A DNA stretch of 64,000 nt from NCBI RefSeq assembly GCF_963921235.1, contig NC_086108.1:75952001-76016000 (forward strand). Reading direction: 5' to 3'. Shown in pieces: positions 1 through 64,000 of the stretch (its first letter is position 1; every line of letters begins with the position of its first letter). Source of the stretch: Mobula hypostoma. Its lineage: Eukaryota. The translations under genes were made by a program, and so were the position numbers. Below the pieces are notes generated by a model. The model searched no databases, was not told the DNA's origin, and saw nothing but the letters and a program-made list of their open reading frames with translations.

Positions 1-830
1 TGTACTATTCTATGTTCTATACCACAGGCTCTTATCTTGTTCAGCAGCCTCTGAAAATCCGAATACACAACATCCACCAATTCTCCTCTGTCTATCCTGC
101 TTGTTATTTCTTAAAAGAATTCCAACAGATTTGTCAGGTAAGATTTCCAATTGAGGAAAGCATGCTGACTTCGGCCTATTTTATCATGTGCCTCCAAGTA
201 CCCCAAAGCCACAACCTCAACAATTAACTTCAACATCTTCCCAACCACTGAGTCAGACTAACTGGCTTATAATTTCTTTTCTTCTGCCTCACTCTCTTCT
301 TGAAGAGTGGAGTGATATTACAATTCACCAGACCTCCAAAATCATTTCAGAATCTAGTGATTCTTGAAAGATCATTACTAATGCTTCCACAATCTCTTCA
401 GCCACCTCTTTCAGAACCTTGGGGTGCAGACCATCTGAACCAGGTGACTTATCTACCTTCAGACGTTGCACTTTTTCATTGATAATGGCAACTTCAGTCA
501 CTTCTGCCTTCTGACACTATTGAATTTCTGGCACATTTCTAGTGTCTTCCAGAGAAGACTGTTGCAAAATACTTATTCAGTTCATTTGCCATTTCTTTGT
601 CCCTCATTAGTACTTCTCCAGCATCATTTTCCAGCAGTCCGATGTCTACTTTCACCTCTGTTTATGCATTGAAGAAACTTTTGGTATCTTCTTTAACATT
701 ATTGGCTAGCTTACCTTTGCATGCCATCTTTTCCCTCTGATTTTGGTTGCCTTCTGTTGCTTTTTAAAAGCTTCCCAATCCTCTAACCCTGCTAATTGTG
801 CTCTACTATATGCCCTCTCTTTGTATCAGT
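1..830 (-). mobile_element. CR1 LINE fragment (RT region), degenerate
   Basis: Reverse complement matches the CR1 RT segment seen on + at ~1000-1640. Confidence 0.8.
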
Positions 831-834
831 ATTA

Positions 835-1640
835 CAGTGGAGTAAAGGGAATTTGAGGCATGAGAGAGGAGCTGGCCAAGTTGATTGAAAGGAATTCTAG
901 CAGGAATGATGGCAGAGCAGCAAATGCACAGGTTAGATACACCCCAAATATAAAGTATTCTAAATGGAGGATGTGGCAACCATGGCTAACAAGGGAAGTG
1001 AAGGCTAGCATAAAAGCAAAACAGAGGGCATAAACTGTAAAATAGAGAAAAGATGAAATATGAGGAAGTTGGCCCATAATACAAAAGAGGATACCAAATG
1101 TTTTTTTCCAGATATATAAAGAGTAAAGGAGAAGCGAGACTGGATACTGGACCTCTAGAAAATGACACTGGAGAAATGAGGAGAGGTGCTTGGGAAGCTG
1201 AAAGGTCTAAGCCAGTAAGTCACCTGGACCAGAGGGTAGCTGAAAAAATTGTGGAAGCATTAGTAATGATCTTTTAAGAATCACTAGATTATGGAATGGT
1301 GCCAGGTGAATGGAAAATTGCAAATATCATTCCACACTTTAAGAAGGGAGAGAGGCAGGCAGAAGAAAGAAAAACATTGGCCAGTTAGCCTGACTTAAAT
1401 GTTGGGATGATACTTGAGTCCATTATTAAGGATGAGCTTTTGGGGTACTTGGAGGTGCATGATAGGATAGGCCAAATTCAGCACGGTTTCCTTAAGAAGA
1501 AGTCTTGCCTGACTAACCTGTTGGAATTATTTGAGGAAATAACAGGCAGGGTAGACAAGGAGAGTCATTGGATGTTGTTTATTTGGATTTTTCAGAAGGC
1601 CTCTGACAAGGTCCCACACGTGAGGCTCCTTAACAAGATA
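835..1640 (+). mobile_element. CR1 LINE fragment (RT N-terminal)
   Basis: QHGFLKKKSCLTNLLELFEE and FQKASDKVPH motifs. Confidence 0.85.
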
Positions 1641-1644
1641 GTGG

Positions 1645-2790
1645 CAGAATGAACATTTGGCCCATCATCTGCTCCACCATTTCATTATGACTGATCCAGA
1701 TCCCCTCCATTTTCCAGTTCCCAAATATCCTGCCTTTTTCCCCATGTCCCTGCAGGCCTGGAATAATCAAGACTCTAGCAACCCCTGCCTCAAACATATC
1801 CAATGTCTTGGCCTCCACAGTTGCCTGTAGAAATGAATTCCACAGATTCACCACTCCCTGGCTAAAGAAGTTTCTCCTCATCTCCATTATAAATGAATGT
1901 CCCTCCGTTCTGAAGCTGTGTCCTCTGGTTTTAGACTCTTCCACCATAGGAAACATCCTCTCTATATCGACTCTATCGAGGCCTTTCACACTTTATAGAT
2001 TTCAACGAGATCATCTCTCATTCTTCTTAGTTCCAGTGAGTACAGGCTCAGAGCCTGCAAATGTTCCTCATATGATAAGCCTTTCAATCCTGGAATCATT
2101 TACATCAACCTCCTTTGAACCCTCTCCAATGTCAGCACATCCTTCCTTAGATAAGGGGCCCAAAATTGCTCACAGTACTCCAGGTGAGACATCATCAATA
2201 TTTTATAAAGCCTCAACATTACATTTTTGCTTTTATATTCTAGTCCTCTCAAAATGAATGCTGATATCATATTTGCCTTCCCCACTCCCGACTCAACCTG
2301 CAAATTAACCTTTAAGAGTATCCTGCACGAGAACTCCCAAGATCCTTTGCAGCTCAGATTTTTAAAATTTTCTCACAATTTAGAAAATAGTCTACGCTTT
2401 TATTTTTTTTACCAAAGTGCATGGCGATACACTTCCTGACGTATTCCATTTGCCACTTCTTTACCCATTCTCCTAATCTGTCCAATTCCTTCTGTAGCCT
2501 CCCTGCTTCCTCAACATTACCTGCCCTTCCACCTATGTTCTTATTGTCCACAAACTTAGCCACAAAGCCATCAATTCTGTCATCCAAATTACAGACATAT
2601 AATGCAAAAAGCTGCTTGTGGAACACCACCAGTCACCAGCAACCAACAAGAAAAGGCTCCTTTTATTCCCACTCTTAACCTTCTGCCAATCAGCCATTGC
2701 TTTACCCATGCTAGAATCTTTCCTGTAATACCATGGGCTCGTAGCTTGTTAGTGCTTCCTTCCAATCAATTTTGGCCATTGAACCATTGC
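1645..2790 (-). mobile_element. CR1 LINE 3' portion
   Basis: [35 protein letters not shown] motifs and 3' UTR. Confidence 0.85.
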
Positions 2791-3305
2791 TCCTATTTCT
2801 TAAAATCTTAGGTTTTCTTATTCTGCTCCGAGCTTGATCTTAATCATAAAATGGTTGCCATTAGTCTGCTTCTCCCTAGCTGCTATAATGGTCCTTACGA
2901 TGCTTTACAAGGTTGTCAACTTCACAACGATGAAGTAGGCTATTTGGTCCAAAATTTTAATGTCCACAGCAACCTTCCCTGGCTCCTTTTGTTTAAATCC
3001 ACTTTTTACCAGTATCTAGGTAAGCTGCCTTAAAAAGTTATTAGTGTCTAGTTCTGGTCTGAAAAGCAAGTGAAAATTCTGCTATCAAATCCTTTCCTAA
3101 GCTTAAAAGCTATCTATCAACTTGCCATTTGGCATTTTTATTTAAGGAAAGTAGCCTCTGCCTATTCCCTCCTCCCTATCAAGTATAATAGATTCATGAT
3201 GGACAATACAATACATTTTAGGTTTGTGCCTAGATTTAATGGGCTGTAACAACACAAATGGATTTTCTAATCAGCATCTGCACTCAAATGATTTCCAGAC
3301 TTTAC

Positions 3306-3464
3306 CTTTTCTGGCTGGTGTACTTAAAACAAGATTTTGTAGCAGGGAAAAGTCATCATCTGAGCTAATGTCTGCCAAGCTGAGAGTGCTACTCAGGTAG
3401 GAGTCAGAATCTTTAAGTGGCGCAGTCTTTGGTTTCTTTTTCATTTGCTGCCGTCTTCTTGCAT
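3306..3464 (-). CDS. CCDC163: CCDC163-like exon ([12 protein letters not shown]...[16 protein letters not shown]...TPARK)
   Basis: Acceptor tcatttcag|, donor AAG|gtaaag; phase 1 to 1; basic patch followed by a Ser/Asp-rich stretch. Confidence 0.75.
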
Positions 3465-6400
3465 CTGAAATGACATAACAAATGAAAGTCTATTTATGAA
3501 CATCTAAGATGTCTCTATGTGTAAAGTCAAGATGATGCTGCAGTGGATTTGGTGAGGGTGGGGTTAGGATATCCCCATTTTAAACATTTTCTGAGCCTAT
3601 ATTCTATTCAGCATCCAGTCTTGCAAAGTAACCCATTGTGAATTTTTGCACTTGTACATACTATTGATTATGCTTCCAAGGGAAAACTACAAGTTTAATT
3701 TTTTGCTCTGAATTCTTAAGCTCCATACTAGATACTTCATGTATTATAACATACAATTATTTTATATATTATAAACTTTACATTGTGGCATCTGGCAATT
3801 GGATGAGATTTTGTTTTAATCAGCCTCATTGAAAATAAATGATAGCTGCTCTTATTCTGACTATTTGAACTCTTTCTAGATGGTGTTTGGTTCTTTTCAT
3901 TCTTATATTGGTTCACTTTTCATGCAGGATGAGTCATCAGTATATGGTAGCATTTGGCAACCTTGCCTACTGTGAGCACATCTAAACTCGTAACCAAACT
4001 ATAACACATCTGCCGCAAGGTTCACTGAATTGTAATCAGAAAGTCATATCCAGGACCCAAGTGGAGTACACCCTGCAAACAGCAACGCCACACCAGTTGA
4101 GGAACAAACAACTTTTTTTGCTCGGTTTGACAGGGACACCAAAGAACCAGTGATGAAGGCCTTGACACTGAGGAGGACACAGCGCTGATACAGAGCACAA
4201 GAGTTGAGACGTACTCTCCACAATATCAAAACATGAAGAACAGCTGGACCAGACGGCATACCCAGGGGGGTTCTCAGGCACTGCACTGACCAGCAGGCAG
4301 AGGGTTTTAATGAAATCTATAACCCCTCTCTGTCCCTTGCTATGGTCCATGCATGCTTCAAAACATCAACTGTCATACCAATTCCAAAGTAGTCAGCGGT
4401 AACATGCCTTAACAGCAGACCAGTTGCACTCACCCCCATAGCTGTCAACTGTTTGGAGAGACTGGTTATGTCCCACATTAAGAACACATGTCTTACAATA
4501 AGAACGCATCCCTGCTACTCTGGACCAGCACCAGTTTGCCTACAGGGCAAACAGATCAACTGAGGATGCCATTGCTAACACTCTCCACATTGTACTGTAA
4601 CACCTAGAGCACAAGGCTACCAATGCCAAAATGCTTTTTATTGATAACAGTTTTGCCTTCAGCACCGTACTCCCAACAAGCTGACCACAGAACTACCCAA
4701 TCTGGGACTTAATGCATCAATTTGCAACCAGATTCTGGACTTTCTTACAAATCGCAGCCAGGCAGCAGACTTGGCAAGTATACTGTTGCAGGTATGTGCA
4801 CTGAGCCCACTCATTTACACCCTTTTCATGCATTACTGCACCCCTGCCTATGCCAGCAACTCCATCATTAAATCTGCAGACCACAGTGACTGGATTAATT
4901 AAAAATAACAACAAAGCAACATAAAGGGAGGAGGTGCAGAAACTGTCTGAGGTGTAATAACCATAACCTTTCCCTCAATATAAAAAAAAGAAAGAAATGA
5001 TTATTGACTTCGGGAAATCAAGGTATTAACAAGCTCCACTACTCATAAATGCTGAAATAGTGGAAAGGGTCTCCAGTTTTACGTTCTTGGGAGTGAACAT
5101 CACAGAGGAGCTCTCGTGGACCACCAACACCTCCTTGATAGTATGGAAGGCTCAGCAGCAGCACCTATATTATCTTAGGAGTTTAAAGAGAGCAAATCGG
5201 CCCCAAAAGCTGCTGGTAAACCTTTATTGATGTGTAATTGAGAACGTACTGACCTACTGTATGACAGTATGGTACATTAGCTGCAACAAGATTGACCAAA
5301 AAGCCCTTTAACAAGTAATCAAGACTGCACAAAACATCAGTGGGACACAACTACCACATATGGAAACCACCTACAACTCACGCTGTTTATGCTGGGCTTG
5401 CAACATCGTGATAGACTCAATTTCCACCATCCGGCCGGAGATACAGAAACATCTCTACAGGGACATCCAGATTGAAAACAGCTTTTTCCACAAGGCTGTC
5501 ACGCAACTGAACAATGCAACCCTCTCACCCTAGTCCACGGGCACTGTGGACAATCTCTAAATGCGATTCGTGGGCATGTGCAATATAAGGGTTTAAATGC
5601 AGCAGCTACTTTTTAAAAATCTCAGCTTTAATTCTTGATGCTATTTTCTATTTAATGATTGTATTTTATAACATGGGCATGTGCAATATACGAATGGGGC
5701 AGCTACCGTTACTTTCAATTATAAAGTTGTTTTTAATTGACTTACAACTTAGATGTCTCTAAATAACTCAGACATTATTTTAAATTTAGCCAATAGCTCA
5801 AATCTGAAATAAAGAAAAATAAAAGTGCTGTAAATGTGCATCAGGTTGGGCCCAGCTCATAAACCCAACATTTTAATGCTGTCTTGCTGTAGTTGCTGAC
5901 TCACCTGACTATTTCTAACATGTCCTAATATTGTTTTATATATTAAATTTAAACATGTCATTACAAGTACATTACTTCACTACAATTAAAAAAAGGCTTT
6001 ATGCATGAATAGAGATAACAAAATAAATGAAGAGTAAGTGAAGAAAACCAAATGCATAGACAAACTCAGGTGTGCATGATCATATAGAAATGGAAGAATT
6101 AAGAGAAAAGTGTGGAAAAGCAACTGAGGCAAAGAGAGACTTAAAAGTTATTTCAGAACATAAATGCAAACACTAGAGGTACCAAATGAAGTTAAGATTA
6201 AATTAGAACCATTAAAGGACAGGGCAGATGGGAGATGGAAGAGAAGAATATTATTACACTTTACAATTTACCAGTGGCATAACATAAATGATGAGGAGTA
6301 CAGTAAAAATAGAAGGGGACTTGCTAATCAAGCATCAGAACTTCACATGCACATTAGAAAGAAATTAGACGTGAGCCAGTCAAGCACAATGTACATACAT

Positions 6401-9400
6401 GTAGAATTTGTTTGAAAATACTGAGGCCGAGGACTGGCAGATAACACAAGAATGATATTTGAGAAGGGAGAAAAGAATGTGTCAGAGGAATTATAGACCC
6501 ATCAGTTTAACACTGGACTCCTTATAAGCAGAAGACTTCTCGGAGATTTTAAAAGAATTTTACTTGACCAGCCTTACTGATTTTTATTAAAAGAATTAAA
6601 CAGGGTAGACAACAGTAATAAAGTTGGCCAATATCTCAATATAAATAGCCCTCAATAAAATAATATATCACATTGAAAGTAATGTCAGTATATAAGCATC
6701 AAAATAGGTTACTAGCTGACTATGGCAGAATGCTAAGCATGGTCATAAAAGGCAGCTGTTAAGTGAAGAAGGTGGCTGCTGGCATTTCATAAGGGTTTAA
6801 ATGCCGGGCTGGATTGTAAAGGTCAGTGCTGGGCCATTGCTGTTGTTCAATTCCAAATATCAATTGACAATTTCAAAATTTATCAATGATACCAAATTTG
6901 GGAGTGAGAGAGGAAGGTATAACATACTACAAATTTATACACACCTGGTCTTAAAGGTGTACTGGTCCAGTTGTCAGCTAGCTGAATATTTTTCAGCTGT
7001 TCCTTCAAACTACCAACAGTGGATCTAAAAAAAATTTCAACTCAAACCATTAGTAATTAAATTATATAAAACATATAGGTGCAGTGGAACACTGAGCAAT
7101 AAATATAGCAAATTTAGAGTGACAATTTATTATAGATAGTTTAGAATTATTCCCTTCATAGATCCCTTTACAAATATAGGAAATTAGGAAAAGGAAGCAG
7201 TGACTAAAATTAAATTTTGTAATTTCATAACACCCTTCTAGGCTCCTGAAGTCATTTTGATCATATCTGACACAGCAAGATTGTGGTTGTTTTAATTACT
7301 TTGGGGGCAGCACTATAAATGTAGAGGGTAGTACCACAACCAGAAAAGTCTTCAAATGCTACATCAATGTATACATTCTAAGACTGGATGTTCACCTGCT
7401 TAATGATAATCCCAGTGAGAGATTGTGAAGAAGTCCATACTGACACGCAGTGACTATGGACATCATTCTACAGTGAATTGATAGGTAACAAGTCACAAAA
7501 TACCTGGGTTAAACTGCTGCCAAAGCAACATATTAAACGGGGCTAACATTACATTAACTTGTATACACTGGAATTTAGAAGGTTGAGAGGGGACCTGATT
7601 GAAACATATAAGATTATTAAGGGATTGGACATGCTAGAGGCAGGAAACATGTTCCCGATGTTGGGGGAGTCCAGAACCAGAGGCCACAGTTTAAGAATAA
7701 GGGGTAGACCATTTAGAACGGAGTTGAGGAAAAACTTTTTCACCCAGAGAGTTGTGCATCTGTGGAATGCTCTGTCTCAGAAGGCAGTGAAGGCCAATTC
7801 TCTGGATTCTTTCAAGAAAGAGTTAGATAGAGCTCTTAAAGATAGCGGAGTCAAGGGATATGGGGAGAAGGCAGGAACGGGGTACTGATAGTGGATGATC
7901 AGCCGTGATCACAGTGAATGGCGGTACTGGCTCAAGGGCCGAATGGCCTACTCCTGCACCTATTGTCTATTACCAAATTTTCCACATTAAATGTCCTTAC
8001 CATCATGATTGACCATGAATTCAAGTGAATTAGCTTTATTAATGTAATAGGTCACAATGGGTATTTTGCAACAGGTTACTCATTTCCCACGTCAAAACCA
8101 TCTTAACTATACATCATGTCAGGAATGCTTCTGTTTACTAATATAGATACAACTACAAGAGTGCACAAGAACAATATCCAGGAAAATTGTGTTAAACAGC
8201 TCACCTACTAGCTTAAGTATCTGGCCCTTCCAAAAAATGGCAAATTTGCCATTTTTGTTGCTGCATCATTTTATATGAAACAAAATGCAGCAGTTTACTG
8301 ATGCTTCCACAACCTAGAGGGAACATGGGCAGGAAATGTATATGCAGATTGTTGATCTCTGCTTCATATTATCCTGACGCAAACATACAAACCCTCCTTT
8401 CATTTTTCACTATTTCTCAACAGCAACAAAGAATGGATCTCCCATGAACTAATTTTAAAAAATCATGAATTAATGTTAAAAAAATCATAAATTAATGACA
8501 AAGTTTCATCTTGCACTGGTTGAACCACATCTTGAGTACTGTGTCGAGTTCTGATCACATTGAAAATTGCTGAGAAGACCCGCTAAGCTGAATGCAAGGG
8601 AAATTAATCATCCAAGTAATGGCTACATGACATTATTTCCAAGCCACAATCACAATTCTCAGATGATGGATTCAAACTAGGGCTTTGAATAGGAGAATGC
8701 AAGGAGAAAATAATGTTTAACAGAGTAAAAGGGGCTGCTGCCCTTTATGTCAATCCTAGCTTGTTGTTATCTGTAATTTTAACATCTATCTGTTGATATT
8801 AATTTCTTTTATAAATACTGCAGTACTTAAAACCCTTCAGCAGCTATGATTTTAAAAAAATAAACATAAATAAGGATAGATCAATTATTTTAAGCCATTC
8901 ACCTGATATTTGTAAGCTCCTGTCCTGAACATTCCCGCTCATGAGCTAACAATTGATACTTATTCATTAGTTCTCTCACCATCTATCAAGAAGGAACAAA
9001 GTGTCAATAAGTAAATATACAAGTAACTTCTTAACAATATTAGGCTGACACAAAGTGCTGTATAACACAAGACTTCAGAGAATGTAGACTGTAATGTAGG
9101 GAAGTCCCACAAAGAGATAGGATGGCTAAATAATTTTTCATTGAAATTAATGGGAATTAATATTGCCGAGCACTTCAGAAATTTCCTGTTCTCTCTGAAC
9201 TAAGCTGCAGTAAGATTTTATTCAAAGTTGATTTTGATATGTACCCTTCTAACTCTGGTTTAATGACTCAGTGGAGCACAGTCAGTACTGAGAAGATAAT
9301 TTAGTTCGTGCATGCCTTGCATCTAAACCATTGAAGCAAGAGGTGGTACAACTTAATAGAATAGTTGCCATTGCAATCAAAATTAAAAGGTTACATGATC

Positions 9401-12400
9401 TGCTAATAAACACCCAAATAAATAACAATTTATTCAGAACCAGTTCACTTAATACCAGGAATTATGTTTAAGCCTACAAAACAAGGACTTTTTGTTGACT
9501 TTGTTGGCTGAGTTTTCTACCTTAAAATGCATTTTTTTTCCTTTTCAAGTTGGATGGGTTCTATCAGTGCCCTTGACCTGCAGCTGCACTCAAACTGCAG
9601 TACTTTGCAGCAATGGGACCCGCTCCCAGGGCTCACCGACTGGCCATTTTTCAATATACCATGGGCGCATCTTCGGGATTAGAAACATAGAAAACCTACA
9701 GCACAATACAGGCCCTTTGGCCCACAAAGCTGTGCTGACCATGTCTTTACCTTAGAAATTACCTAGGGTTACCCATAGCTCTCTATTTTTCTGAGCTCCA
9801 TTTACTTGTCCAGGAGTCTCTTAAAAGACCCTATTGTATCTGCCTCCACCACCGTCGCCGGCAGCCCATTCCACGTACTCACCACTCTCTGTGTAAAAAA
9901 AAACTTACCCCTGACATCTCCTCTGTACCTACTACTTCCAAACACCTTAAAACTGTGCCCTCCCATGTTAGCCATTTCAGCCCCGGGAAAAAGCCTCTGA
10001 CTATCCACACGGTGAATGCCTCTCATCATCTTGTACACCTCTATCAGGTCACCTCTCATCCTCCGTCGCTCCAAGGAAAAAAGGCCGAGTTCAATCAACC
10101 TATTCTCCTAAGGCATGCTCCCCAATCCAGGCAAAATCCTTGTAAATCTCCTCTGCACCCTTTCTATGGCTTCCACATCTTTCCTATAGTGAGGCAACCA
10201 GAACTGAGCACAGTACTCCAAGTGGGGTCTGACCAGGGTCCTATATAGCTGCAACATTACCTCTCAGCTCCTAAACTCAATCCCACGATTGATGAAGGCC
10301 AATGCACCGTATGCTTTCTTAACCACAGAGTCAACCTGCGCAGCAGCTTTGAGTGTCCTATGGACTCAGACCCCAAGATCCCTCTGATCCTCCACACTGC
10401 CAACAGTCTTGCCATTAATACTATATTCTGTCATTATATTTGACCTACCAAAATGAACCACCTCACACTTATCTGGGTTGGACTCCATCTGCCACTTCTC
10501 AGCCCAGCTTTACATCCTATCAATGTCCCACTGTAACCTTTGACAGCCCTCCATGCTATCTACAACATCTCCAGCCTTTGTGTCATCAGCAAATTTACTA
10601 ATCCATCCCTCCACTTCCTCATCCAGGTCATTTATAAAAATCACGAAGAATAGGGGTCCCAGAACAGATCCCAGAGGCACACCACTGGTGACCGACCTTC
10701 ATGCAGAATATGACCCGTCTACAACCACTCTTTGCCTTCTGTGGGCAAGCCAGTTCTGGATCCACAAAGCAATGTTCCCCTTGGATCCCATGCCACCTTA
10801 CTTTCTCAATAAGCCTTGCATGGGGTACCTTGTCAAATGCCTTGCTGAAATCCATATATACGAATCTACTGCTCTACCTTTATCAATATGTTTAGTCACA
10901 TCCTCAAAAAAATCATTCAGAGTCATAAGGCACGACCTGCCTTTCACAAAGCCGTGCTGACTATTCCTGATCATATTCTGCCTCTTCAAGTGTTCATTAA
11001 TCCTTCCTCTCAGGATCTTCTCCATCAACTTACCAACCATTGAAATAAGACTCACTGGTCTATAATTTCCTGGGCTATCTCTACTTCCTTTCTTGAATAA
11101 TGGAACAATATCTGCAACACTCCAAACCTCTGGAACCTCTCCCGTCCCCATTGATGTTGCAAAGATCTTCGTCAGAGGCTCAGCAATCTCTTTTCTCGCC
11201 TCCCACAGTAGCCTGGGGTACATCCCGTCTGGTCCCGCTGACTTATCCAACTTGATGCTTTCCAAAAGCTCCAACACATCTTCCCTCTTAATATCTAGAT
11301 GCTCAAGCTTTTCAGTCCACTGTAAGTTCATCCCTACATTTGCCAAGATCCTTTTCCGTAGTGAATACTGAATCAAAGTACTCATTAAGTACCTCTGCTA
11401 TCTCCTCCGGTTCCATTCACACTTTTCAACCGTCACACCTGATTGGTCCTATTCTCTCATGTCTTATCCTCTTGCTCTTCACATACTTGTAGAATGCCCA
11501 GAGGTTTTCCTTAAACCTGTCTGCCAAGGCCTTCTCATGGTCCCTTCTGGCTCTCCTGATTTCTTTCTTAAGCTCCTTCCTGCTAGCCTTATAATCTTCT
11601 AGATCTCTATCATTACCTAATTTTTTGAACCTTTTGTAAACTCTTTTGAGAGTTCTGTGGCTTCGTGGCCTGTGGACGAATGAATACTATGCTGGTGGGG
11701 TAGAGTTTGCTGCCGATTCTTGAGTCAGAGAAAGTGATACAGCAGACTTTTACACCATAAATCAGTGAATTTTTTGATTTTGTTGGTCTCCCCTCTCACT
11801 GTGTGACACCTCTCTGTCCCTTTATTGGTGAGAGAGAGAGCCAGCTTGTGGCATGTCAAATTGGTCAGATGAACAATTCGTTTTTCTGCACTGCAGATCA
11901 TGGTCGAGTCGGTGGTGAGGAAGACAAATACGATGCTACCATTATTCTGAGAGGACTGGAATATAAAAGCAAGAATGTAATGTTGAGGCTTCACTTTGAG
12001 TTTTGTGAGCAGTTCTGGGCCCCTTATCTAAGCGATGTACTTTTGAACCCTCTCCTCTAACATTGGAGAAGGGTTAAAGTGGTTCATTAATATGATTCCA
12101 GGATTAAAAGGCTTATCATATGAGAAACAGTTGATGCCTCTGGGCTTATATTCACCGAAATTCAGAAGAATGAGGGGTAACCTCATTGAAACCTTTTAAA
12201 TGGTGAAAGGCCTTGTTAGAGTGGAGGTGGAGAGAATGTTTCCTAAGGTAAGGGAGTCCAAGACCAGAGGACACAGCCTCAGAATAGAGTTGAGGAGGAA
12301 TTTCTTTAGCCAAGGAGTGATGAATCTGGAATATGTTGCCACACACATCTGTGGAGGTCAAGTCATTGGGTATATTTAAGCCAAAGACTGATAGATTATT

Positions 12401-15400
12401 GTTTAGTCAAGACATGAAAGGATTCAGGGAGAAGGCAGGAAACTGGTGCTAAGAGGGAAGATGGATCAGCCATGATGAAATGGCAGAGCAGTCTCGATGG
12501 GCCAAATGGCCTAATTTTGCTACTATATCTTATGGTCATATGGTCTTGTATGTATGACCATATGACCATAAGATGACAATAACCTTGAACTTGGTCAAAT
12601 TATCAGTTTTCATTGTCATTGCTATGGGAAGCTGACAGTAACTAAACATTTTTGATTTATACATTTAAACATCACAAAAATGCAGACTGTGCTCCAATGT
12701 TGAAGTCAACAGGAATTCAAATGAGGGTAAACACTTGGCTAATTCTAATTAATGGGATAACATATTTGTAGATTCTGAAAATATATCTGTAAAGAAATCT
12801 GATTTTTTTTGAGTGTTCTCAACAGGAAATGAGTTGAAGATAGGTAAATTAGATAACGTTATAGAGGTGGAAGTGACAGTCTCAGAAATGGTGAAGATGA
12901 AGTCAGAACCTCTTGAGTCAAACAAAGTCAAATGCAGCTGCTAAATACTGGAACAAGTGATGGTTTTGGCCTTCCGAGTGTTTAGAGATCACAAAAGAAA
13001 TTAATGTTATTTCAAATATCCTTGTTAATACAGTAATTTACCTTACTATTTTTATCTTGTGACTGCTTAAGTTCCTTTGTATCAGAAATCTGTTTCGCCA
13101 GTTCATCCTCTTGCCTCCCTGAAACAATAGTGCAAGTGCAGTAGATACTGAAAGTAACTTTCAGCATTGAAATAAAATGGAAAATGCTGGAAGATGCAAA
13201 TAAAATGCTAAGATCACAAATGAAACAGTGTGTATTTGTCAGATACATTGGCTATGACCAGAGGAAAAATGGCTGTAGTCACTTAGCACTTTAGTGCAAA
13301 TGTTAGATGCTTCAAAAATCATACTTACAAAATTTAGCAAAAATGCTGAAAAGAAAACTGCCAATATTTACAAAAAGATACCAGAAAACACAATAATTGC
13401 TCCGTATTTATTCTTGTCCAGTGTGAACTCCTGGCAGCCCTAATCTCCTACTGAAGGTAAACAGCTCCATTTTTTTTCTTTACGCACTAAGACATACCAT
13501 CTTTAATTACCAGTGAAGTTAACTTCAGACTACACATGAATTAGAATATAATGCACTCCACAATGTAGTTACAATCATATTACAAAATAAACAGTAAAAT
13601 ATAAAATTAAAAGTAAAATATAAAATTAAGTACAGCATACAAACAACATATACAGATTTACACTAGGTATGGTGGGAAAAGCATCATAAAGTTAACCTGA
13701 GTGCATTAACTCGGTTTAGGACACATTATGAGAATATAGCAAGGAAGATATTGAAGTGCACACACTCAGCACGACAGCAGAATGACAAGCCAACGTTTGT
13801 ATTTGTGTGAATGCGCGTGTGTAAGTTCATTTACCGAGTACTCTTTGTCACATTAGCACCATCCTCTTCTACGGCGATGATGCTTAGCAGCTGAAACAGA
13901 CAGTCTGCAGTAACATTTCCTTTCCCTGCTTTATGGTGGACACAGAATTTGAAGGTTTGGAGCTGCAGGTACCACCTTATCACTCTAGCATTATGATCCT
14001 TCACTTCTGAGCATCCCTCCCACTCAGAATTTCAAAAGTTTCCTTTCCTCTGTCTCAATCTCAATAGACGACCCCTTAGTAGTGACCTTTGAAGAATCAT
14101 TAGATTCTTGAATGGTTCAGGAGGACTGAACAATTGTAAATGTCTCTCTGCTTTTTAAGGGAGGAAGGCAAAAGACAGTAAATTGTAGACCAGTTAGCAT
14201 GACTTCAGTAGTTGCCACGGTGTTGGAGTCCATTATTAATTGAATTGAATGATCCTTATTGTCATTATACATACGTAAAATGAAACACTGTTTGGCTTCC
14301 TCTCAGGCAATTAAATAAAGCAGTAGATAAAAACAAGACAGTAATAGAAAAACAGTATTAAATAGATAAGTAGCAGAAAATAAGTTGCAGCAGCACCAGA
14401 ATATCACAGTAATGCACAAAGTGTCATTAGTGCAAGTATTTGAGTCCTTGTGTGTTCATGTGTGCGCTCACAGTTTTGGTCATTGTTCTGTGGGAGTGGT
14501 GTGATGGGAGGCCACAGCTCTGGGATAGAAGCTGTTCTTCAGTCTATTTGTTCTGGCTTTTAGTGTCCTGAACCTTTTGCTGGACGGCAGCGGGTCAAAC
14601 AGGGAGTGGCCGGGTTGTGTGGTGTCTCTGGTTATGCTGATTGCTTTCCTCCTGAGTCTGCTGTAATAGATGGTGTCCAGTCCTGGGAGCTCCATCCTGA
14701 CAATTCACTGGGCTGCCTTCACCAGGCGATGCAGGTCTTGTTGCTCAGCAGCTGTGCAGTTGGCATATCTCACTGTGGCGCTGTTGGTCAGGATGGTTTC
14801 AATTGTGCTTCTGTAGAAGTTAAGCAACAGCTTTTGTGGGAGTTTGGCCTGTTTCAGCTTTCTGAGGAAGAAGAGTCTTCGTTGTGCCTTTTTTTTTTAC
14901 AAGCAGCGAGGTGTTGGTGGTCCATGTCAGCTGTTTTGACAACATAACTCCAAGGAACTTTTAAGTTTTCCGCACTTTCCACTATCTCTCCATGTATATG
15001 GGGGGGACCAGGTTATTGTCCTTACACCACTCCATCAGATGATCCACCTCAAGCTTGTAGGCTGTTTCATCCTCGTCTGAGATCAGGCTAACCACAGTGG
15101 TATTGTCTGCAAATTTAATTATGGAGTTGGAGGTGTAGATGGGGGGGGGGGCAGTCATATGTGAAGAGTGTGTAGAGCATACGGCTCAGCACACAGCCCT
15201 GCGGGGTGCCTATTTTTAAGATGAGGATGGCGGAGGTGTGCATACCAATTCTGACCTGCTGTGGTTGGTCTGTGAGAAAGTCCATGACCCATGAGCACAG
15301 GGAGGAACCAAGGCCAAGAGTGTTCAGTTTGCTGACCAGTTTATGGGGGATGACTGTATTAAATGCAGAACTGAAGTCCACAAATAACATCCTCACATAA

Positions 15401-18400
15401 GGATGAGGTTTCAGGGTACTTGGAGGCACACTGATGAAATAGGCCGAAGTCAGCATGGTTTCCTTCAGAGGAAATCTTGCCTAACAAATCTGTTTGAAAA
15501 ATCAACAAGCATAGTAGACAAAAGAGTCAGTGGATGTTGTTTACTTGGATTTTCAGAAGAAATTTGACAAGGTGCCGCACATGAAGCTGTTAAATAAGAG
15601 CCCATGGTATTACGGGAGAGATACTAGCATGGGCAGAAGATTGGCTGACTGGCAGGAGGCAAAGAGTGGGAATAAAGACAAAGGGGGAACGTTTCCAGTA
15701 GAGGAAGAGTCTAGGAGTAGAGGGCACAGCCTCAGAATATAAGGACACCTATTTAGATCAGAGATGAACAGGAATTTCTTTAGCTTGAGGGTGGTGAACC
15801 TGTGGAATTCATTGCCACAGATGGCTGAGGAGGCCAAGTCTTTGGGTATATTTAAAGTGGAGGTTTGGAGTCATAGAAAACTGCAACTCACAAATAGGCC
15901 TTTTGGCCCATCTAGTCTGCACCAAACCATTTAAACTGCCTAATCCCATTGACTTGCACCTGGACCATAGCTCTCCATACCCTTCCCATCTATGTACCTA
16001 TCCAAACTCATCTTAAATGTTTTAATCAAAGTTACATCCACCACTTGTGCTGCCAGCTCATTCCACACTCTCTCCACCCTGAGTGAAGTTGTTCCCCTCA
16101 CATTCCCCTTAAACATTTCACCTTTCACCCTTAACCCCTGCCCTCTAGCTGTAATCTCACCCAGCCTCAGTGGAAAAAAGCTTATTTACTCTATCTATAC
16201 CCCTCATAATTTTTGTGTACTTCTATCAAATCCTCTACATTCTAGAGAATAAAGTTCTAACCCATTGATTCTTTATAACTCAGGTCCTCCAGTTTTGGCA
16301 ACATCCTTGTAAATTTTCTCTGTAGTCTTTCAACCTTATTTACACCTTCCCTGTAGGCATGTGACCAAAACTACACACACTACTTCAAATCTTCATCGAC
16401 ATCTTATACAATTTAAACATAGCATCCCAACTCCTTTATACTTCCTTCTACAAAGACCAATGAGCCAAAAGCTTTCTTTACCACCCTATCTACCTGTGAT
16501 AGACTAGCAATGAATTATGGACCTGTATTCCCAGATCCCTTAATTTTACCGCACTCCTCAGTGCCCTACTGTGTCTTACAATGTAAGACCTGCCCTAGGT
16601 GGTCCTACTGAAGTGTAACAGCTCACACTTTTCTGTATTGAATTCCATCTGCCATTTTTCAGCCCATTTTTTCAGCTGATGCAGATCTTCCTGCATGCTT
16701 TGATAGTGTTCCTCGCTGTCCATTACACCCCCAGTTTTGGTGTCATCTGCTAATTTGCTGATCTAGTTCGTAGATATAGAGGTAAGCAACACCAATATCT
16801 GTGGCACTCCACTAGTCACAGGCCCCAATAATTAAATAGTTCAATTTCACATCAGAGAAATAAATATAATATACATCCTGCAATTCTTGTTCCAGTCAGA
16901 GAGAAATCAGGAAGGTTAAGAAGGCACGAGGTTGCTCTAACAGACAAGGTAAAGACTACCACTACCACTATCTACTACCACTCTCTGGCTTCTCCCACAA
17001 AGCCAATGTCTAGTTCAACTTACTACCTCATCCTGAATGCCTTCTTGACCAACCTCCCAAGTGGGACCTTCTCAAAGTCCATGTAGACAACATCCACTGC
17101 ATTGCGTTCTTGAACTTTCCTGGTAACTTCCTCGAAAAACTCTATAAGATTGGTTTGACGCGACCTACTATGCACAAGCTGTGCTGACTAACTCTAAGCA
17201 GTCCCTGTCTATCCAAATACTCATACATCCAATCCCTTAGAATACCTTCAAATAACTTTCCCACTACTAACATCAGGCTCACCAGCCTATAATTTCCTGA
17301 ATTATTCTTAGAACCTTTCTTAAGCAGCAGAACAAGATTAGCTGTCCTCCAATCCTCCAGTACCTCACCTGTCGCAAGGATGATTTAAGTAGCCCTGCTA
17401 GGGCCCCTGCCTCCCACAGGGTCCAAAAGAACACCTTATCAGACCCTGGCGATTTGTCCACCATGATTTTCCTCCTCTGTAGACTGCATAGGGTTCATGA
17501 CATTGTTACTGCTTTGCCTCACTTCTGCAGACTCTGTCTGTCTACCGAGTAAATACAGATGCAAAAAGCCATTTAAGCTCGCCCTTATCTCTTTTGGCTC
17601 CACGCACAGGTTACCATTCTGATCCTCTAGAGGACCAGTTTTGTCCCTTGCAGTCCTTTTGTCCTTAACATATCTGTAGAACCCCTTGGGATTTTTCTTT
17701 ACCTTGTCTGTTAGAGCAACCTCGTGCCTTCTTAACCATCCTGATTTCTTTCTTTAGTGTTCTCTTTCATTTGTTATACTCCATAAGTACCTTATTTGTT
17801 CCTCCCTGCCTACACCTGCTATGCACCTTTTTTCCTTAACCAGGGCCTCAATACATCTCAAAAACCAAGGTTCCCTTAACCTGTTATCCTTGCCTCTTAT
17901 TCTGACAGGCACATACAAGTTTTATACCCTCAGAATTTCACTTCTGAAGGCCTTCCACTTACCATGTACACTTTTGCCAGAAAACTGCGAGTACCAATCC
18001 ATGCTTGCCAGATCCTTTCTGATACCACCAAAAATGACCTTTCACCAATTTAGAATCTCAACCCGAGGACCAGACCAATCCTTTTTCAAAATTACCTTGA
18101 AACTAATGGCTTTATGATCACTGAATGCAAAGTGTTCCCCGGCACTAACTTCTGCCCTGTCTCATTCCCCAATAGGAGATCAAGTATCACATACTCTCTC
18201 ATTGGGACTTCTATCTACTGAGTAAAGAAACTTCCCTGAACACATTTGACAAACTCCATCCCATCTCGTCCTTTTGTAGCATTGAAGTCTTAGTGAATAT
18301 GTGGAAAATTAAAATCACCTACGATTACAACCTTATGTGTCTTGATAGTACAAAGTAAGGGCATTAAAGGTTATGTGGAGAAGGTAGGAGAATGGGTTTG

Positions 18401-21400
18401 GGAGGGAAAATAAGTCAGCCATGATTGAATGGCAGAGCAGATTTGATTGACTGAGTGACCTAATTCTTCTCCTACATCTTATCGTCTTACATAAACGTAA
18501 CAAGATATCATTGTTTCAAGAAGAACATAAGAAATAGAAGCAAAGTAAGCCTACTCTGTTCTTCATCAAAATCATGTTTTATTTTTGAGCTCAATACCAT
18601 TTTTGTGTAGTAATCCCATATAACCTGATTCCTTAATCTATCAATCTCTATTTTCACTGAACTCAATAACAGTCTCCAAAGCCCATTGGGGGTAGATTAG
18701 TCCAAATATTCACTATCAATTGAGTGAAGAAATTTCTCTCTCAGTCCTGAGCAACCAAATTTTTTATCCTAAGATTGTGACTTTTCATTTAAAATTCCTC
18801 AGCCAGAACAAACTCCAATCTGCATCCAGCCTGTCAAATTCTGAAAGAACTTTGCAGGTCCTTTGAGGGTAATAAAATATCCTCCCAGTCTTGTAAACAC
18901 TGGAGAATACAGGCCCAGTCTGATTTTTTTTTCATACCATAAACTTACCATGCCTGGAAGCAGGCTAGTGAATTTATTTAATTGATTCCTCAATATCTTG
19001 ATATGGAAAGCTATTTCATACAGTTTCCACAAATTCATCCTCAACCTCATTATTGCTGTCTTGATTAGTTTGTTCTGCATGTAAACTAAAGTCTCTGACA
19101 ATGATTTTATTACCCCTATTTAAGCACCTCTAACTTTCCAAATAATGCAGTGCTCAATAATACAAATACTATTTAGTGGCCTATCAACACTGTAACTCCT
19201 ACCAATACTTACTGCCCTTTGCTCTTTCACAGCTCAATTCCATACAAATGTGCTGATCTTTCTTCCCCATCATCCATCCCCTTTTATTAATAACATTATA
19301 TGACTTTTTCATTTTTGGAAAATAGGTGATATAGTGTTATTAATAAAATTACAAATATCTTTGAACATGCAACTCACAGCTTTGGTCATATGGCAATTAA
19401 ATCATATTCATTTGGGATGGGTAAAAAATATCGGTCTTGCCACATTCACCGAATTCTAAAATCTCTTATTGGTGCTGTTATAATTTGCCACATACTTATA
19501 CACTTGACATTTTTTTCCTTTCTTTCAATCCATTGTCTGTTGGCTTTTGTTTCTGGTCTATTTATTTCACTTATTACTGTTCTAATTTCCAATTTCTGTC
19601 TCTTCGCTTCCTGAATTATTCTCAAAGTTCCCATCACACTGTCAATCTAACAAACTCTTCCCAGAAGAACTAGCAAATTCCTCCCTAGAGAATATTGGCT
19701 CCATAAGACATGAGCAGAATAGGCCATTTGGCCCAGCAAGCCTGCTCTGCCATCCAACCATAACCGTTTTCTTCCATCTCTTTCTCTTGCCTTCTCTGCG
19801 TAACGCTTAACCACTACCTATCACAAACCTATCAATCTGTGCTTTAAATATACCATAACCTGGCCTCTACAGTTCTCTGTGGCAATGAGTTCCATATATT
19901 TACCACCCTTTAACATAGAACATAGAACATAGAATAGTACAGCACAGTACAGGCCCTTTGGCCCACAATGTTGTGCCGACCCTCAAACCCTGCCTCCCAT
20001 ATAAGCCCCCACCTTAGATTCCTCCATATACCTGTCTAGTAGTCTCTTAAACCTCACTAGTGTATCTGCCTCCACCACTGAATCAGGCAGTGCATTCTAT
20101 GCACCAACCACTCTCTGAGTAAAAAACCTTCCTCTAATATCCCCCTTGAACTTCCCACCCCTTACCTTAAAGCCATGTCCTCTTGTATTGAGCAGTGGTG
20201 CCCTGGGGAAGAGGCGCTGGCTATCCACTCTATCTATTCTGCTTATTATCTTCTACACCTCTATCATGTCTCCTCTCATCCTCCTTCTCTCCAAAGAGTA
20301 AAGCCTTTGCTGAAGAAATTCCTCACCTCAGTTTTACAGGGACATCGCTTTTTTGAGGCCTTGGATCCTAGATTCTCCTACTAATGGATACTTAATTTTA
20401 ACATCCACTCTATCCAGGTCTGGTTAATGGTCTGGTCTGGCTGTGGTGCAATGATTCGTGCAGGCTCTTCTTGCCCCAAAAATGGTCTGAATACCTTAGA
20501 AATCTAAATCCTTCTCTGCTGCACCGTATTTCCATCTACAGATTCATTTGCTCTACATTGCAATTTCAGTAACTGAAGGAACATGGAACTGAGAGTAAAT
20601 TGAGATCACTGGCTTAGAGTTTCCTCTTTTAACATCTTTCCCAGCTCCTAAAATGCTGCCTGCAGACCTTTTGTTTTTTCCTTCTGTTCCGCCTCTCCAT
20701 TCCACATGCTCTGTTGTTCAGCGACACCCCTGACCTTGGCACCAGACAGGCAATATCCCATCCCAGAGTCACATCTAAGGCTACTGAAACATCTCCCTTC
20801 ATTCGTAGCTAACTTCATTCACCAATACTTTGAACTGATTCTATGACTTATTTCAGACATTTTCAAAGCCCCTTTATAACTTACATGCCCAGTATTATTT
20901 TTATTTCCAGTTTGTCTTTTCAACATTGGTTGTTTATCATTCTTTGTTTATGTATCGTTTTTCGTACAATTCTATTTCATTTCTTTTATCCTGTAAATGC
21001 TTGCAAGAAAACGAATCTCAAGATATATGGTAACACATATGTACTTTGATAATAAATTTACTTGGAACTTTCTTCCTCCTTCACCATCACTATTGCCTCT
21101 CATTCTTCTTCCCCTCTTGAAGAGTTGAGTCACTCCTTATGGCAGAATTCCAGCTTTGACTGGATTTCCTGAAGGAACTACCAGTCCCCAGCAGTATTCA
21201 GAAAGGGAAATTTGTCAGTGGGCAATAGTTTCTCAGGGAACCACTGCACTACCTGCCTGCTTTTCCTGGTCGATCTGACAGTCATCCATTCCCTCTCCGT
21301 CCACACATACTTCAGCTGCATTGTGACCACCTAACTCTGCCATCACAATACATCCATGATTCCAACCAAAGCTCCATCTTTGAAATGCAGACTCAAACTG

Positions 21401-24400
21401 CTGCAACCTACTGGTAGTACCCTGCTTTCCAAATGTACAAATGGGTTAGCTTTCACTGACTGTGCACAAGGCCACTGAAATACTCGCCAGCATCCTCATC
21501 TCTCAGGAGATTGCAGGCCTGGCTGAAATATGAAGTGCTGTTACAGAGCTTACTTTATTAATTGACAGTTCAAAAGAGACTCAGCACCAACAGGCAAGAG
21601 TGGGAGTGATTTAGAATTAAAGTGATAGGATCCATGTTTGCAGAATGAATAGAAGTGCTCATTAAAGCAGTTACCCAATTTGCATTGGCTATCACCTACA
21701 GAATAAAGGGAAGTTTGCAACATACCAAACTGAAAATGGTAGAAGGAAATTGCTATTTCATTTGTAGGAGTGTCTGAAGCTCTGGTGGGGCGGGGGGGAG
21801 GGGGTCATATGATCGAAGAGGCTGCATCATCTGCAATTGCATAGCTATATGCTGTGGGCAGAGAAGTGGGCATAAGTGGTGAAGAAATGAGGCTCCTATA
21901 GTTCACTAACAACCAATGTTAAGTAAGTGTATTGGCTTCTACTTCCTGCTTTCAATAAAAAAAACTCCACTCTTCCTTCAGTTTCTCAATGTCTGTTACA
22001 TCTGACAATGCCACTTTCTATGTTGTACCAATACTTCCGATATTTCTCCCTTTTTCACTTAATCAAGAATTCTCCTCCACCAGAAATGAGAGGACCCTTG
22101 AACTTCAAATTATTTCTGCATGTATCACAAACCTTCTCTGATCAAGTGTTCTCTTGCCCTCCCCAAAAATTAAAACAATATTTATATTTATTGTCGGCTA
22201 ATCTATTTATGTTCTGGTAAAAACATAAAGAATTGAAAATCCACTGATTGCACTCGAATACTTACATAGCTTGTGTTTCATGTCATCAATCTCCTTTCTA
22301 AGTGATTCATGTTCTTCACAGAGGTCTTTTCTTCTGTTAATAAAATATTTTATTAAAACATATTCAGTGGATTGTTCATCAATCATTAACACTTTTTCAG
22401 GAGAATGTCAAGCATTATCAGTAATTTATTACTGATGGACTAGATTCCAGTTCCCAACAAAAACAGTTTAAAGATGGATGCTCAGAGTTCTACATCAGCA
22501 TTTTGCAAGTCGAAACAAAAAGAAACATCATTGAATTTCTTAAATGACAGAACAAAGACTGCTGCTTTCAGTTTAATCAATATTTGCTTAGTAAATTCAA
22601 GGATTACTGGTAGAAAAGTTTATAAAAATTATTCATGCTCATAACCTCCATCACAATCCATAAAACCATGCACTTAAGTCAAAATTTTATTACAGGAGCT
22701 TAAGCTACACAAACTATGAAAACAATGAGGATTATTTTAACCATTTCTACCTTTCATGGACTTCTTGCATCAGGCTGGAAAAAGTTAGTTTTCTATAACC
22801 AAGCCTGCTATCCATATGACGTAGTTGCTCTCGCAAACTGTACATTTCATTTGAAATCTCTTTGCGCCAATCCTCCATCTTTCTCTCCAACTGGAAATCT
22901 AAACTCTTCTCTTCAGATTGCTCTTGTAATCGCCGAATTTCCTCTGCAAAACAAATGGCAATTTGAATTCAAAATACGTTTTTATCAACAAAATGTATTA
23001 AAATTTTAATTATTACCTTCTAATGATCGAATACGCTGCCTTTGCTGCTCCTTTTCTGTTTCAACTCTCAGTAAAGCTTGGTGTAAAGATTCAATGGTCT
23101 AAAGATACCAAAAAATATTGATCAAAATATTGAAAAAATAGTGCACATTCGATAAGTAAGCAGTCAATTATCTTCAATCTATTCCTTTGAATAGCAGGAA
23201 GCAAAAAGTAACCACATGTATAGTATACACTTAAAAAGGAAACAAGCCATCCCTATTAAGATGACAATTTAACAGGTATAATAATAAAAAAACGATTTTA
23301 CAAATAGGTTCACAGAAAAACTGGCAGCAGAATGTTGCAAAAACAGAAACAAATACACCAGATATCTGGCCACTACACACTTTCAACAAAACCACAAATG
23401 CATGACGAAAATGGACATCCTACAGGAGATCATACTGTTCGTAGCAGGTTTTTGGAATAACATGAAGTAAGCATGTAGACCAGGAGTTTACTGGCAAATT
23501 GTCCATGTTCTACTGTGTCTCATCATTATATATAGAAGAATCACAACAAAAAACAGGATTTGCCTGTGGATTTTTAACTTTGCACTGTGTTTGAACCGGA
23601 TATATCAAGAGTATGCCAAATTCTACACTATCATTACTCTCCCAAAATTTAAAAAAACAGGAGGGCTTTTCGAAAAACCAAGCAAACAGGTGTGTACAGA
23701 GACACAAATTTATGGAAAGTACACAGTTCTCTTACTTTTAGCGCACTTACTTTTCCTTGGAATTGTAGCTGCCTCGAGATGCTCATTAATTCTTCTTTAG
23801 GCAATTTCTGACTATACACATCTGAACAAGATATGTGCTCCACAGAAACCGAGAGAGGTTCATTGAATCGAATGTTTTTCATGTCAACCATGTCACGTGA
23901 TCCAACTAAGAGAGAGCAAAAACGTTGAAAGTAGAAATAAACCTCTGTAGCCAACACACTTGTAATAAAACAAAATACTTATTACTCAGGTACAATATGT
24001 TCTCTCAAATAACATCTTCCTTTGAGGCAAGTTTCCTACCAGAGTTAGAAAATAATCCACATTTGTGGCTTTCTTTGCAAGCTATCATCAACAATTTCTC
24101 ACAGAAACTTCCAAGCATCAATCATCAGTGGCACAATAGAGAAAACAAAAGGATGATTATTACATTTTACTGTCACACAGGTTCTGTGGAAGCTGCAGCA
24201 AGGCAAATAGGAGGAGGAGAAGATGACGGCGCGATGCAGCGTGCGCGACCACTCTGGTGGTGATGTCTGTTATTTGTCAGGTAGGGTACCGTGCACAATT
24301 CTGATTTGATGGAGACAGATGTGAGAATATGGAGGAACAACTGGAGAAACTTCTGAAATGCCCGCTTCGCTGCCGCTGCTACTGTGTGGTCCAGAATCTC

Positions 24401-27400
24401 CGGAGGGAAGGCCCCGAATCCTTGGCTTTGCTTGTTTCGGTGGCCAGGGCGAGGTCGAAGGCGCTTGGCAGAGGATGGTGCTCGGGAAGCTGTATCAGAG
24501 GGGCTGGTCGGAGGCTTAAAGTTTTTGGACGGACGGATGGACTCAGTGTCGGCTGTGGTCGGGTGCTTCCAATGCATCGGCAGCTGTCGGTGCCTGGAGG
24601 TTTATGGCAGGGAGTTTCACCCTTTGCCACCTGCTATCAGGGACTCGGGAGTCGATCAGGACTTGGAGACTTTTTTTTACAGTGCCCATGGTCTGCTGTT
24701 CATCAAATTATGGTATTGTTTTGCACTGCTGTAACTACATGTTATAATTATGTGGTTCTGTCAGTGTTAGTCTTTGGTTTGTCCTGTTTTTCTGTGGTAT
24801 CACTCTGGAGGAACATTGTATCATTTCTTAATGCATGTATGCATTTCTAAATGACAATAAACAAGGACTGAGTGTTCTCATAATCTAATATTAAAATAAT
24901 GTGTTGACAGAATAGAGTACAGACAGTCCACAATCTCAAGCTGAACCAAACCTTTGAAAGCTGGATTTTACTTCATAGAGCCTTTTCTGATTGCAGAAGT
25001 TCAGTAAAACATGAGTCAAGATGATAAGTTGAGAGGGACAGTGTGCAAACAAAGTGCAGTCAACCAGACTAACATGTCCCTTGAAAGCTTAACTCTCCTT
25101 TGTACAGCCTTTCTGTTCAAGCTTTGGAGCCAAGATTACCAATTACCAGACAAGATAAAGATGCAGACAAAGGATTCTAGGGCAGCACCTACTATGGAAC
25201 AACTATTTTACTAATTTTCAAGTATTTCAAGTATTTTAACACATCAGTTCAATTGGCCATTAATATCTGAAATATTATGTTTGGTACTTGAATATGTAAA
25301 TGATGTGATTCAGAAATGCACAGTTTCTATTAAATCAATTTCTATATCCAACTAGTTAATTTCTGTATAAAAATGGCATTTCTTTGTTCAAACCAGAACA
25401 GTTTGATGACAAAAGACAGGCTATTCTCATCATAAATAAAGTGTGATTGATTGAGACATGAGAACAAGTTGTCAGAGTACCGCTAAATGGCAATGACAGT
25501 TCAAATGATCAGATTCAGCAGGCGTTATCAGGTTACTTCTGTTGAGAAATGCATGAAAACAATTATACTACTTAATTTAGTTTTAATTTAAATAAACAGT
25601 ACCACCTACCTTTTGCATAATACCCTGTGGTGTTCAATCTTTGCTGCAAACAAAAAAAAAGTCACTCCATTAATATCACAACTATACCAAAATATTCAAC
25701 AGTATTACTATTGGGAATTACAGATGACAAGTTTTATGTGATCTTTTGAAGAGAAATTATAGCTCCAGTCTGATTAGAATCATGTTTATTATCACCTGCA
25801 AGTGACATAAAACCAAGCTCTGCAAGGAATCTGCAGAAGACAAGCAACTGCAAAGTCTCTTCCACAGTCAGATTAAAGAATCAATACTGAGGAACACAAT
25901 TCCTGGCTTAAAGAACTTAAGCTTAAATATTTCGTTCAACATAAAAACAAAATCCAGAGAGGATGGAAGTACAAAATTAGGAGAGATCAGTAATTGCTTT
26001 ATTTTAATTTTTTTTTGTGTGGGCACGTGGCCAAGTGGTTAACGCATTGGACTAGCTACCTGAAGGTCGCTAGTTCGAGCCCCAGCCAAGGGAACGTGTT
26101 GTGTCCTTGAGCAAGGCACTTAATCACACATTGCTCTGTGACGACACCAGTGCCAAGCTGTATGGGTCCTAATGCCCTTCCCTCGGACAACATTGGTGTT
26201 GTGGAGAGGGGAGACTTGCAGCATGGGCAACCGCTGGTCTTCCATACAGCCTTGCCCAGGCCCGCGCCCTGGAGAGTGAAGACTTTCCAGGTGCAGATCC
26301 ATGGTCTCACAAGACAAACGGATGCCTCAGTTAATTACTTTTAATCAAATCTGAAAGACTCTTCACTTATAAAAATAAACATTCAATGCAAGAGGGTCTA
26401 ATTGGTTGTTATGTTTTTATCATTCCATTAGAAATGGTTCCAAGATACTGCTCATCGCTAGTGGAGTTCGTGACTGTTAGATGCAGACCATTTTATTTAC
26501 AACGGGAATTCACCACTGTCCTTATAGTCAGTGTGTACATTCCCCCCCCCCCAGCGCTAATGCTAAGGAGGCACTCTGTGAACTGTATGGAGCTATTAGC
26601 AAACTGCAGAACGCACACCCTGATGGACTGTTTATTGTCGCCGGAGATTTTAACCACATGAACCTTAAGTCAGTGCTCCCCAAATTCCATCAATATGTGG
26701 ACTTTGCATCGAGAGGGGAGAACACGTTGGCCCTTGTATACACAAACATTCCCGACGCATACTGGGCGGAGCCCCGCCCCCACCTCAGTTACTCAGACCA
26801 CATCTCTGTTATGCTAATCCCAACATACAGACCGCTCGTCAGGCGCTCCAGACCAGTTCAGAAGCAGGTGAAAACCTGGCCAGCAGGAGCCATCTCTGCT
26901 CTTCAAGACTGCTTTGAGCACACTGACTGGCACATGTTCAGGGAGGCTGCAACCGATGGCGACTCTACCAACTTAGAGGAGTACACAGCCTCAGTGACTA
27001 GCTACATCAGCAAGTGCATTGATGACGTCACTGTGGCCAAGACCATCACTACATGCGCTAACCAGAAGCCATATACTTTGAATAAAGTATATTTTGAAAT
27101 TAAAAAACAGAAGCCATGGATGACCACAGAGGCACGTGCGCTGCTGAGGACCCGTGAGACCGCCTTCAGAGCAGGCAACAAGGCAGCCCTAACAACAGCG
27201 AGTGCCAAACTGTCCGGGGCCATCAGAGAGGCAAAGCTTGCACATGCCCAGCGAATCCACAGCTACTTCCAGGACAGCGACGACACATGGCACATGTGAA
27301 AGGGCATTCAGGACATCACCAACTACGAGACACCACCACCTGCATGTGCTGGTGATGCCTCCTTCCCAGATTCGTTGAATAACTTCTACGCTCATTTTGA

Positions 27401-30400
27401 GGCGGAAAATGATATGGCGGCGAGGAAGACCACCCCTCCTCCAAATGACCAGGAGCTGTGTCTTACCGTGGCCGATGTGAGGAGAACCCTGTGCAGGGTC
27501 AACCCACGGAAGGCTGCTGGACCAGACAATATTCCTGGCAGAGTGCTTAGAGGATGTGCAGACCAGCTAGCAGAGATTCTCACTGACATCTTCAACATCT
27601 CCCTGAGCAGCGCCGTCGTTCCTACTTGCTTCAAGGCCGCCATCGTCCCCATGCCGAAGAAGTCTTTAGTGTCCTGCCTCAACGACTACCATCCCATCGC
27701 ACTCACATCCATCATCATGAAGTGTTTCAAAAGGCTTGTCATGAGGCACATCAAGGCCCTGCTGCCCCCCTCACTGGACCCCCTGCAGTTCGTGTACCGT
27801 CCCAACCGTTCAACAGACGATGCCATTGCCATCACCCTCCAACTGGCCCTAACCCACCTGGACAAAAAAGACACGTACGTTCGAATGCTGTTCATAGACT
27901 TCAGTTCAGCATTCAACTCAGAAATTGATTGGAAAGCTGAGCCTACTGGGCCTGAACACCTCCCTCTGCAACTGGATCCTAGACTTCCTGACTGGGAGAC
28001 CTCAGTCAGTCCGGATTGGAAGCAGCATCTCCAACACCATCACACTGAGCACGGGGGCCCCCCAGGGCTGTGTGCTCAGTCCACTGCTGTTCACTCTGCT
28101 GACCCACAACTGTGCCGCAATACACAGCTTGAATCACATCATCAAGTTCGCCAATGACATGACTGTGGTGGGGCTCATCAGCAAGAACGATGAGTCAGCA
28201 TACAGAGAGGAGGTGCAGCAGCTAAGGGACTGGTGCAGAGCCAACAACCTGTCTGTGAATGTGAACAAAACAAAAGAGATGGTTGTTGATTTCAGGAGGA
28301 CACGAAACAACCACTCTCTGCTGAAGATCGATGACTCCTCCGTAGAGATCGTTAAGAGCACCAAATTTCTTGGTGCTCACCTGGCAGAGAATCTCACCTG
28401 GTCCCTCAACACCAGCTCCATAGCAAAGAAAGCCCAGCAGCGTCTCTACTTTCTGAAGGCTGAGAAAAGTCCATCTCCCACCCCCCAATCCTCACCACAT
28501 TCTACAAAGGTTGTATTGCGAGCATCCTGAGCAGCTGCATCACTGCCTGGTTCGGAAATTGCACCATCTCGGATTGCAAGACCCTGCAATGGATAGTGAG
28601 GTCAGCTGAGAAGATCATCGGGGTCTCTCTTCCCGCCATTACAGATATTTACACCACATGCTGCATCCGTAAAGCAAACAGCATTATGAAGGACCCCACG
28701 CACCCCTCATACAAACTCTTCTCCCTCCTGTCATCTGGCAAAAGGCACCGAAGTATTCGGTCTCTCACAACCAGACTATGAAACAGTTTCTACCTGCAAG
28801 CCATCAGACGCCTCAATACCCAGAGCCTGGACTGACACCAACCTACTGTCCTCTAAAGCAGGGGTCCCCAACCTTTTTTGCACTGCGGACCGGTTTCATA
28901 TTGACAATATTCTTGCGGACTGGCTGATCTGGGGGGGGGGGGGGAGGAGGGGAGCATGGGTAGGGTTGCCAATGGACAAGAGTAGCAGTCAAATACGTTG
29001 GGTTTACCCCGAGAAAGACTACAATGACCATGAAGCCTTGCGCGGGCACCAGTGCGCATGCGTGCACGTGCCGATTATTTCTGTACAAATCGTTTTTGCC
29101 AATTCTGTTCGGGGCGGGGGGGGGGGGTGGTGTTAATCAAGGACCGGAATATCGGTGATAAGTGGCTAATACACTCAATTTCATTTCTAAAAGGGTTTAT
29201 CTAACGAATTTAATATTAAACACACACCGCATATTTTCCTCGCATGAATATAGCGATAAGTCAATTATCAGGGGAGGACAGGGAAGCTTGAAGTAAGTGT
29301 TGAATGAACTTCCAGTAGAAGTGGCAGAAGCAGGTTCGATATTATCATTTAAAGTTAAATTGGATAGGTATATGGACAGGAAAGGAATGGAGGGTTGTGG
29401 GCTGAGTGCAGGTCGGTGGGACTAAGTGAGAGTAGCGTTCGGCACGGACTAGAGGGGCCGAGATGGCCTGTTTCCGTGCTGCAATTGTTATATGGTTATA
29501 TAAGTCAATAGCATCATAACATTTTAAGTAACGTTTGGATATTAACACAGCGCATATTTTCCCCGTATGAACATATAAAATCATTGCAACGCACCAATAT
29601 CACTGAATCAGTGACTGGGCTCAAGACGGTCCTATCGAGGAGTGATGGGAGACAGTGATACTCTAACGGGGTTCCTTATGTCCAATCTATTCCGCAATTT
29701 AGTTTTTGTTACATTCATTGCAGAGATATGTTGGAAATGGAAGCAACTTTTTCGGTGCTTCCGTGGCTATCTCAGGATATTGAGCCTTGACTTTGATCCA
29801 GAATGCCGGCAGAGATGCTATGTCAAACATACTTTTCAGCCCGCCGTCACTTGCAAGCTCGAGGAGTTGATCTCCTTCCCGTGCTGACATGGATGACGCA
29901 CGCGTAATGGCTCAACAGTGGGCGTGACAGGGAATGAGGAAAGGTGCAGCTGACTCATATCGCCAAATCATATCGTTTCCTCGTGGCCCGGTAGCGCATG
30001 CTCTGCGGCCCGGTACCGGTCCACAGCCCGGTGGTTGGGGACCGCTGCTCTAATGTGCATATTGTCTTGTTTATTATTTATTGTAATGCCTGCACTGTTT
30101 TGTGCACTTTATGCAGTCCTGGGTAGGTCTGTAGTCTAGTGTAGTTTTGTGTTGTTTTACGTAGTTCAGTGTAGTTTTTGTATTGTTCATGTAGCACCAT
30201 GGTCCTGAAAAACGTTGTCTCGTTTTTACTGTGTACTGTACCAGCAGTTATGGTCAAAATGACAATAAAAGGTGATTTGGCTTGACTTGAAAAGTACACA
30301 TGAATGAAAAGCCTTCACTTTTTCCCCAAGGTATTGAGTGGGAAGCTGACAGGCAAATGCCACAAGTTCATGCCCTTTTATGTTTCAATCCTCAGTCACC

Positions 30401-33400
30401 TGTGGAAAGCTTACAGAGAAGAATGGCAAGTTGAATAACAACTTTTTGATTTCTACACTTACCAATATGCACACATTCTAGAATTTGCTATCCAATTTAC
30501 TCTAGTTTTAGCGGGTGCAAATAGCCCTATTGGTGCTCCTACCTCAAAATTCTGTTGTATTATTGAAATACATAATTAACAGTTATTGGCTTCTCAACCT
30601 TGATTTGCCATTTGAACACAGCACAATTATGGTGTACTCTGTGGGATTCAGGCTAGAGGGAAAAGGAAAATTCGGCAACACTTCTCAGTGGCACCATCAG
30701 AGGCAGAGTGACATCATTCAATGCTTCTCAGATAGATTGTATTACAAAGCTATTACTGAAATGCCTGAAATCAGGTTATCTTATTTTACTCTCATTATAC
30801 ATTTGTGCTTGAAGACTTCTTGAAGACGACATCCTCACTGACTCCTGGCAATCTTCGGCCCACACTTGTTCAAGATGGAAATGGAGAATTTGGGATAGTA
30901 ATAAGAGTCTTGAGTCTTTGTACTGAAAGCATACCGAAGTTCCACATAATTTGCAGAAGGGATGAATCACCCTTTCATCCATCTTGTTGGCACCCACCTT
31001 CCCCTTTTGTGGAAGAGGCTATTTAATTTTATTCGTTAAAGGGATGTAAGCATCCCTAATTGCTCGAGAAAGTGGTGGTGAGCTGCACTGTCAAATCACT
31101 GCAATCCTTGAAGTGTGAGTCACAGAAAGGGAATTAAAGGATTTGTAACTGAGTCGTAGTGAACAAACGGCAACATATTTCCAAGTCAAGATAGTGTGTG
31201 ATGTGGAGGGCAACTTACAGATGGGAGTACTCCCATGCTTTTACTACCCTTGCCCTTCCAGCTGGTAGAGGTCATAGGTTTGGAAGATGCTGTCCAAGGA
31301 GTCTTGGTGAGTTTCAGCAGTACATCCTGTTAATGCTACGACAGTCAGTTCTGCCAGTAACCTACTTAAGTTTCTGTCAGTAGGTTCTCTTCTCTACAGG
31401 GACTCTCTGCATACTGCTTCAAAAATCCCTCTTGAATGCACGGAAGAAATCCTGCCCCCTCTAAGCTTCTTGTATGAAGCAAGTTCCAATTAATACTGGG
31501 CTAGTTGAAACCCCCTGCTTTTTCTGCAGCTTTCCAAAATCTCATTGTCTTTTATCCGGTTCTAATTAATGGATACGTTACCTCTGTCTCTCTCCAAAGG
31601 TGCTGTTCACCCTATATATTTACAGTATTTTCTGTAATGGCAGATGACCGTACACTTTTCTACAATGAAATTCATCAGTCAGTTTTTTTCATTTGCTTGA
31701 CCAATTTAATGGCTGCCTATCCTTGGGTCATTGTTTTCCAATCTTATCGTCCAAATTATTGATTTCCTGGTCTGCAGGAATATAGACAGATTCTGTATCG
31801 CCATATTTAACTAATTAATTAATTTTTAGTACTATACTCTAGCCTTCTGTCATTTTACCCTGATGTACATATATGTCCTGTCCACAATACACAGTCCATT
31901 TCACTACATGGACATTAACAATATGTAAACCTAGGCCAAGAAGCACTATCAAATTGCATAATACAGTGTTTTCAGAAAACTTTTCATTATTTATTGTCTA
32001 TTTCATGAAGTCACCAAAGTATTACTAAATCCTTTGCACATATGTACACCATTTGCAAGGAGATGCCTGGATGTAGCGTTAGACATTATTGTACAATCCC
32101 TGTTTGGATGGCAGGTACAGGCGTCCCCCACTTTACGAATGTTCACTTTACGAAACCTCGCTGTTACGAAAGACCTACATTAGTTACTGTTTTCGCTAAC
32201 AGAAGGTGTTTTCACTGTTACGAAAAAGGCAGCGCACAAAAAAAGGCAGCGTATGAAAAAGACAGTGCGCGCCCCGAGCAGCCAAGCTCCTCCCCCGGAA
32301 CTGCATTCTAGCCGACATTGCTTAAACACGTGCCTGTGAGCAGCCATTAGCAAGATGAGCTCTAAGGTATCGGAAAAGCCTAAAAGAGCTCGTAAGGGTG
32401 TTACACTTAGTGTAAAACAAATGTTTCGATCTTGGTGAACAAAGCAAGGACAAAGTGAGTTTGGCTTGTGGAAGCTGACGAAGATGATGTTGAAGAGGTA
32501 TTGGCATTCCATGACCAAGAACTGATAGATGAAGAGCTGATGCAATTGGAAGAGAAAAGGGTAACAATCGAAACCTAATGCAGTAGCGAATGGACCGAAA
32601 GTGAAGTCGTCCAGGAACTGACCATGAAGCAACTGCATGAGATTTTTGCTACAATGATTGCAGAAAAGTACGACTTTAATTTTGAAAGGGTACGTAGGTT
32701 TAGGGCATATTTGCAAGATGGTTTGAGTGCTTACAAAGAACTATATGACAGAAAAATGTGCGAGGCTAAGCAGTCAAGCATACTGTCATTTTTCAAGCCT
32801 TCCACATCAGCCACCGCAGACGACGAATCTCGACCTTCGACATCGAGGCAGGCAGACATAGAAGAAGATGACCTGCCTGCCCTGATGGAAACAGACGACG
32901 ATGAGATGATACCCCAGTGTCTCACCACCCCGATACCCCAGTGTCTCACCACTCCAACCCCCGGGCCGTGGACCGATACATTGCTGTGGAGAATGCAGTG
33001 GTAGCCGGGACGCACCCAACATATCTTTAAGAAAAAAGCCACAATAAACAAGCTAATTAATTAGGTGCCACCCGGCACGTAAGTGTTGGTCCAGATCAGA
33101 GGTGATTGCTGACTGCGTTGCTTCTGATCTGGGCTGACATTTACGTGCCGGGCAGCACCTAATTAATTAGCTTGTTTATTCCGGCCTTTTTCTTAAAGCC
33201 GTGCTGGGTGCATCCCGGCTACCGCTGTACCCCTGCATGCTTCGCCACTTGGTATCGGTCCGCAGCCTGGAGGTTAGGGACCACTGCACCACCCCAACCT
33301 CCGACGACTCAGCCTAACACACCATCATCAGTGTGCTCTGCGCTGTCTTCCCGATTCCGGTAAGTGATACTACGCTGTACATACATTATTTCTACTTTAT

Positions 33401-36400
33401 ACAGGCTTTATATGTGTTATTTGGTATGATTTGGCAGCTTCATAGCTTAAAGGTTACTGGAGAGAGTGTTTTTGCCTAAAGGGCTTGCGCCGTGTTTCTG
33501 CCGAGAGCACTTGTGTGAGATTTTCGCTACAGAGAACAGTGCCGCAATGATTGTAGAAAAGTATTTCTACTTTATATAAGCTGTGTATTTATCATATCAT
33601 TCCTGCTTTTACTATATGTTACTGCTATTTTAGGTTTTATGTGTTATTTGGCATGATTTGGCAGGTTATTTTTCGGGTCTGCGAACGCTCACAAATTTTT
33701 CCCATATAAATAAATGGTAATTGCTTCTTCACTTTATGACATTCCGGCTTACGAACCGTTTCATAGGAACGCTCTACCTTCGGATGGGGGGGGAAACCTG
33801 TATTCAAAATTAATCCACATAGGTGTTGCCTGCAAACATTGAATTGGCAATGAACGCAAGGCCTACTTTAGCAAAGCTTAACAGAGCCTACCTAACTCAG
33901 TTAAAGTTTTAGGGTCCAGAACTGTAGGAAATTACACTTACATTCTATATTCACCCCACATCATAGTAGTCCGTGAACCAGGACCCCAAATTTGGGCCAC
34001 CAGTACCACCTGGGGGGGAATAATTCTTATAGAGATTTTTGGCAAGGTATATACCCCTAGTGCTAGAAAATATGTGATAGCATTGCAGTGGTGGTAGCTT
34101 TCTTCTCAGGATGGGGATTCCATACCATATGTAATGCCTTAGCCATCTAGGAAAGCGATTTCGGGATGCTGGTTTAAAGGACGTATGCATAGAGGCTGGA
34201 ATTGTCGCAGAGGGGTCCATCAATAGAGTCCGTGATGGTAAACACTACATTCGTGCTGACAGGGTCCACAAGTACATCTATGAAGCACTGATGAGACTCG
34301 CACAGGCAGAGTTCACACCGTGGGTTGAAAACAACGTTCCAGAGAGGAGTGGGATGATCAAATCATTCTTAGACCATGCGAACGATATGGCCAGTGACTT
34401 GAACCAACAGAAGTTGAACAATCTACTGCAAAGTCTACTCTTAGCTGAACTGATAACCCTGTGGACAGACTTTCTGGAACACCTCCGCCACAACAATGGA
34501 GAGCAATTCGCGTTCTGGATATCATGCATTGACATGGTAGAGAACGTAGTACTCGGGTTTCTGTGCGCCTCTTGTGAGGGGGACTGGGAGTTGCACCTCC
34601 ATGCTCTAAGAACCATGATCCCATGGTGCTTTGCCTATGGTAAGATGAATTATGCCAGGTTCCTGTCCCCTTACTTTGCTCAGATGATGAACCTCCCAGA
34701 GAAGAATCCTTCTGTCTATGAGGCCTTCAAGACAGGCCAACTCTCAGCGCAGCTGTGAAGTAACAGCCCCTTTGGGCAGATCCCTGTGGACCAGGCTATT
34801 GAAGCCACAGTGAACAAAGACACACTGACTCCTGGAGGCACATCACGGTTCAGCCTGAATGCTGGAGCTATCAAGCGTTACTACATAACAGCTGAGCACC
34901 GCAGTGTATTCCTGGGACAGTTATGGGAGATGGTGCAAGGCAACTAATCAGAGCTTTGCCATGTGGAGCTACAGCGGCATCAACTCCCACCATGCAAGGA
35001 CTGCTTAATAAAACATCCACAGTGAGCCAACTACCAGGCTGGTATATGGAGAAGATGTTTTGAGAAGGACCCACAAGTGCAAAGCCCTGTTGGCAGAGCA
35101 TGGGAAATGAAGAGAGAAAAGGAAGCTGTAAAGGCAGTGGTGCACTGGTTAGAAGGCCAGCCAGCACCCGATGCAGTCCTGGATCTACTGGCCTGTAACT
35201 GTCCAAACAAATGTTCACTCCCAAGATGTATGTGTCTTGCAAATGGCCTCAGGTGTACTGACATGTGTAAACTGGCAGACTGTGAGAACCAGGCATCCAC
35301 CTCAGAGAGTGTGGAAAGTTCAGATGAAGATGTGGAAGACGTGGAAGTCTTGGAAATTTATTACTATTAATCATAATTATGAAAATTATTATTATTATTA
35401 TGATAAGGCTACCACTGGTGCAATGCTATCACATATTTTCTAACTCTAGAGATGTATACCTTGCCAAAAATCACTATGAGCATTATTCCCCTCAGGTGGT
35501 ACCAGCCAACCCTACTGGCTCATGGACTTTAGGATTCCTTCACATTCATCGCCATTCTCGATCTCAGCCCCAGCTACACTCCACAGCATGACCTCTTAGT
35601 GACCTGTCCCACAAACACCCAATCACCGTCCTCAATCCCACTCCCAAAACCAGCTAAATATGACAACCTATTCTCTATAACAGCCTAATCTAATCTTTGA
35701 AGTTCTAATACTTCATTCCTATCCCTCCCTCTTTCCATCCTAATCTTCCAGACAATCTACCTATTCCTCCATAATGAAGCAGGAAAGTGCGCAAAGTAAG
35801 TGCACAAAATGTACAATACCTATTCTTCTCCACTTGACACCTTAGACAATAGAACCTTGCAGGTAGAGGCCTGTGCACAAACCATTAGCCTTTCAAGGCA
35901 GACAGGTTCTAAGCCAGAGAACCCATTCAAATACCGAACTTGAGCATACAGTTGCAAGAAAATGTTTGTGAACCCCTTGCAATTACCTGGTTTTCTGCAT
36001 TAATTACTCATAAAATGTGGTCTAATCTTCATCTAAATCACAATAGATAAACACAATCTGCCTAAACTAATAACACACAAATAACTGTATGTTTCATGCC
36101 TTTATTCAAAATATTTTTTAATCATTCACAGTCCAGACTGGAAAAAGTACATGAACCCTTGAATTTAGAAACGTAGAAAACCTAAAGCACAATACAGGTC
36201 CTTTGGCCCACAAAGTTCTGCCAAACATGTCCTTACCTTAGAACTACATAGGCTCACCCATAGCCCTCTATTTTTCTAAGCTCCATGTACCTATCCAGGA
36301 GTCTCTTAAAAGACCCTATCGATTCCGCCTCCGCCAGCAGCCCATTCCACGCACTCACCACTCTCTGAGTAAAGAAAATTACCCCTGACATCTCTGTACC

Positions 36401-39400
36401 TAACTTTGAAGCACCTTAAAACTATGACCTCTCGTGCTAGCCATTTCAGCCCTGGGAAAAAGCCTCTGACTATCCACATTATCAATGCCTTTCATTATCT
36501 TGTACACCTCTATCAGCTCACCTCTTATCCTCTGTCGCTCCAAGGAGAAAAGGCCGAGTTCACTCAACCTATTCTCATAGGGCATGCTCCTCAATCCAAG
36601 CAACATCTTTGTAAATCTCCTCTGCACCCTTTCTATGGTTTCCACATCCTTCCTGTAGTGAGGCGAACAGAATTGGGCATGGTACTCCAAGTGGGGTCTG
36701 ACCAGAGTCTTTATAGCTGCAACATTACCTCTCGGCTCTTAAACTCAATCCCATGGTTGATGAAGGCCAATGCACCGTATGCCTTCTTAACCACAGAGTC
36801 AACCTGCGCAGCAGCTTCGAGTGTCCTATGGACTTAGACCCCAAGATCCCTCTGATCCTCCACACGGCCAAGAGTCTTACCTTTAATACTATATTCTGCC
36901 ATCATATTTGACCTACCAGAATGAACCACCTCACACTTATCTGGGTTGAACTTCATCTGCCACTTCTCAGCCCAGTTTTGCATCCTATCAATGCCCATTG
37001 TAACTGCTGACAGCCCTCCAAACTATCCACAACACCCCCAACCTTTGTGTAATCAGCAAATTTTCTAACCCATCCCTCCACTTCCTCATCCAGCTCATTT
37101 ATAAAAATCACGAAGAGTAAGGGTTCCAGAACAGATCCATGAGGCACACCACTGGTCACCGACCTCCATGCAAAATATGAACCATCTACAACCACTCTTT
37201 GCCTTCTGTGGGCAAGCCATTTCTGGATCCACAAAGCAATGTCCCCTTCGAACCCATGCCTCCTTACTTTCTCAATAAGCCTTGCATGGGGTACCTTATC
37301 AAATGCCTTGCTGAAATCCATATACACTACATCTACCGCTCTACCTTCATCAATGTGTTCAGTCACATCCTCAAAAAATTCAATCAGGCTCGTAAGGCAC
37401 GACCTGCCTTTCACAAAGCCATGCTGACTATCCCTAATCATATTATGCCTCTCCAAATGTTCATAAATCCTGTCTCTCAGGATCATCTCCATCAACTTAC
37501 CAACCAATGAGGTAAGACTCACTGGTCTATAATTTCCTAGGCTATCTCTACTCCCTTGCTTGAATAAAGGAACAACATCTGCAACCCTCCAAACCTCCAG
37601 AACCTCACCCATCCACATTGATGATGCAAAGATCATCGCCAGAGGCTCAGCAATCTTCTCCCTCGCTTTCCACAGTAGCCTGGGGTACATCCTGTCCTGT
37701 CCCGGTGACTTTTCCAACTTTCCAAAAGCTCCAGTATATCCTCTTCCTTAATACCTACATGCTCAAGCTTTTCAGTCCGCTGCAAGTCATCCCTACAATC
37801 ACCTTTTCCAGAGTGAATACTGAAGCAAGTATTAAGTACCTAACAAGTTAATAACTGGTAGAACTTCCGTCAGCAGCAATAACCTCCACCAGACATTTCC
37901 TGTAGCTGTTGATCAGTCTTGCCTAAAGACAAGGAGGAATTTTAAACAAAATTGTTTCAGTTCATCAATATTTCTGGGATACCTTGCATAAACAGCCCTC
38001 TTCAGGTCATGCCACAGCATCTCAGTTGGGTTAAGGTCTGGAATCTGACACAATTTTCTTCTTTTTAAACCATTCTGTTGTTGATTTACTTTTGAGTTTC
38101 ATTTCATTATCTTGTTGCATCATCCAACTTCTATTAAGTTTCAGGTGATGGACTGCAACCTTGACATTCTCCTGTAAAGTGTCTTGATGCAATTTTGAAT
38201 TCACTGTTCCCTTAATGATTGCAAGCTGTCCAGGCCCTGAGGCAGCAAAGCAGCCTCAAACCATGATGCTCCTTCCACCATGCTTTACTGTTGGAATTCG
38301 GTTTTGGTAGTCATGTGCAGTGCCCTTTTTCCTCCAAACATAGCGGTGTGCATTTCTTGTCTGATCTGTCCACAGAACATTGTCCTAGAAGCAACACCCA
38401 GAAGGTCTTTTGCAAACTTGAGACGTGTAGCACTTTTTTCTGGAAAACAATGCTTCCCTCTGTGGTATCCTTCCATGAATACCATTCTTGTTCAGTGTTT
38501 TTCTTATAGTGGACACATGATCAGAGGCTTTAGCAAGTAGTATTGACTTCTGCAGATCTTCTGCTGTTACTCTTGGGTTCTTTTTCACCTCCTTCAGCAT
38601 TGCATGTTGTGCTCTTGGTGTGATTCTTGCAGGATGCCCACTCCTAGGGATAGTAGCAACAGTACTGAATTTCCTCCATTTGTAGAGGACTGATGGACAC
38701 TCAGGTCTTTCAGAAATGCTTCTGTAGCCTTTTCCAGCTTGATGCATCTTTACAACTCTTCTAAGGTCCTCTGAAAGTTGTTTTGATCAAGGCATAGTGG
38801 ACATAAACAGATCTTTCTTGAGAAGAGCAGGCTCTGTCAGTAACCAGACTGTGTTTTATATATAAAATTGTAGAAGGCATTAACCCAGAGGTTCACATAC
38901 TTTTTTGAACCTAGACTGTGACTGTTTAAATGGTGTACTCAGTATTGACAAGTAGTAGTACAATTGTTTGTATATTAGTTAAGGCAGATTGTGTTTGTCT
39001 TATTGTGACTTAGAATCTAAATCTTAGATGAAGATCAGACCCCATTTTATGAGTAATTAACGCAGAAAACCAGGTAATTGCAAAGGGTTCACAAGTTTTT
39101 TCTTGCAACTGTATTATGATTACAACTCAATAAATATACATACACTTTTGTTAAGTTAACCAAGTTTGGTTCATCACCAATTCAAAATGTTTTAAGTCCT
39201 TGTATAGAAAATAGTCTGGAAAATCATTCAAAAGCTTTACTGCCCAAAAAAAAACAAGAACTGTTTATCTAAATCTATGTTAAACCTCAAATGCTCTATT
39301 TAAAACACACTGCATTTGCAAATGCTTAAATAATTTTGGTGTACTTATCACATTAAAGTTGCAATAATGGAAACCAAATAACAACTATTAGAGTTTTGAA

Positions 39401-39645
39401 TCCCCTTCTATTTCATCTATACCTCCAGGTAAATTGGAGAATTGAGTTCTATGTCCAAATAAAACCACATTCCATGCATTGAAGTGTCAAAAATGCAAAA
39501 CATTTTGATTTACATTTACTATTAAAAGCTGAAACAAAAAATTAGAAGTATTGTTCAATACAGAAGCATTACAACTTACCTTTATTTTTGCAACATTGCA
39601 GTCAGTGTCATTTAGTAGGGAATTTAGCTGAGTGTCCCAGTTCAT
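3306..39645 (-). CDS. CCDC163: CCDC163-like coiled-coil protein, 3'-incomplete; complement(join(3306..3464,6945..7024,8903..8982,13042..13118,22266..22333,22751..22943,23017..23098,23751..23905,25610..25643,39580..39645))
   Basis: Ten GT-AG exons with compatible phases give 994 nt with no stop. The N-terminus [25 protein letters not shown] and the segment [19 protein letters not shown] resemble human CCDC163 as recalled. Head-to-head position with MMACHC matches the human locus. Confidence 0.85.
4000..5530 (+). mobile_element. Rex1/Babar-like LINE, degenerate RT and 3' end
   Basis: [23 protein letters not shown] and KAQQ motifs; related to the element at 26.4-28.8 kb. Confidence 0.8.
6000..6900 (+). 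mobile_element. Highly decayed CR1 fragment
   Basis: Remnants of NYRPISL and ISKFINDTK. Confidence 0.45.
6945..7024 (-). CDS. CCDC163: CCDC163-like exon ([26 protein letters not shown])
   Basis: Acceptor tttttttag|, donor CAG|gtgtgt; phase 2 to 1. Confidence 0.78.
7555..7972 (+). mobile_element. CR1 LINE 3' end, 5'-truncated
   Basis: [13 protein letters not shown]...TRGHSLRI...[11 protein letters not shown]2 C-terminus plus 3' UTR. Confidence 0.9.
8903..8982 (-). CDS. CCDC163: CCDC163-like exon ([26 protein letters not shown])
   Basis: Acceptor ccttcttgatag|, donor CAG|gtgaat; phase 0 to 2. Confidence 0.78.
9680..11645 (-). mobile_element. CR1 LINE, 5'-truncated, young family
   Basis: [53 protein letters not shown]-type tail at ~9681. 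Confidence 0.93.
11935..12545 (+). mobile_element. CR1 LINE 3' fragment
   Basis: [14 protein letters not shown] and [15 protein letters not shown]-type tail. Confidence 0.85.
13042..13118 (-). CDS. CCDC163: CCDC163-like exon ([26 protein letters not shown])
   Basis: Acceptor ttgtttcag|, donor |gtaaat; phase 1 to 0. Confidence 0.85.
13853..14010 (-). mobile_element. Ty3/Gypsy RNase H C-terminal fragment
   Basis: Translates as [35 protein letters not shown], matching the Gypsy RNase H end motif. Confidence 0.7.
14241..15397 (-). mobile_element. Rex1/Babar-like LINE, 5'-truncated
   Basis: [36 protein letters not shown]; (TTCAA)n tail. Confidence 0.88.
15868..18345 (-). mobile_element. CR1 LINE, degenerate
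   Basis: RT, C-terminal and 3' UTR remnants on the minus strand. Confidence 0.85.
18525..18980 (-). mobile_element. Decayed CR1 3' end
   Basis: [14 protein letters not shown] remnant; gaacataagaaatag tail. Confidence 0.6.
19700..20420 (-). mobile_element. CR1 3' end containing a nested younger CR1 3' end (~19910-20305)
   Basis: An (aacatag)3 tail at ~19911 interrupts an older copy that resumes at ~20306. Confidence 0.75.
22266..22333 (-). CDS. CCDC163: CCDC163-like exon ([22 protein letters not shown])
   Basis: Acceptor ttattaacag|, donor |gtaagt; phase 2 to 1. Confidence 0.88.
22751..22943 (-). CDS. CCDC163: CCDC163-like exon (EIRRLQEQ...SSLMQEVHE)
   Basis: Acceptor ttttgcag|, donor |gtagaa; 193 nt, phase 1 to 2. 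Confidence 0.88.
23017..23098 (-). CDS. CCDC163: CCDC163-like exon ([27 protein letters not shown])
   Basis: Acceptor ctttag|, donor |gtaat; heptad-like sequence; phase 0 to 1. Confidence 0.88.
23751..23905 (-). CDS. CCDC163: CCDC163-like exon (GSRDMVDMK...[21 protein letters not shown])
   Basis: Acceptor ctctctcttag|, donor |gtaagt; phase 1 to 0. Confidence 0.85.
24210..24890 (+). mobile_element. Non-autonomous retroelement (GC-rich head, LINE-like 3' tail)
   Basis: GC/CpG-rich block starting agaagatgacggcg and ending in a T-rich tail, aatgacaataaa and aatctaat; no credible protein. Confidence 0.55.
25610..25643 (-). CDS. CCDC163: CCDC163-like 34-nt exon ([11 protein letters not shown])
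   Basis: Acceptor ttttgtttgcag|, donor AAG|gtaggt; phase 0 to 1 fits its neighbours. Confidence 0.8.
26021..26327 (+). mobile_element. tRNA-derived SINE
   Basis: Pol III A box TGGCCAAGTGG and B box GTTCGAGCC followed by a non-tRNA body. Confidence 0.8.
28859..30047 (-). mobile_element. hAT (Charlie/Buster-like) non-autonomous DNA transposon
   Basis: TIRs caggggtccccaacc / ggttggggaccgctg; 8-bp TSD ctctaaag/ctctaatg; hAT C-terminal remnant [13 protein letters not shown]...LLPFPTYLC. Confidence 0.9.
29266..29499 (+). mobile_element. CR1 extreme 3' fragment nested in the hAT element
   Basis: [10 protein letters not shown] plus CR1 3' UTR, flanked by a 10-bp direct repeat ataagtcaat (29256-29265, 29500-29509). 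Confidence 0.75.
32118..33800 (+). mobile_element. Tigger/pogo-like non-autonomous DNA transposon
   Basis: TA|CAGG...CCTG|TA termini; remnants [12 protein letters not shown] and [11 protein letters not shown]...[10 protein letters not shown]. Confidence 0.85.
32955..33286. repeat. Palindromic hAT-like MITE inside the Tigger element
   Basis: Long imperfect inverted arms (aataaacaagctaattaattaggtgc / gcacctaattaattagcttgtttatt) around a short loop near 33110; end gggaccactg resembles a Charlie-type TIR. Confidence 0.7.
33967..35529 (+). mobile_element. Academ-like DNA transposon, internally deleted
   Basis: ~130-bp TIRs starting TAGTCC; 3-bp TSD tag (33964-33966, 35530-35532); transposase remnants [35 protein letters not shown]-terminal Cys8 cluster. 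Confidence 0.75.
35949..39111 (-). mobile_element. Tc1-like transposon with long IR/DR-type TIRs, decayed, interrupted by CR1
   Basis: TA|cagttgcaagaaaa...tcttgcaactg|[31 protein letters not shown]. Confidence 0.9.
36166..37848 (-). mobile_element. CR1 LINE nested in Tc1; same young family as 9680-11645
   Basis: 254-aa RT ORF with [29 protein letters not shown]. Confidence 0.93.
39580..39645 (-). CDS. CCDC163: CCDC163-like first coding exon ([22 protein letters not shown])
   Basis: Acceptor ctactacag| 4 nt before ATG (exon starts 39649); donor AAG|gtaagt. Confidence 0.85.
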
Positions 39646-40724
39646 GTTTCTGTAGTAGGAGTGTAAACATAGGCAATGTCAATAGCAACCTCAAATAAAT
39701 CACAAGGCTGCATACTTTATTTCTCCTTTTGGCAAGTTCCTGTTGCCATGATGGTGGTAGGCACAATGTTTGGTAAATACTGAACAATAAAAGGATTTGT
39801 TTCTGCAACTACATTGTTAAATGTGTTTCCCACATTATTCAAATGTTAATTTCTCAAAATAAAAATTTGCATTTATTGTGGCCATGATGCAGTCCATTGC
39901 TGATCCCATCATTCCCACTAAGCCCATGTAAGCATCTTCCATCATTGAAGATAACGACCTGTGATCCAACTCCATTTATGCAGATCCTATATCCCTAGGA
40001 ATTAATGGAAAGACTGAAAGTAAAAGAGGTAGGGAGAGAAAGTAAAGTTTAGGATGCAAAATCCATCACTCGGGTTTATTTTTTTCTTTTACTGTATTTA
40101 TTTACTGGCAGTGTCAGCAAGGTTGACATTTATTGCCCAAAGGAACTAGGTAAGAGAAGGGAATGCCACTCCTCTTGGGGTGAAAGGAGTTCTAAAAGGC
40201 ATGAGAGTCATGAGCTATAGGGTTGGAGAAGGTTAGAGAGACAGGGATGAGAAATTTACATGGACTTTTGGGCAACCAGAACTAAATAGTCAGAAAATAT
40301 AGAGAATGTGTAATACATATGTGAATACAGGGAGCAGAGTTTTGAAAGGATGGGAGGGGTGCAGATAAGATCACCTGGAACACTTGAATGTGGAACAGCA
40401 GCATGGTATTAAATGAAAGCAGCAGTTTGGACAGGTAATATTATGGAGTTACATGTAGGCAACCTTTTTTGGTTAAGAGGATTCAGCACCTATTTGAGTC
40501 AAATGCAATGCAATTGTAAAATCTGGTCCGACTCAAATAGTGATCAAGGACAGGGTGGGGGGTGAGCGGTTGGATGAAATTGGTGGCAGGGTGCAGCAAT
40601 GCTAAAACGGGCTGATGAAATAGATTATGCTCCCCCCCCCCACTGTCGAAAGAGTTGCTCATTCGGCCCTTAATACCTGCTCTGCCATTTACTACGGTCA
40701 TGGGTAAATTTTCTATGTTTTCTT

Positions 40725-41238
40725 GTGCAGATTTCCTGGACGACTTCACTTTCGGTCCATTCGCTACTGCATTCGGTTTCGATTGTTACCCTTTCCTCTC
40801 CCAATTGCATCAGCTCTTCATCTATCTTTTGTCATGGGATGCCAAAACCCCTTCAACATCATCTTCGTCAACTTCCACAAGCCAAACTCACTTTGTCCTT
40901 ACTTCGTTCACCACGATTGAAACGCTTAATTATGTCTAGTTTTACGCTAAGTGTAACACCCTTACGAGCTCGTTTAGGCTTTTCCGATACCTTAGAACTT
41001 ACCTTCCTAACGGATGCTCAAAATAAATCGACATAAAGCACAGATGCTCACAGGCACATGTTTAAGCAATGCCGGCTAGAATGCAGTTCTGGGGGAGGAG
41101 ATTGGCTGCTCGGGGCACGCGCTGCCTTTTATCGTAACAGTGAAAACACCTTCTGTTAGTGAAAACAGGTAACTAATACAGGTCTTTCATAACAGCGAGG
41201 TGTCGTAAAGCGAACGTTCGAAAAGTGGGGGATGCCTG
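40725..41238 (-). mobile_element. Truncated Tigger-like copy, same family as 32118-33800, inverted
   Basis: Reverse complement aligns by eye to 32118-~32620; ends gatgcctg|TA. Confidence 0.85.
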
Positions 41239-41239
41239 T

Positions 41240-41600
41240 ACTACTTGTGCCTTGATTCCCTTGATATCCAAAAGAGTTTCAGTCTGTCTTGAATATATTT
41301 AACAAAATTTAACATTCCTCTTGGGGAGAGCATTTCAAAGATTCACTACCCTCTAAATAAGGAAATTATTTTTTATTTTTCCAATCACAAAAGTCCTAAT
41401 TCTTATTTTGAGAGAACCAGCCAGAAGAAACATCATCCATGTTACACTCCAAAAAAACTTTATGTCTAAATGAGATCACCTCTCATTCTTCTAAGTTTTA
41501 GCAAATATTAAAGATTAAGCAATAAGACAATATCCCCATCCTGGATATCAATCTGGTAAACCTTTATTGCCATCCTCAGTGACAATAACATCCTTCAGAT
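41240..41600 (-). mobile_element. Decayed CR1 3' fragment
   Basis: gagatcacctctcattcttcta is the reverse complement of RRMRGDL. Confidence 0.5.
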
Positions 41601-42690
41601 AACCACAGCATCTCCTGATATCGACTGTAGATTAGATGTACATTGCCTAGTGGTAACAATCTAGTACTAGCTAAATGCATCTACTTTTCAAAACTATCCC
41701 ATGTTGCCAACGTGTCTTTATGCCAGAGCTTAGTCACCATAAAACATTGAAGATTGTGGGGTTAGTTCCTGTCACTAAGCTCCTCCAAATCATCAACTTC
41801 TCCTTGGTGAATTATTTTTGGTGGATAAAACCACAAAACTTACGAAAATGATCTGCCAACAGCATATGCCTTCCACAGTCGATAATTTCTAAACTTTACT
41901 TTTCTCTCCCTGCCCCTTCAATAAAACTCCATTCCGTGTTTTCATCATTTCCAATTATATTCTTCTAAACTTAAGACAACAGAGACCTAAACTGATGATG
42001 GCAGCACAGTAACCATAGTTAACATGGACTTCAGTAGACTGATGAAGGCCAGCATGGTAGATGTGGTATGTGTGAATTTCAGAAAGGATTATGGCTGATC
42101 CAGACGGTTAAGGCACAAGGGTGTTAGCAAACTGGATCCAAAACTGATGTACAGAGAAATCTTGTGGTGCAAGACCATAGTTCCCTGAAAGTAATGAACA
42201 AGTGGATAAGGTAGTGAAAACGTGTTTGGTATGCTTGATTTCATAAGCCAAAACATTGAGCACAAGGGTTAGAATGTCATGTTACAGTTGCACAAAACTA
42301 TGGTTAGACTTTTTAGGGTATTATGTATCGTTCTTGTCATCACACTATGGGAAGGCCTTATTAGCAATAAAGTTTGCAGAAAAGATTCATCAGGACATTG
42401 CCTGCAATGGAGGGCTGTACTTACAAGGGCAGATTAATTAGACTGGGCTTATTATCACGAGTATATAGGAGGCTGAGGGATGAACTTACAGCGATTTATA
42501 CAATTATGATTTTATATACTTCCCCACACCCCGCAAGAAATGTAAGTCGAGTTTAGGTGAGATAAGGAATTTCAAGAAGATCTGAGGAGTAAATTTTTCC
42601 ATACAGAGAATGATAGTTATCTGGAATGAGCAACACACATCAAAGTTGCTGGTGAACGCAGCAGGCCACGCAGCATCTCTAGGAGAGGTA

Positions 42691-42728
42691 CAGTCGATGT
42701 TTCAGGCCGAGACCCTTCGTCAGGACTA
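42691..42728 (-). ncRNA. Minimal type I hammerhead ribozyme motif in Penelope pLTR (left arm)
   Basis: UAGUC-CUGACGA-AGG(GUCUCGG)CCU-GAAAC-AUC-GACUG. Confidence 0.65.
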
Positions 42729-45557
42729 ACTGAAGAAAGAGCTAGTAAGAGATTTAAAAGTGGGAGGGGGAGGGGGAGATCCAAAATGATAGGAGAAGAC
42801 AGGAGGGGGAGGGATGGAGCCAAGAGCTGGACAGGTGATTGGCAAAAGGGATATGAGAGGATCATGGGGCAGGAGGCCCAGGGAGAAGGAAAAGGGGGAG
42901 GGGGGGAACCCAGAGGATGGGCAAGGGGTATAGTCAGAGGGACAGAGGGAGAAAAGGGAGAGAGAGAGAGAGAGAGAGAAAGAATGTGTGTATATAAATA
43001 ACGGATGGGGTACAAGGGGGGGAGGTGGGGCATTAGCGGAAGTTAGAGAAGTCAATGTTCATGCCATCAGGTTGGAGGCTACCCAGACGGAATATAAGGT
43101 GTTGTTCCTCCAACCTGAGTGTGGCTTCGTCTTTACAGTAGAGGAGGCCGTGGATAGACATGTCAGAATGGGAATGGGATGTGGAATTAAAATGTGTGGC
43201 CACGGGGAGATCCTGCTTTCTCTGTCGGACAGAACGTAGGTGTTCAGCAAAACGATCTCCCAGTCTGCGTTGGGTCTCGCCAATATATAGAAGGCCACAT
43301 CGGGAGCACCGGTCACAGTATATCACCCCAGCCGACTCACAGGTGAAGTGTCGCCTCACCTGGAAGGACTGTCTGGGGTCCTGATTGGTGGTAAGGGAGG
43401 AAGTGTAAGGGCATGTGTAGCACTTGTTCTGCTTACAAGGATAAGTGCCGGGAGGGAGATCAGTGGGGAGGGATGGGGGGGGACGAGTGGACAAGGGAGT
43501 CACGTAGGGAGCGATCCTTGTGGAAAGCAGAGGGGGGGGAGGGAAAGATGTGCTTAGTGGTGGGATCCCATTGGAGGTGGCGGAAGTTACGGAGAATAAT
43601 ATGTTGGACCCGGAGGCTGGTCAGGTGGTAGGTGAGGACCAGGGGAACCTTATTCCTAGTGGGGTGGCGGGAGGATGGAGTGAGAGCAGATGTGTGTGAA
43701 ATGGGGGAGATGCGTTTGAGAGCAGAGTTGATGGTGGAGGAGAGGAAGCCCCTTTCTTTAAAAAAGGAGGACATCTCCCTCGTCCTGGAATGAAAAGCCT
43801 CATCCTGAGAGCAGATGTGGCGGAGACGGAGGAATTGCAAGAAGGGGATGGCATTTTTGCAAGAGACAGGGTGAGAAGAGGAATAATCCAGATAGCTGTG
43901 AGAGTCAGTAGGCTTATAGTAGACATCAGTAGATAAGCTGTCTCCAGAGATAGAGACAGAAAGATCTAGAAAAGGGAGGGAGGTGTCAGAATGGACCAGG
44001 TGAACTTGAGGGCAGGGTGAAAGTTGGAGGCAAAGTTAATAAAGTCAACGAGCTCAGCATGCAGGCAGGAAGCAGCGCCAATACAGTCGTTGATGTAGTG
44101 AAGGAAAAGTGGGGGACTGATACCAGAATAGGTTTGGAATTCCGAACCTATTCTGGTATTTGTCCCCCACTTTTCCTTCGCTACATCGACTGCATTGGCG
44201 CTGCTTCCTGCACGCATGCTGAGCTCGTTGACTGAGTTCGGAATTCCGAACCTATTCTGGTATCTGTCCCCCACTTTTCCTACGCTACATCGACTGCATT
44301 GGCGTTGCTTTCTGCACGCATGCTGAGCTCGTTGACTTTATTAACTTTGCCTCCAACTTTCACCCTGCCCTCAAGTTTACCTGGTCCATTTCCAACACCT
44401 CCCTCCCCTTTCTAGATCTTTCTGTCTCTATCTCTGGAGACAGCTTATCTACTGATGTCTACTATAAGCCTACTGACTCTCACAGCTATCTGGACTATTC
44501 CTCTTCTCACCCTGTCTCTTGCAAAAATGCCATCCCCTTCTCGCAATTCCTCCGTCTCCGCCACATCTGCTCTCAGGATGAGGCTTTTCATTCCAGGACG
44601 AGGGAGATGTCCTCCCTTTTTAAAGAAAGGGGCTTCCCCTCCTCCACCATCAACTCTGCTCTCAATCGCATCTCCCCCATTTCACGCACATCTGCTTTCA
44701 CTCCATCCTCCCGCCACTGCACTAGGAATAGGGTTCCCCTGGTCCTCACCTACCACCCCACCAGCCTCCGGGTCCAACATATTATTCTCCGTAACTTCCG
44801 CCACCTCCAACAGGATCCCACCACTAAGCACATCTTTCCCTTCCCCCCCCCCCGCTTTCTGCAAGGATCGCTCCCTACGCGACTCCCTTGTCCATTCGTC
44901 CCCCTCATCCCTCCCCACCGATCTCCCTTCTGGCACTTATCCTTGTAAGCGGAACAAGCGAAACTTCACCTGTGAGTCGGCTGGGGTGATATACTGTGTC
45001 CGGTGCTCCCGATGTGGCCTTCTATTTATTGGCGAGACCCAATGCAGACTGGGAGATCGTTTTGCTGAACACCTATGCTCTGTCCGCCAGAGAAAGCAGG
45101 ATCTCCCGGTGGCCACACATTTTAATTCCACATCCCATTCCCATTCTGACATGTCTATCCACGGCCTCCCCTACTGTAAAGATGAAGCCACACTCAGGTT
45201 GAAGGAACAACACCTTATATTCCATCTGGGTAGCCTCCAACCTGATGGCATGAACATTGAATTCTCTAACTTCTGCTAATGCCCCACCTCCCCCTCGTAC
45301 CCCATCCGTTATTTATATACACACATTCTTTCTCTCTCTCTCTCCTTTTTCTCCCTCTGACTATACCCCTTGCCCATCCTCTGAGTTTCCCCCCCCCCTT
45401 CTCCCTGGGCCTCCTGTCCCTTGATCCTCTCATATCCCTTTTGCCAATCACCTGTCCAGCTCTTGGCTCCATCCCTCCCCCTCCTGTCTTCTCCTATCAT
45501 TTTGGATCTCCCCCTCCCCCTCCCACTTTTAAATCTCTTACTAGCTCTTTCTTCAGT

Positions 45558-45595
45558 TAGTCCTGACGAAGGGTCTTGGCCTGAAACATCGACTG
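45558..45595 (+). ncRNA. Minimal type I hammerhead ribozyme motif in Penelope pLTR (right arm)
   Basis: UAGUC-CUGACGA-AGG(GUCUUGG)CCU-GAAAC-AUC-GACUG. Confidence 0.65.
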
Positions 45596-46839
45596 TACCT
45601 CTTCCTAGAGATGCTGCCTGGCCTGCTGCATTCACCAGCAACTTCAATGTGTGTTGCTTGAATTTCCAGCATCTGCAGAATTCCCCGTGTTTGCGTTAAC
45701 TGGAATGAGCTGCCAGAGTACATGGTATAGGCAGATACTATCACATTTAAAAGAGAGTTGGCCAGGAAATGCATAGATGGATACAGACCCAAAAAGGATT
45801 AACAATGATAGGAAAGAAGAAACACAGTCTGCATGGATGAGGTGGGCTGAAAGGGCCTGTTACTGTGTTGTACAATATCTCTATGCTGTTTTTGATGGCC
45901 AATTATCTCTGATCTGTAAGTAACCATTCATTCTACGTTAAGCTTTCTATAGCACTTCTCAAAGCCAGTCTCCCATATCTGGCATCTCTCTCTGCAATCC
46001 AAAGCTCTGAATTTAAAGAACAATACTGCAGAGGTACAAGTAAAAAGAAAGTTGAGAGATTTAATGCACAGATTATTATCAAGCATTACTTAAAACTGCA
46101 AATTCTCAATACGAATTAGGAAGACTGAAAGGATCAAAAACAATGGATCAGTATTGAAATGGATGAAATTTAGTTCTAATGGTAGATATTTATTAAGTGG
46201 TTTGACAGCAATGAGACGATAGATTCTATAGTTACCTCTGTGCTACCGATTTCTATCATTCCCCAAGCAACGAACATATCGTTATACTGCAGGTCCAGTA
46301 TCAAAGCATAATCGTGAAACTTACTTCAAATTTGCAGACGATGTTACAACAGACTTGGGGGTGGATTGGTAGTGATTAGGGGATAGTGAGGAAGAAAGAC
46401 AAGAAATCATCATTAGAAACGCAACGGCAGTATTTTAAGTTTTAGGAAAGGGACAATATAACAATAGAATGGGCACCAGTGAAGTCTCTGCAGAAGGATG
46501 AAGCACGAAGAGTGAGGAAAATGTAAAGAAGAGTTGGGCCAAGAACTTTCTTTGGGGCAGCAGAGGATAGAAGGGAAGGATATTATAGATGTTAATGAAA
46601 AACCTGAACCTCCACTGGCCTCCATGACCCCCATTTTACCGGCTGTACGACGTATTTGACGAGACACAGAGGGGGATTTTGGCAACTCGACCACTCTCCA
46701 GCGCCAGAAAGCTCAAAACAACCCCGAAGAGCTGCTGCGAAACCTCCCAACATTGTCTACCTTCTCAAGCGGAAACCATTGGAGGCAACGCTACTTACAC
46801 TGTTAGAAACGGCCATTGAAATGTTAGGACAGTACTCAC

Positions 46840-46900
46840 CACCACAGATTCACCGAGTTTAAACCTGCGTCGCTCAAATTGACATCGCCGCACGCAACGA
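46840..46900 (-). other. CCDC163: Probable non-coding first exon of the CCDC163-like gene (5' end undefined)
   Basis: Strong minus-strand donor GTG|gtgagt at 46840/46839 in the CpG-rich region; the first coding exon has an acceptor, so an upstream exon is required. Confidence 0.55.
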
Positions 46901-46906
46901 AGGGTG

Positions 46907-46925
46907 TTCTGGGAACTGTAGTTTC
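46907..46925 (-). promoter_or_regulatory. SBS motif (ZNF143/THAP11-HCFC1): GAAACTACAGTTCCCAGAA
   Basis: Reverse complement of ttctgggaactgtagtttc matches ACTACAnnTCCCA. Confidence 0.8.
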
Positions 46926-46976
46926 ATCCTCTCGTTTCCATGTGTACCGGATGTGGCGTCATGGGGGTGTGTGGAC

Positions 46977-47048
46977 ATGTCGTCTTCAATACAGCGCCGG
47001 TTGGATGAGCTGCTGAGTCCATATGGTTTTCAGTGCAATCCTTTCAGG
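46977..47048 (+). CDS. MMACHC: MMACHC coding exon 1 ([24 protein letters not shown])
   Basis: ATG at 46977 is in frame with the PYGF..PF motif; donor AGG|gtgaat at 47049. The exact start is uncertain because of upstream out-of-frame ATGs. Confidence 0.85.
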
Positions 47049-50000
47049 GTGAATATGTCTTTATAACATGATCTGTTGAAGGGCTGACGTCTTAGGTTCG
47101 AGGAAGGCTTGAGTTCTGGGGCTTACACATGAGGTTGTTGCAGGTGGTTGGGTTGTTGGCGTGTGATCTCCTTGGCTGCAGCGTGCTTCAGGTTGAGATG
47201 TTCGGTACTTTCCTGCGCTTTCTTTCGTAATTTTTATTCTTCACTGTCCAGAGCAAAATACCTCGTTTTTGCGAAGAGTCTTTGAGACCGTCATTTGCAG
47301 TGTTCTCTTTGAACTCTTCTGGTGTGAGAAATTGAAAGATAATTTTCCTTAACGATTCAAAACCGCTTTAGCTGTCGGAAACAAAGGGTGTGTGACCAAT
47401 GGTATTCTACGAGGATAATGCTGGCACTGCTGATTTTTGTGTGTGTTTTATATATATATATATATATATATAACTTCTATTGCATCATGTGTTGCATTGT
47501 GCTGCTGCTAAGTAACAAATGTCAGGCCACAAGCTGGTGATGATAAACCTGATTCTTAGGAGTGTTGATGCATAGAGAGATCTTGGGGTGCTATCTCGCT
47601 GAAAGTGGCAATACAAGTCGATAGGGTGGTAAAGGAAATGTATGGTGTACTTGCCTTCATAGTCAGAGTGTTGCACATAAACATTTTTAATCCATATTGT
47701 AGTTGTATAAAACTTTGGATAGGCTACATTTAAAGTATTGTGTGCCTCAATACAGGAATAATTTGGTGGTTCCAGAGAGAGTGTACTTTGATATTTCCTG
47801 GATTATTTTCTGGGGAGCAATGGAAAAGGTGAAGAGGTGACCTGATCAAATAATGAGAGGCAAGATAGTCAACCTTTTTTTCCTGGAATGGAAGTGTCAA
47901 ATACTAAAGAACATGGCTTTTAGGTGTGTGTGTGGGGGGAAAGAGTTTAAAGCAGGGGTTCCCAACCTGGTGATCATGGACTCTGTGCTTAATGATATTG
48001 GTCCATGGCATAAAGGTTGGGAACCCCTGGTTTAGTGATATTTGAGGATTTTTTTTTACACAGAGAGGAATGTAGATGCTTGGAGCATGCTGAAAGCAGA
48101 AATGATAGCAATGTTTAACAGCCATTTAGACCTGCACATGAACAGGGTATTGCAAGGTACATGGGTAGGAAATATTCGGAGGGATATGGCTCAAATATTG
48201 GCAAATAGGACAAGCTTAAAGGGGCATCTTGGTTGGCATGGGTGAGTTGGACTAAAGGGCAATGTTCGCTCTCAGGTGTGAGCATGCACTTATCTTTTGC
48301 TACTAGCACTCAAAGGAATTTAAACTGCACACCAACTCTACCTCATTGGTGTGTTAAGTGAATTTCATGATCCTACACAATCACATTTCCTTTTCCGGTT
48401 TCTGATGTGGACAGTGTTGATAACGTGGAGTTTGTAGTGATTTGTCTGCAGGTTTTATAACTGGCTTAATTATGTTGTTTTTTTTTGTGGGGAAATTATT
48501 CAGTGCGCACCTATTGTTGACACTGGGCAAAATTGCACAGCACAAGATTTTTGTGCACACTGGTCATTACAGATTGGAGGGAACATTCCTAAAGAGCCTG
48601 CTTCCATGGTGTATAACTACAACTCTTTAATGGACAATGAATTGATAGATATAGATCACATGCAGGCAGATGCACAGTTTAAATCAGCATCATGGTCAGC
48701 ACTGAGTCGAAGAACACAACCACAGGTTTTAAGAGTCTCAATGTTGGAGATGTTGGCCAGGGTGTGAACACTGATGCTGGGTTGCCAATCCTGTTAATCC
48801 ACTTAGAAAATTTTGCAAGGTGCTAATATTTCGCCTGGACTTGAGGAGCTGACTGTGTCTCCATGTTTCTGAAACCTGCAGGAGCTTGAAAATCACTTCT
48901 GGTCATTCAGCTTAGAGCGGGTGTGGAAGTTTGTTTTTGAGTACAGTATGTCTTTCTTCAGTCTGCAGACTGTTTTAGCTCACTTGATGCTCCCTTTGCT
49001 AAAAGGTAGCTTCCAAGATATAGAAAGAAATCCACATTTTCCAGCATCTCATTGTGGATCTTGATTACTTTGAATGGAAGAAGCAGATTTGTGGAGGACT
49101 TTGGAACGCTAGCGTAAAGCCCACCTGTTTGTTCAGTTACATAAAGCAATCACTGATGTCTTGAACCTTGGCTACTGTATACATTGGCAAGTATCATCTG
49201 CATACTCTATCAGTGACAGAGGTTTGGTGATCTTGGCTCTGGAGCAGAGATATCAAAGCTTGAATAGTTTCATGTTTGTCCCACAGATTAATTCTTTTTC
49301 AGCAAGGAGATACCTGCATACCTCTTAAACTTAGATGCTTTTGCATTGCCAAATATAATCGTACCTCCATCAGATGCAAAGGATTTTAGCACTGGAATTC
49401 CCTTCCAGTATTTCTCTGCCTCTTCCCTTTTCTCCTTTATAAAATATTTTAAAGCCTTTCTTTCTTAGCCTTTTCTCCTACTGTTATGTGATTTAGAACT
49501 AGTTTTTCCTGTGTGTTGATTATTGTTGGCTAAATTGATATATGGGTAAATCTGTTGGGAGAAATGCTAAAGATTGCACATGATTTGCACTGGATTGGAA
49601 TGGCTTACATTGGTATGGAAGGCACAAACATCTTGACAGTTGTTCACCTGGGATATTGCAACTATAGTCTATAGTAATTCTCCCTGTAAAGCCCCAGGCC
49701 TCTCCAATACCCCACCACTGCATTTTGAACCTCCGCCCTACTAGATCTGATGCAGGAGTGGCGACTGCATTCAGTTCAATTTATATAAACAGCAATGAAG
49801 GATAAAGATAGGTTGGGAAACTTGTACACTATTTTCTTAATATTGTTTGCTTAATTGAAATGTAATTAATTTGGACACTAAGGTTTTTGACAGTGTGACC
49901 GACTGAGTTAGTTTTTCAGTGCTTTGTTTGTTTTGGCAAGGCTTATTCTGTTCTTACTATATGATGGTATTTGTGTTTCAGCCTTTACTAATGAAACTGG

Positions 50001-53000
50001 AGCCAACTTTAACAAGGGCCTTGCTGTAAACATGAAGTCTACAGAGCAAGGGACCATGTGATTTGTATGTTTCACTGTGGGGAGGGTTTGGGTTGTGCAT
50101 GCGTGCTGTTAGCAACTAACCAGAAGATCTGAGACTTGTTTTAATATTTTGTAGCAATTCGGATTGGTTCCCCATTACGTTCTGTTGGTTGATTTATGAT
50201 TGTTTTGTTTTCCTTTAACAGATTCATTGGTATAATGCTGTTGTACAGCCTTGCTTTCACCTACAGTACCCAGGTGACACTTTGGCCTTTATTGTTCTCA
50301 GCACGCCCCAGATGTTTGAGAAAGCCTTCAAACCTTTCCTTACAATCAGGCAGTTACAAGGTGTCCGGGATCCTATTGATGAATGTGTTGCTCATTATTT
50401 CTCTCTCGTGAGGAAAGTAAAGAAACTCTGCTTTTTTTCTAACTAAACTTGGGATTCTGAACAAACTGATTTATAAATCATTTATAAGGGATACTACCAC
50501 AAACTATTGATTGCCTGGACTAAAGGAAAATTAAATAATCTAATTTTAATTATGCATTTAATTTAATGATGCCATTCCTATTATTTTGTTTAAATGTAAA
50601 ATTAACAATTGATATTTTTAACTGTAATGCCTTTCTCTGAGTGTTTTGCTCCATGTAACTGCTTGTCTATAAAATTGCTAATGTGCTGGGGAAATGAGAA
50701 CGTTGGATGTTTTTCTGAAGGTGGTGTTGGGAGAAGTACGAAAAATTAATTTGGTTAAATAGATTTTATTGAATTTCTTGGGAGAAGAATAAAACTAGCT
50801 GTTTTATGGAATCTTAAATTAAGCCAAATAATTTGAAGGGCAAATGACAGGAAATAAACAAAGTTGACTTTTGAATAGGGACTTGCAAAGCAGGATCAAG
50901 ATTATAGGGGGAGATAACTTTGGAATTGTTTAAGTTCGGGAATTCTAATTTTAAGTCTGTGAAATGGGTTTTTGAGGGTTGAGTTGGGAGAGTGAAGCAG
51001 GGGATAAATGAACCAGCATAAGCTCAATCGTCACCTCGTGCAGAACTAAATATGAGCGAGAATTGTACTTAAGCTGAAGTTAATGGAAAAGAAACAGTTA
51101 ATTGGTGGAATATTTCAGTCTAGATGTGACAAAAATGAATCAAAATTAGGGTTGGATAATATGGAAATGGAAGTACATTGATGATGGAAAGCTGGTTTGA
51201 TAGAACAAATAATACCAAGTTGAAACTGCAGGTCTTCTCTGGTCCTGATAGGATTCTATTCTACTAAAAATGCCTGGACCAGGTCTACCAGTCTCCCAAA
51301 TGTTCACTTCAAAGTATTTGGCTGTACATAATTGGATGTTTGTAATATGGGGAGTATCTGTCATCTGATATATGAAAGATATTGGTGTTTATCAGAATTT
51401 GGTTTCTGAAAATTGACTTGTGTTTTGATATTAGCAATAACTACTTCAAAAAGTGACTGAAGATCGGATGACAGTTTTTAGAGTAGAAGGTGTAGTCATA
51501 ATAAAGAAGTGAACCTGACATTGGTGATTAGGAAGAAGGCATGTTTTATCAGGAATTGAAAGAGGGAGATGAGCTGGGGACAAGTTGGCCTTAGGGTATG
51601 TAGAGATGGTTAAGATGGTGATGGTTTGATTTCATGGACAATGGCAAAAAGCAGCAGAGTCAACTATGATTAAAGATTGATTAGTGGGGTACAATATAAA
51701 TTTCCATTGTTTTAAAATATTAAGTACTTAGAGTCATAGAACACAAACAGGCCCTTTCATCCATCTAGACTGTGCCAGCCTGGTTTTTGCTTAGTTCCAC
51801 CTACCTGCACACAGACCTTAGCCCTCCATACCATTTATCCAAAAGTCTTAGGCACGTATGTGTAGCTGGGGTACTGTACTGTACCTATCCAAGCTTCTCT
51901 TAAAATGACTACTTCTCTAGTCAGTTAAGGTGATGGATTTGTTCTATATTAGGTACCCCTTTACCTTTTGTATATTATTGTAATAAATGGCAATTATCTG
52001 GCACTAAGAAAATAATAAGTTTTCTTATTTACTTGCTTTAGAATTTTCCTGATCAGAGGATTGTAACTATCCATGACTTTGAACTGCTTCCTAATCGAAG
52101 GCCTAAGGTTCTGGTACAGTCAGCTGCACATGTGGCTGGAGCAGCCTATTATTACCAAATGAAGGATGTGCAGCAAAACCCCTGGGGAGCAAAAGTAAGA
52201 ATGAAATAAACTACTGGCTTCTGCTAATTGAATTTTGAATTGCTACATTTTAAATGTTATCGTAAATACAGTTTTTATAACCTTGGCCTCATGCAATAAT
52301 TTATCAGTGAACCAAATTCAAATTTCTTGTAATTCTGCATCCCTTTACGACATCTATTCTCACTTCTCCTATGTTCTTCTTTACAACCCCACTCATTGTC
52401 ATAGAGTACTACAACAGGGGAACAGTCCCTATGGCCCAACTGGTCCAAGCAGACCACAGCACCGCGACTAGTCCCAGTTACCTGTGTTCAGCTCATAACC
52501 TCCTAAGCCTTCCCCTCCACGTATCTATCCAAATTCCTCCTAAATGTTGCATTTATTCCAGGTAGTCATGAGGCCCTGGACTCACGGTCTGTGGTCTGTG
52601 TTGACCATGGAAGTTGCGTTCCAGCTGTCTACGTGATACACAAGCCAGGGCAGTACAATACGGAGAGCAAGCTATTGCTGTCCTCACAGCTGATGAATCC
52701 AAAAGAACAGCACAGACCAATAAAGTGGGGTACCAACAGCCTCACAGGAGTTGCCAGTAAGCATTGAACTCAACGTAGGACTGCCTTAGGGACTCCAGCT
52801 CTGGATTATTTCCTTGGGTTTACTCCCAAAGTCTTCCCTGTGAGGGTGGGTATAGCTGCAAGGCATCAGATATTTGAGATCAGAGTTTTCCTTTTCCTAG
52901 ACAAGTTGCCAACCATGACTGACTAGCCCCATCTACCTGAAACATCTGGTTTTAAGGTGCCAGTAACCTGCCTTTGCCCCTTCTCCTGGCAGTAGAAATA

Positions 53001-56000
53001 CAGTGGCATGCAAAAGTTTGGGCACCCTGGTCAAAATTTCTCTTACTGTGACTAGTTAAGTGAGTAGAAGATGAACTGATCTCCAAAAGTCATAAAGTTA
53101 AAGATGAAACATTCTTTTCAACATTTTAAGCAAGATTAGTGTATTATTTTTGTCTTGTACAATTTTAGAGTGAGAAAAAGGAAAGGAGCACCATGCAAAA
53201 GTTTGGGCACCCCATAGAGATTTGAGCTCTCAGATAACTTTTACCAAGGTCTCAGACCTTAATTAGCTTGTTAAGGCTATGGTTTTTTTTCACAGTCATT
53301 GTTAGGAAAGGCCAGGTGATGCAAATTTCAAAGCTTCATAGATACCCTGTCTCCTCAAATCTTGTCCCGACAATCAGCAGCCATGGGCTCCTCTAAGCAG
53401 CTGCCTAGCACTCTGAAAATTAAAATAAAATGATGCCCACAAAGCAGGAGAAGGCTATAAGAAGATAGCAAAGCATTTTCAGGTAGCCGTTTCCTCAGTT
53501 CGTAATGTAATTAAGAAATGGCAGTTAACAGGAACGGTGGAGGTCAAGTTGAAGTCTGGAAGACCAAGAAAACTTTCCGAGAGAACTGCTCATAGGATTG
53601 CTAGAAAGGCAAATCCAAATCAAAGCCCCCATTTGACTGCAAAAGACCTTCAGGAAGATTTAGCAGACTCTGGAGTGGTGGTGCACTGTTCTACTGTGCA
53701 GCGACACCTGCACAAATATGACCTTCAGGGAAGAGTCATCAGAAGAAAACCTTTCCTGCGTCCTCACCACAAAATTCAGCGTCAGAAGTTTGCAAAGGAA
53801 CATCTAAACAAGCCCGATGTATTTTGGAAACAAGTCATGTGGACTGATGACGTTAAAATAGAACTTTTTGGCCGCAGTGAGAAAAGGTATGTTTGAAGGA
53901 AAAAGGGTGCAGAATTTGATGAAAAGAATACCTCTCCAACTGTTAAGCACGGGGATGGATCGATTATGCTTTGGGCTTGTGTTGCAGCCAGTGACACGAG
54001 GAACGTTTCACTGCTAGAGGGAAGAATTAATTCAATTAAATACCAGCAAATTCTGGAAGCAAACGTCACACCGTCTGTAAAAAAGCTGAAGATGAAAAGA
54101 GGATAGTTTCTACAACAGGATAATGATCCTAAACACACCTCAAAATCCACAATGGACTACCTCAAGAGGCACAAGCTGAAGGTTTTGCCATGGCCCTCGC
54201 AGTCCCCTGACCTAAACGTCATCGAGAATCTGTGGATAGACCTCAAAAGAGCAGTGCATGCAAGATGGCCCAAGAATCTCACAGAACTATAAGCCTTTTG
54301 CAAGGAAGAATGGGCGAAAATTCCCCAAACAAGAATTGAAAGACTCTTAGCTGGCTACAGAAAGCGTTTACAAGCTGTGATACTTGCCAAATTGGGTGTT
54401 ACTGACCATGCAAGGTGTCCAAACTTTTGCTTCGGGCCCTTTTCCTTTTTTGTTATTTTGAAACTGTAAAAGATGGAAATAAGAAAGTACTCTTGCTCAA
54501 AATATGAAAGAAATGTGTCGCCTTTAACTTCATGCCTTTTGGAAATCAGGTCATCTTTTACTCGCTTAGCTATTCACAGTAACAAATTTTGACCGGGGTG
54601 CCCAAACTTTTGCATGCCACTGTAGTTCCGCCGAGCTTAGTAGCTAAGGGACACGTGAAGGTCAGAAGCTGGACTTTGTTGTCAGAGGCCATTTGAGACA
54701 CCGCCATTGGAGCATTTAATAGGTAATGGGACCTTATCCCACCACCCTCCCTCCCACTATAACAAAGTTAAGATACTCACTACCTTCTGTATGTAAAGAA
54801 TTTACCTCATAGGTCTTTTAAGTCTCTCCCCTCTCATCTTGTATCTGTGCACTCTAGTTTTGGATTCCGCACCCCTGGATAACAGACTATGACCATCCAC
54901 CTTATCCTTATCATTTATGATTTTTTAAATTTCTGAGGTCAACTCTCATTCTTCTACATTCCAGGGAATGTCAAAGATCCTGTGTGCCCTACCTAGTCCA
55001 GGCAAAATTTGTAATTATCTTCTGCAGCTTGACTATGCCTTTCCTGTAACAGCGACCAATACTGTACATCATAATAATCCAAATATGGTCTCACCAACGA
55101 ATGATATTCACTGCCCTACTTTCTTCTATCCCCTTTGTTATCTCTTGGAAAAAAAACTCCAAAAGATTAATCAGACATGATTTCCCATGCACAAATCTAT
55201 GGTATTTCTGATGAGGCTTTGATAATCCCAAATGGTAGATCTTGTGTCTCAGAATTCCCTCCAGTAACTTCATTACAACAGAAGTAAGGCTCACCAGCAT
55301 GTAGTGCCCTGGATTGTCTTTGCTATCCTTCTTAAACAATGGAATATTAGCCCCCTCCAGGCTTCTGGTACTTCACCAGTGGATAATGGGAAAAAAAGCC
55401 ACAAATATCTGTACAAGGGCAATTTCTTCCCTGATCTCCCATAAGATCTGGAGGTACATTTGGTCGGGTCTTGGGGATTTGCTCACCTTAATATGCTTCA
55501 AGGTTGCAGAAATGTTCGTCCTCATATGTTCCAAGACCTTCACTTCTTTGGCATTCATTATATTCACCTTATTAAACCTCAAGGAGAAATGGACATTAAA
55601 AACCTTGGCTCCACACATGGATAGCCTTGATACTCTAAGAGGATCAAGTCTTTCCATAGTCACCCTTTTGCTGTTCATATAACTGAACTACTTTTTGGGA
55701 TTTTGTGTAACCCTGACTGCCAAATCCAATTCACTGGACCCAAAGTGCTCCCAAACTGCCACTTCAGTTGCTCCTGACTTGTTCCCTAAGAGGAGGTCCA
55801 GTATTGCTCCTTTCTGAGTGGGCTGTTCTATATATTGTGTGAGGAAACTCTCTTGGATTCATCACACGAATTTCACCCCAACCAGGCCTTTTACCCTCTG
55901 AGTGAACCAGTCCATAATGGGACATTAAATCTGTGAGCAAGCAAATCTCAAGGTTGCATAATTTATATATTCTTTGATAAGCATACTCAAATCATGAAAA

Positions 56001-59000
56001 ATTGAAATTTCTCTCTTGCACAACTCTACTATTATCACAACTGCATGAAATTTCTGGACACATCAATACAAGGAGCATAACTTGAAGGTGTTAGGAGGAA
56101 AGTGGGGGGGGGATGTCAGAAGTAGGTTTTTTTTTACATAGTAAGTGTATGGAACGTGCTGTCAGGGGTGGTGATAGAGGCAGATACATTAGGGACATTT
56201 AAGAGACTTAAGTAGTGTTACGTACCCCGTAACTGGGTTGCCAAACCAGCAGAAATGGATCACTCAGTTGGAGTCTGGATTACTGGAACTAAGAAAGTTT
56301 TATTAAAGAAATAAGCAACACAGTACTCTAATCAAAAGGATAATAAATACAACAGTTCAGCAATGATAAACACACATGTACACAGAACTAGGATAATAGG
56401 ATCAATCAAGCTCTGTCGTTGTCTAGGTGTAAATGACCAGTTTCAAAGTGACGCAAAGTTCAGTTCAGTTCACAGTAATCACTGCCGTGCTGGTGGATGG
56501 GCGGGGGGGGGTGGGGTGGGGGGAGGAGAGAGAGGGTGAAAGCGAATGAATATTCAAAACGGCTTCCGCACAGACTTTCGATATTCCTCACAGTCAGCTT
56601 TCAGGCGAGCCCTTTGTAATGTCATCTGAGGTCACCGACTGTGACCCCTCTGTTTCAGATACGATCGTTCCTCAGCGGTGAACCCGGCACCCAGGCAAGG
56701 GCGGACACACACCAGGTTCCTGCCGATCGTACCTTTCCACCCTGTGCGTCTCTGGCTTGGTCCCACGACCAGCCCTCCAAAAACTCCCACCGACTTGTGG
56801 GAGGCGCACCGCTTCCAGGGTCTCGTTACCTCGTGGTGTTGTGTGTGTCTTGCCTTAGCGAACCTGTCCCTTTTTATCCCCCTGCTGGGATATCGCCTGT
56901 CCATCACACTTCAAACAGTTCAGGGTTCAAAAAGGAGCCGATCTTGACAATTACTCAGACCAGTGTCTCCTTCCGTTAAACTCTCTCGTCTCATTAACAT
57001 TTCCAAATGCTGCTCCATTGTCTTATTTATCTCTCTTTCTCCTGAAGACAGGTGGCAGGTCAGCTGTTGATCCCACTGGTACCAGCACAGGGCAGTTAAC
57101 ATCTTAGTCTATGTGTACTTTCTGTAACCCTCTTTCGTCACAGTAGGCACATGGCTGAAAGAAAGATTGATGGCAATATGGTAGAGAAGGGTTAAACTGA
57201 CCTCGGAGTAGTTTAAAAGATTGACAGAACATCACAGTCCAAAGGGCCTGTAACTTGCTGTACTATTATATGTTGTATCTGTTCCTCAAGTTTCTGCTAA
57301 TTATTGTGGGTCCATAAAATAGTCCTTCCACAATGACTATCTCTTTCTTAATTCTAAGTTCTACCCAAATGGCCTCAGATGAATCCTCAAGAGTATCCTA
57401 GGCACTGCAACACTTTATCAAAAAGCAACAGTCCCTTCATGCCTACCTGTTCTTGTTCCACACAAAACATCGGTATCCCAGAATTTTGAATTGCCAGTCC
57501 TGTCCTTCTCTCAGCCACATTTCGCTTATGGCCGCAATATCCAAATCCCTAGAGGCAATCCATGCCCACAGTTCTTACACTTTCCCTGTTACACTACATG
57601 TATTGAAGTAGATGCAGTTTAAAGCAGAAGTCCCATCTGCCCTTTTACTGTAAACATGGCTATCCTAATTTCCAGGCTTGAATGCTGTTTTCTCACTGAC
57701 TTTGCTCTTGAGTCCCACGCCCCTGCCAGTCTAGTTTAAACCATTCCTGGTAGCAAAAGGAAATTTCTCCACTGGAATATTGGTACTCCTCTAATCCAAA
57801 TGCAATCTGTCCAAGTATAGGTCACTTCACTTGTGAAGGTAAAAAGCCTGCACATTCTGTGTCAAATGTGACTGAAAGTTTTTGGGTCTTTGTGTTTACA
57901 GACATTTTCCCTTTGTATTTAAATGCAGTTTAGTCTTAATTAATGTCTTGTGGAATTGATGAAAAAAATGTGCACATTATTCTAAAGATCTTGCGAAACA
58001 TTTTAAACAAAACGGTGGAAGGAGAAATACAGGCGAACAATTAATTGTGACTATTTAAATAGGCTTCTAGCTATTTGCCCATTCTTTATCCCTTAAATAA
58101 CATTAAAACAAAATGTTTGTTACATTTTTTAAAGATTTTTGTTTTGATTGTCTTGTTACATTACAATGGTGACAACATGACTAAATTAGCTGTCAGCTGC
58201 AGTGGGACGATGTGAGATCGTAAAATCAAGATTTTCTTCATCATGACAGAGTAACTTGCATAAATATCACAAAAGGTGTCTCATAGTAGTGATATATGTG
58301 TCCTAGCCTAACAATTTCTTATGAAATCATAAGATTTAAAATTGTGTTTTGATTACCCGACATAGCCTGTACTTAGTAACAAAAACCTCATCGAACCATG
58401 ATATGTTCTTTGTGAAACTGCAAAATAGCTTGCTTATGATGTGCAGGGTTTAAAATTAAACTTGTGATGCCTTGTACATGTTAAGTTGCCACTTTTGATC
58501 CTAGCAATGAGGGAAACTTTGTTGCTTATCTGCTGAGAATTATGCTTGATATTGCAGAAAAATTTTATAGTTAGCAGGGCAATATCTGGAGAAGCCAACC
58601 CTTAAACTGGAAGAGCACTATGGTGGCACAACATGTAAGGTTCAAGATGTAACACAAAGTGGAAGAAAATACATTTGTGCCTACATCTCAGTTATTCCAT
58701 TTTGTGAAGAAATGCCAATTGTAGACAAGTTATGGCCTAATAAGAAGTAACTAAGTGTAATATTGTTGAAATATTGAACCACTCCAATAAGTTATCTTTC
58801 AATGGGCATCAATTAGTTTAGAGGTATAAATCTGATGAGATCAGGACACAAATCAATGCATGTCATCCTTTTAACAAATACAAATCTTTTCCTGATAGAA
58901 AATATATGGGGTCTGCATTCATCCACGTTACGGAGGCTGGTTCGCAATACGAGGAGTCCTGATATTTCCAGATGTCCAGGACCCATCCCTGGAGCAAACG

Positions 59001-59192
59001 TTGCCTGTGGACTGTGTTTCAACAGAAGAAAAAAGGATCGAACTGCTTAATAGGTTTAATTTTCACTGGCAGGACTGGACCTACAGAGATATCATTGATG
59101 TAGAGGAAAGGTACTCCGAAGAACAAAGGCAGTACTTTGCTACACGACCTGCTGAAAGATTTAAACTGCTTGAACAGAAAAGTGATCGTTAA
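46977..59192 (+). CDS. MMACHC: MMACHC / CblC cobalamin-processing enzyme; join(46977..47048,50222..50416,52042..52194,58899..59192), 237 aa
   Basis: Four GT-AG, phase-0 exons splice into one ORF with CblC motifs [98 protein letters not shown]. Internal exons of 195 and 153 nt match the human structure as recalled. Confidence 0.97.
47438..47472. repeat. (TG)n/(TA)n microsatellite
   Basis: Seen directly. Confidence 0.9.
47555..48270 (+). mobile_element. Decayed CR1 3' portion
   Basis: RDLGV, QLYKTL and RGDLI remnants. Confidence 0.65.
47953..48029. mobile_element. 77-bp hAT MITE
   Basis: Perfect 15-bp TIR caggggttcccaacc/ggttgggaacccctg; degenerate 8-bp TSD gtttaaag/gtttagtg. Confidence 0.85.
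48730..49370 (-). mobile_element. Decayed RTE-like LINE fragment
   Basis: [16 protein letters not shown] and a YADD-like remnant (gtatgcagatgat on minus). Confidence 0.55.
50222..50416 (+). CDS. MMACHC: MMACHC exon 2 (IHWYNAVV...HYFSLVRK)
   Basis: Acceptor tcctttaacag|, donor |gtaaag, 65 codons open. Confidence 0.95.
52042..52194 (+). CDS. MMACHC: MMACHC exon 3 (NFPDQRIV...NPWGAK)
   Basis: Acceptor cttgctttag|, donor |gtaaga, 51 codons, [11 protein letters not shown] motif. Confidence 0.96.
52562..54770 (-). mobile_element. Non-autonomous retroelement, possibly RTE-related, split by the Tc1 insertion (52562-53000, 54623-54770)
   Basis: Non-coding repeat-like sequence continuous across the Tc1 TA site; family assignment tentative. 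Confidence 0.4.
53001..54622 (+). mobile_element. Full-length Tc1 (DD34E-type) transposon with disrupted transposase (~53383-54405)
   Basis: TA|cagtggcatgcaaaagtttgggcacc...ggtgcccaaacttttgcatgccactg|TA; inner DRs at ~53193 and ~54414; [29 protein letters not shown]; a frameshift and stops. Confidence 0.95.
54775..55930 (-). mobile_element. Decayed CR1
   Basis: [33 protein letters not shown]. Confidence 0.75.
56065..57275 (+). mobile_element. CR1 3' fragment split by a solo LTR
   Basis: TRSITxKVLG...TFKRL before the LTR; 3' UTR gggcctgt...tactattatatgtt after it. Confidence 0.65.
56216..57142 (-). mobile_element. Solo LTR (927 bp)
   Basis: Termini TGTTACG...CGTCACA; 4-bp TSD gtag; minus-strand AATAAA at ~56300 and GATAAAAA at ~56875. 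Confidence 0.8.
58899..59192 (+). CDS. MMACHC: MMACHC exon 4 coding part ([15 protein letters not shown]...EQKSDR*)
   Basis: Acceptor ttttcctgatag|, open to TAA at 59190-59192. Confidence 0.96.
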
Positions 59193-59839
59193 TGAGTTTT
59201 AGAGGAAAGCCAGATAAACAGAAAGCATGTAAATCTTACACAGAGTACAAAGAGAGAACATCTGTGAAAACCTGAAGCAATACTACATACCAAGAATTTG
59301 CTTTCACAATTTTAGTTGTACAAATGTGATGTTCAATCAGGATGTCTAGAAGGGTTTGGGTAGAATGAAGCAAATCCATTTATTAAGATTTAATGAGTAA
59401 AAATTGTAGCTGGCTGCAGATGGAGAGATGGCCCAAGTCAGAAATTTGACATGTGCTTGAGAATGACTGTCTAGAAAAGATTAAAGGCTGGGTGAGTCTG
59501 GTGTTGGAGGAAATTGCATGTACTTTCAATTTAATTCATTGCCAAACTAATGGCTGAGGACAATAGTCCAAGGTGAAGGGAGTCAAAATGTGGCTGTCAG
59601 AATTTTTTAAAGTGATAAAAGACATAAAATAAAAACCAGGAGGTGAGTGTTTAGGTAACTAAGACTAACTTAAAAGCTGAAAATCAGGAAAATGGCTGAT
59701 GAGGGAAATCTAGCATACAAGTGGAAAATGCTAGCAACATGCAAATCAGGTTGTGGCTGCGAGGAGAGGAACAGAACTGACCTCTCAGATTGGAAAAATA
59801 GTTCTTTTGAAATATTCTTTGTGAATTATTCTATAAGGG

Positions 59840-59845
59840 AATAAA
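59840..59845 (+). terminator. Candidate MMACHC polyadenylation signal AATAAA (alternative at 59628-59633)
   Basis: AATAAA followed by G/T-rich sequence ~650 nt after the stop; not verified. Confidence 0.35.
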
Positions 59846-60582
59846 GTGGGTTTATTTTTATAGAGGATGTATTATGTATTCATGAGGATGTATTATGTAT
59901 TCATTCTGTGTTTTAATGTATCAATGTATGCTATAAAATATAATTATTTTAAAATGCTTTTTGTTTTCTTTATGATTATACTATTTAATTTGGACATCTA
60001 ATTCTCAGTTAAGGAAACAAGTAGAGCTTGCAGGGAAAATATGAAAGCTGATAGTTTGAGTAATTTTTGGTGACTTTGTTAACAAAGAAGTAAAATCTGT
60101 TTATATTCTGGATTGCTTTTGAAAGTTGTTCATTCAAAACAGTAATTGGAAGTAATAACACAAAATAAGCCCTGACATAGTAACATGACAGTCAACCTAC
60201 ATAATCTTTGTCAGCTTTTACCATTCCTGACCTTGTATTTATTTATAGGATCTCATTTATGTGCATCTCTGGTGAGATATTTATAATGCATTTCTTTTGC
60301 TTTTGAGAAGCCTGTGGTGAACAGCCTTCTTGAACTATAGCAGTCAGTGTCAGTAGACAGTATCACTGGCTCTGAAATCTAATAATGAATTAATTTCAAA
60401 GCCAGGATGATGTGATTTAAATTAAATCTGTATGTCTGGTAGAGCTGGCAAGAGTTATTAAGGTAGCCTAGATGAGTAAATGTAGTTTATTTTGTAGGCA
60501 TGTATGCCACATTCACAGTGCTGATGGTGATGGGATGAGTTTAATACTTACACCTGCTTTACCCTGGACAATATCGGCAGGA

Positions 60583-61400
60583 CGTTGATAGGATGCAAAA
60601 CTGGGCTGAGAAGTGGCAGATGGAGTTCAACCAGGTAAGTGTGAAGTGGTTTATTTTGGTAGGTCAAATATGATGGCAGAATATAGTATTAATGGTAAGA
60701 CTCTTGGCAGTGTGGAGGATCAGAGGGAACTTGGGATCCGAGTCCATAGGATGCTCAAAGCAGCTGCACAGGTTGACTCTGTGGTTAAGAAGGCAGACGG
60801 TGTTTTGGCCTTCATCAATTGTGGAATTGAATTTAGGAGCCGAGAGATAATGTTGCAGCTTTATAGGACCCTGATCAGACCCCACTTGGAGTACTGTGCT
60901 CAGTTCTGGTTGCCTCACTACAGGAAGGATACGGAAACCATAGAAATGGTGCAGAGGAGATTTACAAGGATGTTGCCTGGATTAGGGAGCATGCCTTATG
61001 AAAACAGGTTCAGTGAACTCGGCCTTTTCTCCTTGCAGCGACGGAGGATGAGAGGCGACCTGATAGAGGTGTATAAGATGATGAGAGGCATTGATCGTGT
61101 GGATAGTCAGAGGCTTTTTCCCAGGGCTGAAATGGCTGCCACAAGAGGACACAGGTTTAAGGTGCTTGGGAGTAGGTACAGAGGAGATGTCAGGGATAAG
61201 TTTTTTACGCAGAGAGTGGTGAGTTCATGGAATGGGCTGCCGGCAACGGTGGTGGAGGTGGGTATGATAGGGTCTTTTAAGAGACTTTTGGATAGGTACA
61301 TGGAGCTTAGAAAAATAGAGGGCTATGAGTAACCCTAGTAATTTCTAAGGTAGGGATGTGTTCGGCACAACTTTGTGGGCTGAAGGGCCTGTATTGTGCT
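60583..61400 (+). mobile_element. CR1 LINE 3' portion, young family, C-terminal ORF open for 239 codons
   Basis: [31 protein letters not shown]; tttctatgtttct tail. Confidence 0.93.
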
Positions 61401-61499
61401 GTAGGTTTTCTATGTTTCTAATATCAACCATGTTGACTGTAGTAGAAAGGACAATCATCCAACGTAGACTGACAGCATTCTTTGAGCACCAAGGGAGGC

Positions 61500-61720
61500 G
61501 ACAAAGAAGTGAAAATCTTAACCATTAATCACATGGAATGAACATCACCAATAGCTTGTTCTGGTCTAAACCTGTAAACCACAGCCAAGAAAGCTCACCA
61601 ACACCTCTATTACCTCAGGAGGCTAAGGAAATTTGGTCCTTATTGTTCCTTACCAATATTTATCGATGCACCACTGAAGACGTTCTTTTCAGATGCATAA
61701 TGGCTTGGTATGGTAACTGA
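61500..61720 (+). mobile_element. Decayed Rex1-like fragment
   Basis: LTNIYRCTTE..L..CIMAWYGN. Confidence 0.55.
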
Positions 61721-64000
61721 CCCAAAACAGCATCCGCAGTCCATTTCCCTTGATGGGCGCTGCCCGATCCACTGAGTTCCTCCAGCTTTTTGTGCCTTGC
61801 TCCAGATCTCTTAGCCTTTTGAGTCTGATCTGTCATTCAATAACTTGATTGTTACTTCATTCTGAATTCTTATGGAATCATTACAAATCCCCTCCTCCTC
61901 CCTCCTCTCCCCGCCCCCCCCTCCCCGGCTTATCAAGAATTACCTCAAAGAAGGTTCTGCTGCCTCCAGCCTTTGAAATTGAGAGTTTAAAAGGGACTGA
62001 GGGTCACACTAAAACACTAAATCTCAATCTTAAGTGGATGAGCTCTTGACTTAACTCCCTTATTACAATAATAATAACTTTATATAGCATCTTTCATAAA
62101 ACACCTTGATACAGGCGGCTCAAAGTGCTTCATACTTTTTTTCTAAAGATAAATCAATATAGTCATAAAAATGAGAAAAATTTAAAAATCAAAGACAAAC
62201 ATTGTATAGTATAAAATGTAATCAAATATACCAAATTTCAGCGCCTTGTAAAATTACTCAACGTCAACAGGGATTAAGTAGTCCTATAAGAAGGCCAAAT
62301 CTAAAAAAAAAACAGGGTTTAGAAGTGTTTTGAAATATTCCACAGTACTAGCCTGGTATGTATTTGTGTCACCTGGAGTTGCTTCACTTGGTGAGTGTTC
62401 TGCATTATATATAGACTAATTTTAGACTTGAGTGTTAAAAATAATATTTCAGTTACTTGTATTGATATATTTTCAAATATTTCAGTTCATTGATTGAGAT
62501 TTACACCTTACCAGAACATGCCAATCCTGAACTCTAACCAGCTGGTCTTTAAGCATCTCCAAAATGCCACATGTAGACTTGTCTGACAGCAGCTGCTCCT
62601 AATCAATGCTCCTTAATTCCTGTCTTATCCTGTTGTAATTTGCTCTCTCTCAATTTAGTACAAGATCCAATTTTATCCTTTAATCATAACTGACTTGAAA
62701 GATAATGAGTTCCCAAAATGTCCACCCACTATCAGGGTCTGTCGCCTAGTCTGGCTCATTTCCCAAACTTAATTCAAGTACGTTTTCTCCTCGAGTGGAC
62801 TCTCCACACACTGTTTCAAGATCCCCTCTTGGATGCACAGAATAAATCCTGCCCCATCTAAACGTCTTGTATTAAGGAAGTTAATACTGGCCAAATTAAA
62901 GTCTCACTATGATAGCTGTTGTTTTTGCACCTTTCCATATGTGGTCAGATTATCTTCCTCCACCTCATGATAGCTCTCGGGAGACTTCTGTCAGTGTAAT
63001 TGCATCTTTCTTATTTAGGAGTTCCATCCAAGTTGCTTCTGTGAATGCGCCCTCCATCCAGTGTGCTTCCTCAGAGTACAACTGTGACATTCTCTCTTAT
63101 CAATAATGCAACCCTCCACTTCTCTATCACATTATCATATAATATGGAGTCCATTCTTGATCCTATATTTGGACATCACTTGAGTTGTCATTGACTCACT
63201 ACAGATAACCAGCTTTTTACATTAATTATTGCTCCATAGATAATTAAGCAGAAAAACAGGCTTGGTAGAAATGTAGATATCAGGCATCATTTGGGCAGAC
63301 AAATAATGTTTCAGGTCATTTGCCTTGCATTGTATCTGATAAGAGTAATTGAAGGAGCAGGGGAAAGTGGGTACAATGATAAGGCTAGAAAGAAGGAAAC
63401 TGAAAGATTAGATTCAAAGGTAAAAATGATTTAAGTATTGAAAGGGAGAATCGTTCCAGGCAAAATTGTGATAATCGTTAAAATAAAACAAAACATGGGT
63501 CTAGAGGAGTAGTAAAGTAGTTACTCATTGCTTGCTGTCTGTAAATAAATAATAGCAGTACTCATGACTTGAAATGATTGAACTTAGTTTTGAATCTACA
63601 AGACAGTAAAGTGCTCAAACTAAAGATGAGGCTTTGTTTCTTGATCTGAAATGGAACCTTTTAATTCATATTATACCAAGTCATTTATCAGTTGTACTTT
63701 AATTTGAGGAGTTTATTTTTAATGTGGCTATTCTCCACAATTTACACCAAGAAGGAAAAGATGGGGTGTATTGTCATCAGCACTTTATATCTAAACTGCT
63801 GGGGTAAACATTTGCTCAGAGCATTACTCTAAGCAATGGCTTTTTTTGCAACCTAATCAAGAACCCATTGCTGAAAGTTACATATAAACATTTTAAAACT
63901 TTCAAACCCTAACTTCAGTTTGCACTCTTGATTTTCAATAAAGATTGATGTTATAAACATACATGGGAACAGAAAGAATTACAATTTTGCCAGAAGTGCT

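What the first reader, a model, noticed from the sequence alone, without database searches (positions are those of the whole stretch)
3306..39645. Long-form CCDC163 ortholog that appears to link CCDC163 with CCDC159
Seen: ten exons give at least 331 uninterrupted codons of coiled-coil protein. From memory, human CCDC163 (long labelled a pseudogene, CCDC163P) is much shorter and matches only the N-terminus and the [14 protein letters not shown] segment. The additional exons resemble human CCDC159 as recalled: [31 protein letters not shown] vs DSQKLLRCELESLKSQLQAQTK-AFEFLNHSV, and [22 protein letters not shown] vs AQEIRDSKKFLWEELELVREEV. Inference: this is close to the ancestral full-length gene, CCDC163 and CCDC159 are paralogs (possibly ohnologs on the 1p/19p paralogon that also holds PRDX1/PRDX2), and mammals lost central exons.
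Basis: partly seen in the sequence, partly recalled or inferred. Interest (0 to 1): 0.72.

Follow-up and report, generated by a model that had tools for sequence, protein, structure and literature searches.

The report
Full-length CCDC163, sister gene of CCDC159
This is an intact, spliced CCDC163 gene of a ray-like fish that shares its protein core and intron pattern with CCDC159, a mouse sperm-neck protein; the two likely arose in an early vertebrate genome duplication, and most mammals keep the long form, so the shortened human gene is likely a late primate loss.

Summary
Ten minus-strand exons give 331 codons, and an eleventh just outside the window completes a 376-aa frame, 93.6% identical to an annotated Hypanus protein. 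Four junctions are joined in three likely-RNA assemblies. The gene lies head-to-head with MMACHC, so it is the CCDC163 ortholog.

The same genome carries a CCDC159-clade gene on another contig. Nine of ten intron phases match, introns 3-8 align exactly, and five exons have identical lengths. The two contigs share JUN, MAST, PRDX, TMEM205 and EPOR/MPL-type pairs, so a whole-genome-duplication origin (likely the second round) fits best. Single pre-duplication homologs exist in amphioxus, hemichordate, echinoderms, brachiopod, sea anemone and a choanoflagellate. The N-terminal helix is kept by CCDC163 and lost by CCDC159.

'Mammals lost central exons' is wrong: 118 of 120 listed mammalian hits, lemurs and tarsier included, keep them. 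No monkey or ape was among them, so the loss is likely simian.

The predicted product is a parallel coiled-coil dimer; a centriole or sperm-neck scaffold role is inferred from mouse CCDC159. The gene is already annotated in relatives and the family link is probably in databases (recalled), so interest is modest.

The parts
39580..39645 (-). CCDC163 coding exon 1 (residues 1-22; conserved N-terminal helix)
   Evidence: motif kept in 23 of 25 invertebrate and 12 of 12 mammalian CCDC163 proteins, 0 of 24 CCDC159
25610..25643 (-). exon 2 (34 nt; same length in the CCDC159 paralog)
   Evidence: joint to exon 3 in 3 of 4 runs
23751..23905 (-). exon 3 (predicted disordered linker, start of coiled coil)
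23017..23098 (-). exon 4 (82 nt; same length and phases in the paralog)
22751..22943 (-). exon 5 (193 nt; central coiled coil)
   Evidence: 0 differences in the three likely-RNA contigs
22266..22333 (-). exon 6 (68 nt; same length in the paralog)
13042..13118 (-). exon 7 (77 nt; same length in the paralog)
8903..8982 (-). exon 8 (80 nt)
6945..7024 (-). exon 9 (80 nt; same length in the paralog; end of coiled coil)
3306..3464 (-). exon 10 (basic, then Ser/Asp-rich, predicted disordered tail); exon 11 with the stop lies about 7.4 kb further on, beyond the window start
46977..59192 (+). MMACHC, head-to-head neighbour that fixes orthology (three Pfam-matched exons from 50210; first exon at 46977-47049 read from the sequence, inferred)
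46500..47000 (.). CpG-richer stretch with two consensus minus-strand splice donors (46839, 46798): candidate shared promoter and non-coding first exon of CCDC163 (inferred, not tested with reads)
   Evidence: acceptor 4 nt before the ATG; 44 extra 5' bases in contig X1

Best explanation
This is the intact 11-exon CCDC163 gene, which shares ancestry with CCDC159, likely as the two surviving copies from the second vertebrate whole-genome duplication, and its protein is predicted to form a parallel coiled-coil dimer that likely acts as a scaffold at the centriole or sperm neck. Shown: exon structure, splicing of exons 2-6, the MMACHC neighbour, homology and shared introns with the CCDC159-clade gene, and the long form in most mammalian orders. 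Inferred: the duplication round, the dimer, the cellular role (borrowed from mouse CCDC159), and loss of the central exons in simian primates. CCDC163 kept the ancestral N-terminal helix; CCDC159 lost it and diverged.
For: Frame and splicing. Orthology: MMACHC adjacent and divergent, as in human (PMC9020039, passages). Homology: HHalign of non-mammalian CCDC163 vs CCDC159, probability 99.9, E 2.9e-32, 210 columns; mammalian CCDC163 vs CCDC159, 98.9, E 1.1e-17. 24 of 24 CCDC159 score 56-135 bits on the CCDC163 profile; the same sequences reversed score at most 3. Only 194 of 1.84 billion proteins reach E 0.001, so generic coiled coils do not match. Introns: 9 of 10 phases equal, introns 3-8 in identical columns, five exons of identical length; the phase string alone has chance about 4e-5 with textbook frequencies. 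Tree: vertebrate genes one clade (100/100), CCDC159 clade including the ray paralog (99/99); shark/ray-only and mammal-only duplications rejected (AU p 0.0025; p 0.0003). Paralogon: 5 of 5 families tested have members on both C50 and C81; GIPC and DNAJB genes flank the paralog. Lamb 2021 (PMC8040251, passages and supplement rows) puts JUN/JUNB, MAST2/MAST1, GIPC2/GIPC1, DNAJB4/DNAJB1, RAB3B/RAB3D and PLPPR5/PLPPR2 in columns C/D, which split at the second round. Structure: helices 3-30, 70-159, 167-272. Homodimer score 0.34 vs best control 0.00; runs share at least 82% of contacts, pLDDT at least 62; the mark was reached by 21 of 30 solved microbial homodimers and 0 of 23 monomers, and by 7 of 16 animal homodimers. 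Function: CCDC159 at the mouse spermatid neck, with headless sperm in mutant mice (PMC12901780 and PMC11423811, passages).
Against: In the best tree CCDC163 is not a clade: CCDC159 nests inside it. Monophyly is not rejected (AU p 0.30) but is not shown. The AU groups were named after the tree was seen. No lamprey or hagfish sequence was identified, so first vs second round rests on synteny. The five paralogon families were chosen because they are known members, so 5 of 5 is not an unbiased test, and the identity of each ray copy rests on Pfam plus position. The intact ray CCDC159 is not next to TMEM205 as in human; only an exon-7 relic is. Intron 10 differs, and introns 1, 2 and 9 do not fall in shared columns. 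Profiles of the C-terminal tail found nothing outside their own group (0 of 25, 0 of 12, 0 of 24). The dimer score is barely over the 0.32 mark, and coiled coils pair readily in such models. Both models used the Hypanus ortholog, not the window protein. I found no functional study of CCDC163 (listings), and the tissue of the RNA runs is unknown.
Confidence: 0.72

Rival explanations
1. The two genes are paralogs from an early small-scale duplication before jawed vertebrates split, one copy having later moved onto the 19p-type chromosome; the paralogon location is coincidence.
For: The best tree nests CCDC159 within CCDC163. Local gene order is not shared: MMACHC beside one, GIPC/DNAJB or TMEM205 beside the other. 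The ray CCDC159 locus has been rearranged.
Against: The two copies lie on the sister chromosomes C and D of one known paralogon. With 17 paralogons of four columns each, landing on the sister is unlikely by chance (inference).
Confidence: 0.12
2. Same history, but CCDC163 is a general cytoplasmic coiled-coil adaptor (for example for motors or kinases) rather than a centriole or sperm-neck scaffold.
For: No CCDC163 functional data were found. Language-model neighbours outside the family (Chibby/SPERT, AZI2, HAP1, CDR2; 0.77-0.80) are adaptors, though below the 0.9 bar and so leads only. CCDC159 lacks the N-terminal helix, so the roles may differ.
Against: The only characterised family member is at the spermatid neck, and a paper lists it among centrosome proteins. 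The named homologs come from flagellated or ciliated lineages, including a choanoflagellate (only 7 of 10 non-vertebrate look-ups carried an organism name).
Confidence: 0.3
3. The window gene is CCDC159 itself, as the NCBI names 'CCDC159-like' or 'CCDC159' on several of its orthologs suggest.
For: Automatic names on orthologs from Heterodontus, Heptranchias, Narcine, Rhinophrynus, Ascaphus and others.
Against: The MMACHC neighbour; a separate gene in the same genome inside the CCDC159 clade at 99/99; the N-terminal motif shared with mammalian CCDC163 and absent from 24 of 24 CCDC159.
Confidence: 0.02

Closest known systems
CCDC163 (human CCDC163/CCDC163P, 1p34.1; RefSeq 'transmembrane protein CCDC163' of mammals)
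   Same: Head-to-head with MMACHC (PMC9020039); N-terminal motif; central coiled-coil exons kept in 118 of 120 listed mammalian hits; 12 of 15 isoform break-points in the core fall within 2 residues of the ray introns.
   Different: Mammalian proteins are diverged (about 20-35% identity per core exon to the ray protein), and their tails do not score on the non-mammalian tail profile. The human product is short (recalled, not obtained). No transmembrane segment is apparent in the ray model (not separately tested). PRDX1-like is 1.4 Mb away in the ray, not adjacent.
CCDC159 (19p13.2; mouse spermatid-neck protein, Ge et al. 2024, seen only as cited in other papers)
   Same: About 210-column coiled-coil core; nine intron phases, six intron positions and five exon lengths in the ray paralog; 7 of 12 isoform break-points near the same introns in other species.
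   Different: Lacks the conserved N-terminal helix (0 of 24); different tail and tenth intron; separate clade and chromosome.
Unnamed single-clade invertebrate and choanoflagellate homologs (Branchiostoma P0090, Ptychodera P0097, Acanthaster, Diadema, Lingula, Nematostella, Stephanoeca P0187)
   Same: N-terminal helix plus core; HHalign probability 100, E 1.1e-42 to the CCDC163 profile over 330 columns; one amphioxus isoform break at intron 5.
   Different: Outside the vertebrate clade; genomic introns not examined; no function known.
InterPro/PANTHER family joining CCDC159 and CCDC163 (recalled as IPR039284 / PTHR34533; from no call)
   Same: If the recall is right, the paralogy is already recorded at database level. 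The NCBI 'CCDC159-like' names on CCDC163 orthologs, including colugo P0361, agree with that.
   Different: Could not be checked. Pfam gave only weak generic coiled-coil matches and no family model; 0 papers hold those accessions.

Membership tests
CCDC163 ortholog | Divergent (head-to-head) neighbour of MMACHC | tested here: met
   PF16690 has 3 matches in the genome, all in this window on the + strand
CCDC163 ortholog | N-terminal motif shared with mammalian CCDC163 | tested here: met
   12 of 12 mammalian CCDC163 at 10 bits or more, median 37.9; reversed 0 of 12
CCDC163 ortholog | Forms one clade with mammalian CCDC163 | tested here: inconclusive
   Not a clade in the best tree; AU p 0.30
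CCDC163 ortholog | TESK2 and PRDX1 as next neighbours (human order) | tested here: not met
   PRDX1-like is 1.4 Mb away; no kinase exon among 100 candidate frames from about 90 kb left and 60 kb right (partial scan, weak)
CCDC159 ortholog | Member of the CCDC159 clade and on the 19p-type chromosome | tested here: not met
   Another gene (C81:4.44-4.47 Mb) holds that place, 99/99
CCDC159/CCDC163 family | Significant profile match beyond coiled-coil bias | tested here: met
   (reversed controls)
CCDC159/CCDC163 family | Shared intron positions and phases | tested here: met
   9 of 10 phases, 6 of 10 exact columns, 5 exon lengths
Ohnolog pair (vertebrate genome duplication) | Duplication after invertebrate chordates, before the jawed-vertebrate split | tested here: met
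   Vertebrate clade 100/100; both groups hold cartilaginous and bony vertebrates; later duplications rejected
Ohnolog pair (vertebrate genome duplication) | Copies on sister chromosomes of one paralogon | tested here: met
   Lamb 2021 row 8, columns C/D; test families hand-picked
Ohnolog pair (vertebrate genome duplication) | Cyclostome orthologs fix first vs second round | not testable with these tools
Centriole / sperm head-tail coupling proteins | Localisation and loss-of-function phenotype | not testable with these tools
   Known for mouse CCDC159 only

The most novel reading that the evidence does not exclude
Human CCDC163 is a simian-specific ruin of an ancient centriole/flagellar coiled-coil protein, older than animals. 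It is still full-length in lemurs, tarsier and rodents, and its genome-duplication sister CCDC159 lost the ancestral N-terminal helix while specialising at the sperm neck. Monkeys, apes and humans would then have shed one of two partly redundant neck scaffolds, with the locus surviving beside the promoter it shares with MMACHC.
Probability: 0.35. Interest if true: 0.55.

Novelty: new member of a known kind. Interest (0 to 1): 0.33.

Why it matters
It gives an orphan human gene, often labelled a pseudogene and silenced together with MMACHC in epi-cblC disease, an ancestry and a testable function by way of CCDC159. It shows that automatic 'CCDC159' names on many shark, amphibian and turtle proteins belong to CCDC163. 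It also points to a datable gene reduction in simian primates that a mouse knockout can probe, because rodents keep the long form. The gene itself is ordinary and already annotated in related rays.

Tried and rejected
Pfam scan of 37 orthologs: only weak generic coiled-coil matches, no family. Foldseek against PDB: no match at E 0.001. ESM Atlas: only own-family clusters above 0.9, and the structure rows were all under TM 0.5. No run was on record as RNA; three guessed ones were used.

A third paralog in the genome was not found but is not excluded. The C81:7.216 Mb hit was considered as a second CCDC159 and rejected: only exon 7 with flanking intron is there. C-terminal tail sub-profiles did not carry across groups.

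Literature: CCDC159 48 papers and CCDC163 51 (25 of each listed). Both terms together: 1 paper, listing only, on another topic. CCDC159+PPP1CC: 0. CCDC163+testis and +pseudogene: listings with nothing evolutionary. Family accessions: 0. Supplements of four ohnolog papers had no CCDC159 or CCDC163, but this is weak: two held no gene tables, one had two files unsearched, Lamb's file was cut and lists only 3-4 member families, and the online ohnolog databases were not seen. Ge et al. 2024 is not held. Earlier scan findings: none.
Full report
OBSERVATION. The window lies at G000:C50:75952001-76016000 of a 3.5-Gb genome. It is inferred to be a ray because the protein is closest to Hypanus and Pristis. 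Mapping annotated orthologs onto the window gave ten minus-strand exons. With exact boundaries they total 994 nt, 331 codons plus one base, all introns GT-AG. An eleventh exon beyond the window start completes 376 aa, 93.6% identical to RefSeq Hypanus P0001. Laying four runs on 21000-28700 showed the four junctions from exon 2 to exon 6 at the predicted bases in three runs (RNA by the tool's guess; two studies). The fourth run covers the introns and shows no such joint. In run X1 exon 5 sits at bases 382-574 of a 1332-nt contig, which leaves room for all other exons plus about 44 and 157 untranslated bases.

IDENTITY. MMACHC (PF16690) has three matches in the genome, all in this window on the opposite strand. 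This is the human CCDC163-MMACHC arrangement (PMC9020039 and PMC12193327, passages). Orthologs of 300-486 aa occur in sharks, rays, chimaera, paddlefish, teleosts, amphibians and turtles (54 hits), several named 'CCDC159' or 'CCDC159-like' by NCBI. A profile of 37 of them found 194 proteins among 1.84 billion at E 0.001 (150 listed). Thirty look-ups named mammalian CCDC163, vertebrate CCDC159, and homologs in amphioxus, Ptychodera, Acanthaster, Diadema, Lingula, Nematostella and the choanoflagellate Stephanoeca.

PARALOGY. HHalign gave probability 99.9, E 2.9e-32 over 210 columns for non-mammalian CCDC163 vs CCDC159, and 98.9, E 1.1e-17 for mammalian CCDC163 vs CCDC159. The alignments were built from hits of the first profile, so I added independent tests. 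Reversed CCDC159 sequences score at most 3 bits against 56-135 forward (24 of 24). A Hypanus paralog (P0245) located a second gene at G000:C81:4.44-4.47 Mb. Its exons are 60, 34, 119, 82, 202, 68, 77, 74, 80, 59 and 15 nt, against 66, 34, 155, 82, 193, 68, 77, 80, 80, 159 and 137 for the window gene. Phases agree for introns 1-9, introns 3-8 share alignment columns, and intron 10 differs. Isoform break-points in other species agree in part: 21 of 29 within the core lie within 2 residues of these introns, about 15% being expected by chance (12 of 15 mammalian CCDC163, 7 of 12 CCDC159, 2 of 2 amphioxus). These rows are not independent, and 5 of 17 clusters gave none.

TIMING. In a 60-row, 209-column tree all vertebrate genes form one clade (100/100), and CCDC159 of ray, sturgeon, teleosts, amphibians, reptiles and mammals forms another (99/99). 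Against my reading, CCDC163 is paraphyletic in the best tree. Its monophyly is not rejected (AU p 0.30), while shark/ray-only and mammal-only duplications are (p 0.0025 and 0.0003; groups named after seeing the tree). C50 and C81 each carry JUN, MAST, peroxiredoxin, TMEM205 and EPOR/MPL-type genes (five families, hand-picked). The only ELOF1 match is on C81 (human 19p13.2 by recall), and GIPC and DNAJB genes flank the paralog. Lamb 2021 (PMC8040251; passages and supplement rows) assigns the human 1p and 19p members of JUN, MAST, GIPC, DNAJB, RAB3 and PLPPR to columns C and D of one paralogon, with topology ((A,B),(C,D)). A figure legend in PMC5237311 (passage) lists human CCDC159 after RAB3D and TMEM205 and before PLPPR2. 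A second-round origin is therefore the best inference; no cyclostome sequence was available.

WHICH COPY IS ANCESTRAL. The N-terminal 30-residue profile scores 10 bits or more in 23 of 25 invertebrate homologs and 12 of 12 mammalian CCDC163, but in 0 of 24 CCDC159. The invertebrate profile matches CCDC163 over 330 columns and CCDC159 over 199. The ray CCDC159 still has a first exon and a 34-nt second exon in the same phases, but the motif no longer scores. Conservation of the acidic tail was not shown statistically.

MAMMALS. A mammalian profile gave 168 hits, 120 listed. Of these, 118 cover both exons 4 and 5, the median length is 330 aa and 86 reach 300 aa. They include horse, sheep, bats, carnivores, elephant, armadillo, rat, Mus pahari, marsupials, lemurs, galago, loris, tarsier, colugo and tree shrew; platypus is. 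Ranking by score favours long forms, so this shows their breadth, not their frequency. No monkey or ape is among the 110 named hits, and the 10 unnamed ones are nearest to bats, rodents, horse and sheep, though a tamarin CCDC159 is in the database. The 48 unlisted hits and the human protein were not seen.

MECHANISM. AlphaFold2 of the Hypanus ortholog gives a short helix (3-30), a disordered linker, two long helices (70-159, 167-272) and a disordered Ser/Asp/Glu-rich tail; pTM is 0.27. A two-copy model scored 0.34 against best control 0.00, with in-register parallel contacts over residues 3-24 and 72-122. The runs share at least 82% of contacts and pLDDT is at least 62. The mark was reached by 21 of 30 microbial and 7 of 16 animal homodimers, and by 0 of 23 and 0 of 30 monomers. 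This supports a dimer but does not show one. The only functional lead is mouse CCDC159 at the spermatid neck, with headless sperm in mutant mice (PMC12901780, PMC11423811; passages; the primary paper was not held). I commit to a centriole or sperm-neck scaffold at about even odds. The history (ortholog, paralog, genome duplication) is much firmer than the function.

NOVELTY. The gene is annotated in related rays. I recall an InterPro/PANTHER family that joins CCDC159 and CCDC163, which no call could check. In the held library I found no paper on their relationship (supplements, with the limits given under Tried and rejected). The additions here are the intron evidence, the second-round placement, the pre-animal reach of the family, the CCDC159-specific loss of the N-terminal helix and the likely simian reduction. 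Verdict: real, well explained, modest interest.

Noticed in passing
G000:C81:7216171-7216756 (L040): Isolated copy of CCDC159 exon 7 with flanking intron (exon 92% identical, about 600 nt at 78%), between an ATG4-type gene and TMEM205 and opposite in strand to TMEM205. It may be a relic at the ancestral site; the intact gene sits 2.8 Mb away between GIPC and DNAJB genes.
   Followed up: partly
G000:C50:82264394-82264615 (L035) and C81:7235178-7235354 (L036): Two TMEM205-family genes, one on each sister contig: a possible retained ohnolog pair where humans have one gene (recalled).
   Followed up: no
window 46500-47050: MMACHC first exon, a CpG-richer stretch and two minus-strand consensus donors 140-180 bp from the MMACHC start. 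A compact shared promoter like the human one may be conserved in the ray, with a long first intron in CCDC163.
   Followed up: partly
G000:C50:76041374-76041640 (L045) and C50:74.53 Mb (L058): A HORMA-domain exon lies beyond MMACHC, and the PRDX1-like gene is 1.4 Mb away, so the antisense PRDX1-MMACHC adjacency behind human epi-cblC is not present in this ray.
   Followed up: no
proteins P0180, P0250-P0253, P0256; P0338; P0077, P0093: Database models that seem fused to or named after neighbours: teleost CCDC159 named 'transcription elongation factor 1 homolog', a loris CCDC163 named TESK2, and two fish CCDC163 carrying an unrelated N-terminal segment.
   Followed up: no
proteins P0363, P0366, P0369 and other hits near 270 aa: Many placental mammals have a shorter isoform of about 270 aa that leaves the long form after exon 7 and ends in a different tail; the human product may derive from it (inference from recall).
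   Followed up: no
window 53429-54469 and 60610-61332: Tc1/mariner-like transposase remnant in an MMACHC intron and a CR1/L2-like LINE frame of 240 aa; labels from my reading of the translations.
   Followed up: no
window 44136-44337: Near-perfect tandem duplication of a 104-bp unit within repeat-derived sequence.
   Followed up: no
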